64,000 bases of DNA, taken from the NCBI GenBank assembly GCA_963662545.2, contig CAXXLL010000003.1, forward strand, positions 352,001 through 416,000. Direction: 5' to 3'. The DNA comes from Gammaproteobacteria bacterium (GTDB lineage Bacteria > Pseudomonadota > Gammaproteobacteria > Ga0077536). Shown here piece by piece: positions 1-64,000 of the stretch. How positions within the stretch are numbered: position 1 is the stretch's first letter; every line of letters begins with the position of its first letter. The notes under the pieces were generated by a model. That model had not been told where the DNA came from. It made no database searches and saw only the letters and a program-made list of their open reading frames with translations. A program made the translations under genes and the position numbers.

Positions 1-157
1 CGGGGACCACAATCCCGACTTTCTCGCAATGCGCTCGCACGAGCACCTCGATCATGTTCGCGATGCTGCGATGGTCCTTGGCGGCGGCAAGCCGAACAGC
101 CTCCTTGACCCCTGGGTCGATGCGCAGGTTGAGGGTTGCGGTTTTCAGGGCTGGCAT
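1..157 (-). CDS. Ribbon-helix-helix/Arc-like small DNA-binding protein, runs off the window edge
   Basis: Hand translation from ATG at 157: MPALKTATLNLRIDPGVKEAVRLAAAKDHRSIANMIEVLVRAHCEK. Beta-strand (LNLRID) then two helices, as in RHH proteins. Divergent from the recombinase. Confidence 0.65.
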   Translation of the reverse strand, partial: MPALKTATLNLRIDPGVKEAVRLAAAKDHRSIANMIEVLVRAHCEKVGIVVP

Positions 158-227
158 ATCCACGATTCCCATACTATGATGTAACGCGTATGTAACGCAA
201 ACATGACGCTATCACCAGTATACCGAG

Positions 228-257
228 CTTTCCCGAATCCACCTCTTTTCGGGAAAG
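228..257. promoter_or_regulatory. Perfect 10-bp inverted repeat CTTTCCCGAA-N10-TTCGGGAAAG upstream of the recombinase; candidate binding/recombination site
   Basis: Seen directly. A second half-degenerate copy (ccaaccaccgttttcgggaaag) lies at ~315-336. Confidence 0.5.
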
Positions 258-785
258 TCAGGTCAGTCGAGGTCAACAAGAATGCGCCCTTCAGCCAACG
301 TCATCGACCTACCCCAACCACCGTTTTCGGGAAAGTTACCCCGGAAACCCAGAAACAAGGATGTCAGGTCACGCGAATACTTAACGCCTGACGAAGTTGC
401 GCAACTAATGCTGGCTGCCGGCAGGGTCGGTCGGCATCCGTTCCGAGACAAGACGCTCATCCTGATTGCTTACCGCCATGCCCTGCGGGTATCCGAATTG
501 GTGTCTCTCCGCTGGGACCAAATCGACCTGAAACAGGGTCAACTACACGCCGTAAGGATGAAGGGTGGGATTGACTCCACACACCCGCTTAGAGGGCCAG
601 AATTGCGCGCTCTTAAACGCTTACAGCGCGAGTATGAGAAGTCCCCGTATGTGTTCGTGACAGAGCGCAGAGGACCTCTGACGACGTCTGCTGTGCGGAA
701 GATTATCGCGAGGGCGGGGGAAGTTGCCGAGCTGGGATTTCCGGTTCATCCGCATATGCTCAGACATGCATGTGGCTTCTACCTA

Positions 786-2482
786 GTGTGCATCCCTAAA
801 CGCGATGCGGTTGAAATAAAAAGGAAAATTTGTCGCTTAAGGGATCGAAACCTCCGGTAGGTCGTGATCTAATGGAACTTCAAACCTCTGATTTTCCACA
901 CAATCATCGACACCACAGGAGGGGGAATGCGTCAGAAACGCACGGCCCAAGCGAGTATATACGAGCTGTTTGCTGACCATGACCTGGGGCGAGAGCTGCA
1001 GGGCATGTCCGAGTGGCTCGATGCTCACCCCAAGGTCCTCACGCCGGTCATGAACGATCTGTGTCGGCGGGGTTTGAAGCCCACCGGTCGACGCGGACTG
1101 TCGGCGGAGTCGGTGCTGCGCTGCGCGGTGCTCAAGCAGCACCGGCAATTGAGTTACGAGGAGCTGGCCTTTCACCTGCAGGACTCGGCGAGCTTTCAGG
1201 CCTTCGCCCGGTTGCCGGGTAATGAACGTCCGAAGAAGTCTGCCTTACAGCGGGTGGTCTCGGCGATCCAGGTATCGACGTGGGAGTCTATTCATCGCGC
1301 CCTGCTGGCGACGGCGAAAGAGACGCGCATTGAGCCGGCACAGCGTGTACGGATTGATAGCACGGTAACGGACAGTGCCATCCACGCGCCGAGCGACAGT
1401 CATCTGCTGTGGGATGGCGTGCGTGTTGTGGTTCGTCTGCTCGCACAGGCGCGCGAGTTGCCTGGCGCGCCGGAGTTGTGCTTCGTGAACCACACTCGAT
1501 TGGCGAAGAAGCGTGCGCGGGCGCTGTGGTATGCGCGTGGTGCGAAGCAACGCCAACGTCTGTATCGCGATTTGATTGGGGCGACGCGTTCAACCTTGGA
1601 AGCGGTAGCGAGGGTACGTGAGCAGCTGCTGAGCCCGGGCGTCACCGGCGTTGAACTGCCGGACTGGCTAGCGCAGGTAGCGCACTACGAAACACTTGTT
1701 CTGCAGGTGATTTCGCAAACTGAGCGGCGGGTGTTCGGCGGTGAGAAGGTCCCCGCGAGCGAGAAGTGCGTGAGCTTGTTCGAGCCGCATACCGACATCA
1801 TCATAAAGGGTGCGCGCGACGTTCAGTACGGACACAAAATCAATCTGGCTTCGGGGCGCAGTGGCCTCATCCTCGACGTGGTCATCGAGCGAGGCAATCC
1901 GGTCGATAGTCAGCGCTTCATGCCGATGCTCGAACGGCATCGAACACACTACGGAACGATGCCACGACAGGTCGCCGCCGATGGCGGCTATGCGAGCCTC
2001 GACAATCTCCGGGCGGCGAAAGCAGAAGGCATCGAAGACGTTGCCTTCCACAAGAAGCGCGGGCTCGCGATCGCCGACATGGTCAAGAGTCAGTGGGTCT
2101 ATCGACGCTTGCGCAACTTCCGCGCCGGCATCGAGGCCGGTATCTCCTGCCTGAAGCGTGCATACGGATTGGCACGTTGCACCTGGAAGAGCCTGCCGCA
2201 CTTCGAAGCCTACGTGTGGTCTTCTGTGGTCGCCTACAACCTCAGCCTGCTCGCGCGCTATCAACTCGAATAGCGACGTTCACTCGCACTAACTGACCTC
2301 CTCGATATCGTCGAACGGGCGACTTTGGGTTGCAGCGCTCTGCGGCCGGCGAACGTACTCACAATTACGCTCGAAGAGCCCTTCGACCCCCACCGAACCG
2401 CCGCTACCGCTCCAACAACCTACTTTCAACACCTCGATTTCTCCGTGCCCATCGAAGAAAATGCCTGTTTATGGACGGACAC
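786..2482 (+). mobile_element. ISNCY/IS5-like insertion sequence with 6-bp TSD TACCTA
   Basis: Ends GTGTGCATCCCTAAAC / GTTTATGGACGGACAC are imperfect IRs. TACCTA at 780-785 and 2483-2488. Confidence 0.9.
927..2273 (+). CDS. DDE transposase (ISNCY/IS5-like)
   Basis: 448 aa with RIDSTV, AADGGY and RAGIEAGISCLKR DDE-type motifs. Confidence 0.9.
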   Translation: MRQKRTAQASIYELFADHDLGRELQGMSEWLDAHPKVLTPVMNDLCRRGLKPTGRRGLSAESVLRCAVLKQHRQLSYEELAFHLQDSASFQAFARLPGNERPKKSALQRVVSAIQVSTWESIHRALLATAKETRIEPAQRVRIDSTVTDSAIHAPSDSHLLWDGVRVVVRLLAQARELPGAPELCFVNHTRLAKKRARALWYARGAKQRQRLYRDLIGATRSTLEAVARVREQLLSPGVTGVELPDWLAQVAHYETLVLQVISQTERRVFGGEKVPASEKCVSLFEPHTDIIIKGARDVQYGHKINLASGRSGLILDVVIERGNPVDSQRFMPMLERHRTHYGTMPRQVAADGGYASLDNLRAAKAEGIEDVAFHKKRGLAIADMVKSQWVYRRLRNFRAGIEAGISCLKRAYGLARCTWKSLPHFEAYVWSSVVAYNLSLLARYQLE

Positions 2483-2585
2483 TACCTAGCCAATGAAGGA
2501 CACGATACGCGAGCGATTCAGATGTATCTGGGCCACTCGAACATTCAGCACACGACCCGGTATACGGAACTGGCGGCGAACCGGT

Positions 2586-2837
2586 TTAATGGGTTTTGGA
2601 AGGATTAAACCAGCGCTCCCGATCGTCGCTCTGAAGCTCGGGCGCTGCCACCGCCTCCTTAATCTTCGCCCGCCATTCAGCCAAGTCGTTTACCGCCTTG
2701 TCAGCCGTTTCCACGAGCAGCTTGGTCGGCACTTTGCCTCTCTTGGTGGACTTTATGAAGCCAGCCAGAGCTGCGGTGGCGTTGCCGAGGATTTTGTACA
2801 GATCGCGTAAGCCCGCGAGGTCGTCTTTTTCGTTCAT
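2586..2837 (-). CDS. Hypothetical protein
   Basis: 83-aa ATG ORF convergent on the recombinase; no recognisable motif. Confidence 0.4.
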   Translation of the reverse strand: MNEKDDLAGLRDLYKILGNATAALAGFIKSTKRGKVPTKLLVETADKAVNDLAEWRAKIKEAVAAPELQSDDRERWFNPSKTH

Positions 2838-2883
2838 ACGGCTAGTCTAGCTTGCATTCGGTTGGCCTCGAATCGCAACCCAA

Positions 2884-3027
2884 TAAGCCGCGTGTAGCAA
2901 AAGTCGCCGCTCGCCAGTGCCGCGTTGCCGAACGCTACTCGACGACCGCTTACGAGCGCATTGCAGACGTAATGCTTAGCGTTGTTGCAGTGCCGCGATT
3001 TGGCCGCTGACGACCCTAAACGGCCAT
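2884..3027 (+). repeat. Tripartite palindromic repeat, copy A
   Basis: Unit 2 acgaccgcttacgagcgcattgcagacgt (2942-2970); unit 3 ttggccgctga-cgaccc-taaacggccat (3000-3027); unit 1 degenerate. Confidence 0.85.
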
Positions 3028-3188
3028 CGGCGAAAATCGAATAACCAATCCTGACGGTTTCAAGTAGGGGAAATTTAACCCCGAGCGTAACGTCGCAATG
3101 CAAGACTTAATCCCATCGTTTAAGTCCTATGGACTGGGGAAAGGGTAGACCGCTGGAAAAGGGTTAAGCCGGTGTTTCAGGGGCCCTT

Positions 3189-3415
3189 TGTCAAGATTTT
3201 TTACACGCCGAGTTTCCCGGCCCGATTGGCGCTAAGCCTTTGTTGTTATTACGGTTCGTACCCAGATTACCCGGAAACCCCGGTGATTTGGCCCCGAAAT
3301 GGGTTGAAAAGTGTCAGTAATTTTTACAAATCCCGGTATTTTTACGGCGTCATGCTAGGGCGTATGGCCTAACCCCTTGAAAGCACTTTAATTATTTTTT
3401 TGGCATGAAACCTGC
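3189..3415 (+). promoter_or_regulatory. Sigma-54 promoter with two TGT-N11-ACA enhancer boxes (PrsR-type PEP-CTERM control region)
   Basis: TGT-N11-ACA at 3189-3205 and 3312-3328; TGGCAT-N5-CTGC (GG-N10-GC) at 3401-3415. Confidence 0.75.
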
Positions 3416-3477
3416 GTCTTAACCAAGCGACGAGAGGCAATTGTTGCCCAATTTAGAAAACGACCGGAGCGTCTGAC

Positions 3478-4257
3478 ATGACCTCGTTCGCGGCCAACCC
3501 CGCGAAACCATTTCCCCCGGCCGCCATTCTGGTGGCGATTCTTCTTATAGGTGCCCCACCGTCCGCTCGAGGCGTGGTGTTGAATTTCGAGGGCTTGATG
3601 CTGCAGTTTCCAACTGGCAACGAAGGGCCGGTTCTAACGCCGTTCCTTACCGGGACGTATGGGTTTCGCTTAACATTGGACGAGCCAGAGCTCTTCCCAC
3701 AAGTCATTAACACGCCTGCTATGCAGGGCATCGTGCACGACATCGAGACCGCTCAGCTCGAAATTTTCCACAACGGCGTGCCCCTCATAATCGGGAGCCA
3801 GGACGTTCACGCCGCAGACGACGGTGTATCGGCCCAGATCTTCTATGACTACAATAATCCCGGAGAAGGCTTCAACGGCCCCCTCGATTTGATCTTAGTG
3901 CAAGGCATCATACCCAGCGGCTCGTTACTGACGGACAATTTATTTGAAGCGGTAACTCTAGAGATTTTCATGACGTTGTTCCCCATGGACGAGTTAGACG
4001 CTTCCGCACGTGAATTGCCTACCCTGATACCGCCATCACAATTCAACGTGGTTACTATGACTATTCACTACCAGATATTATCTGTAAGCCCCCAAGCAGT
4101 GGTGACCCATGAAATTATCCGCGTGGATGGGTTTCAGGGAACCGGTTTCGGCCCGGTGACTAGCCTCACGCTACAAACCATCCCTGAACCCACCGCCCTT
4201 GCCCTTATGGGATTAGCACTCGCAGGATTGGGTTTCCAAAGGCGTAAAGCAGCGTAA
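3478..4257 (+). CDS. PEP-CTERM sorting domain protein
   Basis: N-terminal signal-like segment; C-terminus IPEPTALALMGLALAGLGFQRRKAA. Confidence 0.9.
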   Translation: MTSFAANPAKPFPPAAILVAILLIGAPPSARGVVLNFEGLMLQFPTGNEGPVLTPFLTGTYGFRLTLDEPELFPQVINTPAMQGIVHDIETAQLEIFHNGVPLIIGSQDVHAADDGVSAQIFYDYNNPGEGFNGPLDLILVQGIIPSGSLLTDNLFEAVTLEIFMTLFPMDELDASARELPTLIPPSQFNVVTMTIHYQILSVSPQAVVTHEIIRVDGFQGTGFGPVTSLTLQTIPEPTALALMGLALAGLGFQRRKAA

Positions 4258-4281
4258 CCGCTCTCAATAATCTAACATCAG

Positions 4282-4309
4282 GAAGCCTGCTTCGGCGGGT
4301 TTCTTTTTT
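4282..4309 (+). terminator. Rho-independent terminator
   Basis: gaagcctgc-ttcg-gcgggtttc followed by a T-run. Confidence 0.8.
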
Positions 4310-4317
4310 GGCGCGCC

Positions 4318-4462
4318 AGGTCCGCAGTTGGCCGAGACCCGCCCTGCTCAGCTAACGCTCCACTGAAAGCCACTGGATGACCGCTTCCGAGCGCATTGCA
4401 GACGTAACGTTTAATCGTGCTGCACTGCCGCGATAAGGCCGCTGACGACCCACAGCGGACAT
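4318..4462 (+). repeat. Tripartite palindromic repeat, copy B
   Basis: Units at 4318-4345, 4377-4405 and 4435-4462 (period 59/58 bp). Confidence 0.9.
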
Positions 4463-5323
4463 GGCTATCGGAGCGGCAGTGAAGGGAATGCCACTGTCAA
4501 GCGTCCGCCTCCAACGACCCGTTATGCTGCATTATGAATGCACAGTGACCCCATTTCTGTTCAATTATTCTACGATCCTTTTCTATGTTCGGCGGACCTG
4601 GCGGAACTTCATTGTCGAGCGCCGTGAACATTTGAGCAGCTATGCTCCCGGAGCCTGTTATTTCCAGCATTTCGCCGCCATCGCCGTATTTGAACGCATG
4701 TATCGTTCCACCCGGCACAAAAACAAGTGTGCCTGGTGTGCACAGTTCGGTCCTTCCATCACAGGTGATTTCAACGCTTCCTTTAATCACGAAAAATGAT
4801 TCATCCCAGTCGTGGCTATGAGGCGGAGGTCCCATGCCTTTGTCTCCGGACTGATACGTAAATTCCTGTCCCTGTGTTTCTTGTTTTGAAGCGAGCACGG
4901 CTATCGGAGCGGCAGTGAAGGGAATGCCACTGTCAAGCGTCCGCCTCCAACGACCCGTTATGCTGCATTATGAATGCACAGTGCATTACTTCTACGATCT
5001 TTTCTATGTTCGGCGGACCTGGCGGAACTTCATTGTCGAGCGCCGTGAACATTTGAGCAGCTATGCTCCCGGAGCCTGTTATTTCCAGCATTTCGCCGCC
5101 ATCGGGGCCGTATTTGAACGCATGTATCGTTCCACCCGGCACAAAAACAAGTGTGCCTGGTGTGCACAGTTCGGTCCTTCCATCACAGGTGATTTCAACG
5201 CTTCCTTTAATCACGAAAAATGATTCATCCCAGTCGTGGCTATGAGGCGGAGGTCCCATGCCTTTGTCTCCGGACTGATACGTAAATTCCTGTCCCTGTG
5301 TTTCTTGTTTTGAAGCGAGCACG
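4463..5323. repeat. ~430-bp tandem duplication of the 3' part of a cupin gene plus half attC
   Basis: 4463-4898 is repeated at 4899-5323 with small indels. Confidence 0.9.
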
Positions 5324-5397
5324 GTTACGTCAGTGCCTACGACGTTCAACGCGGATTTATAAGTCTCCGGTTTGATAATAAGCGGGGCTCTACTCAT
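4933..5397 (-). CDS. Cupin domain protein (integron-type cassette; 3' end disturbed by indels)
   Basis: GPPPHSHDWDESFFV...GTIHAF cupin motifs; GGAGGA RBS before ATG 5397. A 5'-truncated copy lies at 4497-4898. Confidence 0.85.
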   Translation of the reverse strand: MSRAPLIIKPETYKSALNVVGTDVTVLASKQETQGQEFTYQSGDKGMGPPPHSHDWDESFFVIKGSVEITCDGRTELCTPGTLVFVPGGTIHAFKYGPDGGEMLEITGSGSIAAQMFTALDNEVPPGPPNIEKIVEVMHCAFIMQHNGSLEADA

Positions 5398-5435
5398 GGG
5401 ATTACTCCTCCGACGGTGTAGATGGGCCGGTTGCG

Positions 5436-5489
5436 GCATAACGCTAGGATAACCTGCTGTAACACGTCAGGATGATCCGTTTGTTAGGT
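5436..5489 (-). other. attC site (short 59-be type)
   Basis: Minus strand ACCTAAC...GTTATGC with internal dyad (ggatcatcctg/caggttatcc). Confidence 0.75.
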
Positions 5490-5491
5490 GG

Positions 5492-6581
5492 CCCGGATTC
5501 ACAATGTAAGTGCAACACAAGAATTTCCCTATATCGCGTTAAACGAAGCGAGCTGGGATACTCGTAAGCACTCTCTTCTTGGCAGAATAGGAAACTTACG
5601 ATGAGTTATCACCAGCTCACCTCTGGAGAGAGGTATATGCTTCACACCTTGAAAATGCAAGGCTGTAAAAACGCAGAGGTCGCTCGAAAACTCGGGCGAC
5701 ATCGGTCTACGATCGGACGCGAACTAAAGCGTAATCGCCGCATCGGTCGGTATCGTCCTGACGAAGCTGAGGAGATGACCCGAGGCAGGCGAACGAAGTC
5801 TCGCCGACGATGGTATTTCACCGACCAACAACTCAGTCTCGCCATTCGCTTGCTGCGCGAGGAATGGAGCCCCCAGCAAGTCTCGGATTGGTTCAAGCGT
5901 CATCGGATATTTTCAATCAGTCACCAGACCCTATACCGGTATATCTGGTACGACCACTTCTTCGGCGGCACCTTATATAAGCATCTGCGACAGGCGGAAA
6001 AACGACGACGGAAACGCTACGGCAGCGGTGATTCTCGCGGTGTTATGCGAGGAAAGCGCCATATCACCGAACGACCACCAGGCGCTGAAAACCGTTCCCG
6101 CATCGGTCATTGGGAAATAGACACCGTCATCGGTAGCCACGACGGTCACTGCATCGTGACCCTCGTTGAACGTAAGACACGATATACCTTAATCGGAAAA
6201 CTTCGGGCTCGCACGACCGCCGAACTCAACCGCAAAGTGATCCAACTTATCAAACGTGAAATGCGCTTGGTGCGAACCGTAACCGCCGATAATGGAACTG
6301 AGTTTCATCAGTTCCAGAAGATAGAAAACGCGACCGACGCTCGCTTCTATTTTTGTACGCCATATCATTCCTGGGAACGCGGTACCAATGAAAATACCAA
6401 CGGCCTTATTCGACAGTACCTGCCCAAAGGGAAAACCATGGCAGACGTTACACAACGTGACTGCGATAAGATAGCGAAGAAACTCAACACACGTCCGCGA
6501 AGGGTTCTCGGCGTCAAAACACCGGAGGAATGTTATGCAGCAGTTTAATCACCCCTGTTGCACTTCACTTGGACATCTGGG
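5492..6581 (+). mobile_element. IS30-family insertion sequence, probable 3-bp TSD TGG
   Basis: ~26-bp imperfect IRs sharing AAGTGCAACA; tgg at 5489-5491 and 6582-6584. Confidence 0.85.
5601..6548 (+). CDS. IS30-family transposase
   Basis: HTH (LGRHRSTIGRELKRN), GHWEIDTV, TADNGTEF, WERGTNENTNGLIRQYLPK. Confidence 0.95.
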   Translation: MSYHQLTSGERYMLHTLKMQGCKNAEVARKLGRHRSTIGRELKRNRRIGRYRPDEAEEMTRGRRTKSRRRWYFTDQQLSLAIRLLREEWSPQQVSDWFKRHRIFSISHQTLYRYIWYDHFFGGTLYKHLRQAEKRRRKRYGSGDSRGVMRGKRHITERPPGAENRSRIGHWEIDTVIGSHDGHCIVTLVERKTRYTLIGKLRARTTAELNRKVIQLIKREMRLVRTVTADNGTEFHQFQKIENATDARFYFCTPYHSWERGTNENTNGLIRQYLPKGKTMADVTQRDCDKIAKKLNTRPRRVLGVKTPEECYAAV

Positions 6582-6606
6582 TGGATGATGCATTTCAAAT
6601 GTGAAC

Positions 6607-7038
6607 TCAGGCCCCTTCGGCTAGCTGCCGCTCGTAACAAGCAGCATCGTAGTAGCCACGAGACTGTGCGATCAGGCCTGATTCGCCCATCTCCCAAACC
6701 TCGACTCCGCTCACGCGAACGGAATTTCCCGTGCCGCCCGGTCCTGTGTTGGTCCCAGTGAGCGTCCATACAAAGAACGCAGCATTACCTGCGACGAGAA
6801 GCTGATCAAGACTGATTTGTAAGTCGGGAAAAGCTTCCATGTAGCTACTTGCTACAGCTGCTAGCGCCGTGCGTCCAATGGCGGGTGGTCCGTCGTTTAT
6901 CGATTGTCGTCCGACTTCCTCGTAGCACGAGGCCATTCCCTCCGGATCGTGCGAAGACCACGCACTCGCACACCGAATCGCGAGATCCCATAGTGCTTGG
7001 GATGGGGCCGTCGAACCTGGCGTCGAGGCTAATTGCAT
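6607..7038 (-). CDS. SnoaL/NTF2-like ester cyclase family protein (cassette)
   Basis: AFPDL, WTLTGTNTGPGGTG..VRVSG motifs; GGAGG RBS; core site GTTAGGC upstream at ~7101-7107 on the minus strand. Confidence 0.85.
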   Translation of the reverse strand: MQLASTPGSTAPSQALWDLAIRCASAWSSHDPEGMASCYEEVGRQSINDGPPAIGRTALAAVASSYMEAFPDLQISLDQLLVAGNAAFFVWTLTGTNTGPGGTGNSVRVSGVEVWEMGESGLIAQSRGYYDAACYERQLAEGA

Positions 7039-7194
7039 TACCGTTTCCTCCGGTTTTTTGCTTTAACGAAAATGTGTCCTTATTTGGGAACTGTATAGAG
7101 GCCTAACATTAAATGGTCGCTACAATGACGCGATTAATCGAATCATTGTGACGCATAATAATCGGTGCAGACATAGCTGTGGTTACGGTAGCCG

Positions 7195-7339
7195 GGGATG
7201 GCTCTTGGCCGACTGCAGCCGTGCTCCCTCCACTCGGTTCTTGAAGCAACTGGACGACCGCTATGAAGGGGAATACAGACGTAATCTAGAGCGGTGTTGC
7301 GATGCGACGATGAGGCCGCTGACGACCCACAGCGGACCT
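7195..7339 (+). repeat. Tripartite palindromic repeat, copy C
   Basis: tggccg-actgcagccgt ... gaccgctatgaagggg..cagacgt ... ggccgctga-cgaccc-acagcggacct. Confidence 0.9.
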
Positions 7340-7469
7340 CCACAAATCCGGAACCGCTATGCCCGTCCGACGACGAGAACCAAGTTTTCAATCGCTCTTG
7401 TCAGTTGATTATCGATTCCCGGACGGGTTACGGTTCCGTTACCTTAAGAAAATATGGAGAGAGCACTTA

Positions 7470-8414
7470 ATGTCGTTGCCCTCCTTGCCAGAAGTAACTC
7501 GTATTTACCAGAACACGTTCTTCGACAGCACGCGCTGGGACGGTTTCAAACCGCGCGACGGTGACATCATCATCTCGACGTCGTACAAAGGCGGCACGAC
7601 CTGGACACAGGCAATCTGCGGGGCGCTTATTTTTCAATCACCGGACCCTCCTGCACCGCTGGACGAACTCTCACCGTGGATCGACTCAATGTACCATCCC
7701 ATTGAGGACGTCCTCGACCGCGTCGAAACGATGACCTACCGCCGTTACGTCAAGACGCATTTACCGCTCACGGCAGTGCCCTATTACGACAATGTCCATT
7801 ACATCTTCGTCGGTCGTGACGGGCGCGACGTGTGGATGTCGCTGTGGAATCACTTCCGCAACATGAAACCGGAGGTGGTGCAGGCGTTGAACGATAATCC
7901 TCTACGCAAAGGACCCGAGGTGCCGCCGGTTGCCACAGACATTAACGAGGGGTTCGATGAGTGGATGTCGAAATCCCTATACCCCTGGGAACGCGACGGC
8001 TATCCGGCATGGTCACTCCATAATCACGCACAAACGTGGTGGAACTACCGGCACCTCGACAATATCCTGTGTGTTCATTTCGCCGATATGCTCGATGATC
8101 TGAACGGTCAGATGCGCCGCATTGCCGCGTATCTCGACATACCGGTAAACGAGGACGTCTGGCCGGCGCTCGTGCAGTCGGTCACATTCGATGAGATGAA
8201 GCGCAACTTCGCTACGCGCGCACCGGGCAGCAGTAGGGGGGTGTGGAAAGACACTAAGAATTTCTTTCACAAGGGCACCAATCGTCGCTGGGAAGGCGTG
8301 TTGAGCGCTGATCAGATCAGGCGGTATGAATCGCTTATTACAGAGCTGATGGAACCGAATTTGGTGCGCTGGCTTGTGCACGACGACGGGTTCATCGATC
8401 CAAAATCCTTATAG
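7470..8414 (+). CDS. Sulfotransferase domain protein
   Basis: PAPS-binding SYKGGTTW, KTHLP, RDGRDV..S and FFHKG..RW; likely start ATG 7470 after GGAGA. Confidence 0.9.
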   Translation: MSLPSLPEVTRIYQNTFFDSTRWDGFKPRDGDIIISTSYKGGTTWTQAICGALIFQSPDPPAPLDELSPWIDSMYHPIEDVLDRVETMTYRRYVKTHLPLTAVPYYDNVHYIFVGRDGRDVWMSLWNHFRNMKPEVVQALNDNPLRKGPEVPPVATDINEGFDEWMSKSLYPWERDGYPAWSLHNHAQTWWNYRHLDNILCVHFADMLDDLNGQMRRIAAYLDIPVNEDVWPALVQSVTFDEMKRNFATRAPGSSRGVWKDTKNFFHKGTNRRWEGVLSADQIRRYESLITELMEPNLVRWLVHDDGFIDPKSL

Positions 8415-8519
8415 CAGGCGACGGCGTTTGGCGTCGATAACGCCACCACCATCTGTTTCCCGTGAGCAACCATGAGACAACCGCTTTTATTCTTCTTATA
8501 CGTCCGCGATCAGGGCCGC

Positions 8520-8666
8520 CTGGTCGGAGATTCACCACAAATGCCCTTGTTCTCGAATAAACACCCGCTCATCGGTGCGCTGGGAATGATCGATCCCGAC
8601 TCTCTGACCCCGATCGAAGCGCTCGAAACTCTCTTCCGGTTGCGGTCCTTACTCGACGACGAATGA
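8520..8666 (+). pseudogene. mutS: 3' remnant of mutS (C-terminal tetramerisation tail only)
   Basis: PQMPLF...IDPDSLTPIEALETLFRLRSL resembles the MutS C-terminus; it lies directly before fdxA, as in the known mutS-fdxA order. Confidence 0.7.
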
Positions 8667-8742
8667 CCATCTTTCTTGTTGGGCTCGGGCGAGGCCGCCG
8701 TTATACTGCACTGCTTTTTCATCAGTCACGAAGTGCTGAGAC

Positions 8743-9066
8743 ATGACATTTGTTGTTGTTGAAAGTTGTATCAAGTGCAAGCTCACGGACTGCGTGGAGG
8801 TATGTCCCGTCGATTGCTTTCACGAAGGTCCGAACATGCTGGTCATCGATCCGGATGAATGTATCGATTGCACCTTGTGCGAACCCGAATGTCCGGTCGA
8901 CGCCATCAAATCCGAGGACGATCTCACCGACGACGAGCAGCACTTCCTGGCCTTGAACACGGAACTTTCCGCCGAGTGGCCCGTGATCAGTGAGATGAAG
9001 GACCCGCCGCCCGATGCGGATGAGTGGAGGGACAAAACCGATAAGCTGCAATACCTCGAACGTTGA
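8743..9066 (+). CDS. fdxA: 7Fe ferredoxin (Azotobacter FdI type)
   Basis: [46 protein letters not shown]. Confidence 0.95.
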
Positions 9067-9159
9067 ACAATGCCCGTCCACAAGCTCGGCTCTGAAGCGG
9101 ACCCATTCCGACTGCACGAGAACCGCCAGCGCTTTTGAACCGGCCATGTAGTGTGCTCG

Positions 9160-9615
9160 TTACAGCCTGTTCCGCACTGGGGCTGAAATGGCGCTCGATA
9201 ATGGGCAGTTGTTTCGGGTGTATGGCGCCTTTGCCGGTCATGCCGAGTTCTGTGCATCGTGCGGCCTCGCGTTCGAGGCCATCCATGTCCTCGAGGTCGA
9301 GCCACGGTACGTCGATGAGATCGACCTGGGCTTCGGCGGTTGCATGGACAAGACGCGAGCGCGCGTACAGCAGGGCATCCCAGGTCGGCGCAACGCGCAA
9401 CTCCGCAGCCATGTCGGTACCGCCGAACAGCAGTGCGTCGACGCGCGCGCTCGCCCTCGCAATCTCGTGGCAGGCTTTGAGCCCCTGATTTGTTTCGACG
9501 ATAAGCTGCAACCGAGTAGCCGCCCCCACACTGGTCAGCAGTTCATCGAGCAGGCGTACTTCATCCGGCGATTTGATCTTGGGTAGCACCAACCCGGGCG
9601 GCGGTGCGTCCGTTC
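9160..9615 (-). pseudogene. CitE/HpcH-HpaI aldolase-citrate lyase beta family fragment, truncated at both ends
   Basis: LVLPKI, IVETNQG, LLFGGTDMAAEL, GMTGKGAIHPKQ; the flanking ORF parts are non-homologous. Confidence 0.75.
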
Positions 9616-9744
9616 GTATAACCTGATATTTAGACGCCCCGCCCAACGCACTCATAAACTTTGAATTCGACGGGAGGACAGCGCCGGGCCATTTTTTGAT
9701 ACGCTGCATTTTCCGAACCGCGTTCGCGCAAGATTGTTCCGACC

Positions 9745-9972
9745 ATGGCTGATCTCCTACTCGATACCAAGGGACTCAACTGCCCCTTACCGATCCTCAA
9801 GACCAAGCGATCGATGAAAGACGTACCCGTCGGAGGGACCATCGAGATCCTCGCCACCGATCCGGCGGCTGACGCGGACTTTCAGGCATTTTGCCGCGCT
9901 ACGGGGCACGAATTGGTCGAGTCTTCGCAGGAGGGCGACGTCTACCGGTTTCTAATCAGACGGGCTAAGTGA
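9745..9972 (+). CDS. tusA: TusA/SirA-family sulfur carrier
   Basis: LDTKGLNCPLPILKTK, ATDPAA..DF..FC. Confidence 0.9.
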   Translation: MADLLLDTKGLNCPLPILKTKRSMKDVPVGGTIEILATDPAADADFQAFCRATGHELVESSQEGDVYRFLIRRAK

Positions 9973-9990
9973 ATGACTGAATTAACCTAG

Positions 9991-10225
9991 CAGGCTGTTG
10001 AAAAAGTCGAACTTTCCCACCGATTGACGATCAGATCGTGTAGGTCAGAGTAACGGGGAGCAACCCGATGCGCGGAGTCGATGATCGTCAAGACAGGATG
10101 TTCAGTTACATCTCGCTGGAGGCGAGAGTGCCGGAAAACCATCCGTTGCGGCCGATCCGCACGATGTTCGATGAGGCGCTAGCGAAGCTGACGGCGAAAT
10201 TTGACACGATGTACGCCGACGGCGA
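9991..10225 (+). mobile_element. Truncated IS5-family element (left end and transposase N-terminus)
   Basis: CTAG followed by CAGGCTGTTGAAAAAGTC end; MRG.D..Q..MFSYISLE.RVP..HPLR.IR, then homology stops. Confidence 0.75.
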
Positions 10226-10295
10226 GCTCGACGTTGTATTGGGCGTCGATCTCGTCCTGGGTCGTGAACCGGCGATAAAGCATCGCGTAAATCAA

Positions 10296-10323
10296 GAGGT
10301 CAGAGTCAATTGACTCTGACCCC
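10296..10323. repeat. 28-bp palindrome GAGGTCAGAGTCAATTGACTCTGACCCC (REP-like)
   Basis: Seen directly; partner copy at 11322-11349. Confidence 0.8.
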
Positions 10324-10346
10324 TCGCCGGACAATCTCCCGGCCAA

Positions 10347-11273
10347 TCAGTAGCGCGGCACGCCGGGATCGATCTTCTGCGACCAGGCGTCGATGCCGCC
10401 CGCGAGGTTATGCGCGTTGCTATAACCATTGCGACTGAAAAAATCGGCCGCGGACTGGCTGCGCATACCGGTATGGCAGTGGAAGACGAGCAGCGCATCC
10501 TTCGCCAGTGAATCGATGAATTTCCGCGCCTCTTCGTCCAGCAGACGTGAGCCTTCGATCATGGCGCGTTCGCGTTCGTCTTTTTCACGCACGTCGAACA
10601 GGTGCACCGGTTCGCCCGCATCCATCTTCGCCTTGAGCTCCTCGACTGACATCTGCGCGGCGGGCGCCGGTGCGTTCGGGTTTTTGATGCTCATGCTCAT
10701 GCCCTGCGGCGTTTCCGTCATGTCGATCACGAGTCCGTCGGCGCGCCGCGCCGAGTCGACGTCCAGCAGGAGCTCGATGCCATTCGTGGTAACGCCAACC
10801 TCGTGGCCTTTCGCGGGGGCCAGACTGAATTCATGGTTCCAGTCGGCGTCGATACTGAGGTGCACCGGGACGCCCGGAGTCTCAGCCATCACGTTGCGGA
10901 TCGCCCTCGCCGCGGTGTCGCTGATGGTGATCTCCGGCGTGACGAGTTCGACCGGTTCCACGCCCAGCGCTTGGTGCAATTGGCCGGTGGTGTACATCTG
11001 CTGAATCACGTCGCAGCCGCCGAGGAATTCCTGATCCACGTAGAGCTGCGGTATCGTCGGCCATTGCGAATATTCCTTGATACCCTCCCTGATCTCCTGA
11101 TCCGCCAGGACATCGACCGTATCGTAATCGGGCGCCACATTGTTCAGAATGCTGATGACGGTGGCCGAGAAGCCGCATTGCGGCTGCTGCGGGGTGCCCT
11201 TCATAAAGAGCACGATTTTGTTCGACGCGATGGTCGAATCGAGGCGGGAGCGAAGCTCGTCGGTGAGCGGCAT
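10347..11273 (-). CDS. grxD: Monothiol glutaredoxin (CGFS) fused to a HesB-like domain and a rhodanese domain
   Basis: FMKGTP.QPQCGFS and WPTIPQLY; middle PEITISDTAA segment; C-terminal DVRE..E, CHTGMRS, LAGGIDAWS..IDP.VPRY. Confidence 0.9.
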   Translation of the reverse strand: MPLTDELRSRLDSTIASNKIVLFMKGTPQQPQCGFSATVISILNNVAPDYDTVDVLADQEIREGIKEYSQWPTIPQLYVDQEFLGGCDVIQQMYTTGQLHQALGVEPVELVTPEITISDTAARAIRNVMAETPGVPVHLSIDADWNHEFSLAPAKGHEVGVTTNGIELLLDVDSARRADGLVIDMTETPQGMSMSIKNPNAPAPAAQMSVEELKAKMDAGEPVHLFDVREKDERERAMIEGSRLLDEEARKFIDSLAKDALLVFHCHTGMRSQSAADFFSRNGYSNAHNLAGGIDAWSQKIDPGVPRY

Positions 11274-11321
11274 GGTCAACTCTTTGATGACGTTCGAGAC
11301 TGTACACAGTGTATAAAACAG

Positions 11322-11349
11322 GGGGTCAGAGTCAATTGACGCTGACCCC
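11322..11349. repeat. 28-bp palindrome GGGGTCAGAGTCAATTGACGCTGACCCC (REP-like)
   Basis: Seen directly; partner copy at 10296-10323. Confidence 0.8.
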
Positions 11350-11368
11350 ACACCCGGAGAAACTTCCC

Positions 11369-11830
11369 ATGCGACTCATTGCGGCGATGATCATCGTGCA
11401 ACTGGCCCTTGGCTCGCTGGCCTTTGCCGTTGAAAGCCCGGAGGAACGCGCGGAAGCACTGTCGTCCTTCGCCGAGTTTACCGTACCGCAAACCGGTGGT
11501 CCGCATCCGCTTGCGATCCTGATGCCCGGATGCCTCGGCTGGCACCCGCATCACGAACGATGGCGGGACGACTTGTTGAGTCGCGGGTTCGCCGTCCTGC
11601 AGGTCGACAGTTTCGGCGCGCGGGGTGTCGACGATCGCGCGGTCATGGAACGGGACATCTGCACGGGACGGCGCATCCCCGGATCCGAGCGCGCGGGGGA
11701 TCTCATGGCCGTGCTGCGGAGATCTGGGAGCGCCTCGACGTGCGGGCGGACCGGACGATCCTGATGGGCTGGTCCACGGCGGCTGGAGCGCGATGGATTT
11801 CATGATCCTAGCCGAAACCGCAACATCGAA
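11369..11830 (+). pseudogene. Dienelactone-hydrolase-like alpha/beta hydrolase, frameshifted and truncated
   Basis: Signal peptide, ILMPGCLG and GFAVLQVDSF; the ILMGWS/HGGWSAM nucleophile motif is split across frames near 11720 and 11775. Confidence 0.7.
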
Positions 11831-11866
11831 GCCGTCAACCCGCGAAGAGCGGCGAGGACGCGGCGC

Positions 11867-12268
11867 TTAAGAACCGCTGCCGCCGCAGCCGCTGCACATG
11901 CCGCTGCCGCCTACACTCTCAAAGACATTGTTAAAGACAAAGGACTCATTGAGGCCGTCCTTGACGTAGTCGATTTCGCAGCCCCGTAGGAAGTTCAGGG
12001 CGACGGCATCCACCACCAGCTGGAAGCCCTCACGCTGAAGGACACAGTCGTACTCGGTCCGCCCGTCAACGTAGGTCATCCCATAGCTGAGCCCATTGCA
12101 TCCGCCACCCTCAACAAAGATACGCAGGGCAGTGAACTCCGCCTCGGCCTCCTCCATGATGTTCGCGAGCTGCGCTTCGCAAGCGGGCGTAATCGTTATG
12201 GTTTGCGCGGTGATCGCCTGCGGATATTCGGACCTCGATTCTTGCAACACGGTCTTGAACCTCACTCA
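11867..12268 (-). CDS. HesB/IscA/ErpA-family A-type Fe-S carrier
   Basis: LRIFVEGGGCNGLSYG, VVDAVALNFLRGCEIDYV; atypical C-terminus GGSGMCSGCGG. Confidence 0.85.
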
Positions 12269-12361
12269 TTCAACTGCAATAATTAGATAAAATAATTCTT
12301 GAGTATTTTACTCAACTATTATAGCTCGGTCGACCTCACCCCGCCTCGAAGCCCACTAGCC

Positions 12362-12646
12362 ATGGCACGCTCCGTTAATTGCCCGATCCTGCAGCGCGAG
12401 GCCGAGGGCCTCGACGCACCTCCGTACCCCGGCACTTTGGGGACGCGCATCTATGAGGAAATTTCCAAGGAAGGATGGCAGCAGTGGCTAGAGCGGCTCA
12501 CCATGATCATGAATGAGAACGGGTTGAGCACGGCAGATCCGGACGCTTTACCTCTCATTGAAGATCACATGCGGGGATTCCTCTTCGGAGAAGGCGATCT
12601 CGGCGGTCTACCGCCGGGATTCGTCCCCCAGGGCCAGAAAAAGTAA
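12362..12646 (+). CDS. yggX: Fe(II)-trafficking / oxidative damage protection protein
   Basis: MAR.V.C..L.REAEGLD.PPYPG.LG.RIYE.ISKE.WQQW. Confidence 0.9.
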   Translation: MARSVNCPILQREAEGLDAPPYPGTLGTRIYEEISKEGWQQWLERLTMIMNENGLSTADPDALPLIEDHMRGFLFGEGDLGGLPPGFVPQGQKK

Positions 12647-12717
12647 CCAGCGCAGCGGAACGATTTCCGCAGTTCCGCTGTTGGCATCTCCGGTCGCGGG
12701 CGGAAGTGCTTTGGCGG

Positions 12718-14109
12718 TTATAGTTCAGCGAACTGCTCGTCCGTCGGCTCAGCGCAACAATACCAAGGCTCACTCAACTCCGCCGATGGCGCGCGGTCGG
12801 CCATTATCGGCAGGGGCGGCGTCGGCCGATCCAGGTACGCATGGGTAAGCGCCCAGATCTCCCTGAATAATTGCTCGCGCGGCTTCCCTGCGGCTTGCTG
12901 TACCACCCGCTGAATTTCAACCTGCAGTTCGTCTACCTTGGGGTCGGCACTGGACCACGGATAAACGAGTGCCGCCTGCTCGAGCGGGCCAACGCGATCG
13001 CGGATCTCCTGCAATTCCAGCAGCCGCGATCCGGGTGGGATCAACAGGCGGATGGCAAGCTGCACCGGCGCGACTGCGCCCACCAGACCGAGCTCGGTAA
13101 GCGCCACCAGCAGATCCTGGTAGCCCGTCAGTGTCGTCCAAGGCGTAAACGCGACGAAAGTCGGCGAGAGCGTCAGCCCCAGTTCATCGAAAATGCGCAC
13201 CACCCGGTAGAAATCCTCGCGGGTGTGGCCTTTGTCCAAGCGGGCGAGGATCTGATCATCAACCGACTCGACGGCCGTGGTGACGAAAAGACACCCTGTG
13301 CGTTTCAATATCGGCAGCAGCCGGCCGTGCGCGAGCAGGTGCTCGACCTTGATGGTTACGTCATAAGTCAACTGCGGGAATTGCTCATGTAGCGCCTCGA
13401 CGATACGCACAGCGTGGGTCGGCCCGTTGAAGAAATCCGGATCGCCGAAGGTAATATGGCGTGCGCCCGCCATCACTTGCTGGCGAAGGTCGGCCAGCAC
13501 GATCTCGCGCGGCACGGCGCGAAAGCGTCCGTTATACACCGGAACCACCGGACAGTGCCGGCAGCGGTGCTTGCAGCCCCGACTGGCCTCGACGTAGCCG
13601 GTAACCCGCGTCTCGCCGTTGGGCATCCGCAGAAATGCATAGCGGTCGAGCGCCGGAAGGTCGCTACGGTCCGGTACCAGAAATCGCTGCCCGGCCAGGG
13701 AGATCCGCGGTTCCAGTTGCTCGCCGGTCTTACAGGACACGCCGGATTCGAGCCGTTCGGCGAGTGCCATGAGTCCCGCCTCGAACTCGCCCCCCAGTAC
13801 CGTCCCGACACCGAGTTCCCGAAGGTACGCTTCGTTCGTCGGCGCATAAAGACCATAGGCGGCGATATGCGCGCGTGGGTTGAGGTGCTTCACCCGGGGG
13901 ATCAGCCGGGCGGCAAGCCGGGTCGCCGTGTGCATCGGCACATAGAAAGCCGCTAAGTCAGCTTTGCGAACAAGGTCTTCGTCCCAGCTCTCCACTGCCA
14001 GATCCAAGGTCCACACTGAATCGCCGCGCTCCCGCAAGCACGCAGCAGGCTCCGCCAGACCAAACGGTTGGTGGCCGAGTTCATAGGTGGAAATGAGGAC
14101 GACGTTCAA
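12718..14109 (-). CDS. CUAEP/CCAEP-tail radical SAM protein (B12-binding-like N-terminus)
   Basis: ISTYELGHQPFGLA; SRGCKHRCRHCP (CxxxCxxC); C-terminal EPWYCCAEP. Confidence 0.9.
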   Translation of the reverse strand: MNVVLISTYELGHQPFGLAEPAACLRERGDSVWTLDLAVESWDEDLVRKADLAAFYVPMHTATRLAARLIPRVKHLNPRAHIAAYGLYAPTNEAYLRELGVGTVLGGEFEAGLMALAERLESGVSCKTGEQLEPRISLAGQRFLVPDRSDLPALDRYAFLRMPNGETRVTGYVEASRGCKHRCRHCPVVPVYNGRFRAVPREIVLADLRQQVMAGARHITFGDPDFFNGPTHAVRIVEALHEQFPQLTYDVTIKVEHLLAHGRLLPILKRTGCLFVTTAVESVDDQILARLDKGHTREDFYRVVRIFDELGLTLSPTFVAFTPWTTLTGYQDLLVALTELGLVGAVAPVQLAIRLLIPPGSRLLELQEIRDRVGPLEQAALVYPWSSADPKVDELQVEIQRVVQQAAGKPREQLFREIWALTHAYLDRPTPPLPIMADRAPSAELSEPWYCCAEPTDEQFAEL

Positions 14110-14203
14110 TCCCGACTCAACTTGTCAAACATGGAGCGGCGATTCTATTTCCGTGGGGGCGGATAACTGAGACGTGGGCCCAAAGTAAACCTCAATCGGC
14201 AGT

Positions 14204-14518
14204 CTATTCTTCCACTTCAATTTCGATTTCGTCGCCCGACAAACGGACATTATATTTGCTGACATCATCGCTCGCTGGGGCGAGAGTAACCTTCCCGGAT
14301 CTGATGTTGAAATGCGCACCGTGCCACGGACATTCGATCTCGTCACCTTCGATATTCCCCTGACTGAGGGCCCCACCTCGGTGCGTACAGGTGTCATCAA
14401 TGGCGAAGAACTCATCACCAAGCTTAAATAGGGCGACCTTCTTCCCCGCCACCTCTACGCATTTGGCCGGTTGGTTGTCGAAATCGGAAAGTTTAGCTAC
14501 GGGGACAAAATTTGACAT
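14204..14518 (-). CDS. Rieske-type [2Fe-2S] ferredoxin (dioxygenase ferredoxin/Suf-associated type)
   Basis: CTH...CPWHG Rieske motifs. Confidence 0.92.
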   Translation of the reverse strand: MSNFVPVAKLSDFDNQPAKCVEVAGKKVALFKLGDEFFAIDDTCTHRGGALSQGNIEGDEIECPWHGAHFNIRSGKVTLAPASDDVSKYNVRLSGDEIEIEVEE

Positions 14519-14996
14519 GGTCACGCTCCGTTCCCGAATGCCTACGTGCAACCGATCTTTAGATTTTCACGGATCACAAGCCATCGGGCGTCTGTTACAA
14601 GTATAGAATCTGCAAATCCCGATGCCAACTGGAGTGAATCTCTGACTTCGCCCAGAGGACGGGATCGCAGTGTGTGTTGCAGTGGACGTTGTCGCAGCGC
14701 AGAACACAGGAAAGCCGCGTGTCCTCCTACGTTTCTTGCTTAGACCACGCAATAGCGGTCATGCATTCCAAGCTCAATAATGCTAACGAGTTTTTTATCG
14801 TCGCTGAACAAACTGCCCATCCAGGTGGTGTAGATCCGAAAATCATCAATCATTTTTACGCTCGATCGGGCGAACCCTGAAGGCGTAATATGGTCTTCAT
14901 CAACAATTTGGTTCGCCGCCACTGAACGGTATCATTTCCTCGGCGTCAACGGGTACGCGACGGCACTGGATCATCGTACCAAGGTGGTATCGAGCC

Positions 14997-15245
14997 TCAG
15001 TCGTTGAGGCCCGGCAGCGCTGCTTGTGGGGGTGCTCGAGCGGAAGGAATGCCGGACCGCGTCGGCTGCGCATCGCGCCGGTCAAGATGGTCGAGGATGC
15101 GTTGGATGACGGCGGGGTCTTCGATGCAGGCGATGATCCTGAGGTTGGCGCCGCAAGCATCGCAGATATCGAAGTCGATGTTGAACACGCGTTTCAAGCG
15201 CCTGGCCCAGGTCATGGCGGCGCGACGCTCGGCGGGCGGGCGTGA
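14997..15245 (-). pseudogene. C-terminal fragment of an IS91-like transposase
   Basis: MTWARRLKRVFNID..C..CG...RIIACIEDPAVI.RILDHL...RAPP. Confidence 0.8.
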
Positions 15246-15274
15246 CCTGGGCGCGCAGCGGGCTATTCGGCGCA

Positions 15275-15862
15275 AAGACGCCGTGGGTGGTCGTCGCCAA
15301 GCAGGTCGCGTCACTCGATGTTTTAAGTGGTGGCCGCGTTTTGTTCGGCGTAGGTGTGGGATGGCTGAAGGAAGAGTTTGAGGCACTCGGTGCGCCTTTC
15401 GAACGCCGGGGCCAACGTACCGACGAGTACATCGAAGCGATACGGGCATTGTGGACACAAGAAAAACCGACCTATAAAGGCGAGATCGTGAATTTCGAGA
15501 ATGCCTACTGCCGACCGCAACCCCGCCAGGCCCCGATCCCCATCATTATTGGCGGGCATTCGAAGGCCGCTGCCAGACGGGCAGGTCGCTTAGCCGATGG
15601 TTATTTTCCCGCGCGTGAAGCGCCAGCGGACCTGATAGAAGAGGCGCGCGCTGCGGCAGTTGCGCATGGCCGTGATCCGGCAGCAGTCGAATTCACAGCA
15701 AGCATGCCGAGCGATCCCGAACTGCTATCCGACTACGCGCGCTTGAGCGTGAACCGCGTGTTGGTGCCCGTCACGACCGTGACCGGTCTCGACAGTGGTA
15801 TAAAAAATCCTGATGACGTCCTTCAATGGAAGGATACGATTGAACGATTCGCTGATCTGTAG
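15275..15862 (+). pseudogene. 5'-truncated LLM-class (F420-dependent type) oxidoreductase
   Basis: AKQVASLDVLSGGR..FGVGVGWLKEEF, IGGHS.AAARRA; the N-terminus is replaced by the IS91 fragment. Confidence 0.8.
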
Positions 15863-15894
15863 ATAGCAGTGAGACCGGAGTAAGTTCCCGCCTT

Positions 15895-17115
15895 CTACGA
15901 ACCGTGAGGCTTTGGCAGGAGCGCGAACAGCACTAGTGCGCAGGCGGCGATAAGGACGCAGTAAAAAAAGGCGAGATGATAATCGCCGTGAACGTCTCGG
16001 AGGTATCCGGCGAGAGCAGGACCCCACGCGCCCAATATTCCGCCACCGGCAAATATGAACCCGCCGATCGTCCCCGCGTGGGCCGGCCCAAACAAGTCGC
16101 CCACAAGTGCCGGGAAGAGGGTTGCGATGCCGCCGTAGAAAAACCCGAAGGCCGCGGCGCCTAAGTAGAGCGTGGTTACGCTCTCGGCGTTGAGAAACAG
16201 GACGTAGGCCAGGACCTGGGAGGCCAACGCAAAAACCATCATGGCCTTGCGGCCGATTCGATCCGACACTGTGCCAAGAGAAACGCTCCCAATGAGCGCG
16301 AATAGACCCATGATGCTGAACGTCATCGCGCCGGCAATGTCGGACAAGCCGATGTCCTGTGCGAAACCGGCGATGTGCACGAACGGCACGGTGGTGGTGA
16401 GCATTCCGACCGCGAACGCCACCAGGAACACCCAGAACGATAATGTCGCAGCCGCCTCACGTAACGTCCAGCTAGTCGTATCATCGAGTGAGCCAGCGAT
16501 TGAGTCTTGCGCCGGTGCGCCGTCGCCGTCTGGCAATAAACCCATCCGTTTCGGATCGCTCACCATGAAACGGGCAACGACGCTTATTAGGACAAGCATG
16601 CCCGCTCCCAGCGTCAGCATGGCGGTGCGCCAATCCGTGAGATTGATGAGGAGCGAGGTAAACACCGGCACGACGAGGATCCCGCAACTCGCGCCGCAAG
16701 AAGCGACGCCCAAGGCGAGTCCGCGCTTACGGTGAAACCAGCGAACCACGGTCATATTGCAGGGAATGTAGGCTGTGCTCATACCGAGCGCGGCCACGAT
16801 GCCGTACCAAAAGAAGAGCTGCCACTGTGACGACATCTGGCTCGTCGCCATAATTCCTACCCCCAGCAAGACGGCGCCGAGACCCACGACCCGACGTGGT
16901 CCGAGTGAATCGGTGAGCTTTCCACTGAGCAGGCTGAACGTCGTGTACACGACGGTATAAAAAGAAAACGCTCCGCCCAGGCTCGCGCGCTGCCAACCCA
17001 GGTCATCCACCATGACCGGGACAAAGATGCCGAACGAATACTGCACGCCGTAGGTGAGGAAGAGCACCACGAAGGCACAACCGGTAACTATCCAACCATA
17101 GAAAAGAGGTTTCAT
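15895..17115 (-). CDS. MFS transporter (MCT/OFA-like)
   Basis: 406 aa, about 12 hydrophobic segments, GKLTDSLGPRR and SDRIGRK motifs. Confidence 0.92.
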   Translation of the reverse strand: MKPLFYGWIVTGCAFVVLFLTYGVQYSFGIFVPVMVDDLGWQRASLGGAFSFYTVVYTTFSLLSGKLTDSLGPRRVVGLGAVLLGVGIMATSQMSSQWQLFFWYGIVAALGMSTAYIPCNMTVVRWFHRKRGLALGVASCGASCGILVVPVFTSLLINLTDWRTAMLTLGAGMLVLISVVARFMVSDPKRMGLLPDGDGAPAQDSIAGSLDDTTSWTLREAAATLSFWVFLVAFAVGMLTTTVPFVHIAGFAQDIGLSDIAGAMTFSIMGLFALIGSVSLGTVSDRIGRKAMMVFALASQVLAYVLFLNAESVTTLYLGAAAFGFFYGGIATLFPALVGDLFGPAHAGTIGGFIFAGGGILGAWGPALAGYLRDVHGDYHLAFFYCVLIAACALVLFALLPKPHGS

Positions 17116-17458
17116 AGATTGACCTGAATCTAGTGAACACCTACAAATATTCTGACGCTAAAAAGCTCAGTGATACCTGCAATTCACGTAAGCTCCCGAT
17201 ATGCTGATCCGATCAATTCGACTTATCATTGGGCGATTGGTGCATACGAATCAAAGGCATGGTCTGCACAAATGAAATTCATGATCAATTTGATGTCACT
17301 ACCGGGGGGGGGCGCAGTGTGGGAAAAATATACTCCCGGAGGATTTTCAGATATACGTCGAAACAGAAATCCTAACAAAATCACCTGACCCAGATTACAA
17401 GATGCCGGGTACTTAATCTGACATCGCATTGGGACGAGCTTCAAGGGTTACTTTCGCC

Positions 17459-17557
17459 GAACGCTGCTCGACGACCGCTTACGAGGGTACTGCAGACGTA
17501 ATCTCTAGCTGTGCTGCAGTGCCGCGATGAGGCCGGAAACGAGCCCTAAACGGAAGT
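17459..17557 (+). repeat. Tripartite palindromic repeat, copy D (unit 1 eroded)
   Basis: acgaccgcttacgagggtactgcagacgt...gtgctgcagtgccgcgatgaggccgg. Confidence 0.8.
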
Positions 17558-17666
17558 TTTGGCCCCGCGTTTTCGCGCAAGGGGGTTCTTACGGATCCCG
17601 ACCCTCGATTAGCGGACCTCCAAAATGGAACAATGGGCGGCAATTCGTTACCAGCGGAGAAGGGTT

Positions 17667-18740
17667 ATGGAATTTGGCATCAGTTTCCCGACATACATCC
17701 GATCCTGGCACGACGCCAAGATGGCGGAGGACTATGGTTTCTCGCATGCATGGTTCTACGACTCGCAAATGGGTTATAGCGACGTCTATGCGAGCATGGC
17801 GCTCTGCGCCTACCACACGCGCACGTTGAAGCTGGGTAGTTACGTTTCTATCCTGGGTAATCGCATCGCACCGGTCACCGCGCATTCCATCGCCACGATC
17901 AACGAACTTGCGCCAGGACGAACGATACTCGGAATCGGCACCGGGTTCACCGCGCGAAACATGATGGGCATGCCACCCATTCCCCTCAAGACCATACGCG
18001 AACACACCGAGATCATCCGGGATCTGTTGGCTGGGAAGGAAGCGCTCTACCGCGAAGGCGAACGCGAGCGATACATCAAGTTTCTTCACCCCGATAGCGG
18101 CTACATCAACATAAAGGACCCCATCCCGATCCTCATGGCATCGAATGGACCGAAAGCTCTGAAACTCGCCGGTGAGATCGCGGACGGGTGGATTACCATC
18201 GTCCTCGATCCGGAGAACGTCGCCAACAGCATCAAGACCTTCGCCAAGAGCGCGAAAGCAGCGGGACGCGATTTATCCGAGGTCTACTGCAGCACCCTGA
18301 CTTCGAGTTGCGTGCTACGTCCTGGCGAATCGATCACCTCGCCCCGCGTGCTGCGTCAAATCGGCCCTTTCGCGATCCTGGCGCTGCACACCTATTGGGA
18401 CCCGGTCGAGATGAAGGTCGGCCCGTTCGCGCCACCTTCGATGGAACCACTCGCCAGGCGTTATTTCGATGAACACATTATGAAATTAAAAACGCCGCTC
18501 GACCGGCGATACCAGGAGATGCACCTTGGACACGAAGTGTTCCTCCGGCCGGGCGAAGAGGCGTTCATCACACCTGAACTGATCAAGATGACGACGCTAA
18601 CAGGATCTGGGGCGGAGATCGTCGATCGCATACGCGAACTGGAAGAAGCCGGCGTGAATAACATCGCCTTGAATGTCTGCGGCACCGACGCGCGCGAGAT
18701 GATCCGCGAGTTTGGTCGCGAGGTGATTTCCAAACTCTGA
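17667..18740 (+). CDS. LLM-class flavin-dependent oxidoreductase
   Basis: AEDYGFSHAWFYDS, PGRTILGIGTG, GPKALKLAGEIADG. Confidence 0.9.
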   Translation: MEFGISFPTYIRSWHDAKMAEDYGFSHAWFYDSQMGYSDVYASMALCAYHTRTLKLGSYVSILGNRIAPVTAHSIATINELAPGRTILGIGTGFTARNMMGMPPIPLKTIREHTEIIRDLLAGKEALYREGERERYIKFLHPDSGYINIKDPIPILMASNGPKALKLAGEIADGWITIVLDPENVANSIKTFAKSAKAAGRDLSEVYCSTLTSSCVLRPGESITSPRVLRQIGPFAILALHTYWDPVEMKVGPFAPPSMEPLARRYFDEHIMKLKTPLDRRYQEMHLGHEVFLRPGEEAFITPELIKMTTLTGSGAEIVDRIRELEEAGVNNIALNVCGTDAREMIREFGREVISKL

Positions 18741-18845
18741 TTTCAACACAGTGCTGCTACATAATTTGGTACTCCGTGAAAGCTCGCTTGCAGGCGAGCA
18801 GGCGGATGGAATGATCGGAAACTAACCGTTTTTCTACAAACTCGA

Positions 18846-19145
18846 ATGTCCGCTAAGCTGTCGTGCCCTCTCGACTCGATGCTTGAGGCAACTCGACGAC
18901 CGCTATGGAGGGGATTGCAGACGTAATCTCTAGCTGTGCTGCACTGCCGAGATTTGGCAGCTACCGACCCAGAGTGTGTGAAAACTATTTTCATTTTTCA
19001 AAAGTGGGGGAACTACCCTCGAAATTGGATCTAATTGAAATGCCGATCCCTATTCGAGGGGCATAACAACTATGCTGGTGGGGAATATTTTTATTTCGTC
19101 GTCGTATTTTTGAGTTTTCACACAGTCTGGACCCATAGCAGCCAT
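18846..19145 (+). repeat. Tripartite palindromic repeat, copy E (MITE inside unit 3)
   Basis: Matches copies C and H; unit 3 is split at CGACC^C. Confidence 0.85.
18970..19129. mobile_element. 160-bp MITE, copy 1 (IS1182-like ends), TSD GACC
   Basis: CAGAGTGTGTGAAAACT...AGTTTTCACACAGTCTG flanked by GACC on both sides. Confidence 0.85.
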
Positions 19146-19192
19146 CAGCGATGGCGAAAGGGGGTTGCGGTCAAGTCCGCTCCAACGACTTG

Positions 19193-19606
19193 TTAGGCAC
19201 CGGGGAGGTCCTCTGGAGTGAGAGGTGTAATGCTTTCGGAGAAGTGAATCCAGGCGAAGCGATTCTCGTCGTTAGCAGTGCGGGTGGGAAATGGTAGGGG
19301 ATCCTCCGCGAAACACCCACCAGCAACGCCGATCACTCCCTTAAGAGTTTCTGCGTGCCAAAATAATGTTGTCCCGCAGTTACTACAAAAATAGCGCGAT
19401 TGCTTTCCAAACTGGCTATCGAGTTTATAGGCTTTGGTTGAGTCTTTAACCACTCGCACGTTTTCAGTTGGAAAATATGCCGAGTAACCAAAACCACTTC
19501 CCGTTCTCTTTTTACAATTGTTGCAGTGGCATAAAGCATTGAGCGCGGGGTCACCGGAAACCTCGATTACAGTTCCGCCGCAGCAGCATTTTCCTAGGCG
19601 CGTCAT
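19193..19606 (-). CDS. GFA (CENP-V/Mss4-like) family protein, integron-type cassette
   Basis: GKCCCG, CHCNNCKKRTG, FCSNCGT; stop codon lies within GCCTAAC, with matching GTTAGGC upstream. Confidence 0.9.
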   Translation of the reverse strand: MTRLGKCCCGGTVIEVSGDPALNALCHCNNCKKRTGSGFGYSAYFPTENVRVVKDSTKAYKLDSQFGKQSRYFCSNCGTTLFWHAETLKGVIGVAGGCFAEDPLPFPTRTANDENRFAWIHFSESITPLTPEDLPGA

Positions 19607-19631
19607 GAGCGGTCTCCCATTTTGTTTCGGT

Positions 19632-19726
19632 GCCTAACGCTGAGTTGAGCGGCACTTGACAGCGACCGACCGAAGCGGAAGCGCAGGGAGGTCGCGGTCA
19701 AGTGTCCGCTCGAACGATTTATAGCA
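19632..19726 (-). other. attC site (inverse core degenerate)
   Basis: Long imperfect dyad gagcggcacttgacagcgacc...ggtcgcggtcaagtgtccgctc ending in GTTAGGC on the minus strand. Confidence 0.8.
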
Positions 19727-19741
19727 GGCACCGCGTACTCC

Positions 19742-20272
19742 CTATTCAACATTTTCTCTGGCGGTATTTGGCTTGATCGCTAAGCCGCGAACCGGATTAA
19801 GCAATAGGTATTCTTGCAAAGTGGTGTGCACAGCCTCAATCGTTTTCTCGGCGTTTTCAAACGCATTTGAAAGTATCTGGATTTTTTCTATGGGATATAG
19901 AACATCGAATAGTTTGTCGATATTTTCGTGCAACGGATCACGGCTCACGATATCCTGGACCAGAAGCTCTAAAACTTTCAGCGCAGCCGCTTCGATCGTG
20001 TCACGTTCGGTCTCAATTACTGAGTCAGACCTATACACTGATTTAAGCCATTCGTGTAGCGACTCTAGCTCGCGAACCGAACCACTCTTTGATTTCGATA
20101 CAAGAGTCCCTGGGCCTTCGGGGCAGAACTTTTCGTTTCCCTGGTACATGGCGATCGCGAATAACGCTAAATCAACACGATCGTTCTTGGAGTAGATGTA
20201 GTGTCCGCGGGCTAGATTGCGGCGTTCAGATTTCGCGCTGCCGCCAAAGAACTTTGATATAACTTGTCGCAT
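19742..20272 (-). CDS. Hypothetical protein, integron-type cassette
   Basis: 176-aa AT-rich ORF between core site GTTAGCA (20291-20297) and the attC at 19632-19726. Confidence 0.7.
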   Translation of the reverse strand: MRQVISKFFGGSAKSERRNLARGHYIYSKNDRVDLALFAIAMYQGNEKFCPEGPGTLVSKSKSGSVRELESLHEWLKSVYRSDSVIETERDTIEAAALKVLELLVQDIVSRDPLHENIDKLFDVLYPIEKIQILSNAFENAEKTIEAVHTTLQEYLLLNPVRGLAIKPNTARENVE

Positions 20273-20478
20273 GCCGAGACTTTAGGTGACTGCTAACAGG
20301 TAATAAACGGGCAAAAGTGCCCTGTTATGCATAAAACATAGTGCATCATATTTTGGGGTCTTTCTGTTTGATCTGACGGCATATTCTCATTCAAATCGCA
20401 GCGACAGGATATTAATAATAGGGGCACATCCCATCGGGCGCGAATCTCATGTGTGCGGCTCCGAAATTCGGGTGGGCG

Positions 20479-20623
20479 ATGGCTGCTTTTGGCCGACTGC
20501 CGTCGTCATCCGTTAACACGTCAATGAACGCTACTCGACGACCGCTTACGAGCGCATTGCAGACACAAGGTAGAGCGGTGCTGCACTGCCGCGATTTGGC
20601 TGTTGACGACCCATAGCGGACTT
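20479..20623 (+). repeat. Tripartite palindromic repeat, copy F
   Basis: atggctgcttt-tggccg-actgccgtcgt ... ttggctgttga-cgaccc-atagcggactt. Confidence 0.9.
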
Positions 20624-20634
20624 GTTGCGCCGCA

Positions 20635-21132
20635 TTATCGTGTGCTGGATTGTGTAGACCGAAGCGGCTCAGCTTGGGCGATGATATCGTCTACTACTGC
20701 TCGAATATTTGGAGTATATAGCTCGCGCAACCCAGCCCACTCCTTGCGAACGCCAGGGCTCGTAACTAGTACCGAGGCGTAGCCTCTCACCCATGCTTTC
20801 CAGATCTCTTCATTTAGAAGCCCAGCTTCATAATTAAATCGTGCGCTTTGAAACACGTTGAACATGGAAAGACAGTAGAACGAGTACTGCTTTCGTTCAG
20901 CCGCCGTCATTTCATCGTACGCCTCATCAGCCCGGACCAATAATTCGGCGACTTGCGGATTACCGCCGACCAAATCCATTGCGGCGATTTGATTCGACAC
21001 CAGGTCTTGATGAGTCGAAACCTTGAGCGCAGAGGTATTCTGACGAACTTGAAATGCCAGATATATGAGAGTGATTATTACTCCTGACGCGGCCACTACT
21101 TCTGCTATCACACCTATGGCGGCCCAGTTCAT
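20635..21132 (-). CDS. Uncharacterised membrane-anchored protein, 'MNW' paralog 1
   Basis: MNWAAIGVIAEVVAASGVIITLIYLAFQVRQN...SPGVRKEW. Confidence 0.8.
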   Translation of the reverse strand: MNWAAIGVIAEVVAASGVIITLIYLAFQVRQNTSALKVSTHQDLVSNQIAAMDLVGGNPQVAELLVRADEAYDEMTAAERKQYSFYCLSMFNVFQSARFNYEAGLLNEEIWKAWVRGYASVLVTSPGVRKEWAGLRELYTPNIRAVVDDIIAQAEPLRSTQSSTR

Positions 21133-21191
21133 GCGTTCTGCCTCGACATCCGATCGAACGCGCAGCATACCTGTGTGAACTAGGGCGGGGA

Positions 21192-21468
21192 ATGCCCGCA
21201 CCTAGCCGTGAGCCGAAATCACCCGCAGTTGCACTTTCAAAGCGACCGGGATGGCCGCTTACGAGCGCATTGCAGACGTAACAACGCCACGTCGATCACT
21301 CCTTTATCTCCTGCCCGATCATCGAGCAGGTCAGTGTCTAGGCGTGGGTCATTTTTCGGTGCAAATATCCCCTTCAGGTGGGTCAGTTTTCAGTGCAAAT
21401 CAACAGACGTAACTATTACCAGTGCTGCACCGCCGCGATTGGGCGGCTGACGATGCTAAAGAGTCAAG
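21192..21468 (+). repeat. Tripartite palindromic repeat, copy G, interrupted by an IS21-like end remnant (~21282-21405)
   Basis: GACGTAAC is duplicated either side of an insert ending GTGGGTCAGTTTTCAGTGCAAATCAACA. Confidence 0.75.
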
Positions 21469-21682
21469 TGTCGTCGATCCGGAAAAGCACAAGGATTACT
21501 TTTCACGGTCGGGGCGGAAAACCTGAATACGAGAAATCGCGATTGTTGAGGGCCGTTTGACAGACAGCCTTACTCGTTGTTACTTGCGAATGATGCGGGC
21601 GCTCGACTAAGCTATCTAACGGATGATCATTGAAAAAACATCCGAATAACCAAAAATTACTTTATCAAGGGAGATAATTACC

Positions 21683-23611
21683 ATGCCCACACCGAATCTG
21701 CCAGTATGAACAGGACACTTTCTAGAAATAGTTTATTGTAGAAAGTGAGTCCATCAAATGTTACAGAACAATCATTCAATGATCGAAGAGAAACCGGGGT
21801 CAAGCGACGAAACGCCTGATCCACAGGTCAAATCGAAGACGATTCGACGCGCCTTTACGACCGCCTACAAGCTGTCGATCCTAGAGCAGGCCGATCAGTG
21901 CCAGGGGCATGGTGAGGTCGGTGCGCTACTGCGCCGAGAAGGACTATATTCGTCCCACTTGAGCACCTGGCGTCGGTTACGGCGTGAGGGAACGCTGCAG
22001 GCGCTCAAGAACAACAAGCGCGGGCCCAGACCAACGCTGGACCCGGTAGATCGGCGCGTGCTCGAGCAGCTGCGTCGTCGTAATGCGAAGTTGGAGCACG
22101 AACTTGAGAAGGCCCGCACTATCATTGATGTTCAAAAAAAACTCTCGTCCATCCTGGCGGCGATGCCCGACGACAAGGAGTCGTCATGAACGCGGTCACA
22201 GCGCTGGGTGGATCCGTGGGCACACGAGGCGCCTGCGCGGCACTCAATGTGCATCGGTCACGGTACTACCGTTTTCGACGTCCCAAGCTTGCCACGCGGC
22301 GAGCGCCACCGCCATTGAAACTCAGTGAGGGCGAACGCCAGCACATCCATGAGGTTTTGGTCTCGCCAGCATTCGTCGATCAAACACCGGCCACCGTGGT
22401 GGCTAATCTACTCGATGACGGCACCTATCTGTGCTCAGCGCGAACGATGTATCGGATCTTGCATGAGCATCAGCAGGTGCGAGAGCGGCGTCGTGGACAC
22501 CGCCGGGTGCACTACGCGAAGCCGGAGTTGGTCGCCAGGGTACCGAACCAATGCTGGTCGTGGGACATCACCAAACTCAAGGGGCCGGTTACGTGGCAGT
22601 ATTTCTACCTATACGTCATCCTGGACCTGTACAGCCGCTACGTGGTGGGCTGGATGGTGGCTGAACGTGAAGCGGCGGTGCTGGCCAAACGGCTGATCAC
22701 TGAGATCTGCGCGAAACAGGACATCGTCGAAGGCCAGTTGACGTTGCACGCCGACCGCGGCTCATCTATGAAGTCGAAGTTGGTCGCTCAACTGCTGGTG
22801 GATCTCGGCGTGATCAAGTCTCACTCGCGGCCGCATACCAGTGATGATAATCCGTTCTCCTAGGCGCAATTCAAAACGCTCAAATATCGACCGGGGTTCC
22901 CAGGACGGTTCCCCCACATCGGTGCTGCCGCAAGACACAGTCAGTCCTTCTTCAATTGGTACAACCTCGAGCACAAGCACTCCGGTATCACGATGTTGAC
23001 GCCGCACGCCGTTCATTACGGTCTTGCCGACGGCATACTGGCAGGGCGCCAGCAGGCCCTAAACCAAGCGTTCGCGGCCCATCCCGAGCGCTTCAAATAT
23101 GCCGCACCCACGGTCACGCCGCTGCCGACGGCCGTATGGATCAATCCGCCAGTTCAAACCAAAAAGGAGAGCCGCTGCCAATCAGAATAGACATTGAACT
23201 TCGAAACCATGTGTCCTATTTTCATTGACAGGTTCCGCAGGAAAAGAAGTCGGAGCGTTCACGACCACGTCTACATCGATTACCAAAGGCGTCGACGCGG
23301 CGGGAAATCACACGTTCGTATTGAATGTAGAGGGCTCTGTGACAGGGGGATGGTCCGGCACCGTACTCGGTACGCTGATTGCCACGACCGCTGACTTTCA
23401 GACTGGCAGCTATACCGCAGATTTTGCGGCGTACCTGGAAGACGGCAGTGTGGTGACGGGAAGCGGCGGCGGGACATTTGGCTCAACAGGCGGGCACCAG
23501 TGGCAGCTGAATGGAACGGCACTGCTCTCCGATGGATCGCGGGTGGCCACTGAGGGCATCCTAGAACTCGCAAACCGCACCTACAATGGGAAGATGTTTA
23601 AAATTAGCTAA
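21683..23611 (+). pseudogene. Hypothetical beta-rich protein split by an IS3-family element
   Basis: GGAGA RBS plus ATGCCCACA (21683-21691) joins GGAAAAGAA (23240) to give MPTGKEVGAFTTT... Confidence 0.8.
21692..23237 (+). mobile_element. IS3-family element; orfA 21758-22189, orfB 22186-23190 with in-frame TAG at 22861
   Basis: IRs ccgaatctgccagtatgaacaggacac / gtgtcctattttcattgacaggttccg; WSWDITKL, LHADRGS, DNPFS*AQFKTLK; apparent 2-bp TSD CA. Confidence 0.9.
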
Positions 23612-23634
23612 GTTCTTCGCCGGCCAAAGATATA

Positions 23635-23661
23635 GAAGCCCGCTTCGGCGGGTTTCTTTTT
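23635..23661 (+). terminator. Rho-independent terminator
   Basis: agaagcccgc-ttcg-gcgggtttct followed by a T-run; nearly the same as 4282-4309. Confidence 0.8.
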
Positions 23662-23672
23662 GAGTGCTCACC

Positions 23673-23981
23673 ATGGCCGCTCATGGCCGACTGCAGCCGT
23701 GCCCTCTCGACTCGATGCTTGAAGCTACTCGACGACCGCTATGGAGGGGATTGCAGACGTAATCTTTAGCGGTGCTGCACTGCGGCGAGGGGGCCGCTCA
23801 CGACCCAGACTGTGTGAAAACTATTTTCATTTTTCAAAAGTGGGGGAACTACCCTCGAAATTGGATCTAATTGAAATGCCGATCCCTATTCGAGGGGCAT
23901 AACAACTATGCTGGTGGGGAATATTTTTATTTCGTCGTCGTATTTTTGAGTTTTCACACAGTCTGGACCCGAAGCGGACAT
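23673..23981 (+). repeat. Tripartite palindromic repeat, copy H (MITE inside unit 3)
   Basis: atggccgctca-tggccg-actgcagccgt ... ggccgctca-cgacc[MITE]c-gaagcggacat. Confidence 0.9.
23806..23965. mobile_element. 160-bp MITE, copy 2, TSD GACC
   Basis: Near-identical to 18970-19129. Confidence 0.85.
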
Positions 23982-24045
23982 CAGAGGTAGCAAGGTGAGG
24001 GCGCGGTCAAGTGCCTAAATTGACGCTTTGTAGACTCATTTTCCG

Positions 24046-24537
24046 TTACGAATTTCCTGAACTCCCCAACCACGGATAGTTTGAATCGACGTTTCTATAT
24101 TCTTCAAGTTCAGAAAGAATTGCCGGCGTCGTTGTAACGGTGTCCCATAGCCATCTTCCGCCAGGTGAGTTCAACATGGCCGCCATGGGTTTTGTATACA
24201 TTAACCATTCGTCATCCGACAGGACACCTGCGCTGTGATACTTCTTGAGAGCCGTGTATTGGTTTAGATATGACTGCACTAGCATTGAGATTTGTACGCG
24301 GCCAATCTCATCCAATTTTTCAGGCTCAGCCATGCCTGACACCCATAGTTTCGTGACCGCCGGGTCGTCGATGATGTGAGTGTTAATTGCGTTAAAACCC
24401 GTCGCCAACGCATCCAGGGACGAAGACTCTGTTGCACGTCGGTTATTTCGGACCTCAATTGCCAAAAATATCAACGTAACTACGATGGCAAGTGCGCCTA
24501 TAACTTCAGAGATTCCGATAATTAACTGCCAGTTCAC
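24046..24537 (-). CDS. 'MNW' paralog 2
   Basis: (V)NWQLIIGISEVIGALAIVVTLIFLAIEVRNN...SPGGRWLW; GGAGG RBS. Confidence 0.8.
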   Translation of the reverse strand: MNWQLIIGISEVIGALAIVVTLIFLAIEVRNNRRATESSSLDALATGFNAINTHIIDDPAVTKLWVSGMAEPEKLDEIGRVQISMLVQSYLNQYTALKKYHSAGVLSDDEWLMYTKPMAAMLNSPGGRWLWDTVTTTPAILSELEEYRNVDSNYPWLGSSGNS

Positions 24538-24598
24538 TTTTTACCTCCCCCTATCTATGCCGCGAATCGATAGCATATTCTGAAGGCTTAAAAGAGGC

Positions 24599-24906
24599 AT
24601 GTCCGCGCGTAGCTGAGGCCGAAGTCACCTGCAGTGATGCTCTCTATAAGAAGGACGCGACCGCTTACGAGCGCATTACAGACGTAACGTATAGCAGTGC
24701 TGCACTGCCGCGATATGGCGGCTGACGACCCAGACTGTGTGAAAACTATTTTCATTTTTCAAAAGTGGGGGAACTACCCTCGAAATTGGATCTAATTGAA
24801 ATGCCGATCCCTATTCGAGGGGCATAACAACTATGCTGGTGGGGAATATTTTTATTTCGTCGTCGTATTTTTGAGTTTTCACACAGTCTGGACCCATTGC
24901 AGCCAT
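24599..24906 (+). repeat. Tripartite palindromic repeat, copy I (MITE inside unit 3)
   Basis: gaccgcttacgagcgcattacagacgt...ggcggctga-cgacc[MITE]c-attgcagccat. Confidence 0.9.
24731..24890. mobile_element. 160-bp MITE, copy 3, TSD GACC
   Basis: Near-identical to the other two copies. Confidence 0.85.
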
Positions 24907-24993
24907 TATCGTAGTCACCAGACTGCGCTCTTTGTACGGTCACCCTACGCGTCGATATGCTATCCCAAGCAACTCATCAAGAAGGGGGACATC

Positions 24994-27116
24994 ATGGAAT
25001 CAATAAATTGGGATGCCGTTTCAGCGTCTGCGGAAGTAATCGGAGTTGTCGCAGTGCTTGCTTCGATACTCTATCTAGCGCGTCAGGTCACACAAGGAAA
25101 CAAGCTTAACCAAGCGGATTCCGTTCGAGCATTTCTCGGCCAGTACAACGCATTTTTATATGAAGTAAAAGCGCCCGGAATGACTGAGATTTGGCGGCGC
25201 GGCTTAGCTGATTTTCAATCGCTTTCTGCCGATGAAAAATCAAGATTACATCTCGTTTTGCTAGCCTGCAAATTGCACCAATAGAAACGGCGGTCCTGTA
25301 GTTTCCTATATAATTCAAAGTGCTAACAACGAATAAAGGAAGGGACCGCCGTGACGAAATGTTACCAGAGATCGTTCGAATTTCCACGTGTTAATCGCCG
25401 CATTGTCGAAGCCAGATTCGACGGTGGCGACATCACTTCCGATGGTGGCGTGTTGCTATTGCGGCAGGCAGATCGGTTAACGGGTTTGAGTGATTCGATT
25501 GCGCGGGCGCTGTCGGATCCCCGCCGTCAGGCGAGTTGCGATCATGATGTGCCGGGTCTGGTTCGGCAACGCCTGTATGCGATTGCGCTGGGCTATGAAG
25601 ACCTGAACGACCATGACGGATTGCGTCAAGACGTGGCACTGCAGACAGCAGTGGAACGTGATCAATGGTTGGCCAGTGCATCGACCTTATGCCGTTTTGA
25701 GAACCGGGCTGATCGGGAGACTGCCTGGCGGTTGCACGAAGTGCTGCTCGATCAGTTCATCGCCTCGTTCAAGCGTGCACCGAAAAAGTTGATACTGGAC
25801 TTCGATGCGACCGATGACCCGGTACACGGTGAACAGGACGGTCGCTTCTTTCACGGCTATTACCGGCACTACTGTTTTCTGCCACTGTATGTATTCTGCG
25901 GTCATCAGTTGCTGGTGAGCTATCTTCGTCCGAGCAACATCGATGGTGCCAAACACAGCTGGGCGATTTTGTCGTTGTTGGTCAAAAGACTGCGGCAAGT
26001 GTGGCCAAAGGTGCGGATCATCTTCCGCGGTGACGGTGGCTTTTGCCGCTGGAAGATGCTGCGCTGGTGTGATCATCACGAGGTCGGCTACATCATCGGA
26101 CTGGCTAAGAATAAGTGCTTGAACCGGCTCACGGCATCCTTGCAGGATGAGGCCGCGGCGTGCTTTGCCGCCACCGGACATAAAGTGCGCTGGTTCACCG
26201 ATTTCCAATACGCTGCCCGCAGCTGGGATGGTGCGCGTCGCGTGATCGCCAAGATCGAGCACTCGCAGCACGGTGTCAATCCGCGTTATGTGGTGACCAA
26301 CCTTGAAGGCGATGCCAAGCAGCTGTACGACAAGCTTTACTGTGCCCGCGGTGACATGGAAAACCGCATCAAGGAAAACCAACTGGATATGTTCGGCGAT
26401 CGCACCTCCTGTCAACACTGGTGGCCGAATCAGTTCCGATTGTTACTCGCCTCGCTGGCCTACACCCTGATCGAGGCGATCCGGCGGATCGCATTGAAAG
26501 GTACCGAGCTGGCCAACGCTTATGTCGGTACCATCCGTTTAAAGCTGTTCAAGATCGGTGCCGTGATCCTGAAAAATACGCGCCGTATCCGTTTCCTTTT
26601 GGCCAGCGGTTGTCCTTACAAGGAACTCTACTTCCTGGCCGCGAATCGACTCGCACCCGGATAAACCCGAAACGATTAAAGCATTCGCGTGTTGAAAACA
26701 CGCATGGATACCTTTGCCTGAAAAACGACTTCTCAGCAAAAATTACTGCGGTAACGTCCTTGCCACTCGGGAATGAGTAGACCAGCCCCTGCAATCGCCG
26801 ATGACAATCGATTGAACGGCCAACTTGCCAACAAAACCGCCTAAATTTATTCACTCATGCAATATGCAGGCTAGGTCACTTCATGTTGGGTCAGGCGCAA
26901 AGAATGGTCGATCCAGAAGGGGCAGAGGAGATTTCCAAAACCATCGATTATTTCATCGCGGTTACGGTGAAGCAGGGCGGCTTTCAGCAATGGTGGGATA
27001 CTTTCAAGAAAATCTTGCCCGATGAAGAGTACGTTAAACGGATAGATGACTTGCCTGCGGCTCAGGGAGTAATTTGGGCGGAAGCTATGCCATGGTTCTC
27101 ACAGGACAGCACGTAA
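24994..27116 (+). pseudogene. 'MNW' paralog 3 split by IS1380
   Basis: MESINWDAVSASAEVIGVVAVLASILYLARQV...HLVLL joins in frame to GHFMLGQ...QGGFQQWW after removing the IS and one CTAG. Confidence 0.85.
25265..26870 (+). mobile_element. IS1380-family element, transposase 25351-26664, TSD CTAG
   Basis: FDGGDITSDGG, LDFDATDDP.HG.Q, RGDMENRIKE; IRs CCTGCAAATTGCA / TGCAATATGCAGG. Confidence 0.95.
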
Positions 27117-27161
27117 GCGGATGAAGATTTCGCCAAATACTCCAGCCTGCTGAGAATCCGG

Positions 27162-27306
27162 ACGACCGCTCATGGCCACGAGCCCAAGTCAGGCTTCCAC
27201 GTAGCGCGTTAAGCAGTTTGACGACCGCTTCCGGGGGTATTGCAGACGAACTCCTTAGTAGTGCTGCGCTACCGCGATCAGGCCGTTAACGACCCACAGC
27301 GGACGT
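27162..27306 (+). repeat. Tripartite palindromic repeat, copy J
   Basis: acgaccgctca-tggcca... gaccgcttccgggggtattgcagacg ... caggccgttaa-cgaccc-acagcggacgt. Confidence 0.9.
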
Positions 27307-27323
27307 CCGCAAATACGGAACTT

Positions 27324-30300
27324 CTACCCCAACTCCTCCAACAATCCCTTCGCTTCTTGCAGATCTTTGGTGTCAAAGCCTTCAGTGAACCAGTTGTAAA
27401 TTTCGGAGAGTAACTGGTGAGCTTCGGTTTGCTTCCCCTGCTGTTGCCACAGACGGGCGAGACTTGTGGAGCCGCGGAGTTCCCAGGATTTGGCGCTTTG
27501 CTCCCTGGCGATTTCCAGGGCTTTCTCGAAGCAGGTTTCGGCTTCGGGCTGGACGGCCGAGGTGGGATGCTCTCCACCTGACTGCAAGGTCATCTCGCCC
27601 TTGAGACGATAGAGTTCGGCCGCGCACCATATTTCATCGCGTCTTGTACTCATTTCAAGTGCTTCATCCAAGACGATCAAAGCCTCATCGGTTTGGCCTG
27701 CCTTGCTGTGTAACCGGTCAAACGGCGGCGTCTGGTAATTGATCTCGTGTTGCGGTAACGACGGCCAAGTTAGAACGCAGCGGTTGGGTAGCGAACAATG
27801 TCTTCCACACCCGAGGCGTGAGTTGTTCCACTGCGCTATCCGGATGGATCGCGATCCTCTGGAGTACATCAACCAGGTAGGTGTACGGATTAATGCCGTG
27901 TATTCGGCAAGTACAGATCAAACTTTGTATGATCCCAACGTGTTCAGCGCCCACCTCAGTCCAACAGAACATCCAATTCTTTCGGCCCATCGGAATGGGT
28001 CTCAGAGCGCGCTCTAAATGATTCGTGTCGATCGCGACGCTCGCATCCGATAAGTAAACACGTAACGCGCCCTCACGCTCGGCTGCATAGGCCAGCGCCT
28101 TCGTAAACGGCTGACTCGGTAATAAACCCATGCACTGGCGTTGCTCGTCAAGCCAGGCAAAAAATGCATCAACCGCAGGCAAGGCGTACCGGCTGCGGTA
28201 GGTCTGGGTCGCCGCTTCATCCATTGCCTGGTCACGGATGGTGGCCTCAACGGCATACAGTGCCGCGATCAAATCAAGTGCCTGCGCCGCACTTTGTGGC
28301 CTATCGGATAATGCCCTTTCGAACTGACGACGCGTGTGCGCCCAGCATTGCGCATGCACGACTTCATCGCCGCGATCGGCGGCAAAACGCGCATAAGCCG
28401 CGGCGCCATCGGTTAGTAAGGTGCCTTTAAAGTCCACCAACGTTTTGTCGATGTGCGACCGCGCCTTGGTTCGCGCAAACGTGAACGCAATCTCATCCGC
28501 TTCGCCATAAATTGGCCAATACCACGCCGCGTTCATCTTGCCCTTGCCCGAGCGACCCGCCTTAATCGGCGTTTCATCCATCGCCAGCGTCTTCGATAAC
28601 AAGATATGCCGCAACTGCGCCAGATAAATCGGCTTCAACAGGTCACTTGCCTTCTGCACCCAGTGCGTCAGACTCGACCGCGCCACGGTAATGCCGTTCA
28701 GCCCCATTCGTTGATGTTGACGGTACAGCGGCAGGTGATAAGCGAACTTATCAACCAGCATCCCCGCAACCACACTCACATCCGCCAATGAGCCGGACCA
28801 CAGACCATCGGGCGCCGGGATCGTGAAGATCTGACCGTCGCTTTTGCGCTTCACTACCGGTTGGATGTACTTCAAGACCACATAGGCCGCCGGCCGTTGC
28901 GCTAAACGATAGGTGATCTTTTCACTGCTCGCTTCAAACGCATCCGCGACATCTTCAGGTACCGACAATTGGATGCATTCAATCGGCACCGAGTCATCGA
29001 AACGTAACCCTTGATCAGTCACACAATCATCGCCACGGCGCTTTCCTTTGCGCCGCTGATAAGTGATCGTTTCTTTCTCAACCGCCGCCGTCGATGACGA
29101 CTCATCCTCGAAGCCATTGAGTAACCGTTGATCGGGATTGGGATCAATCAGCCGCCGTTCAGACTTGCGACCGAACAGTTGGCGTTTGAACCAGTCGAGT
29201 TGTTGGGTGAGTGTGGCGACCTGCGTTTTGAGGGCTGTGTTTTCCGCTTGTAACACCGCCGCATCAAGTGATATTTCCGGCGTTGCATAACCCCCATTCA
29301 TGGGTACGTATTGTACCGTTTACACTGCTGACCGTCGATCGTTTTCCGGTAATCGAAACCGTTTTAATCGACGCACTGAGCGTAGATCGATCCCTTCAAT
29401 AATGCACTGCCATTCGCTGCGTTGCAGCCGCTGTTTGACCTCGCTATTCCACCGAACCTGGAACTGACCGCGTTCGAGTTTCTTACTCCACAGACAATAT
29501 CCGTCCGACTCAAAGTACAGCGCTTTTAATAACGTACGCCGGCGATTGACGAAAACGTACAGTGCCCCATCGAGGGGCTCCTCGTGTAACGCCTGCCGCA
29601 CCAACGCCGATAAACCATGGAACGATTGACGCATATCAGTCGGTGCCCGACATAACCATATACGCAAACCCGATGGGGGCGACCACATCAGTGCCGTGAC
29701 ACACGTAGCACGATGTCATCACCGAGCGCTAACTCGATATCCCATTGTGCATTGGTTAATGGTTGTAACGGGGCCAACTCGACGAAACGTGTTTCCGCCT
29801 TCCCTATCTGAGCGTCCCTCGCTGACCTCGACTTCCTTTTACTGAACGTCGAATATCCAATTCCTCGCTCAGCACAGAATGCGCGGATCGATGAACCGCT
29901 TTGTGCCTGCTCCGCTAATAGGCCACGCCACTCATCCGCACTACGTCGTTTGTTCCGAGGTTTTCCGTGATCATTCATTTACCAAGCTCCCGATTGACTG
30001 GGAAACCTGGCAAACTAAACCATCTGCCCGAGACCGTGAATAACGGCCTGGATTGACCGGTTACCTTGCTGTGTATCTCGGCCGTTAAGGCGAGATAGTG
30101 TGGCCTATAGGCCCCGACTCCGGAGCTACGAAGGCTCGCCACCGCCTCACCAGCGTCGCTTATTTGATCTTTCCGATAGCATTGCCCAGCCGAAGCCGTG
30201 CAATGCAAGATAGTTCCCCATGCCCAGGTTATCGTGAAGCCTTGGTCGTGCGATAGCGTAGCGGCGTCTTGTGCGTGCTCGCATGTCGCCGGCAGTTCAC

Positions 30301-33151
30301 CGCGCCACCTGTGAATCATTGCCGCAAAATCCAATGCCCACGCCAAGCTAAATCGATCCCCAAGCTTCCTCGCTAGTGCCAAGGCGGCGGTGCTGGACTC
30401 CATTGCCTGTGTCGGATAGCCCAGCAACCAGCGGGTCATAGCAACCGTAGTATGAGCACATACCCCAAGGTCGAATCCACTTATCCGCACTGTTGAATCA
30501 CGGTGCAGCTCGATATCGTAGAGATCCGCACACTGGTCCAAATGCTCGCGCGCGGCCAGCAGTTCTCCCTGAAAAAATTGGGCATATGAAATTGCGGAAT
30601 GGGCTTTTAGAAGGGTGTTCGAATCATCCTCGTTTTGAGCGAGCCGCACGAGCTTTTCAGCCAGTGTGCGCCCGGTTTTCAGCTCAGACTGCCAGAAATG
30701 ATACACACATATCCCCAGCAGAATATCGGTAACTTCAGGTCTGTCTCCGAGCTGGCGACATAGCGCTTCGGCTCGGCTATAGGTGATTTTGGCTTCCTTA
30801 GTTCCATGCCTTCCGGTAACCATTTGCGCCGCGCCTACCTGCATTTGTATAACGAGCTCCCGTTGGGCTCGTGCCGGGGTGTCATCCAGGGTATGGAGTA
30901 ATTCGAGCGCCTGCGTCAGATGCCGGATGGCCTCAATGTTGGCCGAGCGTTGCGCAGCATTTTGTCCGGCCAGCTGCAAATATTCGATCGCCTTCTCGGT
31001 GTTGCCGCCCTTGGTGTAGTGATACGCGAGCTCACCATAGTGGTCTTCGAGGTTGGACCAGCGCAGGGCTTCTACAGCCTGCGCCGTTTTCTCATGCAAG
31101 GTCTTGCGTCGCTCCTGCAAGACCGTCCCATAGGCCACTTCCTGGGTCAGTGCATGTTTGAAGATGTATTCGACTTCGGTCAGCGCCGGTTGCTCATAGA
31201 GAAACTCCTTCGCCTGCAGCGATGAGAGCAATCGATATAATTCGTCGTCACTCTGCACTACGACCTTGCGCACGAGCCCTAATGGAAACGCCCGGCCGAT
31301 GACCGCGAGTTCTTGTAGCAGCGCTTTCTCGTCGGCCTCCAGTCGGTCAATGCGAGCAGCCAATACCCCCTGTACGTTCGGCGAGAGTTTCAACTCACTC
31401 GGTGTCTCCTCGATGCGGTATTGACCCCGCTCTCCGAGCAGCACACCTTCCTCGGCCAAGGTCTGTACGACCTCCTCCATAAAGAACGGCGTGCCGTCGG
31501 TGCGTTCCAGAATGAGGGCTTTCAAGCCCTTCAGACTTGGGTCATCGCCCATGAGAAAGCTCAGCAACTCCTTAGCCTCTTCCTCGCCCAGGGGCGTCAG
31601 ACGCAGTTGGACGTAATAAGTCTTGCCGCCCCACTCATGACGGTACTCGGGGCGGTAGTTCACAAGCAGCGCGATACACGCACTCGCGATGCTCTCACCG
31701 AGCGACTCCAGAAAGCCCTGCGTCTCACCGTCGATCCAGTGCAAGTCCTCGACGATCACCATCACCGGCTGGTTCAGACTCTCTCGCAGAAACAGCCGCT
31801 TCAGGGCATCGAAGGTTCGCTGACGCCGGATCTGAGGATCCATCTGGTCCAGGCTCGCCGTCGGATCTGGGATCCCGAGAACGGTAAAGAGATAGGGCAG
31901 GGCGTCTTCCAGGTTCCGGTCCAGCCCCAGGACCTTCCCGATGACCTTCTCGCGCCTCGTCCGCTCGTCATCCTCCAGTTTGATCTGGAAGTAGTTCTTG
32001 AGCAGTTCGATGACGGGCAGATAGGGTGAGGCCTTGCTGTGGGAGACCGAATAAGTTTCGAGGACCAGGCAGCCGGCTTGCGAGGTGAGTTTGAACTCGT
32101 AGAACAGCCGCGATTTGCCCAAGCCCGGCTCACCCATCACACCTACGATCTGTCCATGACCCGCTTTCACCTGCTCCAGGGCTTGTTGCATCTGGTCGAG
32201 TTCACTGTGCCGACCCACGAACCGCGAGAGTCCCCGTCGCGCAGCGCGCTCGAGCTTGGTCCGTAAGGGCCCGCCGCCAAGGACCTCGAAGACCTTGAGC
32301 GGCGCTTCCATCCCTTTGACCTGCGTCTCCCCCAGCGCCTTGAGATCGAAATATCCTTCGGTCAATTTCTGTGTCTGCTCCGTCACCAGGATCGAGCCCG
32401 GCGTCGCCATCTCCTGCATCCGCGCCGCGATGTTGGTCGAATGCCCTACCGGCACGTAGTCAGTATGCAGATCGTCTTTGCGAATTGAGCGCACCACGAC
32501 TTCACCCGTGTTGATGCCGATCCGCATGAGCAAGGGCGTGCCGCCACTCAGGCGCAGCTTGTCCGAGTAGCGCCGCATCTCGTCTTGCATTCCGAGTGCC
32601 GCATACAACGCTCGCTGCGGATGATCTTCACGCGCGATCGGCGCACCGAACAAAGCGAAGATCCCATCACCCAGCGCCTGGGCCACATAGCCGTCATAGC
32701 GGTGGACCGCATCAATCATCAGTTGCAGCGCGGGGTCGATGATGGCGCGGGCGTCTTCGGGGTCGAGTCCTTCGATCAGGGCCGTCGAGCCTTTCAGATC
32801 TGCGAACAGCGCGGTGATGGTCTTGCGCTCGCCATCGGTTGCGCCCCTTTTTTCCATGGCCGCCTGTTCGGCCAGGATGCGCTCGGCGAGATGGTGGGGC
32901 GTGTAGCTGGCGGGGGATTGAGACGCGGGTGAAACTGATTCAGTTGCGCAGCTGCGTTCTGTCTGGCCATTCCAGACTAGACCACGGCCGTCACTTTCCT
33001 CAATCTCCGGATGGGAGAACAGGAGTTCTTCTTTAAGTACGTCGAGCTGATCATCGTCCAGATCGAACTCCATTTTGAGCGCACGATACGACATTCGCCC
33101 TTTGCGTTGTAGTAAGGCGCCGGCTTGATCGATAACTTCCGAAAACTTCAC
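27324..33151 (-). pseudogene. Class III adenylate/guanylate cyclase-AAA ATPase-TPR (STAND-like) protein split by IS66
   Basis: LFADLKGST, GDGIFALFG and RIGINTG cyclase motifs; GEPGLGKSRL P-loop; EDLHWID; C-terminal tail (SWELR..SLARLW..FTEGFDT.DL) at 27324-27709. Confidence 0.9.
27710..30064 (-). mobile_element. IS66-family element (tnpA 29688-29978, tnpB 29320-29688, tnpC 27718-29301), 8-bp TSD CTTGCTGT
   Basis: GTAACCGGTCAA ends; TDMR.SF.GL TnpB; HLPLYRQ, MDETP, CWAH.RR, TNHLERALR TnpC. Confidence 0.95.
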
Positions 33152-33297
33152 GGTTGAAGGTCCCTCTCACGCGCTCAGGAGATAAGAGCAGGAAGCGCGC
33201 TTCAGGGGAACCATACAGCGCGCTGAGCCGGGCCACCACTTTTGGACCTCGGCCGAATCATTTCGCGGTAACCGACGGGCCGTATTGCGAGAGCTGG

Positions 33298-33433
33298 ATG
33301 TCCGGAGTTGGCCGAAAGCCGTCACGGTGAAGCGTGGGATTCGCGTCGCCGATGATGGCTGCTTTCGGGGTAAGCGGACGTGGGGTTAATCGACGGCTTC
33401 TCATTCCTCTTCCCCACCCTCCGGTCGAAGCGA
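33298..33433 (+). repeat. Related two-unit palindromic repeat, copy K
   Basis: atgtccggagt-tggccg-aaagccgtcac ... atggctgctttcggggtaagcggacgt; homologous to 36625-36755. Confidence 0.8.
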
Positions 33434-33453
33434 TTCGTGCCGAACGGTAAGTT

Positions 33454-34077
33454 TCAAGGGTTATAGAGCCTACGCAGATGTTTCTTTTGTGCCTGGCGTA
33501 GCAATGTCGCTTTCCTTGTGTGGGTGCGGTCGGATTTACAGAACTCGAGGACGCGGAACTCAAAGCTATCGGCACCGTATTTCTGCAAATCGAGCAACAA
33601 TCGCTTCGGCAGTGAGCTTTTTGTTTGGGCTTTGAGATTAGATGACCAGCTACCCTTTGCGCTCAGCAGGTTTGTGCTGCTCCCGATGTAGTATCGCCTG
33701 GTTGGTTTACATCGGATGGCATAGACGCCCGCTCGACTCTCGGGCGGTTGGTCGTGTTTGTCGGCACGAGGCAGTGCCGTAATGCGCGGCGGACTGGTGA
33801 TTGCATCCTGTTCGGAATAGCCGCGGGCGATACGGTAATAGAACGTCGCGTGGTCGCGGTTGTAGTGTCGCAGCCATTCTGCTAACGAACGGGTATCACC
33901 ATCGATGGTGATGAGCCGGGTAGTGTTCTTGGTCGGTCGGGCAACCGCTTCGGCAAGCTTTGCGCCTTTTCTCAGACGATTATGGTTGGTGTTGGGGTGT
34001 AGCCCGTTATCAGCCGCCCATTGCTGTAGAGGTTTGGTAACACCGTGTACTGTGATGAGGGTTGGAGGTCGGCCCAT
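33454..34077 (-). CDS. GIY-YIG nuclease with duplicated N-terminal phage-type DNA-binding repeats
   Basis: Two IT(V/I)xGxT(K/R)xLxxW repeats, then GVYAIRC...YYIGSS and LQKYG.DSFEFRVLE. Confidence 0.75.
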   Translation of the reverse strand: MGRPPTLITVHGVTKPLQQWAADNGLHPNTNHNRLRKGAKLAEAVARPTKNTTRLITIDGDTRSLAEWLRHYNRDHATFYYRIARGYSEQDAITSPPRITALPRADKHDQPPESRAGVYAIRCKPTRRYYIGSSTNLLSAKGSWSSNLKAQTKSSLPKRLLLDLQKYGADSFEFRVLEFCKSDRTHTRKATLLRQAQKKHLRRLYNP

Positions 34078-34235
34078 AGTGGGTGTTCCAAATTTTGCGT
34101 TGTCTTTTTTCGGTACGATACACGTAGCGGTTCCGACGAAGTCCCAGCCGAAACCTAATTAGCGGATTTTAGCGATATCCTGATTCATTGAAGTCGCGTT
34201 TGCCAAGCAACAAACCAGCCGGAGCACGAAAATTC

Positions 34236-34925
34236 ATGTCTAGCATCAAGTTCGACGGCGTCCGGGCCTGCGTATTCGATGCCTACGGCACGCTATTCGA
34301 CGTACACTCGGCAGTGGCGCGGTATCGCGCGCGCCTGGGCGACGCGGCGGATCGGGTCTCCGCTACCTGGCGAACCAAACAGCTGGAATACACCTGGCTT
34401 CGTAGCCTGATGGATCGCTACGTCGACTTCTGGCAAGTGACGTCTGACGGTCTTGCGTTTGCCCTCGAGGCTAACGGCATCGACGACGAGGCGTTACACG
34501 AGGATTTGATGAATGCTTGCTTGTCGCTCGACTGTTATCCTGAGGTACCGGAGGTTCTCAAGACCTTGAAGACCGCCGGAATGCAGACGGCGATACTCTC
34601 CAATGGATCGCCCAAAATGTTGGATGCCGCCATAGAGAGCTCGAAACTCGGAGAGTTTCTGGACGCCTGCTATTCGGTCGACGAACTCAGGATCTACAAG
34701 CCGCATGCTTCGGTGTACCAGCTCGCGGTCGACCGCCTCGGGGTGGCGCCGCGCGAGATCAGTTTCCAGTCGTCCAATGCTTGGGATGCAGCGGCGGCCG
34801 CGACCTTTGGCTTCCGCGTTGCCTGGTGTAACCGATTCGGGCAGGCCCCGGAACGATTGCCGGATGGCCCGGACGTCGAGATCAAAACGCTCAGCGAGCT
34901 TCCCGCCATCGTCTTACCTGGGTGA
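34236..34925 (+). CDS. Haloacid dehalogenase type II
   Basis: FDAYGTLFD, WR.KQLEYTW, LSNG, YKP, SSNAWD. Confidence 0.92.
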   Translation: MSSIKFDGVRACVFDAYGTLFDVHSAVARYRARLGDAADRVSATWRTKQLEYTWLRSLMDRYVDFWQVTSDGLAFALEANGIDDEALHEDLMNACLSLDCYPEVPEVLKTLKTAGMQTAILSNGSPKMLDAAIESSKLGEFLDACYSVDELRIYKPHASVYQLAVDRLGVAPREISFQSSNAWDAAAAATFGFRVAWCNRFGQAPERLPDGPDVEIKTLSELPAIVLPG

Positions 34926-35004
34926 TTCCGGACGCTTGGTTGTGACTGTGAAATAACAGTGAAACAGACCCTCGATCGTCCACCGCTGCAACCATTCACG
35001 GCGA

Positions 35005-35150
35005 GCGCCGATTCGAGCGTCCTGACGAGTTCGATATTGGACGCGATCCGCACCTGCATCTGACCTGCGACTACGGTATCCATTTCTGTGTCGGTGCGCC
35101 GCTTGCGCGGCTCGAAGGCGATGTCGCGATCGGCGCCTCTCGCGCAAATC
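35005..35150 (+). pseudogene. Cytochrome P450 heme-binding fragment
   Basis: Hand translation: [34 protein letters not shown]. Confidence 0.75.
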
Positions 35151-35289
35151 CAGTAGCCGAGAACTATTCCGTACAAGTTGCCTATTCCTACGCAGGCGCG
35201 TAGATAGTCTCTGTAGCATGCATTCATGGCCGGCCTCCTTTCGGGGCAAAGCTGCTCTGCGCTGGCTGGCGGAAGATACGGCGCCCTAC

Positions 35290-35318
35290 ATAGCACCCTT
35301 CGGGGCGCTTTCTTTTGT
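35290..35318 (+). terminator. Hairpin/terminator module, copy 1 of 3
   Basis: agcaccc-ttcg-gggcgct plus ttcttttg; also at ~38015 and ~39253. Confidence 0.7.
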
Positions 35319-35346
35319 CTGCAGATTCAATTACAACGATCAATCC

Positions 35347-35733
35347 ATGGCCGACAATCCCCTCTCCCCCTACCTGATATACCGCCCGCAGCTGACCTCG
35401 GTCCTATCGTTCACGCATCGCGCGACTGGTGTATTCCTGAGCCTCGGCACGGTGATCCTGCTGTACTGGCTGGTTGCAGCGGCGCTCGGTGCCAATGCCT
35501 ACACCGAGGCGCAGCGCTACATAGCATCCGTACCGTCGCAAATCGTGCTAGCCGCCTGGACGTTCTCCTTCTATTTCCACCTATTGAATGGCGTGCGGCA
35601 TCTGTTTTGGGACCTGGGCTTGGGATTCGAACTCGACACCGCCTACAAGACGGGTTACGCGGTGCTCGTGCTGACGGTCGTCATGACCGGGCTGACCTGG
35701 GCCTGCGTACTGGCCCAGGCTGGGGTGTTATGA
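35347..35733 (+). CDS. sdhC: Succinate dehydrogenase cytochrome b556 subunit (orphan; followed by ~10 codons resembling the sdhD start)
   Basis: PLSP..IYRPQLTSVLSFTHRATG, HLLNGVRHLFWD.G.G. Confidence 0.9.
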   Translation: MADNPLSPYLIYRPQLTSVLSFTHRATGVFLSLGTVILLYWLVAAALGANAYTEAQRYIASVPSQIVLAAWTFSFYFHLLNGVRHLFWDLGLGFELDTAYKTGYAVLVLTVVMTGLTWACVLAQAGVL

Positions 35734-36125
35734 ATCTGCGCTGCGACTTGAGCCGCGCGATTTCCGAAACGCTTTCAAAGTTGCTGAACTATCCATCCGC
35801 TTCCAACGCAAAGGTGGAGAGTTACTAAAAGCTAATGGGTTTGGTGAGTGGGGCGGTGATCGAAAATCAAAGGTCAACGTGACCCTTGATCAATTAGGGA
35901 TTCCCCCTAACGACTCAAAACGTTACCAACAACTGAACCGGGTACCTGAGCCCGTAGGCAGAATTTCAAGTCTGCAGACAGCAATCGACGGTTATCAATA
36001 ATTGAATTACCTGAATCGGCGGGTTAACTTCTTGAGATGGCGGACAATATACCAAGCAACCTGGAATATCGTTATACGGATCCATGGGCCCGTTTAATAT
36101 TCTGTTAGGTGTAAGGAGAAACCAA

Positions 36126-36465
36126 TTGAACTGGGGTGCAATTAGCGGTATTGCCGTTGCGGTAAGCGCTATCGGCGTCATCGCGTCGCTAATTTACATC
36201 GCCATCTAAATCAAGAAAAACACCGTAGAAATCAGAAGGTCGAACGCTAGGTCAACCGCGCACGATCATGCTTTAGCAATACACGCCATATTTCAGGATC
36301 CCGATGTTTCGGAAATCATCTTACGCGGACTAGACAATCTGGGGGATTTAAACCCTACAGAACGATATCGATTTGATCTCGCGACACTAGTATGGCTCCA
36401 AGCGATAGAACAGGCATTCGCAGATATTCGTCAACGCAATTATCCCGACGATCTGGAGGATACCT
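36126..36465 (+). pseudogene. 'MNW' paralog 4, in-frame TAA at 36207 and 3' truncation
   Basis: AAGGAG RBS, TTG start: NWGAISGIAVAVSAIGVIASLIYIAI*IKKNT...ERYRFDL. Confidence 0.8.
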
Positions 36466-36625
36466 GTTGATTTGTACTCGAAATTGATCCATTTAAGTTA
36501 GGGTTTTGCGTTTCGCCGTGACCCGCCATGTCGGCGTTAACACGATGATTGGGTTCTCGAATCGACCTACTACCTTGGTCATTGCTCAGTGCAAAAGGTG
36601 GGTCAATCTGGTGTGCAAATCAACA
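36466..36625. mobile_element. IS21-derived MITE/remnant
   Basis: TGTTGATTTGTAC...GTGCAAATCAACA terminal IRs with internal GACCC/GGGTC repeats; no TSD seen. Confidence 0.7.
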
Positions 36626-36755
36626 CGCTATTGGCCGAAAGCCGCCATGGTCAGGTGAGGGATTCGCATTGCCGGTGATGGCTGCTTTCGGGTTAAGCGG
36701 ACGTGGGCTTGATCGGCGCTTCTTATTCCTCTTTCTCACCCTCCGGCCAAAGCGC
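36625..36755 (+). repeat. Related two-unit palindromic repeat, copy L
   Basis: tggccgaaagccgcc...gggattcgc...gatggctgctttcgggttaagcggacgt...caccctccgg. Confidence 0.8.
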
Positions 36756-36926
36756 CTTACCCAAAATGGCCATCGTCACAGCGTTTCCAATGAGAACAGA
36801 CATGAACATCGTTGTCGATTCTATCGGTGCTGCTTCAGCCCCTCTCGCGCATATCCAATAACCGAGGACAAGGCCGTATAGATTGCCGATACCAACACAG
36901 GCACTTAGATAGGATTTATAGCGTTT

Positions 36927-37556
36927 TCAATCGTCTTTCTTGAGATATGTACTGAATAACTGCTCGAACTCGTCCTCACCGATTTCATGATCTTCAACCG
37001 TGAGAGTGAGATGGCGTTCTACAGAACTACGCACCAAGTCATTTACCTTCGAGACGATGTCGATAGAGACTGATGCGAATCTGAAGTCAGTTACGGCAAG
37101 CCCTGTAACTCCCTCATCAGTATCAATCGGTAGCGGCACGACGAGGGGCAGCAGGTTTGCATCAAGCAACAATTGGAAGCCCCGGTAAACACTGCCTTTA
37201 AAAACGATGGCACTTTCGTCATTTCTGTCGGCGATTCCACGTAGTAAATCACGCCGCGTGCTGCTTAGATCGACCAGGATATGGCAATGATCTGCGCCGA
37301 GAAAGGTCAAGCTATCCCAATCGTTGCCTTGTAGGTCGCAAACGACCCCGACAATTCCTATGTCCCAGCACGGCGCGACACGCGCCGGCAGGATATCCTT
37401 CAGTACCCCCCGATCCTTGAATACTAGTTTCCCTTTTTCCATTACGAGGTTACCCAGCAGCAATGCGTCATCCTTGCTCCGCATGACGAGTAATTCCCCC
37501 AAGCCGCGGAGAAACAGATTGCGGTAGAGATTTTTCGGCGGGGACTTATTCATCAT
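36927..37556 (-). CDS. Hypothetical protein
   Basis: 209-aa ORF with GGAG RBS; no motif recognised. Confidence 0.7.
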   Translation of the reverse strand: MMNKSPPKNLYRNLFLRGLGELLVMRSKDDALLLGNLVMEKGKLVFKDRGVLKDILPARVAPCWDIGIVGVVCDLQGNDWDSLTFLGADHCHILVDLSSTRRDLLRGIADRNDESAIVFKGSVYRGFQLLLDANLLPLVVPLPIDTDEGVTGLAVTDFRFASVSIDIVSKVNDLVRSSVERHLTLTVEDHEIGEDEFEQLFSTYLKKDD

Positions 37557-38206
37557 CGGGACTCCGTCGAACCTTAATCTGACCTGTCCTCGGTCGCGTC
37601 GTTACGAGTATTTTCGATGTCGTTGGCCTCGGGCGGGATCTCGGATGAAAAGTCATGCTGGATCATCCGATGATCTCTACCAGAAACGAGCAGTGGAGCG
37701 TAACCCGGCGCATAAAAATGTACCGCGTTCAGATTAGTTTTTGGGTGGCTGGCTACCGTGAAACACAGACCGAAACGCCTTGTTGAGCCGTCGCCAGCGA
37801 GACATTCCCCGCGGCCCGAGAGGAATCCCTACCCTGTCTTAATTAGGCCGATACGCACCCCGAAAATGGGGCTTTCTGGCGATGCACAAGACGTTTACGA
37901 AATGCCGGAACTCCATGGCAATGCTAAGGGGAACTAGGTTGATTAACGACGAGAGCTAGAGCGGTGAAGCGAATGGACAGGCCGTGGCGTCAGGAAGAGC
38001 GCCACATTTCATACGGCGCCCTTCGGGGCGCTTTCTTTTGCGGCCTTTGAGGGTGGGCGAATGCTGCCAGTCCAGGCTAACCCGTCGATATGCATTGTCG
38101 CGTTCAGTAGTGCGAATTAGTTCACAGTTTTTAACAATTCAGGTACCCCTGCATAGTGCTCTTGGCGAAACTCTAATCGATGAATGCCGTTCATTGGAGG
38201 TCGCAG

Positions 38207-38583
38207 ATGAGCGAAGATAAAACGACTCCCCGCACCCTCTGGACTCAGACGCTTTTAGACATATTGGAATCGGCGATAAAGCAAAAGAAGGATAAAGAAA
38301 CTCTGGGTGTCTTAAAGGAATTCAGAGCCAAAGGATATGGCAAAGCGCAGATACTCAACTACGCCAATAAGCAAAACGACTCCCCGCACCCTCTGGACTC
38401 AGATGGCAAAAGAAGGATAAAGAAACTCCAGCCAATAAGCATATGGCCCCAGAATTCAGAGCCAAAGGATATGGCAAAGCGCAGATACTCAACTACGCCA
38501 ATAAGCATATGGCCCCAGAAGATGCTAAGCATTTGAAGCGAATGATTGACTCGTTGGGCAACTCAGGGCGGAAAGTGAGTTAA
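38207..38583 (+). CDS. Small hypothetical protein disturbed by an internal patchwork duplication
   Basis: GGAGG RBS; MSEDKTTPRTLW...NYANK continues as HMAPEDAKHLKRMIDSL...* after the duplicated block. Confidence 0.55.
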
Positions 38584-38875
38584 TTCGCACCTGATATAGA
38601 AATAGATCTGAACATCTCCGAGCGTCGTAAACGGCGACCATTCAACGCCCTGCAGGCGCCTTCTTTTTGCTTTACCAGCGGCGGACTGAAATAGGCGGAT
38701 TCTAGGGAATGTAGGCGAAGTACAACATTGGAAACAGCAAAACGGCAACGATATAGACCATCCCCTCGAATCCGCGTCCCTCGAGCCTTCCGATGTAATG
38801 CGCGACGATTACGATGATTGCAACTGCGTAGTAAAGAGCTATGAGAATGTTTTCCATGAGGAGATAACGGGCCAA

Positions 38876-39046
38876 TCACGCTGGGACGAGCTCGGTCGTT
38901 TCAGCGAAACGCTTGTCGTATTCAACGACGTGTATGTCGTATTCGGTTCTGGGTAGCTTTTCGACACCGGGGCAAACGACTTTGTGGGTGTTGTTGTACG
39001 CTAAACGAACTGGAGGGGGAGCCCAGTTGAATTCTCTGTGTTTCAT
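38876..39046 (-). CDS. Small hypothetical protein (56 aa)
   Basis: Hand translation MKHREFNWAPPPVRLAY...ELVPA; GGGAGA RBS. Confidence 0.45.
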   Translation of the reverse strand: MKHREFNWAPPPVRLAYNNTHKVVCPGVEKLPRTEYDIHVVEYDKRFAETTELVPA

Positions 39047-39310
39047 GTTTCATCTCCCGCTAAAAGGGACGAATTAGCATCGGTAACGGCAATGAGGGGT
39101 TCGCCCTTTAATTAGGTGGCAGTGCGGGAAGGTGGGACATGCCGAATATCAAAGGCCATCTTATTTTGCCCCGCCTGAATCGCCCATAAGGCCATGAAAC
39201 GGCCTTCGTAGCCGACCATACGAGCTATGGCGCCAAGGACAGCACTCTACATAGCGCCCTTCGGGGCGCTTTCTTTTGCGGCCTTTGAGGGTGGGCCAAT
39301 TGACCTATGC

Positions 39311-39778
39311 TTATGCGACTTCTGCGTCAGTTCCCTCATGCATGAGTTGGTCGGCGAAGAACGCATTAAGAACGCGCTCGGATTGCACGCTGAGCTGGAC
39401 AAAGCGCATACCCGCAACGCACCGGGGTTCTGTATCAACCGTCCTTAAGTAGAGCATCTGGCATCGTACCGTCAATGTTTTACTGCCGTTTCCCACGGGC
39501 AATGAGATGGTCGCCGTTACGCCGGGTGTATTGAGCGGATCGATCTTGTGTCCCTGGGGGCAAAATAGTCGTGCACTTTCTACCGCGCATCGCATCTGCA
39601 GCCCATCCGGCGAAATATTGATAACCGCGGCCGTAAATTTACTGCCCGTGTCGGTTACAAAACCCGCTTTGATATTCAGCGGAACCCTGGGGTAATGTCG
39701 TTGTTCGTCAAGGTTGTCTACCACCTGCCATAGCAGGCTCCGTTTGCTGGTCGCCACATCGACATTTGGACTGTTCAT
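39311..39778 (-). CDS. PilZ domain protein
   Basis: EQRHYPR (RxxxR) and NISPDG (D/NxSxxG) motifs, G.RF at the end. Confidence 0.85.
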   Translation of the reverse strand: MNSPNVDVATSKRSLLWQVVDNLDEQRHYPRVPLNIKAGFVTDTGSKFTAAVINISPDGLQMRCAVESARLFCPQGHKIDPLNTPGVTATISLPVGNGSKTLTVRCQMLYLRTVDTEPRCVAGMRFVQLSVQSERVLNAFFADQLMHEGTDAEVA

Positions 39779-39808
39779 TGGCTTCTCTTCGCGGACAAAT
39801 AATCTGTG

Positions 39809-40032
39809 TCAGCGTGAATCATACAAATCAGTTTCCAAGATATTTCGCTCGTGGAGCAGCTCTAGTAATTCATCGTGTGCGCGGGACCAATCAACGAACG
39901 ATGTTCCGTCGGTGACTGTACATGCGGTGAGAATTTTCTCTGCCTCGCTTTCCATCCCCGCTTTCCGCGCAAATATGAGCAATGAGGTGACGTGGGCTCT
40001 TTCGAGATAACCATGCTGTGGTTGTTCCATTG
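39809..40032 (-). CDS. Hypothetical protein
   Basis: GGAGG RBS; co-oriented directly upstream of the PilZ gene. Confidence 0.55.
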
Positions 40033-40230
40033 CGGTGTCCTCCGATCTTGTCGACAAGTTCCGACATTTAATCTGGAGGGTCTATCGCCCGGGCGACGAT
40101 TTCACTTAACAACCTGCAACACTGATTGTGGAATGGCGCACACTGACGGTGGCCGGTTTGTGACGGCCGTCACAGCCCGCATCCAAGCTCCATTGGCGCG
40201 CCGCTTTCTGATGACCCTTCCCAGCGCCTT

Positions 40231-40542
40231 TCAGGAAAGCGTTATATATCCCCGATGAAGAGCATGTTCGAGGGCTTCGAAACCGGCCACGGCTTCTTCA
40301 TACGTCTGGCGTAATTGCTTAATTTCCATGGCGTGATCACTATCTATTCCATCTGTTTCGGTACACGCGCCCAGCTTCAGGACACCTTTTAGATATCGTG
40401 CGCGCAAATCGGACACGGACTCCGCGACCTTGAAGACGTCGGCCTTGCTGACAGCGCCGGTAATTTCACCAATACGCTCCCGATTCAGCACCGTGATGGC
40501 GTGATCGAGTTCATTGGATAAACGACGTGATTCGTTTGACAT
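40231..40542 (-). CDS. Hypothetical helical protein
   Basis: 103 aa, GGGAGG RBS. Confidence 0.65.
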   Translation of the reverse strand: MSNESRRLSNELDHAITVLNRERIGEITGAVSKADVFKVAESVSDLRARYLKGVLKLGACTETDGIDSDHAMEIKQLRQTYEEAVAGFEALEHALHRGYITLS

Positions 40543-40865
40543 ACCGCTGCGTCCTCCCCCACCCAGCGGTGTTGATGACAGCCGGACTCAATATCGTCTA
40601 AATCACGAGCCTTAAGCAGTGCGGCAGCTCCGCTCCATCAGTCACCGGGGTGGCATTTCCATATGTCAGGGTATCGGGTCCTATGCCGTTTACTTGAGTC
40701 GTGCCGAGGCAATAAGGCCGAAGACAGCCTTTACAGATCAGCTCGCCAAATGCTCGCGATTTCCCAAAATGTGAACTTCGTCATTAAGGCTGATGATTTC
40801 TTGCCGAATACGCTTACGACGGACGACTTTTAAGTTTCGGCCCAAGCGAGGCCGGAGGAAATGCC

Positions 40866-43038
40866 ATGCTGACAAATCTCGCGTTCAAGCAAGCCCTGGT
40901 CGATACCGGGCCCGCACCCGTTTCGGATCAAGTGCCCTCGTTTCTCACTAAATAGGTGATCCAAATCTTGCGACACTCGGGCAGTTTCCCGGGAATGGAC
41001 TTGCCGCACGCATGAAGGCACGTACTGCGTCCATCAGACGGTCGATGGTCGAGTAACGATGATTCCGGGTGACATTGTCGTGCAACTGTTTCCAGAGTTT
41101 CTCAATGTCATTGACCCAGGGCTGATAGGCCGGCTGGAACAGCAATCGGAATTTCGGATTGTGCTTTAGCCAGACGTGTGCCAAGCGACATTTGTGGATG
41201 ATGTAGTTATCCACGATCAAGATAATTCGACGCGCGGCGCGGTAAGTTTGCCGCAGGTGGTCGAGCAGGCAAAGGAATAGGTCGCTGTTTTTCCGTGTGC
41301 CCTCGACATACGCAACGCGACCGGTTCGTGCGTGCAGCGCGCCCGCCAGATAGCGTTTCCGGTTTTGCCCAGGCGTGGGGATGGCACGTTGACAACCTTG
41401 AGTAGACCAAAGGAAACCGATTTTGGGATTGAGGTCGATATCGACCTCATCGGCGTAAAACACTTCATGCCCCGATGGGGCTCGAGACAACGCACGATGA
41501 ATGGCTTTCAGGCGCGTGGCTGCCCGTGGGTCGCGCAGATGTAAGGTCGGACGAGCACGACGCCAGCCGAATCCCAAATTAACTAGCCAGCGACGTACCG
41601 TAGAGGCGTGAATGGGCCGTGACAGCAACGAATTCAGCGTCTCGGCCAGCATCTCGCTCGTCCACGTACTGCGCAGGTAGCCATAATCACTGGGCGGCTG
41701 CTCAACTAACTCGGCGAGCGTCTCCAACAGGGTGTCATCCACCGTATACGCCCGCCGGCCCGAGCCGCACGCCTCGAGAAAGGCTTCACCCGCGGTCTGG
41801 AATTGCGTGACCCATCGATAAACCGTTGAACGCGCGACCGACAAACTGCGTGACACGGCCGTCGGTGAGACGCCTGAAGCTAACTGCAACAGGACTTGAG
41901 CGCGGCGAACCACCCGCCCGTTATCGCTGCGTTGAATCAACCGCTTAAAGCGACGTTTCTGTGAGCGCGTCAATGACACTAAACTATCCATACTCAGGTG
42001 ACCTCTTTCGGGAACGTAGATTGCTCGATACAACCTCTGATCTCTGAATGTCACCTGAGTTCTTTTTATTTGATCGAGTTTTTGGAACACCTATTTAGTC
42101 TTTCAAAAGCCGTTTCTCGGGCTGCGGCGTCGCGCCCTTTTCAATACGCGACGACGATTCATCCTTGCATCATCAAGGGCGTACGTACCCTGGTTCACCG
42201 ACGAGACTTGGGGAACGATCAACCCGGGGCATTTCGACGGCTCAAAGCCTATGCCCTGAAAAATGGATTCAAGCTGCTCGAAGAGCGCCGCCGGCGTCAA
42301 CTTGGGTGCCGTGACGAACGCCGTCGTCTCGCACCGGTACTGATGTTCGCAGCGGGGCTGGTGGCGAGCTCCGCCATGGCTGAAGAAGGCGTGTTGATTC
42401 AGGACGGCGCCGCCGTCGTACCGACCATCGAGGTTATCGGGCACAGGCAGGTCGAAGAGCGTCCGTATTTGATCGAAGCCGGTAAACGATTTGTTTCCGC
42501 ACCGCATGGGGAGATCGAATTGATCATGAGCGTCGCTTCCGAGGTACGCGCCCACGGCAAGATGCAACGCGTTCGAACACGGGGCGTGCAGATGCCGTCC
42601 GAGTACAGCGGCAGCTTCATCGACCGATACGATTACCAGATGCCGCAAGTCTGCGGCGGGAAAACCTTCAGCTACTACGAGGGCGATGGGTTTGCCGCGC
42701 TTGGATTTCACGCCGACAAAGGCAAGGTCGTGCTCGACGTTCTGGCGGGTGGCGGGCCGTTTACCACCCCACGCTTATGGGGTGCATACGATCAGGTCCT
42801 GAATTCCAACATCCGCATGGACTTGATGTTCGGCGACGGCGAAATGGACGGCATGGGCCTGCTCAAGGCGTCTTACAAGATCGGGTTGATGCCCGTCATG
42901 CGCACCGGGACAAAGAACTACTACGGTGAACTCTACTCGCGTGCGGTCGCGATGGCGGCCGATTGCTCTCGGCCTTTGCCCGAGATCCGACACGCCGGTA
43001 CTCCCGGACCCGAAGATACCGCGGAAGATGCCAGTTAG
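40866..43038 (+). pseudogene. Hypothetical protein split by IS630
   Basis: GGAGGA RBS and ATG 40866: MLTNLAFKQALVD...SFLT joins SLSKAVSRAAASRPF in frame after removing the IS. Confidence 0.7.
40951..42095 (-). mobile_element. IS630-family element, transposase 40948-41991, TA target
   Basis: IRs AATAGGTGATCCAAA / TTTGGAACACCTATT flanked by TA; YADEVD, IVDNY.IH, QPAYQPWVN.IE.LW. Confidence 0.92.
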
Positions 43039-43625
43039 CCGGCTCGCAAAGTCCTAAATTTATGATGGAGGCACTTGCGGTCCCGTCCCAGGGATCCACT
43101 CCAATTAAAACCGGATACCGGGCGTCAAATTCGCTAAAGGCGAGGCGCCAAAATCCGATAGAGGGGCTATGAACAACCCCGCAAAAGGGGCGGTGTTCAC
43201 CACAGTCGCCTCGCTCGTCAATGGTCTGAACGATCCGCGTTTATCCCTTAGCGACAAGTAGCAGATATTTGCCCAGTAATTTCTCTTGGCGATTTTAGAT
43301 TTTCGTTCTGCTGCCGAAAGATAGGGGAAGAGGAAAGAGACCGGATTTGCGCCAATGTAACAGGCGCGTGTTACGGCGGTGCATATCTCCCCCAATCCGG
43401 TCAAAGTTCTCGGCGGGGACTTCGGTCCCCGTTCTTATAGACACATTCAGATACCCGATCCCTACGCAGGCGCGTAGATAGGCTTTGTAGCGCACATTCA
43501 TTCAGGTAGCCCTCAAAGCCGAGTGATGGGGCTACTATGCCGGATCATGGTAGCGGGATGGTCTTACCCGCTTTGAAAGCCTTGGTGTGCCCGCTCTTTC
43601 CGTCGCTATCGGCGACGCGGTAGCA

Positions 43626-44261
43626 TCACGATACGACTTTGCCTCGTGTCAGAAAGGGTAGCGCCGAGGCTAACAACCATACTGGTGCTGGTATCGGTAT
43701 GGGTGCAACAACTGTTTCCCGCAAATTGTCGAACAGGAACCAGCTTGATGAAATGCGTGGCAAATTTTCACCGTTACTATCTGCTATCGCGTGCAATCTA
43801 AAGACTAGCTGCGCAGACCCAGCGATCCCGCTCGTGTCGATAACCTGGTTGAGAAATGTACCTCCGGAGTTGGTCGACCATACAGGGGTTCCGTCGATCA
43901 GGACTCTCGCCTCGAGAAACGACATCAAGGTGCTGCTCTGGCCCGATGGCGCCTGCAATAGCGTAACGATACCTACATCGAACGTGATAGCTGCGACGGT
44001 CGTTAGGTCGACCGTTTGGCTCCATTGACCGAAGTTTCCACTGTTAATGGTACTACCACTACCCGAGAAAACACGCCCGGCCGATGCGCCATCTGTAGGA
44101 AGGCCCGCGAAACTCGATGAAATCGTATCCACACCGAACTGCCCTGAATTACTGGCACTCCAGCCCGATGTCGACTCGAAGCTGGGACTCACGATTGCTG
44201 CCACAGAGTTTCCAGTCACGAGCAGCGTCACGACGACTAGAATTAATCTCGCATCCATCAT
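43626..44261 (-). CDS. PEP-CTERM/VPLPA-CTERM-like exported protein
   Basis: Signal peptide; C-terminus PIPIPAPVWLLASAL..L.R.K. Confidence 0.75.
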   Translation of the reverse strand: MMDARLILVVVTLLVTGNSVAAIVSPSFESTSGWSASNSGQFGVDTISSSFAGLPTDGASAGRVFSGSGSTINSGNFGQWSQTVDLTTVAAITFDVGIVTLLQAPSGQSSTLMSFLEARVLIDGTPVWSTNSGGTFLNQVIDTSGIAGSAQLVFRLHAIADSNGENLPRISSSWFLFDNLRETVVAPIPIPAPVWLLASALPFLTRGKVVS

Positions 44262-44394
44262 TAAACCCCCCGCTTGGTTGATAGGCAAAGTATAGCCGTT
44301 GGGCCTAGCGCCTTTGGCCTGTGCTAAGGGATGCCGTGCGAGGCCCTGTGCCGAAGACAGTTGCCCGCCTGAGCGCTAAGGTACTCGCCCATCT

Positions 44395-44664
44395 ATGAAG
44401 GCAAGAGACTCGTTACTGACGTTCGTCGACGCCATCCGGGATGCGTCGGCGCCGCCCTGCGATGGTTGCGCGAACGCTGCACGGTGCGCGGCTGAGTCGC
44501 TGGCATGCGGTCCCTTCCTGGAAACGATAGCCGAGCTGCGACGGCGGAAATCTTTCAGCGCACTGTCGGCCGCCAACGATAGCCGAGCTGCGTCAGGTCA
44601 CCAACACAAACCCGCGGCGGGGTATCGTCAGTATCCGCCGACCGTCGGGTCTGTGAGTTCGTAG
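44395..44664 (+). CDS. Hypothetical Cys-rich small protein
   Basis: PPCDGC....RC....LAC pattern, next to the integrase. Confidence 0.35.
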   Translation: MKARDSLLTFVDAIRDASAPPCDGCANAARCAAESLACGPFLETIAELRRRKSFSALSAANDSRAASGHQHKPAAGYRQYPPTVGSVSS

Positions 44665-44972
44665 CCATGAGCTCCAGGGCAGACCATTGAACTGTTCCTG
44701 TTCATAGTGTCCCGGTAGACGAAGCAGTTCGTGTCGAGCCGGGGGTTACCATTCCAGTGAGTGATCAGGACCGCGATCCGGACGAGTTCCTCCTCGGGTG
44801 ACAGGTCACTGCGCCGAACGACGTAGGGGCCGCGGGCGATACATTCCTCATAATCGGCCCGGCGCTTCTCCACGTCGTCCCTCTTGAGGGTCCGCCACTT
44901 GTCCCGCTCCCAACCCTGTATGTTGACGATGGCCAGGCCGCCGAGGATGACGGCGAAGAAGGCGCTGTGAAT

Positions 44973-46259
44973 TTAGGAGCTCCTTCCTCTTCGTTTGCGC
45001 CGTGAGGCTTTGCGACGCTTGTTCAAGCTGACTACGCCCGCGCCTGCGGCAAGTTGGTCCAGGTAGTCGGCCCATGCCTGCATCATCTTCTTGCGTTCGG
45101 GCAGGTGCTCGGCACGATTGTATGCATCTCTGACTGCGTTTCGTTCAACATGTGCAAGTTGCCGTTCAATGACGTCCCGATTCCACCCTTGCTCGTTCAA
45201 CAGCGTCGATGCCGTGGTGCGGAAGCCGTGGGCGGTCATCTGGTCCTTCGTGTAGCCCAAGCGACGCAGCGCGGCGTTGAGCGTGTTCTCGCTCATCGGT
45301 CGGCTTCGGCTACGGATACTCGGGAAGATGTACTCGCCCTTCTCGGTGAACGGGTGCAGCTCACGAAGGATCTTCACAGCCTGCTTCGAAAGCGGCACAA
45401 GATGCTCCGCGTCCATCTTCATCCGGCGCTCAGGGATGCGCCACATCGCTTCGTCGAGATCGAATTCCGCCCACTCCGCGGCGCGTAGCTCTCCAGGCCG
45501 AACGAACAGAAGCGGGGCTAGGCACAGGGCCGCTTGAGTCACCGGCTCGCCTTGGTAACCGCGAATGGCACGCATGAGTTCGCCCACGGCTTTGGGCTCC
45601 GTAATCGCGGGGTGATGTCTAGTTTTCGCCGTCTCGATGGCACCGCGCAAATCCGCAGCCGGATCGCGCTCCGCCCGGCCAGTCACGATCGCGTACCGAA
45701 AGACCTGGCTGAGGCTCTGCCGGACGCGTTGCGTGACCTCCAGGGCTCCGCGGCCTTCTATCTTGCGCAGGAGTTTGAGCAGCTCCGGAGCGGTGATCTC
45801 GTGGATGGGTCGGGTGCCGAGGGTCGGGAACACTTCGTTTTCGAGCCGTGATAGCCGGGAGGCTGCCGTGGAAGACGCCCATACCTTTGATTTCTTGTTG
45901 TGCCACTCGCGGGCGATGACTTCGAGGGAATTCTCTTTCGCGGCAGCTTTCGACGCTTTCGCAGCCTTGCGATGCTGAGTAGGGTCGATACCTTGGCCGA
46001 TGAGTCGCCGCGCGTGGTCCCGCATCTCGCGGGCCCCCTCAATCCATTCACCGGTCGCTTTGTCCTTTCTGCCAGTGAGCGGAACGTCAGGGTAGCTACC
46101 GAGAGCAAGCGTCGAGTCTTTGCCCTCGAACCGATAGCGGAAGCGCCAGAGTTTCGTGCCGGACGGCGTGACGAGAAGGTAGAGGCCCCCTGCGTCAGCG
46201 AGCTTCTTCGGCTTGTCACCGGGCTTGGCATTACGGATCGCGGTGTCGTTCATCGCCAA
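44973..46259 (-). CDS. P4-like integrase (arm-binding domain plus tyrosine recombinase)
   Basis: KLADAGGLYL, G.K.WRFRY, LGSYP, RPGELR, HGFR, QLAH, AYNRA. Confidence 0.95.
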   Translation of the reverse strand: MAMNDTAIRNAKPGDKPKKLADAGGLYLLVTPSGTKLWRFRYRFEGKDSTLALGSYPDVPLTGRKDKATGEWIEGAREMRDHARRLIGQGIDPTQHRKAAKASKAAAKENSLEVIAREWHNKKSKVWASSTAASRLSRLENEVFPTLGTRPIHEITAPELLKLLRKIEGRGALEVTQRVRQSLSQVFRYAIVTGRAERDPAADLRGAIETAKTRHHPAITEPKAVGELMRAIRGYQGEPVTQAALCLAPLLFVRPGELRAAEWAEFDLDEAMWRIPERRMKMDAEHLVPLSKQAVKILRELHPFTEKGEYIFPSIRSRSRPMSENTLNAALRRLGYTKDQMTAHGFRTTASTLLNEQGWNRDVIERQLAHVERNAVRDAYNRAEHLPERKKMMQAWADYLDQLAAGAGVVSLNKRRKASRRKRRGRSS

Positions 46260-46438
46260 TTTTGGGGTACGGTTCTCGAAGGGTTCTAGAATACCCCGGA
46301 TCGTACCCCGCTATCACCCCCCGGCTGTCAACGTTCCTCAGCGGAGAGTAACGGACCCAAAATGCTATGATTTTAGGCAATTATGCGGGTGCGCATGCAG
46401 GTGTGGCGGACTTCTACGGACGTGGGCGGAACAATGTT

Positions 46439-46486
46439 TGGTGCCGGAGAGTGGACTCGAACCACCGACCTACTGATTACGAATCA
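46439..46486 (-). other. 3' half of tRNA-Thr(CGT); att core of the integrase
   Basis: Minus strand tgattCGTaatcagtaggtcggtggttcgagtccactctccggcacca; no D-arm or 5' acceptor strand. Confidence 0.85.
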
Positions 46487-46601
46487 AATATTGCGAGTAC
46501 CCGCTCGTTCGCGAGGAGTAGCCTTTCTTACAATATTTTCCCTAATACTTACCCAAATGGACTGTTGTAATCGAAGAGCCGGTATAACCTACTGAAAGAT
46601 A

Positions 46602-46677
46602 TGGCGTCCCCTGGGGGAGTCGAACCCCCGTTGCCGCCGTGAAAGGGCGGTGTCCTAGGCCACTAGACGAAGGGGAC
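46602..46677 (-). tRNA. tRNA-Glu(TTC)
   Basis: GTCCCCTTCGTCTAG...CTTTCAC...GGTTCGA...GGGGACGCCA. Confidence 0.97.
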
Positions 46678-46682
46678 GGGAT

Positions 46683-46758
<76 letters not shown>

Positions 46759-46924
46759 ATCTGCAGGTCGAATGTGCTGAAGCAGAAAGCGGATCGCCTT
46801 GCTTCTTAGCGTCCCATTATAGAGGATGCTTGAACCGGTAAAAAGCTGGGCTTCTCGCCTAGATTCAAGTCCTTACACTGCCCTTCCGAAGCGGGCGCAG
46901 GTTACGTGAGGGGGGGATCGGCTG

Positions 46925-48340
46925 TCAAGCTGCCGCAGCGCGGGCGTCGATGTATGCAAGGGCTTTGTCGAGGCGTTTCAGGCATTGTTCGCGGCCGACC
47001 AAGTGCAAGGTTACGTCGATGGACGGTGAGGCGGCGGATCCGGTGACGGCGACTCTCAATGGCTGGGCTATCTTGCCGAGTTTGAGTTCATGTGCCGCGG
47101 CGATTTCCTCGACCAGCGCGTGGAGCGCGTTGGGAGTCCACGGATTCTGGATTTCTAGCCGCTCACGAATATTGCGCAATGGCGGTCCCGCGATCGGGCG
47201 CAGGTGTTTTTTCGCGGCGCCCTCATCAAATGCGTCGAGTTCACCGAAGAACGGGCGGCTCTTCTCAGCTATCTCGACCAGGGTTTTCGCGCGGGTGCGT
47301 TGAGCCTCGATCACGGTCTCGAGCCTCGCGCTGTCGCTGGTATCGATTCCCGCCGCGACGAAATGCGGCGCCGCCTGTTCACGGAGTTCCGCCATTGGCA
47401 TTGTCTGGATGTACTGCTGGTTGACCCATAAGAGCTTCTCCCGGTCGAAGGTCGCGGCCGATTGATGAATACCTTCGATATCGAAATACTCGGTCATCTC
47501 GGCCGGCGTGAAGATCTCCTGGTCACCGTGGGACCAGCCGAGCCGCACGAGGTAATTCAGCAGCGCCTGGGGGAGAAAACCGTCGTCGCGATACTGCAGC
47601 ACGCTCACCGCGCCGTGCCGCTTGGAAAGCTTCTTCCCGTCGGCACCGTTGATCATTGGAATGTGCGCATAGACAGGGCGCGCGGCGCCCAGGGCTTCGA
47701 GGATATGGATCTGGCGCGGGGTGTTGTTCAGGTGATCGTCGCCGCGGATCACATGGGTGACACCCATGTCGACGTCGTCGACGACCACGGTCAGGTTATA
47801 GGTCGGACTGCCGTCCGATCTTGCAATGATCAGATCATCGAGTTCACTGTTCTGAATCGTCACCGTGCCGCGGACACCATCCTCGAGCTCGATCGCGCCA
47901 TCCTGCGGTGTACGGAAACGGACGACCGGCGGATTGCCGCTTGCTGCGGCGTCGGGATTGTCACGGCAATAGCCGTCGTAGCGTGGTTTTTCCTTCGCTG
48001 CCATCTGCGCCTCACGCAAGGCCTTGAGCCGTTCACGGCTGCAGTAGCAGCGGTAGGCCTTGCCCTCCTCGACCAGCTTGGCGGTCACCTCGGCGTAGCG
48101 GTCGAAACGCTGGGTCTGGTAATAAGGCCCTTCGTCATAATCGAGCCCGAGCCAGGCCATTCCTTCCAGAATGACGTCGACGGCTTCCTGCGTCGAGCGT
48201 TCGCGATCGGTGTCCTCCAACCGTAATACGAAACGCCCGCCGTACCGGCGCGCGAATAGCCAGTTATAGAGCGCGGTGCGCGCGCTACCGATGTGCAGGT
48301 AGCCCGTGGGGCTAGGCGGGAAACGGGTGACGACGGTCAT
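46925..48340 (-). CDS. gltX: Glutamate--tRNA ligase
   Basis: TRFPPSPTGYLHIG, RLEDTD, KLSKR. Confidence 0.97.
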   Translation of the reverse strand: MTVVTRFPPSPTGYLHIGSARTALYNWLFARRYGGRFVLRLEDTDRERSTQEAVDVILEGMAWLGLDYDEGPYYQTQRFDRYAEVTAKLVEEGKAYRCYCSRERLKALREAQMAAKEKPRYDGYCRDNPDAAASGNPPVVRFRTPQDGAIELEDGVRGTVTIQNSELDDLIIARSDGSPTYNLTVVVDDVDMGVTHVIRGDDHLNNTPRQIHILEALGAARPVYAHIPMINGADGKKLSKRHGAVSVLQYRDDGFLPQALLNYLVRLGWSHGDQEIFTPAEMTEYFDIEGIHQSAATFDREKLLWVNQQYIQTMPMAELREQAAPHFVAAGIDTSDSARLETVIEAQRTRAKTLVEIAEKSRPFFGELDAFDEGAAKKHLRPIAGPPLRNIRERLEIQNPWTPNALHALVEEIAAAHELKLGKIAQPLRVAVTGSAASPSIDVTLHLVGREQCLKRLDKALAYIDARAAAA

Positions 48341-48447
48341 CGAGATGATTCAAGCATGGCTTAAGCGTGGGCGCATTATAGGAAATCCCACGCGCCGACG
48401 GACGCGAACGAGCGCGACAGCGACCAATTTCCGCCCATAAAGGTCGA

Positions 48448-48476
48448 TTGACCCTCTAAACGGCACATCCTAGAAT
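48448..48476 (+). promoter_or_regulatory. Sigma-70 promoter of tRNA-Val
   Basis: TTGACC-N17-TAGAAT. Confidence 0.75.
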
Positions 48477-48492
48477 CGCCTTCCTTCGATCG

Positions 48493-48567
48493 GGGCGATT
48501 AGCTCAGCGGGAGAGCACTGCCTTCACACGGCAGGGGTCGCTGGTTCGAACCCAGCATCGCCCACCA
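48493..48567 (+). tRNA. tRNA-Val(CAC)
   Basis: GGGCGATTAGCTCAGCGGGAGAGCAC...TTCACAC...GGTTCGAACC...ATCGCCCACCA. Confidence 0.95.
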
Positions 48568-48664
48568 ATTAGTCTAACCACGTCTCCGCCAAGGTTCTCG
48601 TACCCGTTTCAAAGTGGTCACTAAACCGGGGCAGGCGTTCGATGATCGTCGCCAAGCTCGGGCC

Positions 48665-49483
48665 TCACTCGCAAATTTCACCGAATTTTTCGCAACGCCG
48701 ACGGCACTTGCGCGCGCCCCGCGGATCGACGTTGCAGTCCTCGCCCCAATTCAGGCACCCGTGAATGCATTTGGCGCCTTCGGCGTTCGATTCGCCCGAC
48801 TTCTGCGATTTCCCGTTGGGCGAGATGGCGAGCGTGGTGCCGCTTTTCGCAGCGATTTCTCGAGCGAGTCCCGCCGCCGACTCTTTTTCTTCAGTGGTCA
48901 GATCTTCCTCTAAACTTGCAAACACCTTACGTACGGTGCGCCTGTCTGCCAATGGAAAGGCGTTCTCTAAATCACCCAGTTCTACTTCATCGTTGGTGAA
49001 ATAGTCCGTTGCCGTTAACAGCCAGGCGTAAGCTTTGACCTTGTCCTGCTTGAATCCTTCGCCTCTGGCGTATTTCAATCCCATCATCGATCGAGACGGA
49101 AAATAGCCATGATCGACCGCTTTCTGATACCACCTGATCGCTTTCCTGTGATTTTTCCTGACCCCATATCCGTAGTCGTACATCATGCCGAGTCGATGCT
49201 CGGCATCGGGACGGCCGAATTTCGCCGCCTCCTTGAACCACATGAATGCCTTCTCTGGATTCTGCGAGATCCCCTGACCGCGCGCATACATCGCCCCGAA
49301 TATTGACATTGCCCGGTAATCGCCCTTTTCAGCGAGTTTCTCGAAGATCCTCGCCGCGGTCTCGTAACGGGCTTCTTTGTAAGCGGCCGCGCCCATGTCG
49401 AATTCGTCCGCATTCGCTGGCGCCACCGCGAAATACACGGCTGCGTAGATAATGCAGATAATTGATCGTTGAACTGACATCAT
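48665..49483 (-). CDS. Exported Sel1-repeat protein with Cys-rich C-terminal tail
   Basis: Signal peptide; repeats MY..G.G......A..W...A..G; 6-Cys tail. Confidence 0.85.
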   Translation of the reverse strand: MMSVQRSIICIIYAAVYFAVAPANADEFDMGAAAYKEARYETAARIFEKLAEKGDYRAMSIFGAMYARGQGISQNPEKAFMWFKEAAKFGRPDAEHRLGMMYDYGYGVRKNHRKAIRWYQKAVDHGYFPSRSMMGLKYARGEGFKQDKVKAYAWLLTATDYFTNDEVELGDLENAFPLADRRTVRKVFASLEEDLTTEEKESAAGLAREIAAKSGTTLAISPNGKSQKSGESNAEGAKCIHGCLNWGEDCNVDPRGARKCRRRCEKFGEICE

Positions 49484-49614
49484 CTGATTGTACCGTTATG
49501 ACGACGGGGCGGCATGCGCGATTCGATACATGTCATCAGCGGTGATCCCGGTTTTACCATCATGCTGTTATAAGATGTGATCGCGACGCGTATAACGCCG
49601 TACAAGGGGGGCAG

Positions 49615-50691
49615 ATGAAATTCAGCCTATTGTATTTACCGGCATACGATCCGGTTACCCATGGTAGCGTGCAGGATCTGTACAAACAGATCTTCGATGA
49701 GGTCGATTTTGCCGAGCGCGAAGACTTTCATCGAGTATGGGTAGCCGAACATCACGTCGGTGGCTACGGCGGGCAGCTCCCCTGCGTGCCGGTTATCTTG
49801 TCGGCCTTGGCGCAACGAACCCGGCGCATAGGACTTGCGAGCGGCGGCGTTTGCGTGCCGCTGCATCGGCCCCTCGAACTCGCCGAGCAATTGGCGATGG
49901 TTGACGTCCTGTCGAACGGTCGCCTCGAAGTCGGATGCGCCAACGCGTTTTTGCCTTACGAGTTCGCGGCCTACAACGTGGACTTGGACGAGAGCCGTGA
50001 GCTTTTCAGGGAAAACATCGAAATTTTGCTGGGCCTATGGTCGAACAAACGCTTTAGCTATCACGGCAAACATTCGCGGCTGGAGGACGTCGAATTGACG
50101 CCTAAGCCGCTGCAAAAGCCGCATCCGCGCTTATCGATTGCGGCGATATTGACCCGCGAGTCATTCGAATATGCCGGACACAAGGGCTTCAATTTGATGG
50201 TTGTGCCGTACATCAAATCACTGGAGGACATCGCGGAGCCTATCGCTTGGTATCACGCGGCCCTGCGCGAATCCGGATATGACCCGGATGACTTCAACGT
50301 AATGGGCACGTTTCATTGCTACTGCCACGAAGACGATGCGACCGCCTACGAGACGATGCGGAAACCCATGTACGAATATTTGAAAAACGTCCGCGACTCT
50401 GCGAGTAAGGGACAGTTCGGCAAGGGTTACGAAGGCTATGAAAAACTGAGCCAGGGCGTTCAGAAGCTCATGGATAACTACGATCTGATGTACCAGGAAC
50501 GAACGCTCTTCGGCACGCCTGAAAAGCTGATCTCCCGCATCACTGCCGCTAGGGAGGCGGGCCTGACTGAAGTGTCGCTTATCAGCTTGATGCCGTCCTT
50601 GTCCGCCGAGCAATCCATGCGGTCGCTGCGTTTGGTGAGCGAGCAGGTCATACCGGCGTTCAACGGCACGACGGAAGCTGCCGTAGCGTAA
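49615..50691 (+). CDS. LLM-class flavin-dependent oxidoreductase
   Basis: WVAEHH, LAEQLAMVDVLSNGRLEVG, PKPLQKPHP. Confidence 0.92.
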   Translation: MKFSLLYLPAYDPVTHGSVQDLYKQIFDEVDFAEREDFHRVWVAEHHVGGYGGQLPCVPVILSALAQRTRRIGLASGGVCVPLHRPLELAEQLAMVDVLSNGRLEVGCANAFLPYEFAAYNVDLDESRELFRENIEILLGLWSNKRFSYHGKHSRLEDVELTPKPLQKPHPRLSIAAILTRESFEYAGHKGFNLMVVPYIKSLEDIAEPIAWYHAALRESGYDPDDFNVMGTFHCYCHEDDATAYETMRKPMYEYLKNVRDSASKGQFGKGYEGYEKLSQGVQKLMDNYDLMYQERTLFGTPEKLISRITAAREAGLTEVSLISLMPSLSAEQSMRSLRLVSEQVIPAFNGTTEAAVA

Positions 50692-50860
50692 GTTAGTATT
50701 CGAGCGAGGGCGATAGGATCCAGCACGATATCGCGGCGCTCAGCGCAAAAACAGGCGAACCGCCGTTTAGTAAGCGTGGATTATCCCCTCCCGCGACTTG
50801 CGCCGCTGTCGGCACCGCTCGAAAATGGCGCCTTTGATACCACGACCCTGGAGCCGCTCC

Positions 50861-51664
50861 ATGTCCGACGCTGCGCAATCGCTTGAAACCCAGTCGGATG
50901 TCCTATGCGAGACCGAAGACGGGATCGCGACCATCACGCTCAACCGCCCCCGGGCTTACAACACCCTGACGAGCGGCGTCATCGCCGCCCTATCCGCCCA
51001 CCTGGAAGCCCTGGCATCCAAGCCGGAGGCGCGGGTGATCATCATCGCCTCGACCGGCAAAGCATTTTCCACGGGGCACGATCTCAAGGAAATGAACGCC
51101 AACCGGAACGAGGCGTTTTATCGTCAACTACTCGGCGATTGCTCAAATATGATGCAGGCTGTCGTCGGCCAGCCCCAGCCCGTCATCGCACAGGTCCAGG
51201 GGATCGCGACCGCGGCCGGCTGCCAGTTAGTGGCGAGCTGCGATCTCGCCATTGCCGCGCGCGCCGCACGCTTTGCGACCAACGGTATTCAAAACGGCCT
51301 TTATTGCGCGACACCCCAAGTTGCCCTGAGCCGCGTGGTCGCGCGCAAGCATGCGCTCGAGATGCTCTTGACCGGGGATTTCATCGACGCCGAACGCGCT
51401 GCTGAGATCGGACTCGTCAACCGCGTGGTCGACGACGCCGTACTGGAACATGCCGCGCGCGAATTCGCCGGAAAGATCGCTGATCAATCGCAAATGGCCG
51501 TGCACCTCGGCAAAGCCTCGTTCTACCGTCAGATCAACCAGCCGCTCGACGGCGCCTACCGCAGTGGCTCGGAAGACCTCGTCTGCAACCTGCTGGCCGA
51601 GGACGGCATCGAGGGCCTCACCGCCTTTATTGAAAAGCGCAAACCGCAGTGGAAAGACCGCTGA
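50861..51664 (+). CDS. Enoyl-CoA hydratase/crotonase family
   Basis: ITLNRP, FSTGHDLKE, ATAAGCQLVASCD, AF.EKRKP.W. Confidence 0.92.
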   Translation: MSDAAQSLETQSDVLCETEDGIATITLNRPRAYNTLTSGVIAALSAHLEALASKPEARVIIIASTGKAFSTGHDLKEMNANRNEAFYRQLLGDCSNMMQAVVGQPQPVIAQVQGIATAAGCQLVASCDLAIAARAARFATNGIQNGLYCATPQVALSRVVARKHALEMLLTGDFIDAERAAEIGLVNRVVDDAVLEHAAREFAGKIADQSQMAVHLGKASFYRQINQPLDGAYRSGSEDLVCNLLAEDGIEGLTAFIEKRKPQWKDR

Positions 51665-51691
51665 CATAAACAACGAGAGGACGAAGCCCGC

Positions 51692-53341
51692 ATGAATGAC
51701 GCAGCGTCAAATCCCTACGTTCAGGATCTCGCCCAGGTCACCGCCAACCACACCCCGCTCTCACCGCTGAGCTTTCTGGAGCGCGCCGCGGCGGTCTACC
51801 CGAACCGCACGGCAGTGATCCACGGCGAGCGCCGCTCGACCTGGTCGGAAACCTTCACGCGCTGTCGTCAACTCGCATCGAGCCTGAACAAGCGCAACAT
51901 CGGCAAGGGCGACACGGTAGCCGTGATCGCGACCAATATTCCGGCGTTCTACGAAGCGCTGTTCGGGATCGCGGCCGCGGGCGCGGTCATCAACCCGATC
52001 AATATACGGCTCGACGCCGGGGCCACCGCCTTCATTCTCGATCACGGCGGCGCCAAGGTCGTACTGACCGACACCGAATTCGCGCCCGTCGTGAAAGAGG
52101 CGCTGGCACAGTGCGAAGGCAACCCCCTGGTAGTCGACATCGCGGATCCGGCCGCTGGCTGTCACGATCGACTCGGCGAGATCGAATACGAGGACTTCAT
52201 CGCCAAGGGCGATCCGGATCACCCGTGGCGCCTGCCGGAAGACGAATGGGACGCGATGGCGCTCTGCTATACCTCAGGCACGACCGGCAATCCCAAAGGC
52301 GTGGTCTACCATCACCGCGGCGCCTATCTGAACGCCATCGGTTGCACGCTCGCCTGGAACATGACGCACCACCCCGTCTATCTGTGGACGCTGCCGATGT
52401 TCCACTGCTGCGGCTGGACCTTCCCGTGGACCATCGCCGCCATGGGAGGTACAAACGTGTGCTTGCGCCGCGTCGCGGCGAAGGACATCTATGAAGCGAT
52501 CGACCGGGACAAGGTCACGCATTTCTGCGGCGCGCCGATCGTTTTGAACTTCATCGTGAACGCGAACGACGACGACAAGAAGCCGCTGCCTCATACGGTC
52601 GAAGTCATGACCGCGGGCGCCGCACCGCCGGCCGCGATCCTCAACGCGATGAAGACGGCGGGCTTTCACATCACCCACGGCTACGGCCTGACCGAAACCT
52701 ACGGGCCGGCGGTATTCAATGCGCCGCAGGACGATTGGGATGCGCTCGACGACGACGCGCTGGCAGAAAAGATGATCCGGCAGGGCGTGCGTTTTCATGT
52801 GCTCGAAGACCTCGAGGTCATGGATCCCGAGACGATGAAGCCCGTGCCGCGCGACGGCGAGACCATCGGCGAGATTATGTTCCAGGGCAACAACGTCATG
52901 AGCGGCTATCTCAAGAACAAGAAGGCGACCGACGAATCGCTCGCCGACGGGTATTTCCGCTCCGGGGATCTGGCGGTCATGCACCCGGACGGTTACCTGC
53001 AGATCAAGGATCGCTCGAAGGACATCATCATCACCGGCGGCGAGAATGTCTCCTCCATTGAGGTCGAGGACATGCTTTACAAGCACCCCGACATCCTCGA
53101 GGCGGCGGTGGTCGCGCGGCCGGACGATAAATGGGGCGAAACGCCCTGCGCCTTCGTGACTCTGAAGGACGCCGCGGACGGCGTGACCGCGGATCAGATC
53201 ATCGACTACTGCCGTGAGAACATCGCCCACTTCAAGGCGCCGAAAACGATCATATTCTGCGATCTGCCGAAGACCTCCACCGGCAAGATCCAGAAATTCA
53301 AGCTGCGTAAGCAGACTGAAGAGATGGGGTCGCTGAGTTAG
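51692..53341 (+). CDS. Acyl-CoA synthetase (AMP-forming)
   Basis: YTSGTTGNPKG, YGLTET, SGDL, DRSKDIII.GGEN, PKTSTGKIQK. Confidence 0.95.
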   Translation: MNDAASNPYVQDLAQVTANHTPLSPLSFLERAAAVYPNRTAVIHGERRSTWSETFTRCRQLASSLNKRNIGKGDTVAVIATNIPAFYEALFGIAAAGAVINPINIRLDAGATAFILDHGGAKVVLTDTEFAPVVKEALAQCEGNPLVVDIADPAAGCHDRLGEIEYEDFIAKGDPDHPWRLPEDEWDAMALCYTSGTTGNPKGVVYHHRGAYLNAIGCTLAWNMTHHPVYLWTLPMFHCCGWTFPWTIAAMGGTNVCLRRVAAKDIYEAIDRDKVTHFCGAPIVLNFIVNANDDDKKPLPHTVEVMTAGAAPPAAILNAMKTAGFHITHGYGLTETYGPAVFNAPQDDWDALDDDALAEKMIRQGVRFHVLEDLEVMDPETMKPVPRDGETIGEIMFQGNNVMSGYLKNKKATDESLADGYFRSGDLAVMHPDGYLQIKDRSKDIIITGGENVSSIEVEDMLYKHPDILEAAVVARPDDKWGETPCAFVTLKDAADGVTADQIIDYCRENIAHFKAPKTIIFCDLPKTSTGKIQKFKLRKQTEEMGSLS

Positions 53342-53391
53342 GCGGTGCGGGCTTTCTAGGAGGCGCTACCGTAGTCGAAAGCTGAGTCCGC

Positions 53392-53415
53392 ATTCGCCGG
53401 CAAGCGGGCTCCTAC
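53392..53415 (-). repeat. GTAG-type REP-like sequence between convergent genes
   Basis: Minus strand GTAGGAGCCCGCTTGCCGGCGAAT. Confidence 0.55.
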
Positions 53416-53417
53416 GT

Positions 53418-54056
53418 TCAATTGAACAACCAGGGCGCTTCCTGCTGACGGCGTGCTTCGTAGGCCTTGATCTCGTTCGCGTGGCTAAGGGTGACGCTGA
53501 CGTCGTCCATCCCTTGCAGCAGGCGCTTCTTCACGCTGTCCTCGAATTCGAAAGACAAAATTTCACCGCCCGGCGTGGTCACTGTCTGCAGCTGCAAATC
53601 GATCGCGAGCCGGTAGCCCGCGGTGGCTGCGACCTCGTTGAACAGTTGATCGATGGTCTGCGCCGGCAAGGTGATGGGTAAGAGTCCGTTCTTGCAGCAG
53701 TTGTTGAAGAAGATGTCGGCGAAGCTCGGTGCCACGACCGCGTGGATCCCGAAATCAAACAGCGCCCAGGGCGCGTGTTCGCGCGAGGAGCCGCAGCCAA
53801 AATTGTCGCGCGCGAGGAGAACCTGGGCGCCCTGGTAGCGTGCCTGGTTGAGTACGAAGTCCTCGTTCAGCGGTCGTCCGCTGCAATCCTGATCGGCCTC
53901 GCCCTTGTCGAGGTAGCGCCATTCGTCGAAGAGATACGGGCCGAAGCCGCTGCGCTTGATCGATTTCAAAAACTGCTTAGGGATAATGGCATCGGTATCG
54001 ACATTCGGCCGGTCGATGGGCACGACCAGCCCGTTCAATCGGGTGAATGCTTGCAT
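53418..54056 (-). CDS. leuD: 3-isopropylmalate dehydratase small subunit
   Basis: [27 protein letters not shown]. Confidence 0.97.
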
Positions 54057-54062
54057 GGCTAT

Positions 54063-54224
54063 GGGACCTCTGAATAAGTCATGGTGCGTCTGAATTGTTC
54101 ATGAAATTGTGCAGATCAAGGCACGAAGCGCAGGTAATAGCGGGGACTAGGGCTAAGGTTCGTAACGTAAGGCTCCGCGATTTCATGGGCAAGGCAGATG
54201 TGCCATGACTTATTCAGAGGTTCC
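54063..54224. mobile_element. ~160-bp MITE with IS5-like ends between leuC and leuD
   Basis: IRs ACCTCTGAATAAGTCATGG / CCATGACTTATTCAGAGGT. Confidence 0.75.
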
Positions 54225-55625
54225 TTAAAGATCCCGCACGTCGACGAAGTGACCGGCGACGCCGGCCGCTGCTGCCATGGCCGGGCTGACCAAATGGGTG
54301 CGCCCGCCGCGGCCTTGCCGGCCCTCGAAATTGCGGTTGGAGGTACTCGCGCAGCGCTCGCCTTCGCCGAGTTGATCCGGGTTCATGCCGAGGCACATCG
54401 AACAGCCGGGCTCGCGCCATTCGAAGCCGGCGTCGAGGAATACCTTGTCCAGGCCTTCGGCCTCGGCCTGCTGTTTGACGAGACCGGAGCCGGGCACGAC
54501 CAGGGCAGCGTTGACGTTGGCCGCACGCTGCCGCCCTTTGACGACTTCCGCCGCGGCCCGCAGATCTTCGATACGCGAATTCGTGCACGAGCCGATGAAT
54601 ACCTTGTCGATGGAAATCTCGGTGATCAGCGTACCCGGCGCGAGGTCCATGTAGCGCAGTGCGTTCTGCATCCCGATTTTCTGAACTTCGCTGCCGGCCG
54701 CATCCGGATCCGGCACGACGCCGTTGACGGCGACCACCATCTCAGGCGAGGTCCCCCATGATACCTGCGGCTCGATGGCGGCGGCGTCAAAGGCGATCTC
54801 GCGATCGAACACCGCGTCCGGATCGGAGTGCAGATCCTGCCACGAGGCCAGCGCCCGATCCCACAGCGCGCCGTCCGGTGCATAAGGCCGCCCTTTAACA
54901 AAGTCGCGCGTGGTGTCGTCAAAGGCCATCATGCCGGCGCGGCCGCCGGCCTCGATCGACATGTTGCAGACCGTCATGCGCCCCTCCATGCTCATCGAGG
55001 CGATCGTCTCGCCCGCATACTCGAGGGTGTGGCCGGTCGCGCCTGCCGTGCCGATCACGCCGATGATGTGTAACACCAAATCCTTGGGCGTGACGCCGCG
55101 CCCAAGCGCGCCGTGGATGGTGATGCGCATATTCTTCGCCTTGCGCAAGATCAGACACTGGGTTGCCATGACATGCTCAACCTCGGAGCTGCCGATGCCG
55201 AACGCAAGCGCCGCCAATGCGCCATTGGTCGCGGTGTGCGAATCGCCGCAGACGATGGTCATGCCGGGCAGACTCCAGCCCTGCTCGGGCCCGGTAACGT
55301 GCACGATACCCTGGCGCACATCGCCGATGTCATGGTGCGTGATGCCGTGTTCGGCGCAGTTCTTTGACAGCATGTCGAGCTGCTTGCGCGCGATCGGATC
55401 GGTGATGTTGGTGACGTCGCGCGTCGGCACATTGTGATCGGAGACCGCTTTGGTCGCTCGTGCGCGCCACAGGCCGCGACCGGCGAGTTTCAGCGCCTCG
55501 AACGCCTGCGGCGTCGTCACTTCGTGCGCGATGTGCCGATCGATATAGACCAGTGCCGTACCGTCGTCGAATGGGCACACGACATGCGCTTCCCAGAGCT
55601 TGTCGTATAAGGTCTTACCATGCAT
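54225..55625 (-). CDS. leuC: 3-isopropylmalate dehydratase large subunit
   Basis: [42 protein letters not shown]. Confidence 0.97.
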
Positions 55626-55774
55626 GTTCAGCAAGTTTCGAGCAGGTGAAGGGGAGGCGATTCTATCATCCCGGCCAGTTTGACGGTCAGCGGAACTCGG
55701 TTACACTGCGCGCGTCCAAATCATCACGGCGCAGTCGTGATGGCAACTCTCAAGATTTTCACCCAACGAACCCG

Positions 55775-56284
55775 ATGAAACTGTCGAGCACACTTCCGAT
55801 CCTGGCATTCGTGCTGATCGTGACGGCCGGGCCGGCGCGGGCCGACTTCAACGACGGGGTGGTGGCGCTCATGAGCGGCAATTACGACACGGCGCTCGCC
55901 ACCTTTGTACCCCTCGCGGAGGCGTCCGATCATGCCTACGCCCAATATTTCCTCGGCCGCATGTACGCCGTCGGCCAGGGCGTGGAGCAAGATCTCGAGA
56001 CGGCCGCCGGGTGGTATCGCAAAGCGGCGGAGAAAGGCGTGGGCGATGCCCAATATCGACTCGGCGCACTTTACGAGCGCGGTAAGGGCGTGCCCGGTGA
56101 CCTGGAATACGCCTATGGCTGGTACAGCGTAGCGGCTCACGTCGGCAACGCGAAGGGCGCCGATGCGCTTAAAAAGGTGGCCGCTAAGCTGTCGGATACG
56201 GAGCGGACCGAAGCGAAAAAACTCTCGCGGAACTTGATCGAGAAATACGGGGTGGTGCCGAAGAGCACCTCGCGCAAGCAGTAA
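55775..56284 (+). CDS. Exported Sel1-repeat protein
   Basis: Signal peptide; AQY.LG.MY..G.GV.QD...A..WY.KAA repeats. Confidence 0.88.
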   Translation: MKLSSTLPILAFVLIVTAGPARADFNDGVVALMSGNYDTALATFVPLAEASDHAYAQYFLGRMYAVGQGVEQDLETAAGWYRKAAEKGVGDAQYRLGALYERGKGVPGDLEYAYGWYSVAAHVGNAKGADALKKVAAKLSDTERTEAKKLSRNLIEKYGVVPKSTSRKQ

Positions 56285-56299
56285 TCGGCGGCGCGAAAT

Positions 56300-56584
56300 T
56301 CAGATTTTCAGATCGATGTAGGCGCCCATGGCGGTCGATCCGTCGGCGCCGCCCATCCGCCGGATCATAGAAGACAGTAACTCCGCCGACGGCGACAGCG
56401 CCGGGTGCGCAATGATTGGTCGCATAGCTTCGCGGAATTGCAATCGATCACGGGATCGGCCGCGGCTGGGAGAATCCGGTGCCGTATCGATCGACGTGGG
56501 GCGCGTGTCCACGCCGGTACGCGGCCGGGCAGCTACTGTATCGTAGGTCCAGCGGCGGTCGTCGATTCCGATATTTTCAATCAT
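56300..56584 (-). CDS. Hypothetical protein
   Basis: 94-aa ATG ORF downstream of sapC, ending G.YID..I. Confidence 0.5.
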   Translation of the reverse strand: MIENIGIDDRRWTYDTVAARPRTGVDTRPTSIDTAPDSPSRGRSRDRLQFREAMRPIIAHPALSPSAELLSSMIRRMGGADGSTAMGAYIDLKI

Positions 56585-56604
56585 GGTAGCTTGCGTGCCC
56601 AGCT

Positions 56605-57372
56605 CTACTGCCTGGTCTGACCGGCTGCCTCGTCACTTGCCGCCGTCCCGGCCAGCCCCATCAGGCGGTCGATATTAGACAGCGAATGCATGTGCCGATA
56701 GATCAGATCCAGATAATCCTTGTCGAGCAACTCCTTCAATTTTTCCGCGGAAAGGGTCTTTAGCTTCTCGCGCGTTACCGCGAAAAAACCCGACAGGGAA
56801 AAGCTCTCTCCCGAGTTCAGCGAAATGTTGGCCTGCATCGAATCCAACAATCCAGCCTCATCGATCATGCCACAGAAGTGGCTGGTGATGAGCGTGTGAT
56901 TATGGAAGTCCTGTAGGAATTTAACAGAGTTTGACAATAGATCTCCGTGTTCACCGTCGTCGGTAATCAACTGCTGGCCTTCCTGCGCGGTGTTGAAACC
57001 TGAATAGGCTTCATCGATACAAACCGTGAATTCTTCGCTTTCCTCCGATGCCCGGGCCAGTATGAATGGATACCGGCGCACATAAGCCGGCACGTAATTC
57101 GCGCGCCAACTGCCGCGCTCGTCAATCATAAGATTTTGATCGCGTTTCAATCCCAGTACGACTGCGGGAATCGCCTTGCCGTCGCCGGCGCGCGCGAACA
57201 CGATTGCGTATTCGCGCGCCGCGATCGCGAACTCACTGGCGGCGATGAATACCGAGTTGCTGTTGGCCGCGAACGAGTAGCCCTGGTCGGCGTCGACGAA
57301 CCAACCCTTGTGACGCTCGCGGCTCAGTGCCACGACGTTCCGATAAAACATCGGGAGCTGCGGATCGGGCAT
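56605..57372 (-). CDS. SapC-family protein
   Basis: EF..AAREY.IVF, LGL...QNL, W.A.YVPAYVRRYPF, H..SL. Confidence 0.88.
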   Translation of the reverse strand: MPDPQLPMFYRNVVALSRERHKGWFVDADQGYSFAANSNSVFIAASEFAIAAREYAIVFARAGDGKAIPAVVLGLKRDQNLMIDERGSWRANYVPAYVRRYPFILARASEESEEFTVCIDEAYSGFNTAQEGQQLITDDGEHGDLLSNSVKFLQDFHNHTLITSHFCGMIDEAGLLDSMQANISLNSGESFSLSGFFAVTREKLKTLSAEKLKELLDKDYLDLIYRHMHSLSNIDRLMGLAGTAASDEAAGQTRQ

Positions 57373-57374
57373 TG

Positions 57375-60300
57375 TCAGAAGCGCCGGTGCAGGGTCGGCA
57401 ATACGACAGCTCCCTGCCACTCGACGTTGCCGAAGCGATCGAGGCGCACGGCGCCCGCGAACTCATTGACGCGGTCGCGCTTCATGAGATCGTTCGTCAG
57501 CGAATCGTCCAGCTCCTCTTCGAATTCCTCAAAATCGGAATCGTCGAACACGGGCTCCTCATCGAGGTCGATTGTCTCGGGCTCGGGCGTCACCTCCGGC
57601 GTCGTTTCGACGGCGGCCGGCTCTTCGAGGGTCTCGAGAGCTTCGTCGATATCCTCGAATTCGTCCGCGGGTATTTCCGCTTCGATGTCGGCCGGCTGTT
57701 CGATCGGCTCGAACTCCGGAATTTCCTCGACCGGCTCCACTTCGACGGGCTCCAGGACTTCTTCGGCCTCGAAAACGTCGTCGAAATCGAAGCCGGCGTC
57801 ATCGCCGAATTCCAAGGCCTCTTGGCGCGCGTTGTACTCGGCAAGCTGTACCCGGTATTGCTCGAAGTTCGCGAGCTCAATCTGCAGGCGCTCCTTCAAG
57901 TTCTGGGCTTCGGCCAGATCGATCGCGTCTGCCGCCACTTCCTGATCGAGAAATTCGATACGCCGCTTGATCTCGACGATAAACGCTTCGAGCTCTTCCT
58001 CGGTGACCGTAGGCGCGCACCCCTCGGCCTCTTCGCATTGCTCGAGCGACTGGGCGATGCCCTCGCCGATGATGCCAAAGAGGGTGAGTTCCTCCTCAAA
58101 GGCCGAGGAGTCGAGGAAGAAGAGGCGCAGGATCGTCAGCACGGCGGCCGGGTTGAAGATCGACACCGTGGTCTGGGCGGTACCCGTGACACTGCTGAAT
58201 GAGCCGCCGGCTTGTATCAAATCCGCTATACCCTGCAGGATACTCAAGGAATCCGTGTTGATGCCGGAGTTCGTATTAGCGTTCGACTGCACGTTGAAAC
58301 TGACGTTACTGTCTGCGGTTGAACTCTGGGTCAACAGGATCGGGCCGTTAGCGAGATCGAGGATGATGTTGTCAGAGTTTTCGACGGCGTCCGTTGCTGC
58401 GAACAAGGCGGCGCCGCCCCTGATCGTTATCGTGTCGTTGTCGGGCGCACGGATAAATCCGGTCGCTGCGTCAGCGCCGAGTCCGTCGTTCGCAGCCACG
58501 AGTTGATCGCCGAGCGCGATCAAGGCCACATCGCCCTGCCCTGCCGCGCCCGCCGCCACGACGATATCGGTCAGGACAGTGGTTGGGGCGAAATCGATAT
58601 TGCTGCCGATTATGAGGATATTGCCGCCTGTCTCAAAAGGCTCCGCGATGGTAATCTGATCAGCGTTCGGCGCCACGCCTGCTGGGGTCGAAGTGAGCGA
58701 AAGCACCTGGCCGTCGAATACGGGTGTGGCCGTAGTCCCGGGCACGAATTCGGCGCCAATAGACAGGAAGCCGAGGAAGCCGCCGAACTTGTTTGCCGAT
58801 ATGTGTCCGGCACCGTCGGTGAGGTCGATGAAAATGTCCCGGGGTACCGTCGTCGGTACGATGTTCAATACGTCCGCCGTCCCGGACGTGACCTGATTAT
58901 TGAAATCCCAGATGTCCGTCGATGACGACAACAGCACGTTGCCGCTGAAGTTGGTCACGCCGTTGAAAACAAGGTTGGCACCAGATAGATCGCCGCCGAG
59001 TTGTGTCGCGCCGCCGTAGGTTTGATTGCCTGTCGACGTGGCGTCACCGGTGATGCTGACCGCGTTATTGAACGTCAAGGCGCCAACGGTTGCGGTTACG
59101 TCACCATTGATGAAGGTCGTACCGGCGTAGTTTTGACTGCCGCCGGAGGTCACGCTGAGATAGTTCGCCGTTCCCCCGCCCCCTGAGCCTGAGCTGAACG
59201 TTCCGTCGACCGTCAGCGGCCCGGTGAGATTGATACCGCCGCCCGTCGCGGCGATTGCCAGGTTGCCGGTAGCGTCTGGTGGAGATGCGGGGCCGATAAC
59301 ACCGTTGACTGCGTTGATGCGCAAACCGAGCGCTCCGACGATGAACCCGGTCGACGTGGCGCCGATATTAGTGTTGGCAGTCAGTGTGACCTGAGGCGCA
59401 GTAAAGGTACCGCCGATGCTGAATCCCGTATTAGGCATATCCAGCACGCTATTGGCTGTCGCGGTCAGATTCTCGACGCCGGTAAACCGAACCCGGGCAA
59501 GCGTGTTGCCCGGATCGCGCACGAACCCGGCGTTGTTCCCATCGATCAACCAGTCGGCGGCCACCTGCGAAATGATGGTATCGCTGCCGGCGCCCAGGTT
59601 GAGTTGGTTTGCATCGGTCGTATCGGTGGGTGCCACCGTCAGCGTTATGACGTCGGCGCCCGCGCCGGTATTCAAAATTTCTATTTCAAAGAAGCCCGTA
59701 CCCGTAAAACTGTTGGTGGCACTGGTCAGGCTGGCCGGCGCAATCGACGTGATCTCCGCGGTTACCGCGGTCGCCGTGTTGATCGTATCCGAGCCCGGAC
59801 CGCCCATAATCGACCCGCCCCAGGCCGCCGCGAAATTGAACGTATCGGCGCCGGCATCGGTGAAGGTTCCACCGCCGATATTGGAGTCGATATCAGTAAT
59901 GTTCAACAGTTGTGTGACGCGCGCGCCGGTCGGCGTCGTGGCGTCGACTTGCATCGCGCCTTCGATATCGAAAATGTCATTACCGATGGAGCCCATAAGG
60001 AAGTTGCCGGTCACGAACCCACCGCCGTTGAAGCCCGTGATCGTGCCTACCGGGGCCAATGGGTCTCCCCTGAGCTGCCCGGTCACGTCGAAGATTACGT
60101 AATCGTCGCCACCTTGAGCCTGAATGTTGAAAGCGGTGAAGTTGTTGGTCGCGATCGCGGCCAGTGTCGGGCCGTAAGTCCCGGTATCCTGACTGGTGAT
60201 ATGCCAGTACGTATCGCCTGGTCCGGGCGGTCCGATGAGCGTTCCCAGACTATTGCCGATGAAGTTGTTTACACCGGCAAATCCGTTTGCCGGAGAGGGT

Positions 60301-63300
60301 CCGATCAAATCCGGGGGCGCGGAAAAGCCGCCAATGGTGCCACTTTGTTCACCGAGCACGACAGTGTTGATCTCCAACAACTGCACGAGGGACGAACCGC
60401 TGTAATCGATGGTGTCGCTGCCGGCGCCGAGATCGACCGAGCCGACGAGGGTCGATGTGTCGGCTCCCGGGGGGGAGCCTGTCGGCGTGCCGAACTGGAC
60501 TTCATCATTATCCGCACCACCGTCGATCACGACCGTGGTCCCGGAGGGTGTCGACAAGACCGAGTTGCCGGTGATCTTGAAGGTGTCATTGCCGGCATTG
60601 CCGATCAGTTGATTAACGCTGAAACTGACGTTGACGTTGAAGGTGTCGTCATTGCCGGCGCCATCGGCATTTCCGCTTAACGAACCGCCGTTGAAATTAA
60701 ACGTGTCCATTCCCGCCGAACCGGTCAGGTTTTCTATATTTTGCCAGGTTGTGACGGACGCTGAGCCGCCGCTATTCGGGCCCGTGACCGTATAAACCGT
60801 GTCCCCGGTCAGCAGATCGCCCGCCCCATGGCCCAGACCGTCCATCGTGCCCGAGAGACTCCCCGCGCCCGCGTTCACCGTAAACACGTCGTCGCCGCCC
60901 GTCCCCGACAGGTTCTCAATCTCAGCGAAGCCGCCCGAGACCTCGCCCGAGGTGCCCAAATCACCGCCCGTTAACGTGTAGTCGTTACTGCCTATCAGCG
61001 TGTCATTGTCCGTGCTGCTGCCCGCACCCGAGCCACCGTTGATCGCACCGGTCAGCGTGAACGTCGCGAGATTGAAGGTATCCGCCGCGTCACCGCCTAA
61101 GAGGTTCGCCGCACTCGCGCTCCCCGCCAGGGTGAAGCTGTCATCCCCATTCAAGCCACTCGCGTCGCCCGTCAGCACCGAGCCCGCGTTGAATGTGAAA
61201 CTGTCCGCTGCCGCCGTCCCCGTCAGGTTCTCAACCTCCGCAAAGCCACCCGAGACGTTCGTCGAGGTGCCCGTGTCCGTGCCCGTGCCCGTGACGATGT
61301 AGTTGTTGCTGCCTGTCAGCGTGTCGTTGTCCGTACTGCTGCCCGCACCCGAGCCACCGTTGATCGCACCCGTCAGCGTGAACGTCGCGAGATTGAAGGT
61401 ATCCGCCGCGTCACCGCCCAACAGGTTCGCCGCGCTCGCACTCCCCGCCAGGGTGAAACTGTCGTCGCCGTTCAAACCGCTCGCATCGCCTGTCAACACC
61501 GAGCCCGCGTTGAACGTGAAACTGTCCGCTGCCGCCGTCCCCGTCAGGTTCTCAACCTCCGCAAAGCCGCCCGAGACGTTCGTCGTCGTACCCGTGTCCA
61601 TGCCCGTGACGATGTAGTTGTTGCTGCCTGTCAGCGTGTCGTTGTCCGTACTGCTGCCCGCACCCGAGCCGCCGTTGATCGCACCCGTCAGCGTGAACGT
61701 CGCGAGATTGAAGGTATCCGCCGCGTCACCGCCTAAGAGGTTCGCCGCACTCGCGCTCCCCGCCAGGGTGAAGCTGTCATCCCCATTCAAGCCACTCGCG
61801 TCGCCCGTCAGCACCGAGCCCGCGTTGAATGTGAAACTGTCCGCTGCCGCCGTCCCCGTCAGGTTCTCAACCTCCGCAAAGCCACCCGAGACGTTCGTCG
61901 AGGTGCCCGTGTCCGTGCCCGTGACGATGTAGTTGTTGCTGCCTGTCAGCGTGTCGTTGTCCGTACTGCTGCCCGCACCCGAGCCACCGTTGATCGCACC
62001 CGTCAGCGTGAACGTCGCGAGATTGAAGGTATCCGCCGCGTCACCGCCCAACAGGTTCGCCGCGCTCGCACTCCCCGCCAGGGTGAAACTGTCGTCGCCG
62101 TCCAGGCCGCTCGCGTCGCCCGTCAGCACCGAGCCTCCGTTGAACGTGAAACTGTCCGCACCCGAGGTCCCCGTCAGGTTCTCGATGCCCTGCCAGCCGG
62201 CTGCCATGCCGCCGTTTATATCGGGTGAAGTGCCCACACCCGAACCGGTAATAACGTAAGTACCGCTGCCCTGCAGGGTATCCGTATCAACGCCTCCCCC
62301 GATCGTGCCGGTCCAATTGCTGGCCGCGACGTTGAAGATGTTTACGTCGCTTCCGGCGCCGTCAAAGGTACCGCCTACGGTCAGATCGCCGGCAAGCGCA
62401 TCAATATTGTTGATCGTGGTGAACGACGCGGTGCCACCGTTACCGCCGACATCGACGGTGATATTAAGTGCCGTCAATCCAGTAATCGTAAACGTGTCCG
62501 GATTAATGCTCCCCATGAGCGTGTTGACGCCCGTACTGCCGCCGCCGTCGGCGGCGTTGGTGAGCGCGCCGTCCGGTTCGAATATGAAGAGGTCCAAGGC
62601 GTCGCCGCCTTGGATGGCAATAATGCTCGAGAATTGCATCTGATCCGTTGTCGGCGAGTTACCGTTCAGGACGAAGTCCTCAAGTTCCTGCAGGCTCCGG
62701 GCGGCAACGACAGCATCCGTTCCGTTAATGAGCCAGTAGGTATCGACGGCGTTGCCGAAGGGCGAGATGGTGCCGCCCGACGCGTTGGGAATGAGGTCGG
62801 CGTCGTTCCAACCGCCGGAGATCAACGGCGGATCGCCAGCGATACCGACGAACGTTCCCGGTCCCGTATTCCAGGTGTTTTGAATCACCGAGCCGGAAAA
62901 GTCGATGACGTCGTCGTCGCCCGCCCCGCCTTCCCTGCCGCCTTCCAGCATACCCACGATGTGCGGCTTACCGTTGGTGAAATTGAAGGTATTGTCGTCG
63001 GTGGAGTCCATGGGGTTCGTGATGTCGAAACCGTAGACATCACCGGTGAAGGTCATCAGACCGCCGCCGCCGTTGAAATTGAAGGTATCGTTGTCGTCGC
63101 CGCCGAACAGGTTGGCGGCCGCTGTGGACGAAGTGGCTCCCGACCCGGTGATATTGAATATATCGTTACCGCCCAGCGCGCTGGCCGTACCGGCGAGTTC
63201 ACCGCCGGCGGTAAAGGTGAAGGTATCGACGCCCGCGGTGCCGGTGAGGTTCTCGATAGCCGTCCAGGCGTTCACGCCGCCGGATGATCCGGAAAACATC

Positions 63301-64000
63301 CCGCTGACGGCGTAGGACGTGTCGCCGGTCAAGAGATCGGCGACGCTCTCGCCGAGCCCATCGATGGTTCCGGACAGCGTACCGCCCACGGTGAAAACGT
63401 CATCGCCCGTCGTTCCGGTCAGATTTTCGATCTCGCTCCAGCCGCCGCTGACCTCACTCGAAGTGCCTGTGTCCGCGCCGGTGATCTGGTAGTCGTTACT
63501 GCCTACCAACGTGTCATTGTCCGTGCTGCTGCCCGCACCCGAGCCACCGTCGATCGCACCCGTCAACGTAAAGCCCGCCAGGGTGAAGGTATCCGCCGCG
63601 TCACCGCCCAACAGGTTCGCCGCACTCGCGCTGCCCGCCAGGGTGAAGCTGTCATCACCGTTCAAGCCACTCGCGTCGCCCGTCAGCACCGAGCCCGCGT
63701 TGAATGTGAAACTGTCCGCTGCCGCCGTCCCCGTCAGGTTCTCAACCTCCGCAAAGCCACCCGAGACGTTCGTCGACGTGCCGGTGTCCGTGCCCGTGAC
63801 GATGTAGTTGTTGCTGCCTGTCAGCGTGTCATTGTCCGTACTGCTGCCCGCACCCGAGCCGCCGTCGATCGCACCCGTCAACGTGAAGCCCGCCAGCGTG
63901 AATGTATCCGCCGCATCACCGCCCAACAGGTTCGCCGCACTCGCGCTCCCCGCCAGGGTGAAGCTGTCATCCCCATTCAAGCCACTCGCGTCACCCGTCA
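57375..64000 (-). CDS. Giant Gly/Thr/Asp-rich exoprotein (haemagglutinin/RTX-adhesin-like), 5' part outside the window
   Basis: >2200 aa open to the window edge; (I/V)ENLTG...D.F motifs; ~105-aa tandem repeats; acidic C-terminus. Confidence 0.85.
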   Translation of the reverse strand, partial: TGDASGLNGDDSFTLAGSASAANLLGGDAADTFTLAGFTLTGAIDGGSGAGSSTDNDTLTGSNNYIVTGTDTGTSTNVSGGFAEVENLTGTAAADSFTFNAGSVLTGDASGLNGDDSFTLAGSASAANLLGGDAADTFTLAGFTLTGAIDGGSGAGSSTDNDTLVGSNDYQITGADTGTSSEVSGGWSEIENLTGTTGDDVFTVGGTLSGTIDGLGESVADLLTGDTSYAVSGMFSGSSGGVNAWTAIENLTGTAGVDTFTFTAGGELAGTASALGGNDIFNITGSGATSSTAAANLFGGDDNDTFNFNGGGGLMTFTGDVYGFDITNPMDSTDDNTFNFTNGKPHIVGMLEGGREGGAGDDDVIDFSGSVIQNTWNTGPGTFVGIAGDPPLISGGWNDADLIPNASGGTISPFGNAVDTYWLINGTDAVVAARSLQELEDFVLNGNSPTTDQMQFSSIIAIQGGDALDLFIFEPDGALTNAADGGGSTGVNTLMGSINPDTFTITGLTALNITVDVGGNGGTASFTTINNIDALAGDLTVGGTFDGAGSDVNIFNVAASNWTGTIGGGVDTDTLQGSGTYVITGSGVGTSPDINGGMAAGWQGIENLTGTSGADSFTFNGGSVLTGDASGLDGDDSFTLAGSASAANLLGGDAADTFNLATFTLTGAINGGSGAGSSTDNDTLTGSNNYIVTGTDTGTSTNVSGGFAEVENLTGTAAADSFTFNAGSVLTGDASGLNGDDSFTLAGSASAANLLGGDAADTFNLATFTLTGAINGGSGAGSSTDNDTLTGSNNYIVTGMDTGTTTNVSGGFAEVENLTGTAAADSFTFNAGSVLTGDASGLNGDDSFTLAGSASAANLLGGDAADTFNLATFTLTGAINGGSGAGSSTDNDTLTGSNNYIVTGTGTDTGTSTNVSGGFAEVENLTGTAAADSFTFNAGSVLTGDASGLNGDDSFTLAGSASAANLLGGDAADTFNLATFTLTGAINGGSGAGSSTDNDTLIGSNDYTLTGGDLGTSGEVSGGFAEIENLSGTGGDDVFTVNAGAGSLSGTMDGLGHGAGDLLTGDTVYTVTGPNSGGSASVTTWQNIENLTGSAGMDTFNFNGGSLSGNADGAGNDDTFNVNVSFSVNQLIGNAGNDTFKITGNSVLSTPSGTTVVIDGGADNDEVQFGTPTGSPPGADTSTLVGSVDLGAGSDTIDYSGSSLVQLLEINTVVLGEQSGTIGGFSAPPDLIGPSPANGFAGVNNFIGNSLGTLIGPPGPGDTYWHITSQDTGTYGPTLAAIATNNFTAFNIQAQGGDDYVIFDVTGQLRGDPLAPVGTITGFNGGGFVTGNFLMGSIGNDIFDIEGAMQVDATTPTGARVTQLLNITDIDSNIGGGTFTDAGADTFNFAAAWGGSIMGGPGSDTINTATAVTAEITSIAPASLTSATNSFTGTGFFEIEILNTGAGADVITLTVAPTDTTDANQLNLGAGSDTIISQVAADWLIDGNNAGFVRDPGNTLARVRFTGVENLTATANSVLDMPNTGFSIGGTFTAPQVTLTANTNIGATSTGFIVGALGLRINAVNGVIGPASPPDATGNLAIAATGGGINLTGPLTVDGTFSSGSGGGGTANYLSVTSGGSQNYAGTTFINGDVTATVGALTFNNAVSITGDATSTGNQTYGGATQLGGDLSGANLVFNGVTNFSGNVLLSSSTDIWDFNNQVTSGTADVLNIVPTTVPRDIFIDLTDGAGHISANKFGGFLGFLSIGAEFVPGTTATPVFDGQVLSLTSTPAGVAPNADQITIAEPFETGGNILIIGSNIDFAPTTVLTDIVVAAGAAGQGDVALIALGDQLVAANDGLGADAATGFIRAPDNDTITIRGGAALFAATDAVENSDNIILDLANGPILLTQSSTADSNVSFNVQSNANTNSGINTDSLSILQGIADLIQAGGSFSSVTGTAQTTVSIFNPAAVLTILRLFFLDSSAFEEELTLFGIIGEGIAQSLEQCEEAEGCAPTVTEEELEAFIVEIKRRIEFLDQEVAADAIDLAEAQNLKERLQIELANFEQYRVQLAEYNARQEALEFGDDAGFDFDDVFEAEEVLEPVEVEPVEEIPEFEPIEQPADIEAEIPADEFEDIDEALETLEEPAAVETTPEVTPEPETIDLDEEPVFDDSDFEEFEEELDDSLTNDLMKRDRVNEFAGAVRLDRFGNVEWQGAVVLPTLHRRF
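60995..62185. repeat. ~315-bp intragenic tandem repeats (about 3.7 units; further units at ~63510-64000)
   Basis: GGFAEVENLTGTAAADSFTFNAGSVLTGDASGLNGDDSF... repeated almost identically. Confidence 0.92.

Follow-up and report, generated by a model that had tools for sequence, protein, structure and literature searches.

Repeat R, ~145 bp long, occurs 119 times in a 5.58-Mb genome (nhmmer, profile built from 10 window copies, matches kept at E<1e-3). Its copies are concentrated in 11 arrays, which hold 113 of the 119 and make up 5.8% of the genome, an abundance and clustering far beyond chance. R looks like an undescribed gene-cassette boundary, because it separates single accessory genes in co-oriented arrays that are interleaved with integron sites. 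Tentatively, and with somewhat less than even confidence, we read it as a non-canonical recombination site at cassette boundaries, part of a cassette-like system of gene shuffling that exists alongside a classical integron and is entangled with it.

R arrays in the window and in the genome

The window, a stretch of 64,000 nucleotides, had been described in a preliminary description as carrying a ~145-bp repeat family that is absent among housekeeping genes. The family was recovered there by repeat finding, alignment and the nhmmer profile, and its confinement to arrays agrees with that account. The profile gave 11 matches in the window, all on the + strand (Table 1). The copy first placed at 21192 does contain R, but as two pieces. 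All other window matches are intergenic, as had been stated for every copy, but the partial piece runs ~20 nt into the start of ORF 20635-21201. Copy C is identical (100%) over its left two-thirds to the copy at G000:C3:909076 and differs in its right third. From 27315 to 64000 the profile found no R. Two supposed relatives in that part, K (33298) and L (36625), turned out to belong to a separate, dispersed family of 13 copies, none overlapping R. Members of this family are ~95-bp palindromes that have only end motifs in common with R.

With IS3-, IS1380-like and IS66-type insertions discounted, the proposed rule of one module per interval held for D-E, E-F, F-G, G-H, H-I, I-J and J-K, and the interval A-B carries a single PEP-CTERM gene, as described before. 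Interval B-C contains two modules and one IS, and C-D is 10 kb long and multi-gene. The sulfotransferase block next to copy C recurs after another R copy (G000:C3:1459108-1460181). The IS66-type insertion (27701-30063) is recent, since contigs from three of four runs join 27700 to 30064 exactly. Upstream of the array, an abundant IS (transposase ORF 927-2273) interrupts a FimB/FimE-like recombinase gene near residue 168.

Table 1 Features of the R array and its surroundings in the window.
Feature	Position	Strand	Remarks
FimB/FimE-like small tyrosine recombinase gene	282..2581	+	upstream of array; C-terminal remnant 2486-2581
R copy A	2876..3033	+	nhmmer match, profile positions 6-164; repeat finding
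PEP-CTERM protein gene	3478..4257	+	sole gene between A and B
R copy B	4306..4463	+	nhmmer, repeat finding; outer arms GTCCGC/GCGGAC pair
attC right half, classical	5454..5495	+	attC-profile match, positions 82-123; co-oriented with R
IS30-type element, ends approximate	5496..6585	+	ORF 5601-6548: HTH_38 + rve; inserted at attC R' end
SnoaL module	6586..7183	-	ORF 6607-7038; attC on left, R copy C on right
R copy C	7184..7347	+	nhmmer
Sulfotransferase gene	7359..8414	+	start 12 nt past copy C
R copy D	17419..17554	+	left part degenerate; conserved core 17456-17545; alignment
Luciferase-like monooxygenase module, D-E	17625..18740	+	
R copy E	18835..18977	+	nhmmer; 3' end cut by MITE
~165-bp MITE, 17-nt terminal inverted repeats, ends approximate	18976..19141	.	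inserted after ...GACGACC of copy E
E-F module	19193..20272	-	GFA-family gene 19193-19606 and 176-aa ORF 19742-20272
R copy F	20469..20628	+	nhmmer, 140.8 bits, genome's top-scoring copy
MNW-family gene 1	20635..21201	-	weak DUF6082 match; stop codon 7 nt from copy F
Partial R copy, left half	21181..21282	+	nhmmer, profile positions 3-104; 'G 21192' of the preliminary description
R copy G, fuller	21318..21471	+	repeat finding (reference copy), nhmmer
R copy H	23667..23816	+	nhmmer; 3' end cut by MITE
MNW-family gene 2, H-I module	24046..24537	-	
R copy I	24588..24738	+	nhmmer; 3' end cut by MITE
MNW-family gene 3	24796..25284	+	ORF start inside MITE; IS (DDE_Tnp_1_4, 25351-26664) next
R copy J	27151..27314	+	nhmmer; array's last copy; 12-nt outer stem with one mismatch
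Cyclase / AAA_16 ATPase / TPR gene	27324..33151	-	ends 10 nt after copy J; split by IS66-type element

Across the genome, R keeps one strand in 9 of the 11 arrays and switches strand once in each of the other two. In a 136-kb array all 39 copies are co-oriented, and in another array all 17. The host lineage belongs to sponge-associated Pseudomonadota. R was seen only in this genus, with weak look-alikes in one other lineage. Searches against Rfam, plasmids and phages gave no match to R, and neither these nor literature searches turned up a described family that fits it, as the preliminary description had supposed. An Rfam RNA family was rejected for R: only three tRNAs matched at gathering thresholds, and nothing matched at E<=1 in window 2800-7400.

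Sequence architecture of R

R is a composite inverted repeat of ~140 nt with a conserved central hairpin. The outer arms read GTCCGCT...AGCGGAC and the inner arms TTGGCCGA.. / ..GGCCGCTGACGACC; the heptamer GNCCGCT is present three times in direct and once in inverted orientation. Across 87 full-length copies, the consensus and the information profile showed the conserved blocks TTGGCCGA, GACGACCGCT, GCAGACGTAA, GTGCTGCACTGCCGCGA and GGCCGCTGACGACCC; an AAC...GTT pair is not conserved at the ends. Of the 24 arm positions in the consensus, 19 can pair, giving a 24-nt imperfect duplex. The arms are separated by spacers of different length (1 nt vs ~11 nt), and the interior is a conserved stretch of 70 nt. 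Neither an 11-6-11 dyad in the consensus nor a target-site duplication in the copies inspected was evident by eye.

Cognate outer arms were more complementary to each other than non-cognate ones (37 copies, permutation p ~0.0075). Covariation was not detected, the paired cells reaching 76.1% vs 76.6% in shuffles, and RNAalifold kept seven pairs with no compensatory changes. Single copies folded no better than shuffles in five of six strand folds. Measured against attC, an imperfect palindrome with paired R and L boxes, unpaired spacers and extrahelical bases, these results point in both directions: the arm pairing speaks for such a fold, the comparisons with shuffles against it.

A cis-acting expression element between acquired genes (insulator, terminator, mRNA-stabilising or protein-binding site), with no role in movement, is quite improbable. 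It would fit the strictly intergenic position of R outside the partial piece, 7-60 nt from ORF ends, and the repeated heptamers, which resemble protein-binding sites. None of the 7 promoter-like and 22 terminator-like matches in window 2500-21500 falls inside R, however, and these totals are at chance level (10.8 and 18.4 expected). The orientation of R is also independent of gene direction, and the missing Rfam match (E<=1, window 2800-7400) and structural covariation argue against such a role. Moreover, it would leave unexplained the homology breakpoints in R and the site-specific IS insertions described below.

Relation to the classical integron

The genome encodes two true integron integrases (IntI; C2:996723 and C3:1527239, above the TIGR02249 cut-off). 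It also has a classical attC family with the ends CCTAAC...GTTAGGT, counting 65 loci once strands were merged. Classical attC sites flank both IntI genes, with no R within 50 kb, and every R array lies more than 50 kb from the nearest IntI; R arrays as attI/intI-adjacent arrays were therefore rejected.

Independence from integrons, as first proposed, did not hold up. Four arrays mix attC and R in an interleaved order, and all seven attC loci in them are oriented as the R copies; a loose pair of attC and R, with 9.4 kb between them, differs in orientation. Cargo families are common to both and the layout is CALIN-like. The MNW family has 13 full-length paralogues in six R arrays, and its genes also fill attC arrays, including the IntI-adjacent one. 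ORFs are packed 10-60 nt from the sites in both kinds of array, and 7 nt in the case of MNW gene 1. In the window, the SnoaL module has a mixed boundary, opening at the R' end of an attC site and closing in R. The IS-free counterpart of this attC half (5454-5495) was found at G000:C3:908385-908485, ending GTTAGGT. The preliminary claim that genes face both ways, unlike integron cassettes, was borne out by the MNW genes, with orientations of 9:4 in R arrays vs 17:0 in attC arrays. The median module length was 2.1 kb for R vs 0.58 kb for attC.

These observations bear on two further readings. R could be a genuine, if divergent, class of attC on which one of the two IntI acts directly, and the arrays would then be ordinary CALINs missed by current attC models; we consider this improbable. 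The attC consensus follows the pattern RYYY-NNN / NNN-RRRY, and the outer arms of R, GTCC-GCT / AGC-GGAC, fit its purine-pyrimidine order. The imperfect arm duplex, the co-oriented interleaving with attC, the common cargo families and tight packing, and the module lying between attC and R also speak for it. CALINs, clusters of attC sites without an integron integrase, are common in genomes without intI according to PMC4889954. The same paper ranks the AAC of R'' and the complementary GTT of R' as the best-conserved positions of attC, and this triplet is missing from the conserved blocks of R, while the resident attC family has it in CCTAAC...GTTAGGT; R was thus rejected as attC by triplet. The CALIN-like layout consists of co-orientation and a median gap of 2.1 kb, but CALIN membership would depend on R counting as attC, for which the triplet is missing. 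Also against a divergent attC class are the interior, which is no simple stem, the unequal arm spacers, the lack of covariation, the longer modules, the inverted genes (4/13 vs 0/17) and the distance of R arrays from intI, which none of them abuts.

The other reading takes the R arrays as a second gene-capture platform without an integron integrase, trading cassettes with the classical integron. Single genes in either orientation, bracketed by a 145-nt composite palindrome of GNCCGCT heptamers, would be exchanged between arrays and species by an enzyme new to cassette capture, perhaps a host or array-resident recombinase. This is likewise doubtful.

Against the cassette-like boundary reading that we prefer, the repeat was not found to co-occur with a specific recombinase family. 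In the relatives G001 and G002 (assemblies 89% and 95% complete), which carry R, neither an IntI (E<=1e-30) nor a FimB-like recombinase was found. The distance from IntI, the missing triplet, the lack of covariation, the mixed gene orientations and the discordant attC/R pair weigh against that reading too. Only two tyrosine recombinases are shown for G002, an incomplete assembly, and the sole serine recombinase is a broken single copy.

Module exchange, mobile elements and known systems

Modules move between arrays and species. Five of six non-IS blocks common to the single array of G001 and to G000, the present genome, map to four different R arrays of G000, with 88-96% identity vs 67-80% for the flanking core DNA. 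For G002, the modules were 95-97% identical vs 90-92% for the core. Each of the 8 to 10 cases of shared modules that were examined had its homology end inside the repeat or at its edge, in answer to the earlier question of whether breakpoints coincide with R. The endpoints lay after GCAGAC (centre), CGACCC (right edge) and TTGGCCG (left edge). A given module can have different R copies on both sides, these being ~72% identical vs 95% for the module. Together, these results support the view that each module is inherited and exchanged individually, with R marking the boundaries.

The preliminary description had called the repeats recombination or joining sites. Their place at module boundaries and the homology ends in R agree with this, but no fixed crossover point, excised module circle or co-occurring recombinase was found. 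Breakpoints in three places rather than one are also expected from homologous recombination or gene conversion between repeats. R copies stand head-to-tail between single accessory genes. Under the cassette-like reading, exchange would proceed by recombination between R copies, and a module would leave or enter accompanied by one R equivalent, in the way attC accompanies an integron cassette. The putative catalyst may be, in decreasing order of preference, an integron integrase taking a non-canonical site, another recombinase, or RecA-type recombination across the conserved blocks of R.

Elements also insert at R. MITEs identical to the one in copy E (100% over ~165 columns in E, H and I) lie at ~23815-23980 and ~24740-24905. 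Genome-wide, 17 of 23 MITE copies and 11 of 16 IS1182-type copies sit directly after ...GACGACC of a co-oriented R, for the MITEs its 3' end. Other copies of the IS30-type element sit in attC arrays.

R itself might be a selfish non-autonomous repeat, a MITE- or BIME-like mosaic colonising the intergenic gaps of cassette arrays and islands; the modules would then be older, and R would mark them and later scramble them by repeat-repeat recombination. We regard this as rather unlikely. It is consistent with the ~145-bp length, inverted-repeat ends and lineage-specific sequence of R, with the dispersed 13-copy K/L-type family, and with ~30 weak mosaics of R's heptamers, in both orientations, in G038. 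R also varies at a shared position, with conserved flanks, between G002 and G000; its turnover is thus independent of its neighbours. Against it, 5.8% of the genome takes in 113 of the copies, and these are co-oriented irrespective of gene direction; dispersed MITEs and REPs differ in this. A MITE origin was rejected despite the inverted-repeat ends: R is clustered, and none of the 119 profile matches belonged to an IS with R-like ends. R as the end of an IS91-family rolling-circle element was rejected as well, since the ends of the resident IS91-type element had no similarity to R (nhmmer --max, E<=10, five copies; only neighbouring R copies were found). REP/BIME with a RAYT, in which 20-40-nt palindromes are scattered outside genes and flank a Y1 (RAYT) gene, was dismissed: none of seven Y1-transposase (PF01797) matches is flanked by R, and a 78-aa fragment is the only one inside an R array. 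The copies inspected by eye had no target-site duplication, and module exchange between species would still require a mechanism.

Among systems that store single genes behind a recurring recombination site, integrons are, to our knowledge, the sole one that is well understood, and the origin of cassettes is unexplained. Here, 119 copies of a larger, different site occupy the structural position of attC beside two intI and 65 attC loci, and ~6% of a sponge-associated genome is arranged in such arrays. R lacks the one sequence feature on which attC models depend. Should IntI act on R, attC would be defined too narrowly and surveys would count too few cassettes; otherwise, the arrays form a parallel cassette system. 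The mixed arrays offer a natural instance of cassette passage between two site types, and an experimental handle, as attC and R can be set against the same two integrases.

REP/BIME and MITE families (ERIC, Correia) are short intergenic palindromic mosaics, dispersed and without a common orientation. R resembles them as a short, intergenic, lineage-specific mosaic of palindromic motifs with high copy number, but is confined to 11 co-oriented arrays, with no RAYT-type gene flanked by R. In Xer-dependent dif modules of Acinetobacter plasmids, accessory genes in either orientation are bounded by 28-bp sites of alternating orientation, and host enzymes act on them. R likewise bounds accessory genes in either orientation that are reshuffled as modules, but is ~145 bp long, co-oriented and without an evident 11-6-11 dyad; the analogy would be in keeping with the absence of a dedicated recombinase. 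IS1111-attC elements and group IIC-attC introns are mobile elements targeting attC sites, and elements enter R in the same manner, at one fixed position and orientation. Here, unlike there, they are IS1182-type DDE, IS630-type and IS30-type, and the target is the R arm, between ...GACGACC and C.

R differs from attC in lacking the AAC/GTT triplet and a simple R-UCS-L geometry, its 70-nt interior is conserved where the attC loop is variable, and its arrays hold longer modules, with genes in both orientations and no intI beside them. In their layout, however, R arrays resemble attC arrays and CALINs as PMC4889954 describes them: imperfect palindromes of 60-150 nt on the same strand, less than 4 kb apart, with mostly single accessory ORFs between them, a lineage-specific site sequence, and arrays away from intI and in genomes without it. 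They are also interleaved with true attC sites, and cargo families are common to both.

Copies and distribution of the repeat

Repeat finding in the window recovered 9–10 co-linear copies of the proposed ~145-bp repeat (R, window copies A–J), alignable over ~145 nt, so the repeat is real. The copy positions claimed in the preliminary description held in both the repeat search and the profile search. Copy G was present, not as the single unit proposed but as a left-half copy followed by a fuller one. The two presumed relatives, K and L, proved to belong to a separate family of ~95-nt palindromes with 13 dispersed genomic copies, which has only the end motifs (TTGGCCGA.AGCCG and AAGCGGACGT) in common with R and misses its core. 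With the 10 window copies as a profile, 119 matches at E<1e-3 were obtained in the genome of the window (G000; 5.58 Mb, three contigs). Eleven were in the window, all on the + strand.

Most copies (113/119) lay within 11 arrays with a total extent of 326 kb (5.8% of the genome). The strand of R was uniform in nine arrays (e.g., 39/39, 17/17, 11/11) and switched once in each of the other two. Replication as the cause of this orientation was rejected, arrays of both orientations being found on each replichore, as delimited by GC skew. Two arrays were immediately preceded by a tRNA gene and a phage-type integrase, and two had a small FimB/FimE-like tyrosine recombinase before their start. Stretches of several kb of R array were 100% identical between contigs C2 and C3, and so were the last part of C2 and the first of C3, either because a segment was duplicated recently or because the assembly was joined across repeats.

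Both other members of the genus were positive for R, with 27 and 7 matches, and none of the 22 other genomes searched from the same family was. The R model was positive in one of 150 further genomes taken from across the class. Weak R-like matches were found in one genome of another family of the class (G038, 2.4 Mb), as ~30 mosaics, several per 3-kb contig, with GNCCGCT/AGCGGNC heptamers as in R in both orientations. Exact-pattern scans gave three loci in 185,579 species genomes and three short metagenome contigs; such scans would overlook divergent relatives, as the pattern fits just 38 of the 119 copies in G000 and one of the ~24 at the relatives' loci. Some of the public runs containing the window locus were labelled sponge metagenome. 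R matched no plasmid or phage records, and a full-text literature search, judged from listings and the starts of abstracts, brought up no description of such a repeat. To that extent, and with Rfam included, R matches no described family, as had been proposed.

Anatomy of R and mobile elements in its arrays

The consensus of 87 full-length copies has in its 5' part an outer arm (GTCCGCT), TTGGCCGA-AGCCG-CGTC, a variable stretch of ~25 nt and GACGACCGCT. A 15-nt palindrome (GCAGTGCTGCACTGC) overlaps the hairpin at the centre (GCAGAC, loop, GTGCTGCA); CGCGA, GGCCGCTGACGACC and the second outer arm, (C)AnAGCGGAC, come next. Of the heptamer GNCCGCT there are four occurrences, three direct and one inverted, and in the consensus the terminal 24 nt of the two sides could base-pair with each other at 19/24 positions. 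Complementarity between outer arms was slightly higher for cognate than for non-cognate pairs (permutation p ~0.0075) in the 37 of 87 copies that were usable; in the others an anchor motif was missing or the right end carried an IS or a MITE.

The proposed arm-plus-hairpin structure showed no covariation (76.1% paired cells vs 76.6% in shuffles). RNAalifold retained a 7-pair hairpin alone, with zero compensatory changes, and single copies folded no better than shuffles in 5/6 strand folds. R as a conserved RNA was rejected on the missing covariation, the uncompensated hairpin and the lack of any Rfam match, even at E<=1 in window 2800–7400. A promoter or terminator within R was rejected too: in window 2500–21500, no promoter-like or terminator-like match lay inside any copy. 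That R is a cis-acting expression element is very improbable.

In 11/16 copies, an IS1182-type element (1.69 kb, 478-aa transposase) directly followed ...GACGACC in a co-oriented R. Its 165-nt MITE derivative occupied the same position in 17/23 copies, including those at window copies E, H and I, and the remaining insertions of both were mostly at look-alike arm motifs. At three sites, an IS630-type element was found at CTAG of the R loop. All six loci of an IS91-type element were inside R arrays. This element has two subtypes and two genes, for a tyrosine recombinase (SAM-like N-terminal domain) and a Y2 HUH transposase (zinc-binding domain). One copy begins exactly at the left edge of R, where CTTG occurs.

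Locations of features in the window, in the genome G000 (contigs C2 and C3) and in the genome G038
Feature	Location	Description
Abundant IS	window 786-2480	448-aa DDE_Tnp_1/DUF772 transposase, ORF 927-2273; interrupts FimB-like recombinase gene; ~50 genomic loci (tblastn, last 25 residues of fused ORF)
Tandem duplication	window 4454-5440	near-perfect, immediately follows R copy B; repeat period 421-436 nt at 97-100% identity; the duplicated part is the beginning of the module ending in the attC remnant
attC remnant	window 5454-5495	same attC as at the C3 SnoaL copy; IS30-type element inserted at its end
SnoaL module	window 6586-7274; C3:908478-909166	the two copies 100% identical
41-nt element	window 10288-10328, 11314-11354	perfect palindrome (GGTCAGAGTCAATTGACTCTGACC); copies bracket glutaredoxin-rhodanese gene (10347-11351); may be another kind of module-bounding site within the long C-D interval
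R copy G	window 21181-21282, 21318-21471	left-half copy, then fuller copy
IS66-type element	window 27701-30063	TnpB-like ORF 29320-29688, transposase 27718-29301; splits 1,200-aa-class cyclase/ATPase/TPR gene
K	window 33298-33395	~95-nt palindrome family
L	window 36631-36718	~95-nt palindrome family
GC-rich hairpin + T-run	window 35267-35317, 37990-38062, 39228-39300	GCGCCCTTCGGGGCGC TTTCTTTTG, conserved flanks; terminator-like; housekeeping part of window
Open frame	window 57375-63998, - strand	>2,200 aa, runs off window end; built from tandem 315-nt units of 70-100% identity; resembles very large repetitive proteins of surface or adhesin type
IS91-type loci	C3:6584-9421, C3:920803-923640, C2:623520-627523, C2:613-616 kb, C2:1616.8-1619.3 kb, C2:627.5-629.8 kb	
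Identical R-array stretches	C2:2578489-2588144; C3:910006-919300	
R-like mosaics	G038 contigs C28, C29, C95, C139 and others	loci L032, L036, L079-L084

Exchange of modules between R arrays

Modules are exchanged singly. One of the two relatives in the genus, G001, had one co-oriented array with 14 profile matches. Six of its non-IS blocks were common with G000, and five mapped into four different G000 R arrays, without conserved neighbours. These five were 88–96% identical, vs 67–80% for the core DNA flanking the arrays. Between the second relative, G002, and G000, the modules were 95–97% identical, vs 90–92% for the core. Within G000, several modules were present in two arrays at 98–100% identity.

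Breakpoints inside the repeats had been put forward as a mark of joining sites, and in every module pair aligned the homology did end in R. It ended after GCAGAC in the R centre (SnoaL pair and C2_1620k/C3_913k pair), after CGACCC at the right edge (G002 R1 vs two G000 copies), or after TTGGCCG at the left edge (G002 R2 and one further module). For one module, the R copies flanking it on either side differed between G002 and G000 (~72% identity, vs 95% for the module), showing that R is replaceable independently of its neighbours. The three breakpoint classes at conserved blocks are compatible with recombination or gene conversion between R copies, and do not prove a single enzymatic crossover point.

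The public read data were Logan contigs, which break at R cores. Many joints between R copies had short sides of 23–46 letters, for which other R copies can be the source, and thus they give no evidence of excision. The one solid joint was that of 27700 to 30064, made exactly by contigs of 3/4 public runs compared. The IS66-type insertion is absent there and therefore polymorphic in natural populations. In one run (X5), neighbouring modules differed in contig depth (15.1, 9.25 and 2.9), a hint that modules vary in presence; in another (X6), there was no difference between them (14.8–20.6).

Tentatively, we read R as a site at which the modules of a cassette-like shuffling system are bounded and recombined; this system would overlap the integron/CALIN system of the lineage (CALIN, cluster of attC sites lacking integron integrase). 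That cassette arrays were colonised by R as a selfish palindromic repeat is somewhat unlikely. The explanations considered for R partly overlap: R could, for example, be selfish and also the homology that shuffles modules, both at once.

Relation to integrons and recombinases

The preliminary description had set the repeats apart from integrons. R is a different sequence family, yet not independent of the classical integron sites (attC), as seen from co-orientation, common cargo and a SnoaL module bounded by attC and R. G000 encoded two integron integrases (IntI; 462 and 461 bits vs a cut-off of 265). Its classical attC family (~115 nt, CCTAAC...GTTAGGT ends, 65 loci after strand merging) adjoins the C2 IntI and is also found in several integrase-less arrays. 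In the four arrays with both site types, 7/7 attC loci were oriented as the R copies. Orientations disagreed in one case, where a lone attC and a partial R were loosely paired across 9.4 kb.

The common cargo includes the MNW family (small proteins with a membrane anchor; weak match to DUF6082). Six R arrays had 13 full-length MNW paralogues (25–44% identical), and many members were in attC arrays, including the IntI-adjacent integron. The distance from ORF to site was 10–60 nt in both settings. In its C3 copy, the SnoaL module begins precisely where a short attC ends (GTTAGGT) and continues into R. Other copies of the IS30-type element found at the window attC remnant were located in attC arrays.

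Gene orientation by longest ORF (26:23 in R modules, 15:23 in attC modules) was non-discriminating even for true cassettes, and was therefore replaced by an MNW-family test. MNW genes in attC arrays agreed in direction (17/17), and this was defined as the cassette direction; in that frame R is the reverse complement. In R arrays, nine of the 13 full-length MNW genes followed the cassette direction and four were inverted. These genes replaced a raw tally (25 same, 15 opposite) inflated by matches to a MITE-encoded stretch.

No recombinase that co-occurs with R, as envisaged earlier, was found across G000, G001 and G002. The FimB-like invertase was upstream of two arrays, but was not found in G001 or G002, and the window gene was split by the abundant IS. 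G002 showed two tyrosine recombinases only. The Xer-like recombinase of the IS91-type element had 6/6 loci in R arrays, but the element ends are unlike R; close homologues were not found in the relatives. The only serine recombinase of the genome was broken, and Y1 transposases were unlinked to R. IntI was not found in the G001 and G002 assemblies, which are 89% and 95% complete and of a kind that often misses islands.

That R is a true attC, though a divergent one, on which IntI acts is unlikely. Co-orientation and cargo are as described; the nearest R array is >50 kb from IntI, and the R consensus is without an AAC/GTT triplet, the best-conserved attC feature according to the IntegronFinder authors (PMC4889954). 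We also doubt that the R arrays are an integrase-independent capture system of their own. Compared with the published CALIN definition (PMC4889954), the layout of the R arrays is the same except for the nature of the site.

Follow-up and report, generated by a model that had tools for sequence, protein, structure and literature searches.

The stretch of DNA analysed here (64,000 nucleotides, hereafter the window) contains between its genes a repeat of about 150 bp built from three palindrome-like units, and the locus raises the question of what such an element does there: whether it is a site at which gene modules are exchanged or a sequence that simply lies between them. To our knowledge, there are two ways in which single genes are filed as exchangeable units, integrons and Xer-dependent dif modules. 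The genome of the window (G000; 5.58 Mb in 3 contigs, 58% G+C) holds a classical integron and, in addition, about 100 modules behind a different and more complex site. The reading that we favour, with a probability of about one half, is that modules are exchanged by site-specific recombination on double-stranded DNA with a pdif-like logic, and that the 150-bp repeat forms their junctions, its central unit being accessory. Two sister genomes of the same genus (G001 and G002) were included in the comparison. Literature searches returned work on integrons and pdif sites and no description of this repeat, a result that does not rule out an earlier one in print.

Anatomy and conservation of the 150-bp repeat

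An earlier note on this DNA had described positions 4318–4462 (copy B) as three dif-like sites with a 58–59-bp period; its letters, coordinates and period were all confirmed, the unit starts being 59 and 58 bp apart. The layout is 11-6-11 in units 1 and 3, and the spacer of unit 2 measures 7 bp (Table 1). The window contains 9–10 copies of the element between 2883 and 27306 (10 in Table 1), all of them on the + strand; one is split by a small insertion. Units 1 and 3 are placed in mutually inverted orientation, with unit 3 at the left of a module and unit 1 at its right. The genes of the window modules encode a PEP-CTERM protein, a cupin, a SnoaL protein, a sulfotransferase, an aldolase, a glutaredoxin/rhodanese, Fe-S and radical-SAM proteins, an MFS transporter, a luciferase-like monooxygenase, a GFA protein and unknowns, accompanied by IS30, IS3 and DDE_Tnp_1_4 elements.

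Table 1. Features of the window that bear on the repeat, with positions counted from its first nucleotide.
Feature	Position	Strand	Remarks
Invertase-type tyrosine recombinase gene	282–2608	+	pieces 282–785 and ~2486–2608; candidate partner
Copy A, first of the array	2883–3027	+	unit 1 degenerate
Nine inter-repeat modules	3028–27161		genes on either strand
Copy B	4318–4462	+	linker 1 at 4346–4376; linker-2 palindrome at 4414–4428
Copy B, unit 1	4318–4345		AGGTCCGCAGT-TGGCCG-AGACCCGCCCT
Copy B, unit 2	4377–4405		ATGACCGCTTC-CGAGCGC-ATTGCAGACGT
Copy B, unit 3	4435–4462		AAGGCCGCTGA-CGACCC-ACAGCGGACAT
Copy C	7195–7339	+	
Copy D	17412–17556	+	unit 1 and unit-3 spacer degenerate
Copy E, to unit-3 spacer	18837–18973	+	unit-3 right arm past the MITE, from ~19130
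160-bp MITE, IS1182-family derivative	18970–19129	+	in unit-3 spacer, GACC on each side
Copy F	20479–20623	+	
Split copy	21192–21467	+	~120–130 bp inserted 3' of unit 2, direct repeat CAGACGTAAC on either side
Copy H, to unit-3 spacer	23673–23809	+	followed by a MITE
Identical 160-bp MITE	23806–23965		in unit-3 spacer
Further copy, to unit-3 spacer	24598–24734	+	followed by a MITE
Identical 160-bp MITE	24731–24890		in unit-3 spacer
Final copy of the array	27162–27306	+	IS66 downstream at 27718–29978

A profile built from nine window copies and run with nhmmer on the window's own genome (E ≤ 1e-3) gave 119 matches, which group into 17 distance-defined clusters. The repeat is real and far from chance. 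Eleven clusters have at least three matches, and nine of these are uniform in strand (39, 17, 11, 9, 9, 4, 3, 3 and 3 matches), the other two being composed of two opposite-strand blocks each (3+2 and 4+6). The stretches between successive copies (n = 100) range from 131 to 21,804 bp, and their median length is 2,296 bp. The longest ORF of the modules lies on the + strand in 45, on the − strand in 50 and is missing in 3 (98 modules); therefore, the orientation of an array is a property of the DNA array and not of transcription.

The conservation of each part of the element was calculated from 100 distinct near-full copies of the same genome. The unit-3 spacer reads CGACCC in 74 of these copies. 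The unit-1 spacer, with a per-position conservation of 73–85%, reads TGGCCG in 38, while the CGGCCG seen in another 14 corresponds to MITE junctions. CGAGCGC is found as the unit-2 spacer in just 25 copies, two of its seven positions being variable. The arms of unit 2 (75–100% per position), together with the left arm of unit 3, exceed every spacer in conservation, and the module-side arms are only loosely conserved (35–72% per position in the unit-1 left arm and 40–80% in the unit-3 right arm). Linker 1 is variable and falls into subtypes; in linker 2 it is the 3' half that is conserved, and this half contains the 15-bp palindrome GCAGTGC-T-GCACTGC. The best-conserved parts of the element are unit 2, this 3' half of linker 2 and the left arm and spacer of unit 3. 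Thus, the fixed spacers and drifting arms proposed in the earlier note are a fair description of units 1 and 3, and there only of the side facing the module, but not of unit 2, where the spacer varies and the arms surpass the spacers; of what it said about the linkers, the subtypes of linker 1 were seen again and the conservation of linker 2 is restricted to the 3' half.

The arms had also been described as imperfect inverted repeats. The register of this symmetry is real but the symmetry itself is weak: Watson-Crick complementarity over the 100 copies is 0.42, 0.53 and 0.39 in units 1, 2 and 3, respectively, compared with 0.09–0.40 when the partner is slid by 1–3 columns. A perfect unit-3 palindrome (CCGCT-N10-AGCGG) is present in or near only six copies genome-wide, so the window offers the tidiest examples.

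The mean pairwise identity between copies is 62.5%, and many positions are nonetheless conserved at 90–100%. The longest identical run of a copy pair has a median length of 13 nt and reaches at least 25 nt in 4% of the pairs. Cores of copies closer than 12 kb to each other have a distance of 0.34, no smaller than that found between arrays (0.336) or between species (0.31–0.37), and the linkage among segments of the repeat is close to zero, the segments assorting nearly independently. This identity, the lack of any closer relation between neighbours and the unlinked segments indicate that the copies are old, individually constrained and not homogenised. Position-specific selection without homogenisation fits neither a recent selfish burst nor an exchange driven by RecA.

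Module movement and the edges of homology

Comparison of the arrays revealed that modules move between them. One module of 2.24 kb is found in two arrays of the window's own genome with 95.7% identity and different neighbours; the homology begins 3–6 bases past the upstream CGACCC and reaches the final base before the next border. Other modules are common to the window array and that at C3:906k, or to those at C2:1620k and C3:910k. Consecutive modules of one 44-kb array of G001 match four different arrays of G000 with 88–96% identity, and one metagenome contig unites two modules that are 67 kb apart in G000. An array of G002 lies downstream of a tRNA-like sequence, a place where the window's own genome has no array. 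The recurrence of the same modules in other arrays and in sister species, beside different neighbours, supports the earlier proposal that the repeat delimits gene modules.

The edges of the homology were mapped on pairs without a flanking IS or MITE, and the edge counts are small. The left edges of the shared modules were placed at model columns 144, 150, 160 and 162 (4 non-IS pairs), with a resolution around unit 3 that is limited by the conservation of that unit, and by eye those of pairs a2 and e lie at the unit-3 spacer. No left edge extends into the upstream copy of the repeat. At the other side, three of the seven independent right edges lie just past the unit-1 spacer (columns 33 and 38, and pair b, in which the G000 copy is truncated) and the other four elsewhere in the repeat (columns 102, 112 and 132, and pair g at the unit-3 spacer). 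Further pairs that end at column 33 were not counted, as a MITE sits there; the unit-1 edge of pairs e and i is free of IS and MITE in either partner. A module bounded by a CGACCC site on its left and a TGGCCG site on its right, as proposed in the earlier note, is therefore borne out at the left border (four pairs, and two more by eye) and only in part at the right one, where four of the seven edges lie elsewhere. What looked like an inverted module in the comparison of G001 with C2:711k is explained by an IS that lies in linker 2 and is flanked by duplicated CTAG.

Heterospecific crossover sites bounding the modules fit this anatomy and these edges better than any of the rival explanations. 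In this model units 1 and 3 would be the crossover sites, mutually inverted and provided with differing, near-fixed 6-bp spacers (TGGCCG and CGACCC); since the spacers differ, unit 1 should pair with unit 1 only and unit 3 with unit 3 only. A variable module (the unit-3 right arm, the genes and the unit-1 left arm) would alternate with a constant 105-bp core (the unit-1 right arm, linker 1, unit 2, linker 2 and the unit-3 left arm), an arrangement that would mirror the C/D alternation of pdif modules. A single crossover at unit 3 would transfer module and core as one, much like an integron cassette, and crossovers at both unit 3 and unit 1 would swap the module alone. A single module shared between different cores implies these two exchanges, at unit 3 and at unit 1. 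Accessory subunits, or a further protein responsible for the architecture, may bind to unit 2 and to the linker-2 palindrome. The anatomy, the arrays, the conservation by position, the shuffling of modules, the clustered homology edges and the targeting of the two spacers by IS and MITE are observations, and the action of a recombinase, the choice of the units that are cut and the role of unit 2 are the parts of the model that we infer.

The spacers of units 1 and 3 are also targets of mobile elements. An IS1182-family element, whose 478-aa transposase scores 466 bits (cut-off 270), inserts in the unit-3 spacer, as does its 160-bp MITE, with GACC as the duplicated target at both ends; a second MITE, of 146 bp, inserts in the unit-1 spacer, where the duplicated target is GGCC. 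An IS or MITE end is found directly after the unit-3 spacer in 33 of 100 copies and directly before the unit-1 spacer in 14 of 100, and 20 of the 26 MITE matches lie at most 2 nt from a repeat match; both units are therefore equivalent as insertion targets. Roughly half of the sites are interrupted by an IS or a MITE, and many arrays may therefore be fossils. One junction consists of a unit-1 left arm, a MITE and a unit-3 right arm, and resembles the product of a deletion between two MITE copies.

These insertions, at 47 of the 200 unit-1 and unit-3 positions, and the MITE-MITE junction just described would suit a passive intergenic repeat, maintained for a structural or regulatory reason, with modules shuffled around it either through general homologous recombination or through recombination of the IS and MITE copies seated in units 1 and 3. 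The four right edges that fall inside the repeat and off the unit-1 spacer point in the same direction, as do the recombinase searches in the three genomes, which returned no cognate enzyme (see below). Still, we regard this explanation as unlikely. With 62.5% identity and identical runs of 13 nt in median, the copies are a poor substrate for RecA, neighbouring copies have not been homogenised, every left edge lies at unit 3 and none runs into the upstream copy. It would also leave the clean unit-1 edges of pairs e and i and the strand uniformity of the arrays unexplained.

A different role is suggested by the position of the conservation peaks, which lie in unit 2, the 15-bp linker-2 palindrome and the unit-3 left arm and not in the presumed crossover arms. 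Together with units spaced by 58–59 bp and the absence of covariation (see below), they would suit a platform for a DNA-binding protein that does not cut (a silencer, an insulator or a partition-type protein of acquired islands), the module borders being secondary. Such a platform, however, gives no reason for arrays of uniform strand whose genes lie on both strands, for the recurrence of modules with their edges at unit spacers, or for the copy that accompanies each new module, and it seems to us quite improbable. Module exchange at units 1 and 3 remains our preferred reading, and its fit with the known types of sites is considered next.

Comparison with folded and transposed elements

The possibility that the units act as stems was addressed by a covariation test on a 22-sequence, three-species alignment with four proposed helices. 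Pairing between arms occupies 59.2% of the cells, against 59.3% in shuffled alignments, with 290 of 500 shuffles reaching the observed value; the register is nonetheless specific, as only 22–51% of the cells pair when it is slid. As pairing equals the shuffled control, the arms are conserved as sequences, as the half-sites of a protein would be. The units thus behave as double-stranded half-sites and not as stems, which supports the earlier reading of them as recombinase sites. RNAalifold predicted only a 5-pair hairpin in linker 2 (−1.1 on the + strand and 0.0 on the − strand). A closing stem between the unit-1 left arm and the unit-3 right arm was discarded: its complementarity is 0.40 within the same copy and 0.43 within the same module, no better than the 0.40 of random pairs.

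A departure from this pattern was found in the linker-2 palindrome, which on the + strand shows 67 transitions that keep a wobble pair against 22 that break the pair, compared with 152 against 179 in the rest of the core (sequences were counted, not events). This G-T bias hints at a single-stranded form and is left unexplained by the module-exchange model. It is confined to the + strand and speaks for a structured RNA or for a folded single-stranded DNA site used, like the attC sites of integrons, by an integron integrase of the genome, and the 20 of 28 positions at which units 1 and 3 of copy B could pair may be added to it. Two true IntI genes do exist above the curated cut-off, at C2:996723 and C3:1527239. 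Neither of them is near an array, the closest repeat match being at ~112 kb and ~52 kb, respectively. One of the two is adjoined by 10 typical attC sites (CCTAAC...GTTAGG), which form a covarying 105-bp repeat with nothing in common with the 150-bp repeat, and core sites of the type RYYYAAC...GTTRRRY are absent from the consensus of the latter. Since the true integrases of the genome have their own CCTAAC...GTTAGG array, the 150-bp repeat is not a classical attC. Rfam at the gathering score gave three tRNAs in the window and nothing on the repeat; a scan of positions 2800–21000 for sigma-70-like promoters and intrinsic terminators gave none in the repeats, with totals at or below the shuffled expectation. 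Considering also the small size of the predicted hairpin and the chance level of arm pairing and of the closing stem, a single-stranded function is very unlikely.

The relation to dif is limited to the layout. The dif site of the host, located at C2:2180011 by means of an 11-nt motif, reads GTTCGCATAA-TGTATA-TTATGTTAAAT. It is canonical, with AT-rich inner arms, and the arms of the repeat, whose comparison with this site the earlier note had called for, share nothing with its sequence. As the repeat arms do not resemble the host site, XerC and XerD are unlikely partners.

Intergenic palindromes could also be the insertion targets of the 125-bp core itself, acting as a non-autonomous transposon (a MITE) delimited by imperfect terminal inverted repeats. 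The ends of the core are inverted repeats at 10 of 15 positions, and the immediate flanks follow a loose palindromic consensus. Against this, no target duplication was found, TGGCCG and CGACCC consistently differ, and the arms that flank one copy are complementary only at chance level. A young MITE was discarded on the same lack of target duplication and on the mean identity of 62.5%, as true MITEs of this genome are 98–100% identical. The clustering in strand-uniform arrays would also be unexpected for a MITE, and this origin of the core is extremely improbable.

REP, BIME and REPIN sequences with their RAYT transposases are dispersed, intergenic, palindrome-containing repeats that IS elements choose as a target. 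The 150-bp repeat is likewise genus-specific, intergenic, palindrome-containing and targeted by IS elements. It differs from them in its strand-uniform arrays, in having no hairpin covariation and in that the Y1 genes are not flanked by repeats. A REP/BIME with its RAYT was therefore rejected: the copies are clustered and no Y1_Tnp match adjoins them, with six of the seven Y1 transposase matches of G000 lying outside the arrays and the seventh being a 78-aa fragment.

The res sites of the Tn3 family and the cer/psi-type sites have lengths of about 120–150 bp and several dimer-binding subsites with varied spacings, of which only some are cut. The repeat resembles them in its multi-subsite architecture of similar size, but occurs in about 100 copies in arrays, not once per element, with a crossover apparently at two of its three units. 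The serine recombinase expected to be encoded with a res site was not found: a search with PF00239 gave a single broken gene in G000 and nothing in G001 and G002.

Candidate recombinases, related systems and distribution

The recombinase gene at the left end of the window (Table 1) is interrupted by an ISNCY-family IS with its transposase at 927–2273. Its product belongs to PF00589 and is nearest to FimB/FimE-type models, with scores below their cut-offs. Four copies or fragments of this invertase-like gene are present in the genome, and three of them lie inside an array or at most 2.5 kb from the start of one: 270 bp before the window array, 2.2 kb before the C3:1449925 array and within the C2:2569k array. 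The fourth, at C2:486760–487380, is 42 kb from the closest array. Intact genes of this type are those at C2:486760–487380 and C3:1447173–1447748. The sequences downstream of three invertase-like genes have no site in common. The earlier note had nominated this gene as a candidate recombinase, a proposal that is weakened by the comparison with G001 and G002: both carry arrays, and no homologue was found in either at E ≤ 1e-20. XerC/XerD-like genes occur in each of the three genomes, and the only two PF00589 matches of G002 are of this type. The absences from G001 and G002 count for little as evidence, because draft genomes lose repeated and mobile DNA (G001 is 89% complete; G002 is 95% complete, with 3.0 Mb in 150 contigs).

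Recombinases of 293–329 aa encoded near array ends were discarded as partner genes of IS91-family elements, and were not found in G001 or G002. In a tblastx comparison of the 8-kb flanks of the arrays the items shared were only IS elements, including an rve-type transposase that had at first resembled an array-linked gene.

The closest parallel to the proposed system is found in the dif modules of Acinetobacter plasmids. These modules are reported to be flanked by inversely oriented pdif sites, with C and D modules alternating, the identity of the spacer sets which sites recombine, and a single module is replaced via two crossovers, one on each side (PMC13141974). IS elements are reported to target pdif sites (PMC10132070). 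The 150-bp repeat shares with pdif the 11-6-11 layout, the modules between inverted sites, two alternating module types and the targeting by IS. The pdif analogy of the earlier note thus stands for the layout and for the inversion of units 1 and 3, which parallels that of the pdif sites (PMC13141974), but does not extend to the arms, which are not dif sequence. Moreover, the repeat has GC-rich arms (..CCGCT.. / ..AGCGG..), is chromosomal and numbers about 100 elements; the part of the second module type is taken by the constant 105-bp core, which holds the third unit, with its 7-bp spacer, and the repeat has two spacer classes only, whereas pdif sites have many.

Integron arrays, among them those that have no integrase, offer a second parallel, being strand-uniform, with an imperfectly palindromic repeat, mostly one- or two-gene modules, modules common to several arrays and targeting by IS. 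The 150-bp repeat differs from them in that it has neither the R''/R' core nor stem covariation, no IntI lies beside any array, the genes lie in either orientation, modules have a median length of 2.3 kb and the integron of the same genome uses a different attC.

A bolder and more doubtful proposal, which we put forward tentatively, is that the repeat belongs to a third platform for gene cassettes, one that depends neither on integron integrases nor on Xer. Its tripartite site, with two heterospecific inverted units and a central accessory unit, would allow the directional swap, and possibly the inversion, of modules among about 10 arrays, and its operator may be a small tyrosine invertase of the FimB/FimE type. 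If so, the storage of genes as cassettes would have arisen more than once, a recombinase-site pair with built-in heterospecific spacers, the logic of engineered cassette exchange, would be added to those known, and the large pool of small accessory enzymes of an uncultured sponge symbiont would find an explanation.

The distribution of the repeat is narrow. BLAST detected it in 3 of 41 relatives, namely the window's own genome and two genomes of the same genus, and the profile search found it in all three genomes of the genus and gave a single marginal match (21 bits) among 78 other genomes of the family. A scan of a genome collection gave four contigs with the repeat and a metagenome scan four more, three of which are real; all are of the same kind, and the three real metagenome contigs come from the same genus. 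In the single RNA run, 33 pieces were placed on the window, none of them centred on a repeat. Parts of the window are contained in 20 of the 21 listed sequencing runs, whose labels point to sponge metagenomes. The contigs assembled from four runs, among which no excised circle or empty site was seen, end at repeats, and the joints present there derive from other copies of the repeat.

Array ends and insertions into repeat copies

In G000 (the window's own genome, with contigs C2 and C3), every IS91-family element that the table lists with a tyrosine recombinase as partner sits at the end of an array or close to one, and each lies on the other strand from the repeats; two of these elements are duplicates. 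The second dif-like site is roughly 2 kb away from the end of an array, close to an IS91-type element and the tyrosine recombinase of that element; the two positions of the site are copies of a single duplicated region.

Insertions also lie inside copies of the repeat. The one of ~120-130 bp in the window is flanked on either side by a direct repeat of CAGACGTAAC and may be another small mobile element. The IS inserted on C2 is also carried by G001, a sister genome of the same genus, where it appears in tandem and in opposite orientation.

Features in the window and elsewhere in G000
Feature	Location	Remarks
attC-like site, short, classical (GCATAAC ... GTTAGGT)	window 5425-5500	after cupin gene 4933-5439 (- strand)
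Tandem duplication, 424 bp, 2 copies, 95% matches	window 4463-5324	doubles part of cupin gene region
Insertion, ~120-130 bp	window 21283-21402	splits repeat copy 3' of unit 2
P4-type integrase (Arm-DNA-bind_3, Phage_int_M, Phage_integrase)	window 44973-46758 (including tRNA genes)	adjoins two tRNA genes, 46605-46758
Very large ORF, >2,200 aa	window 57375-63998	- strand; runs off window
IS, 1.16 kb, ends TGTGCTGTCCC...GGGACAGCACA	C2:710862-712140	within linker 2 of repeat copy; CTAG duplicated
IS91-family elements with partner tyrosine recombinase	C2:613247-614128, C2:1616923-1617801, C3:6945-7814, C3:922410-923279, C2:623663-628538	
Second dif-like site, GGTGCGTATAA-CTCCTC-TTATGTCAAAC	C3:9932 and C2:2590173	outside window

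Gene content of the modules and their surroundings

The attC-like site of the cupin module (module 2) matches the outer parts of the true attC repeat of the genome's own integron array, and on this likeness in sequence an integron cassette seems to sit inside the module. A version of the same module lacking the tandem duplication is present at C3:906170-909220.

Of the three genes for invertase-type recombinases, two have a PEP-CTERM protein gene downstream (window 3478-4257 and, outside the window, L020 2642-3271), and the C-terminal anchors of both PEP-CTERM proteins are nearly identical. No inverted repeats common to these two loci were seen. The PEP-CTERM protein next to the recombinase could be a phase-variable surface protein.

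The entire left part of the window may be one tRNA-linked island, and the very large ORF is composed of 315-bp tandem repeats (4.1 copies with 90% matches, plus further copies).

Public contigs carrying the repeat

Two public contigs with the repeat, L025 and L026, show 82-99% identity to G000; their bins are labeled Chloroflexota and Poribacteria, and both contigs are probably mis-binned in these MAGs.
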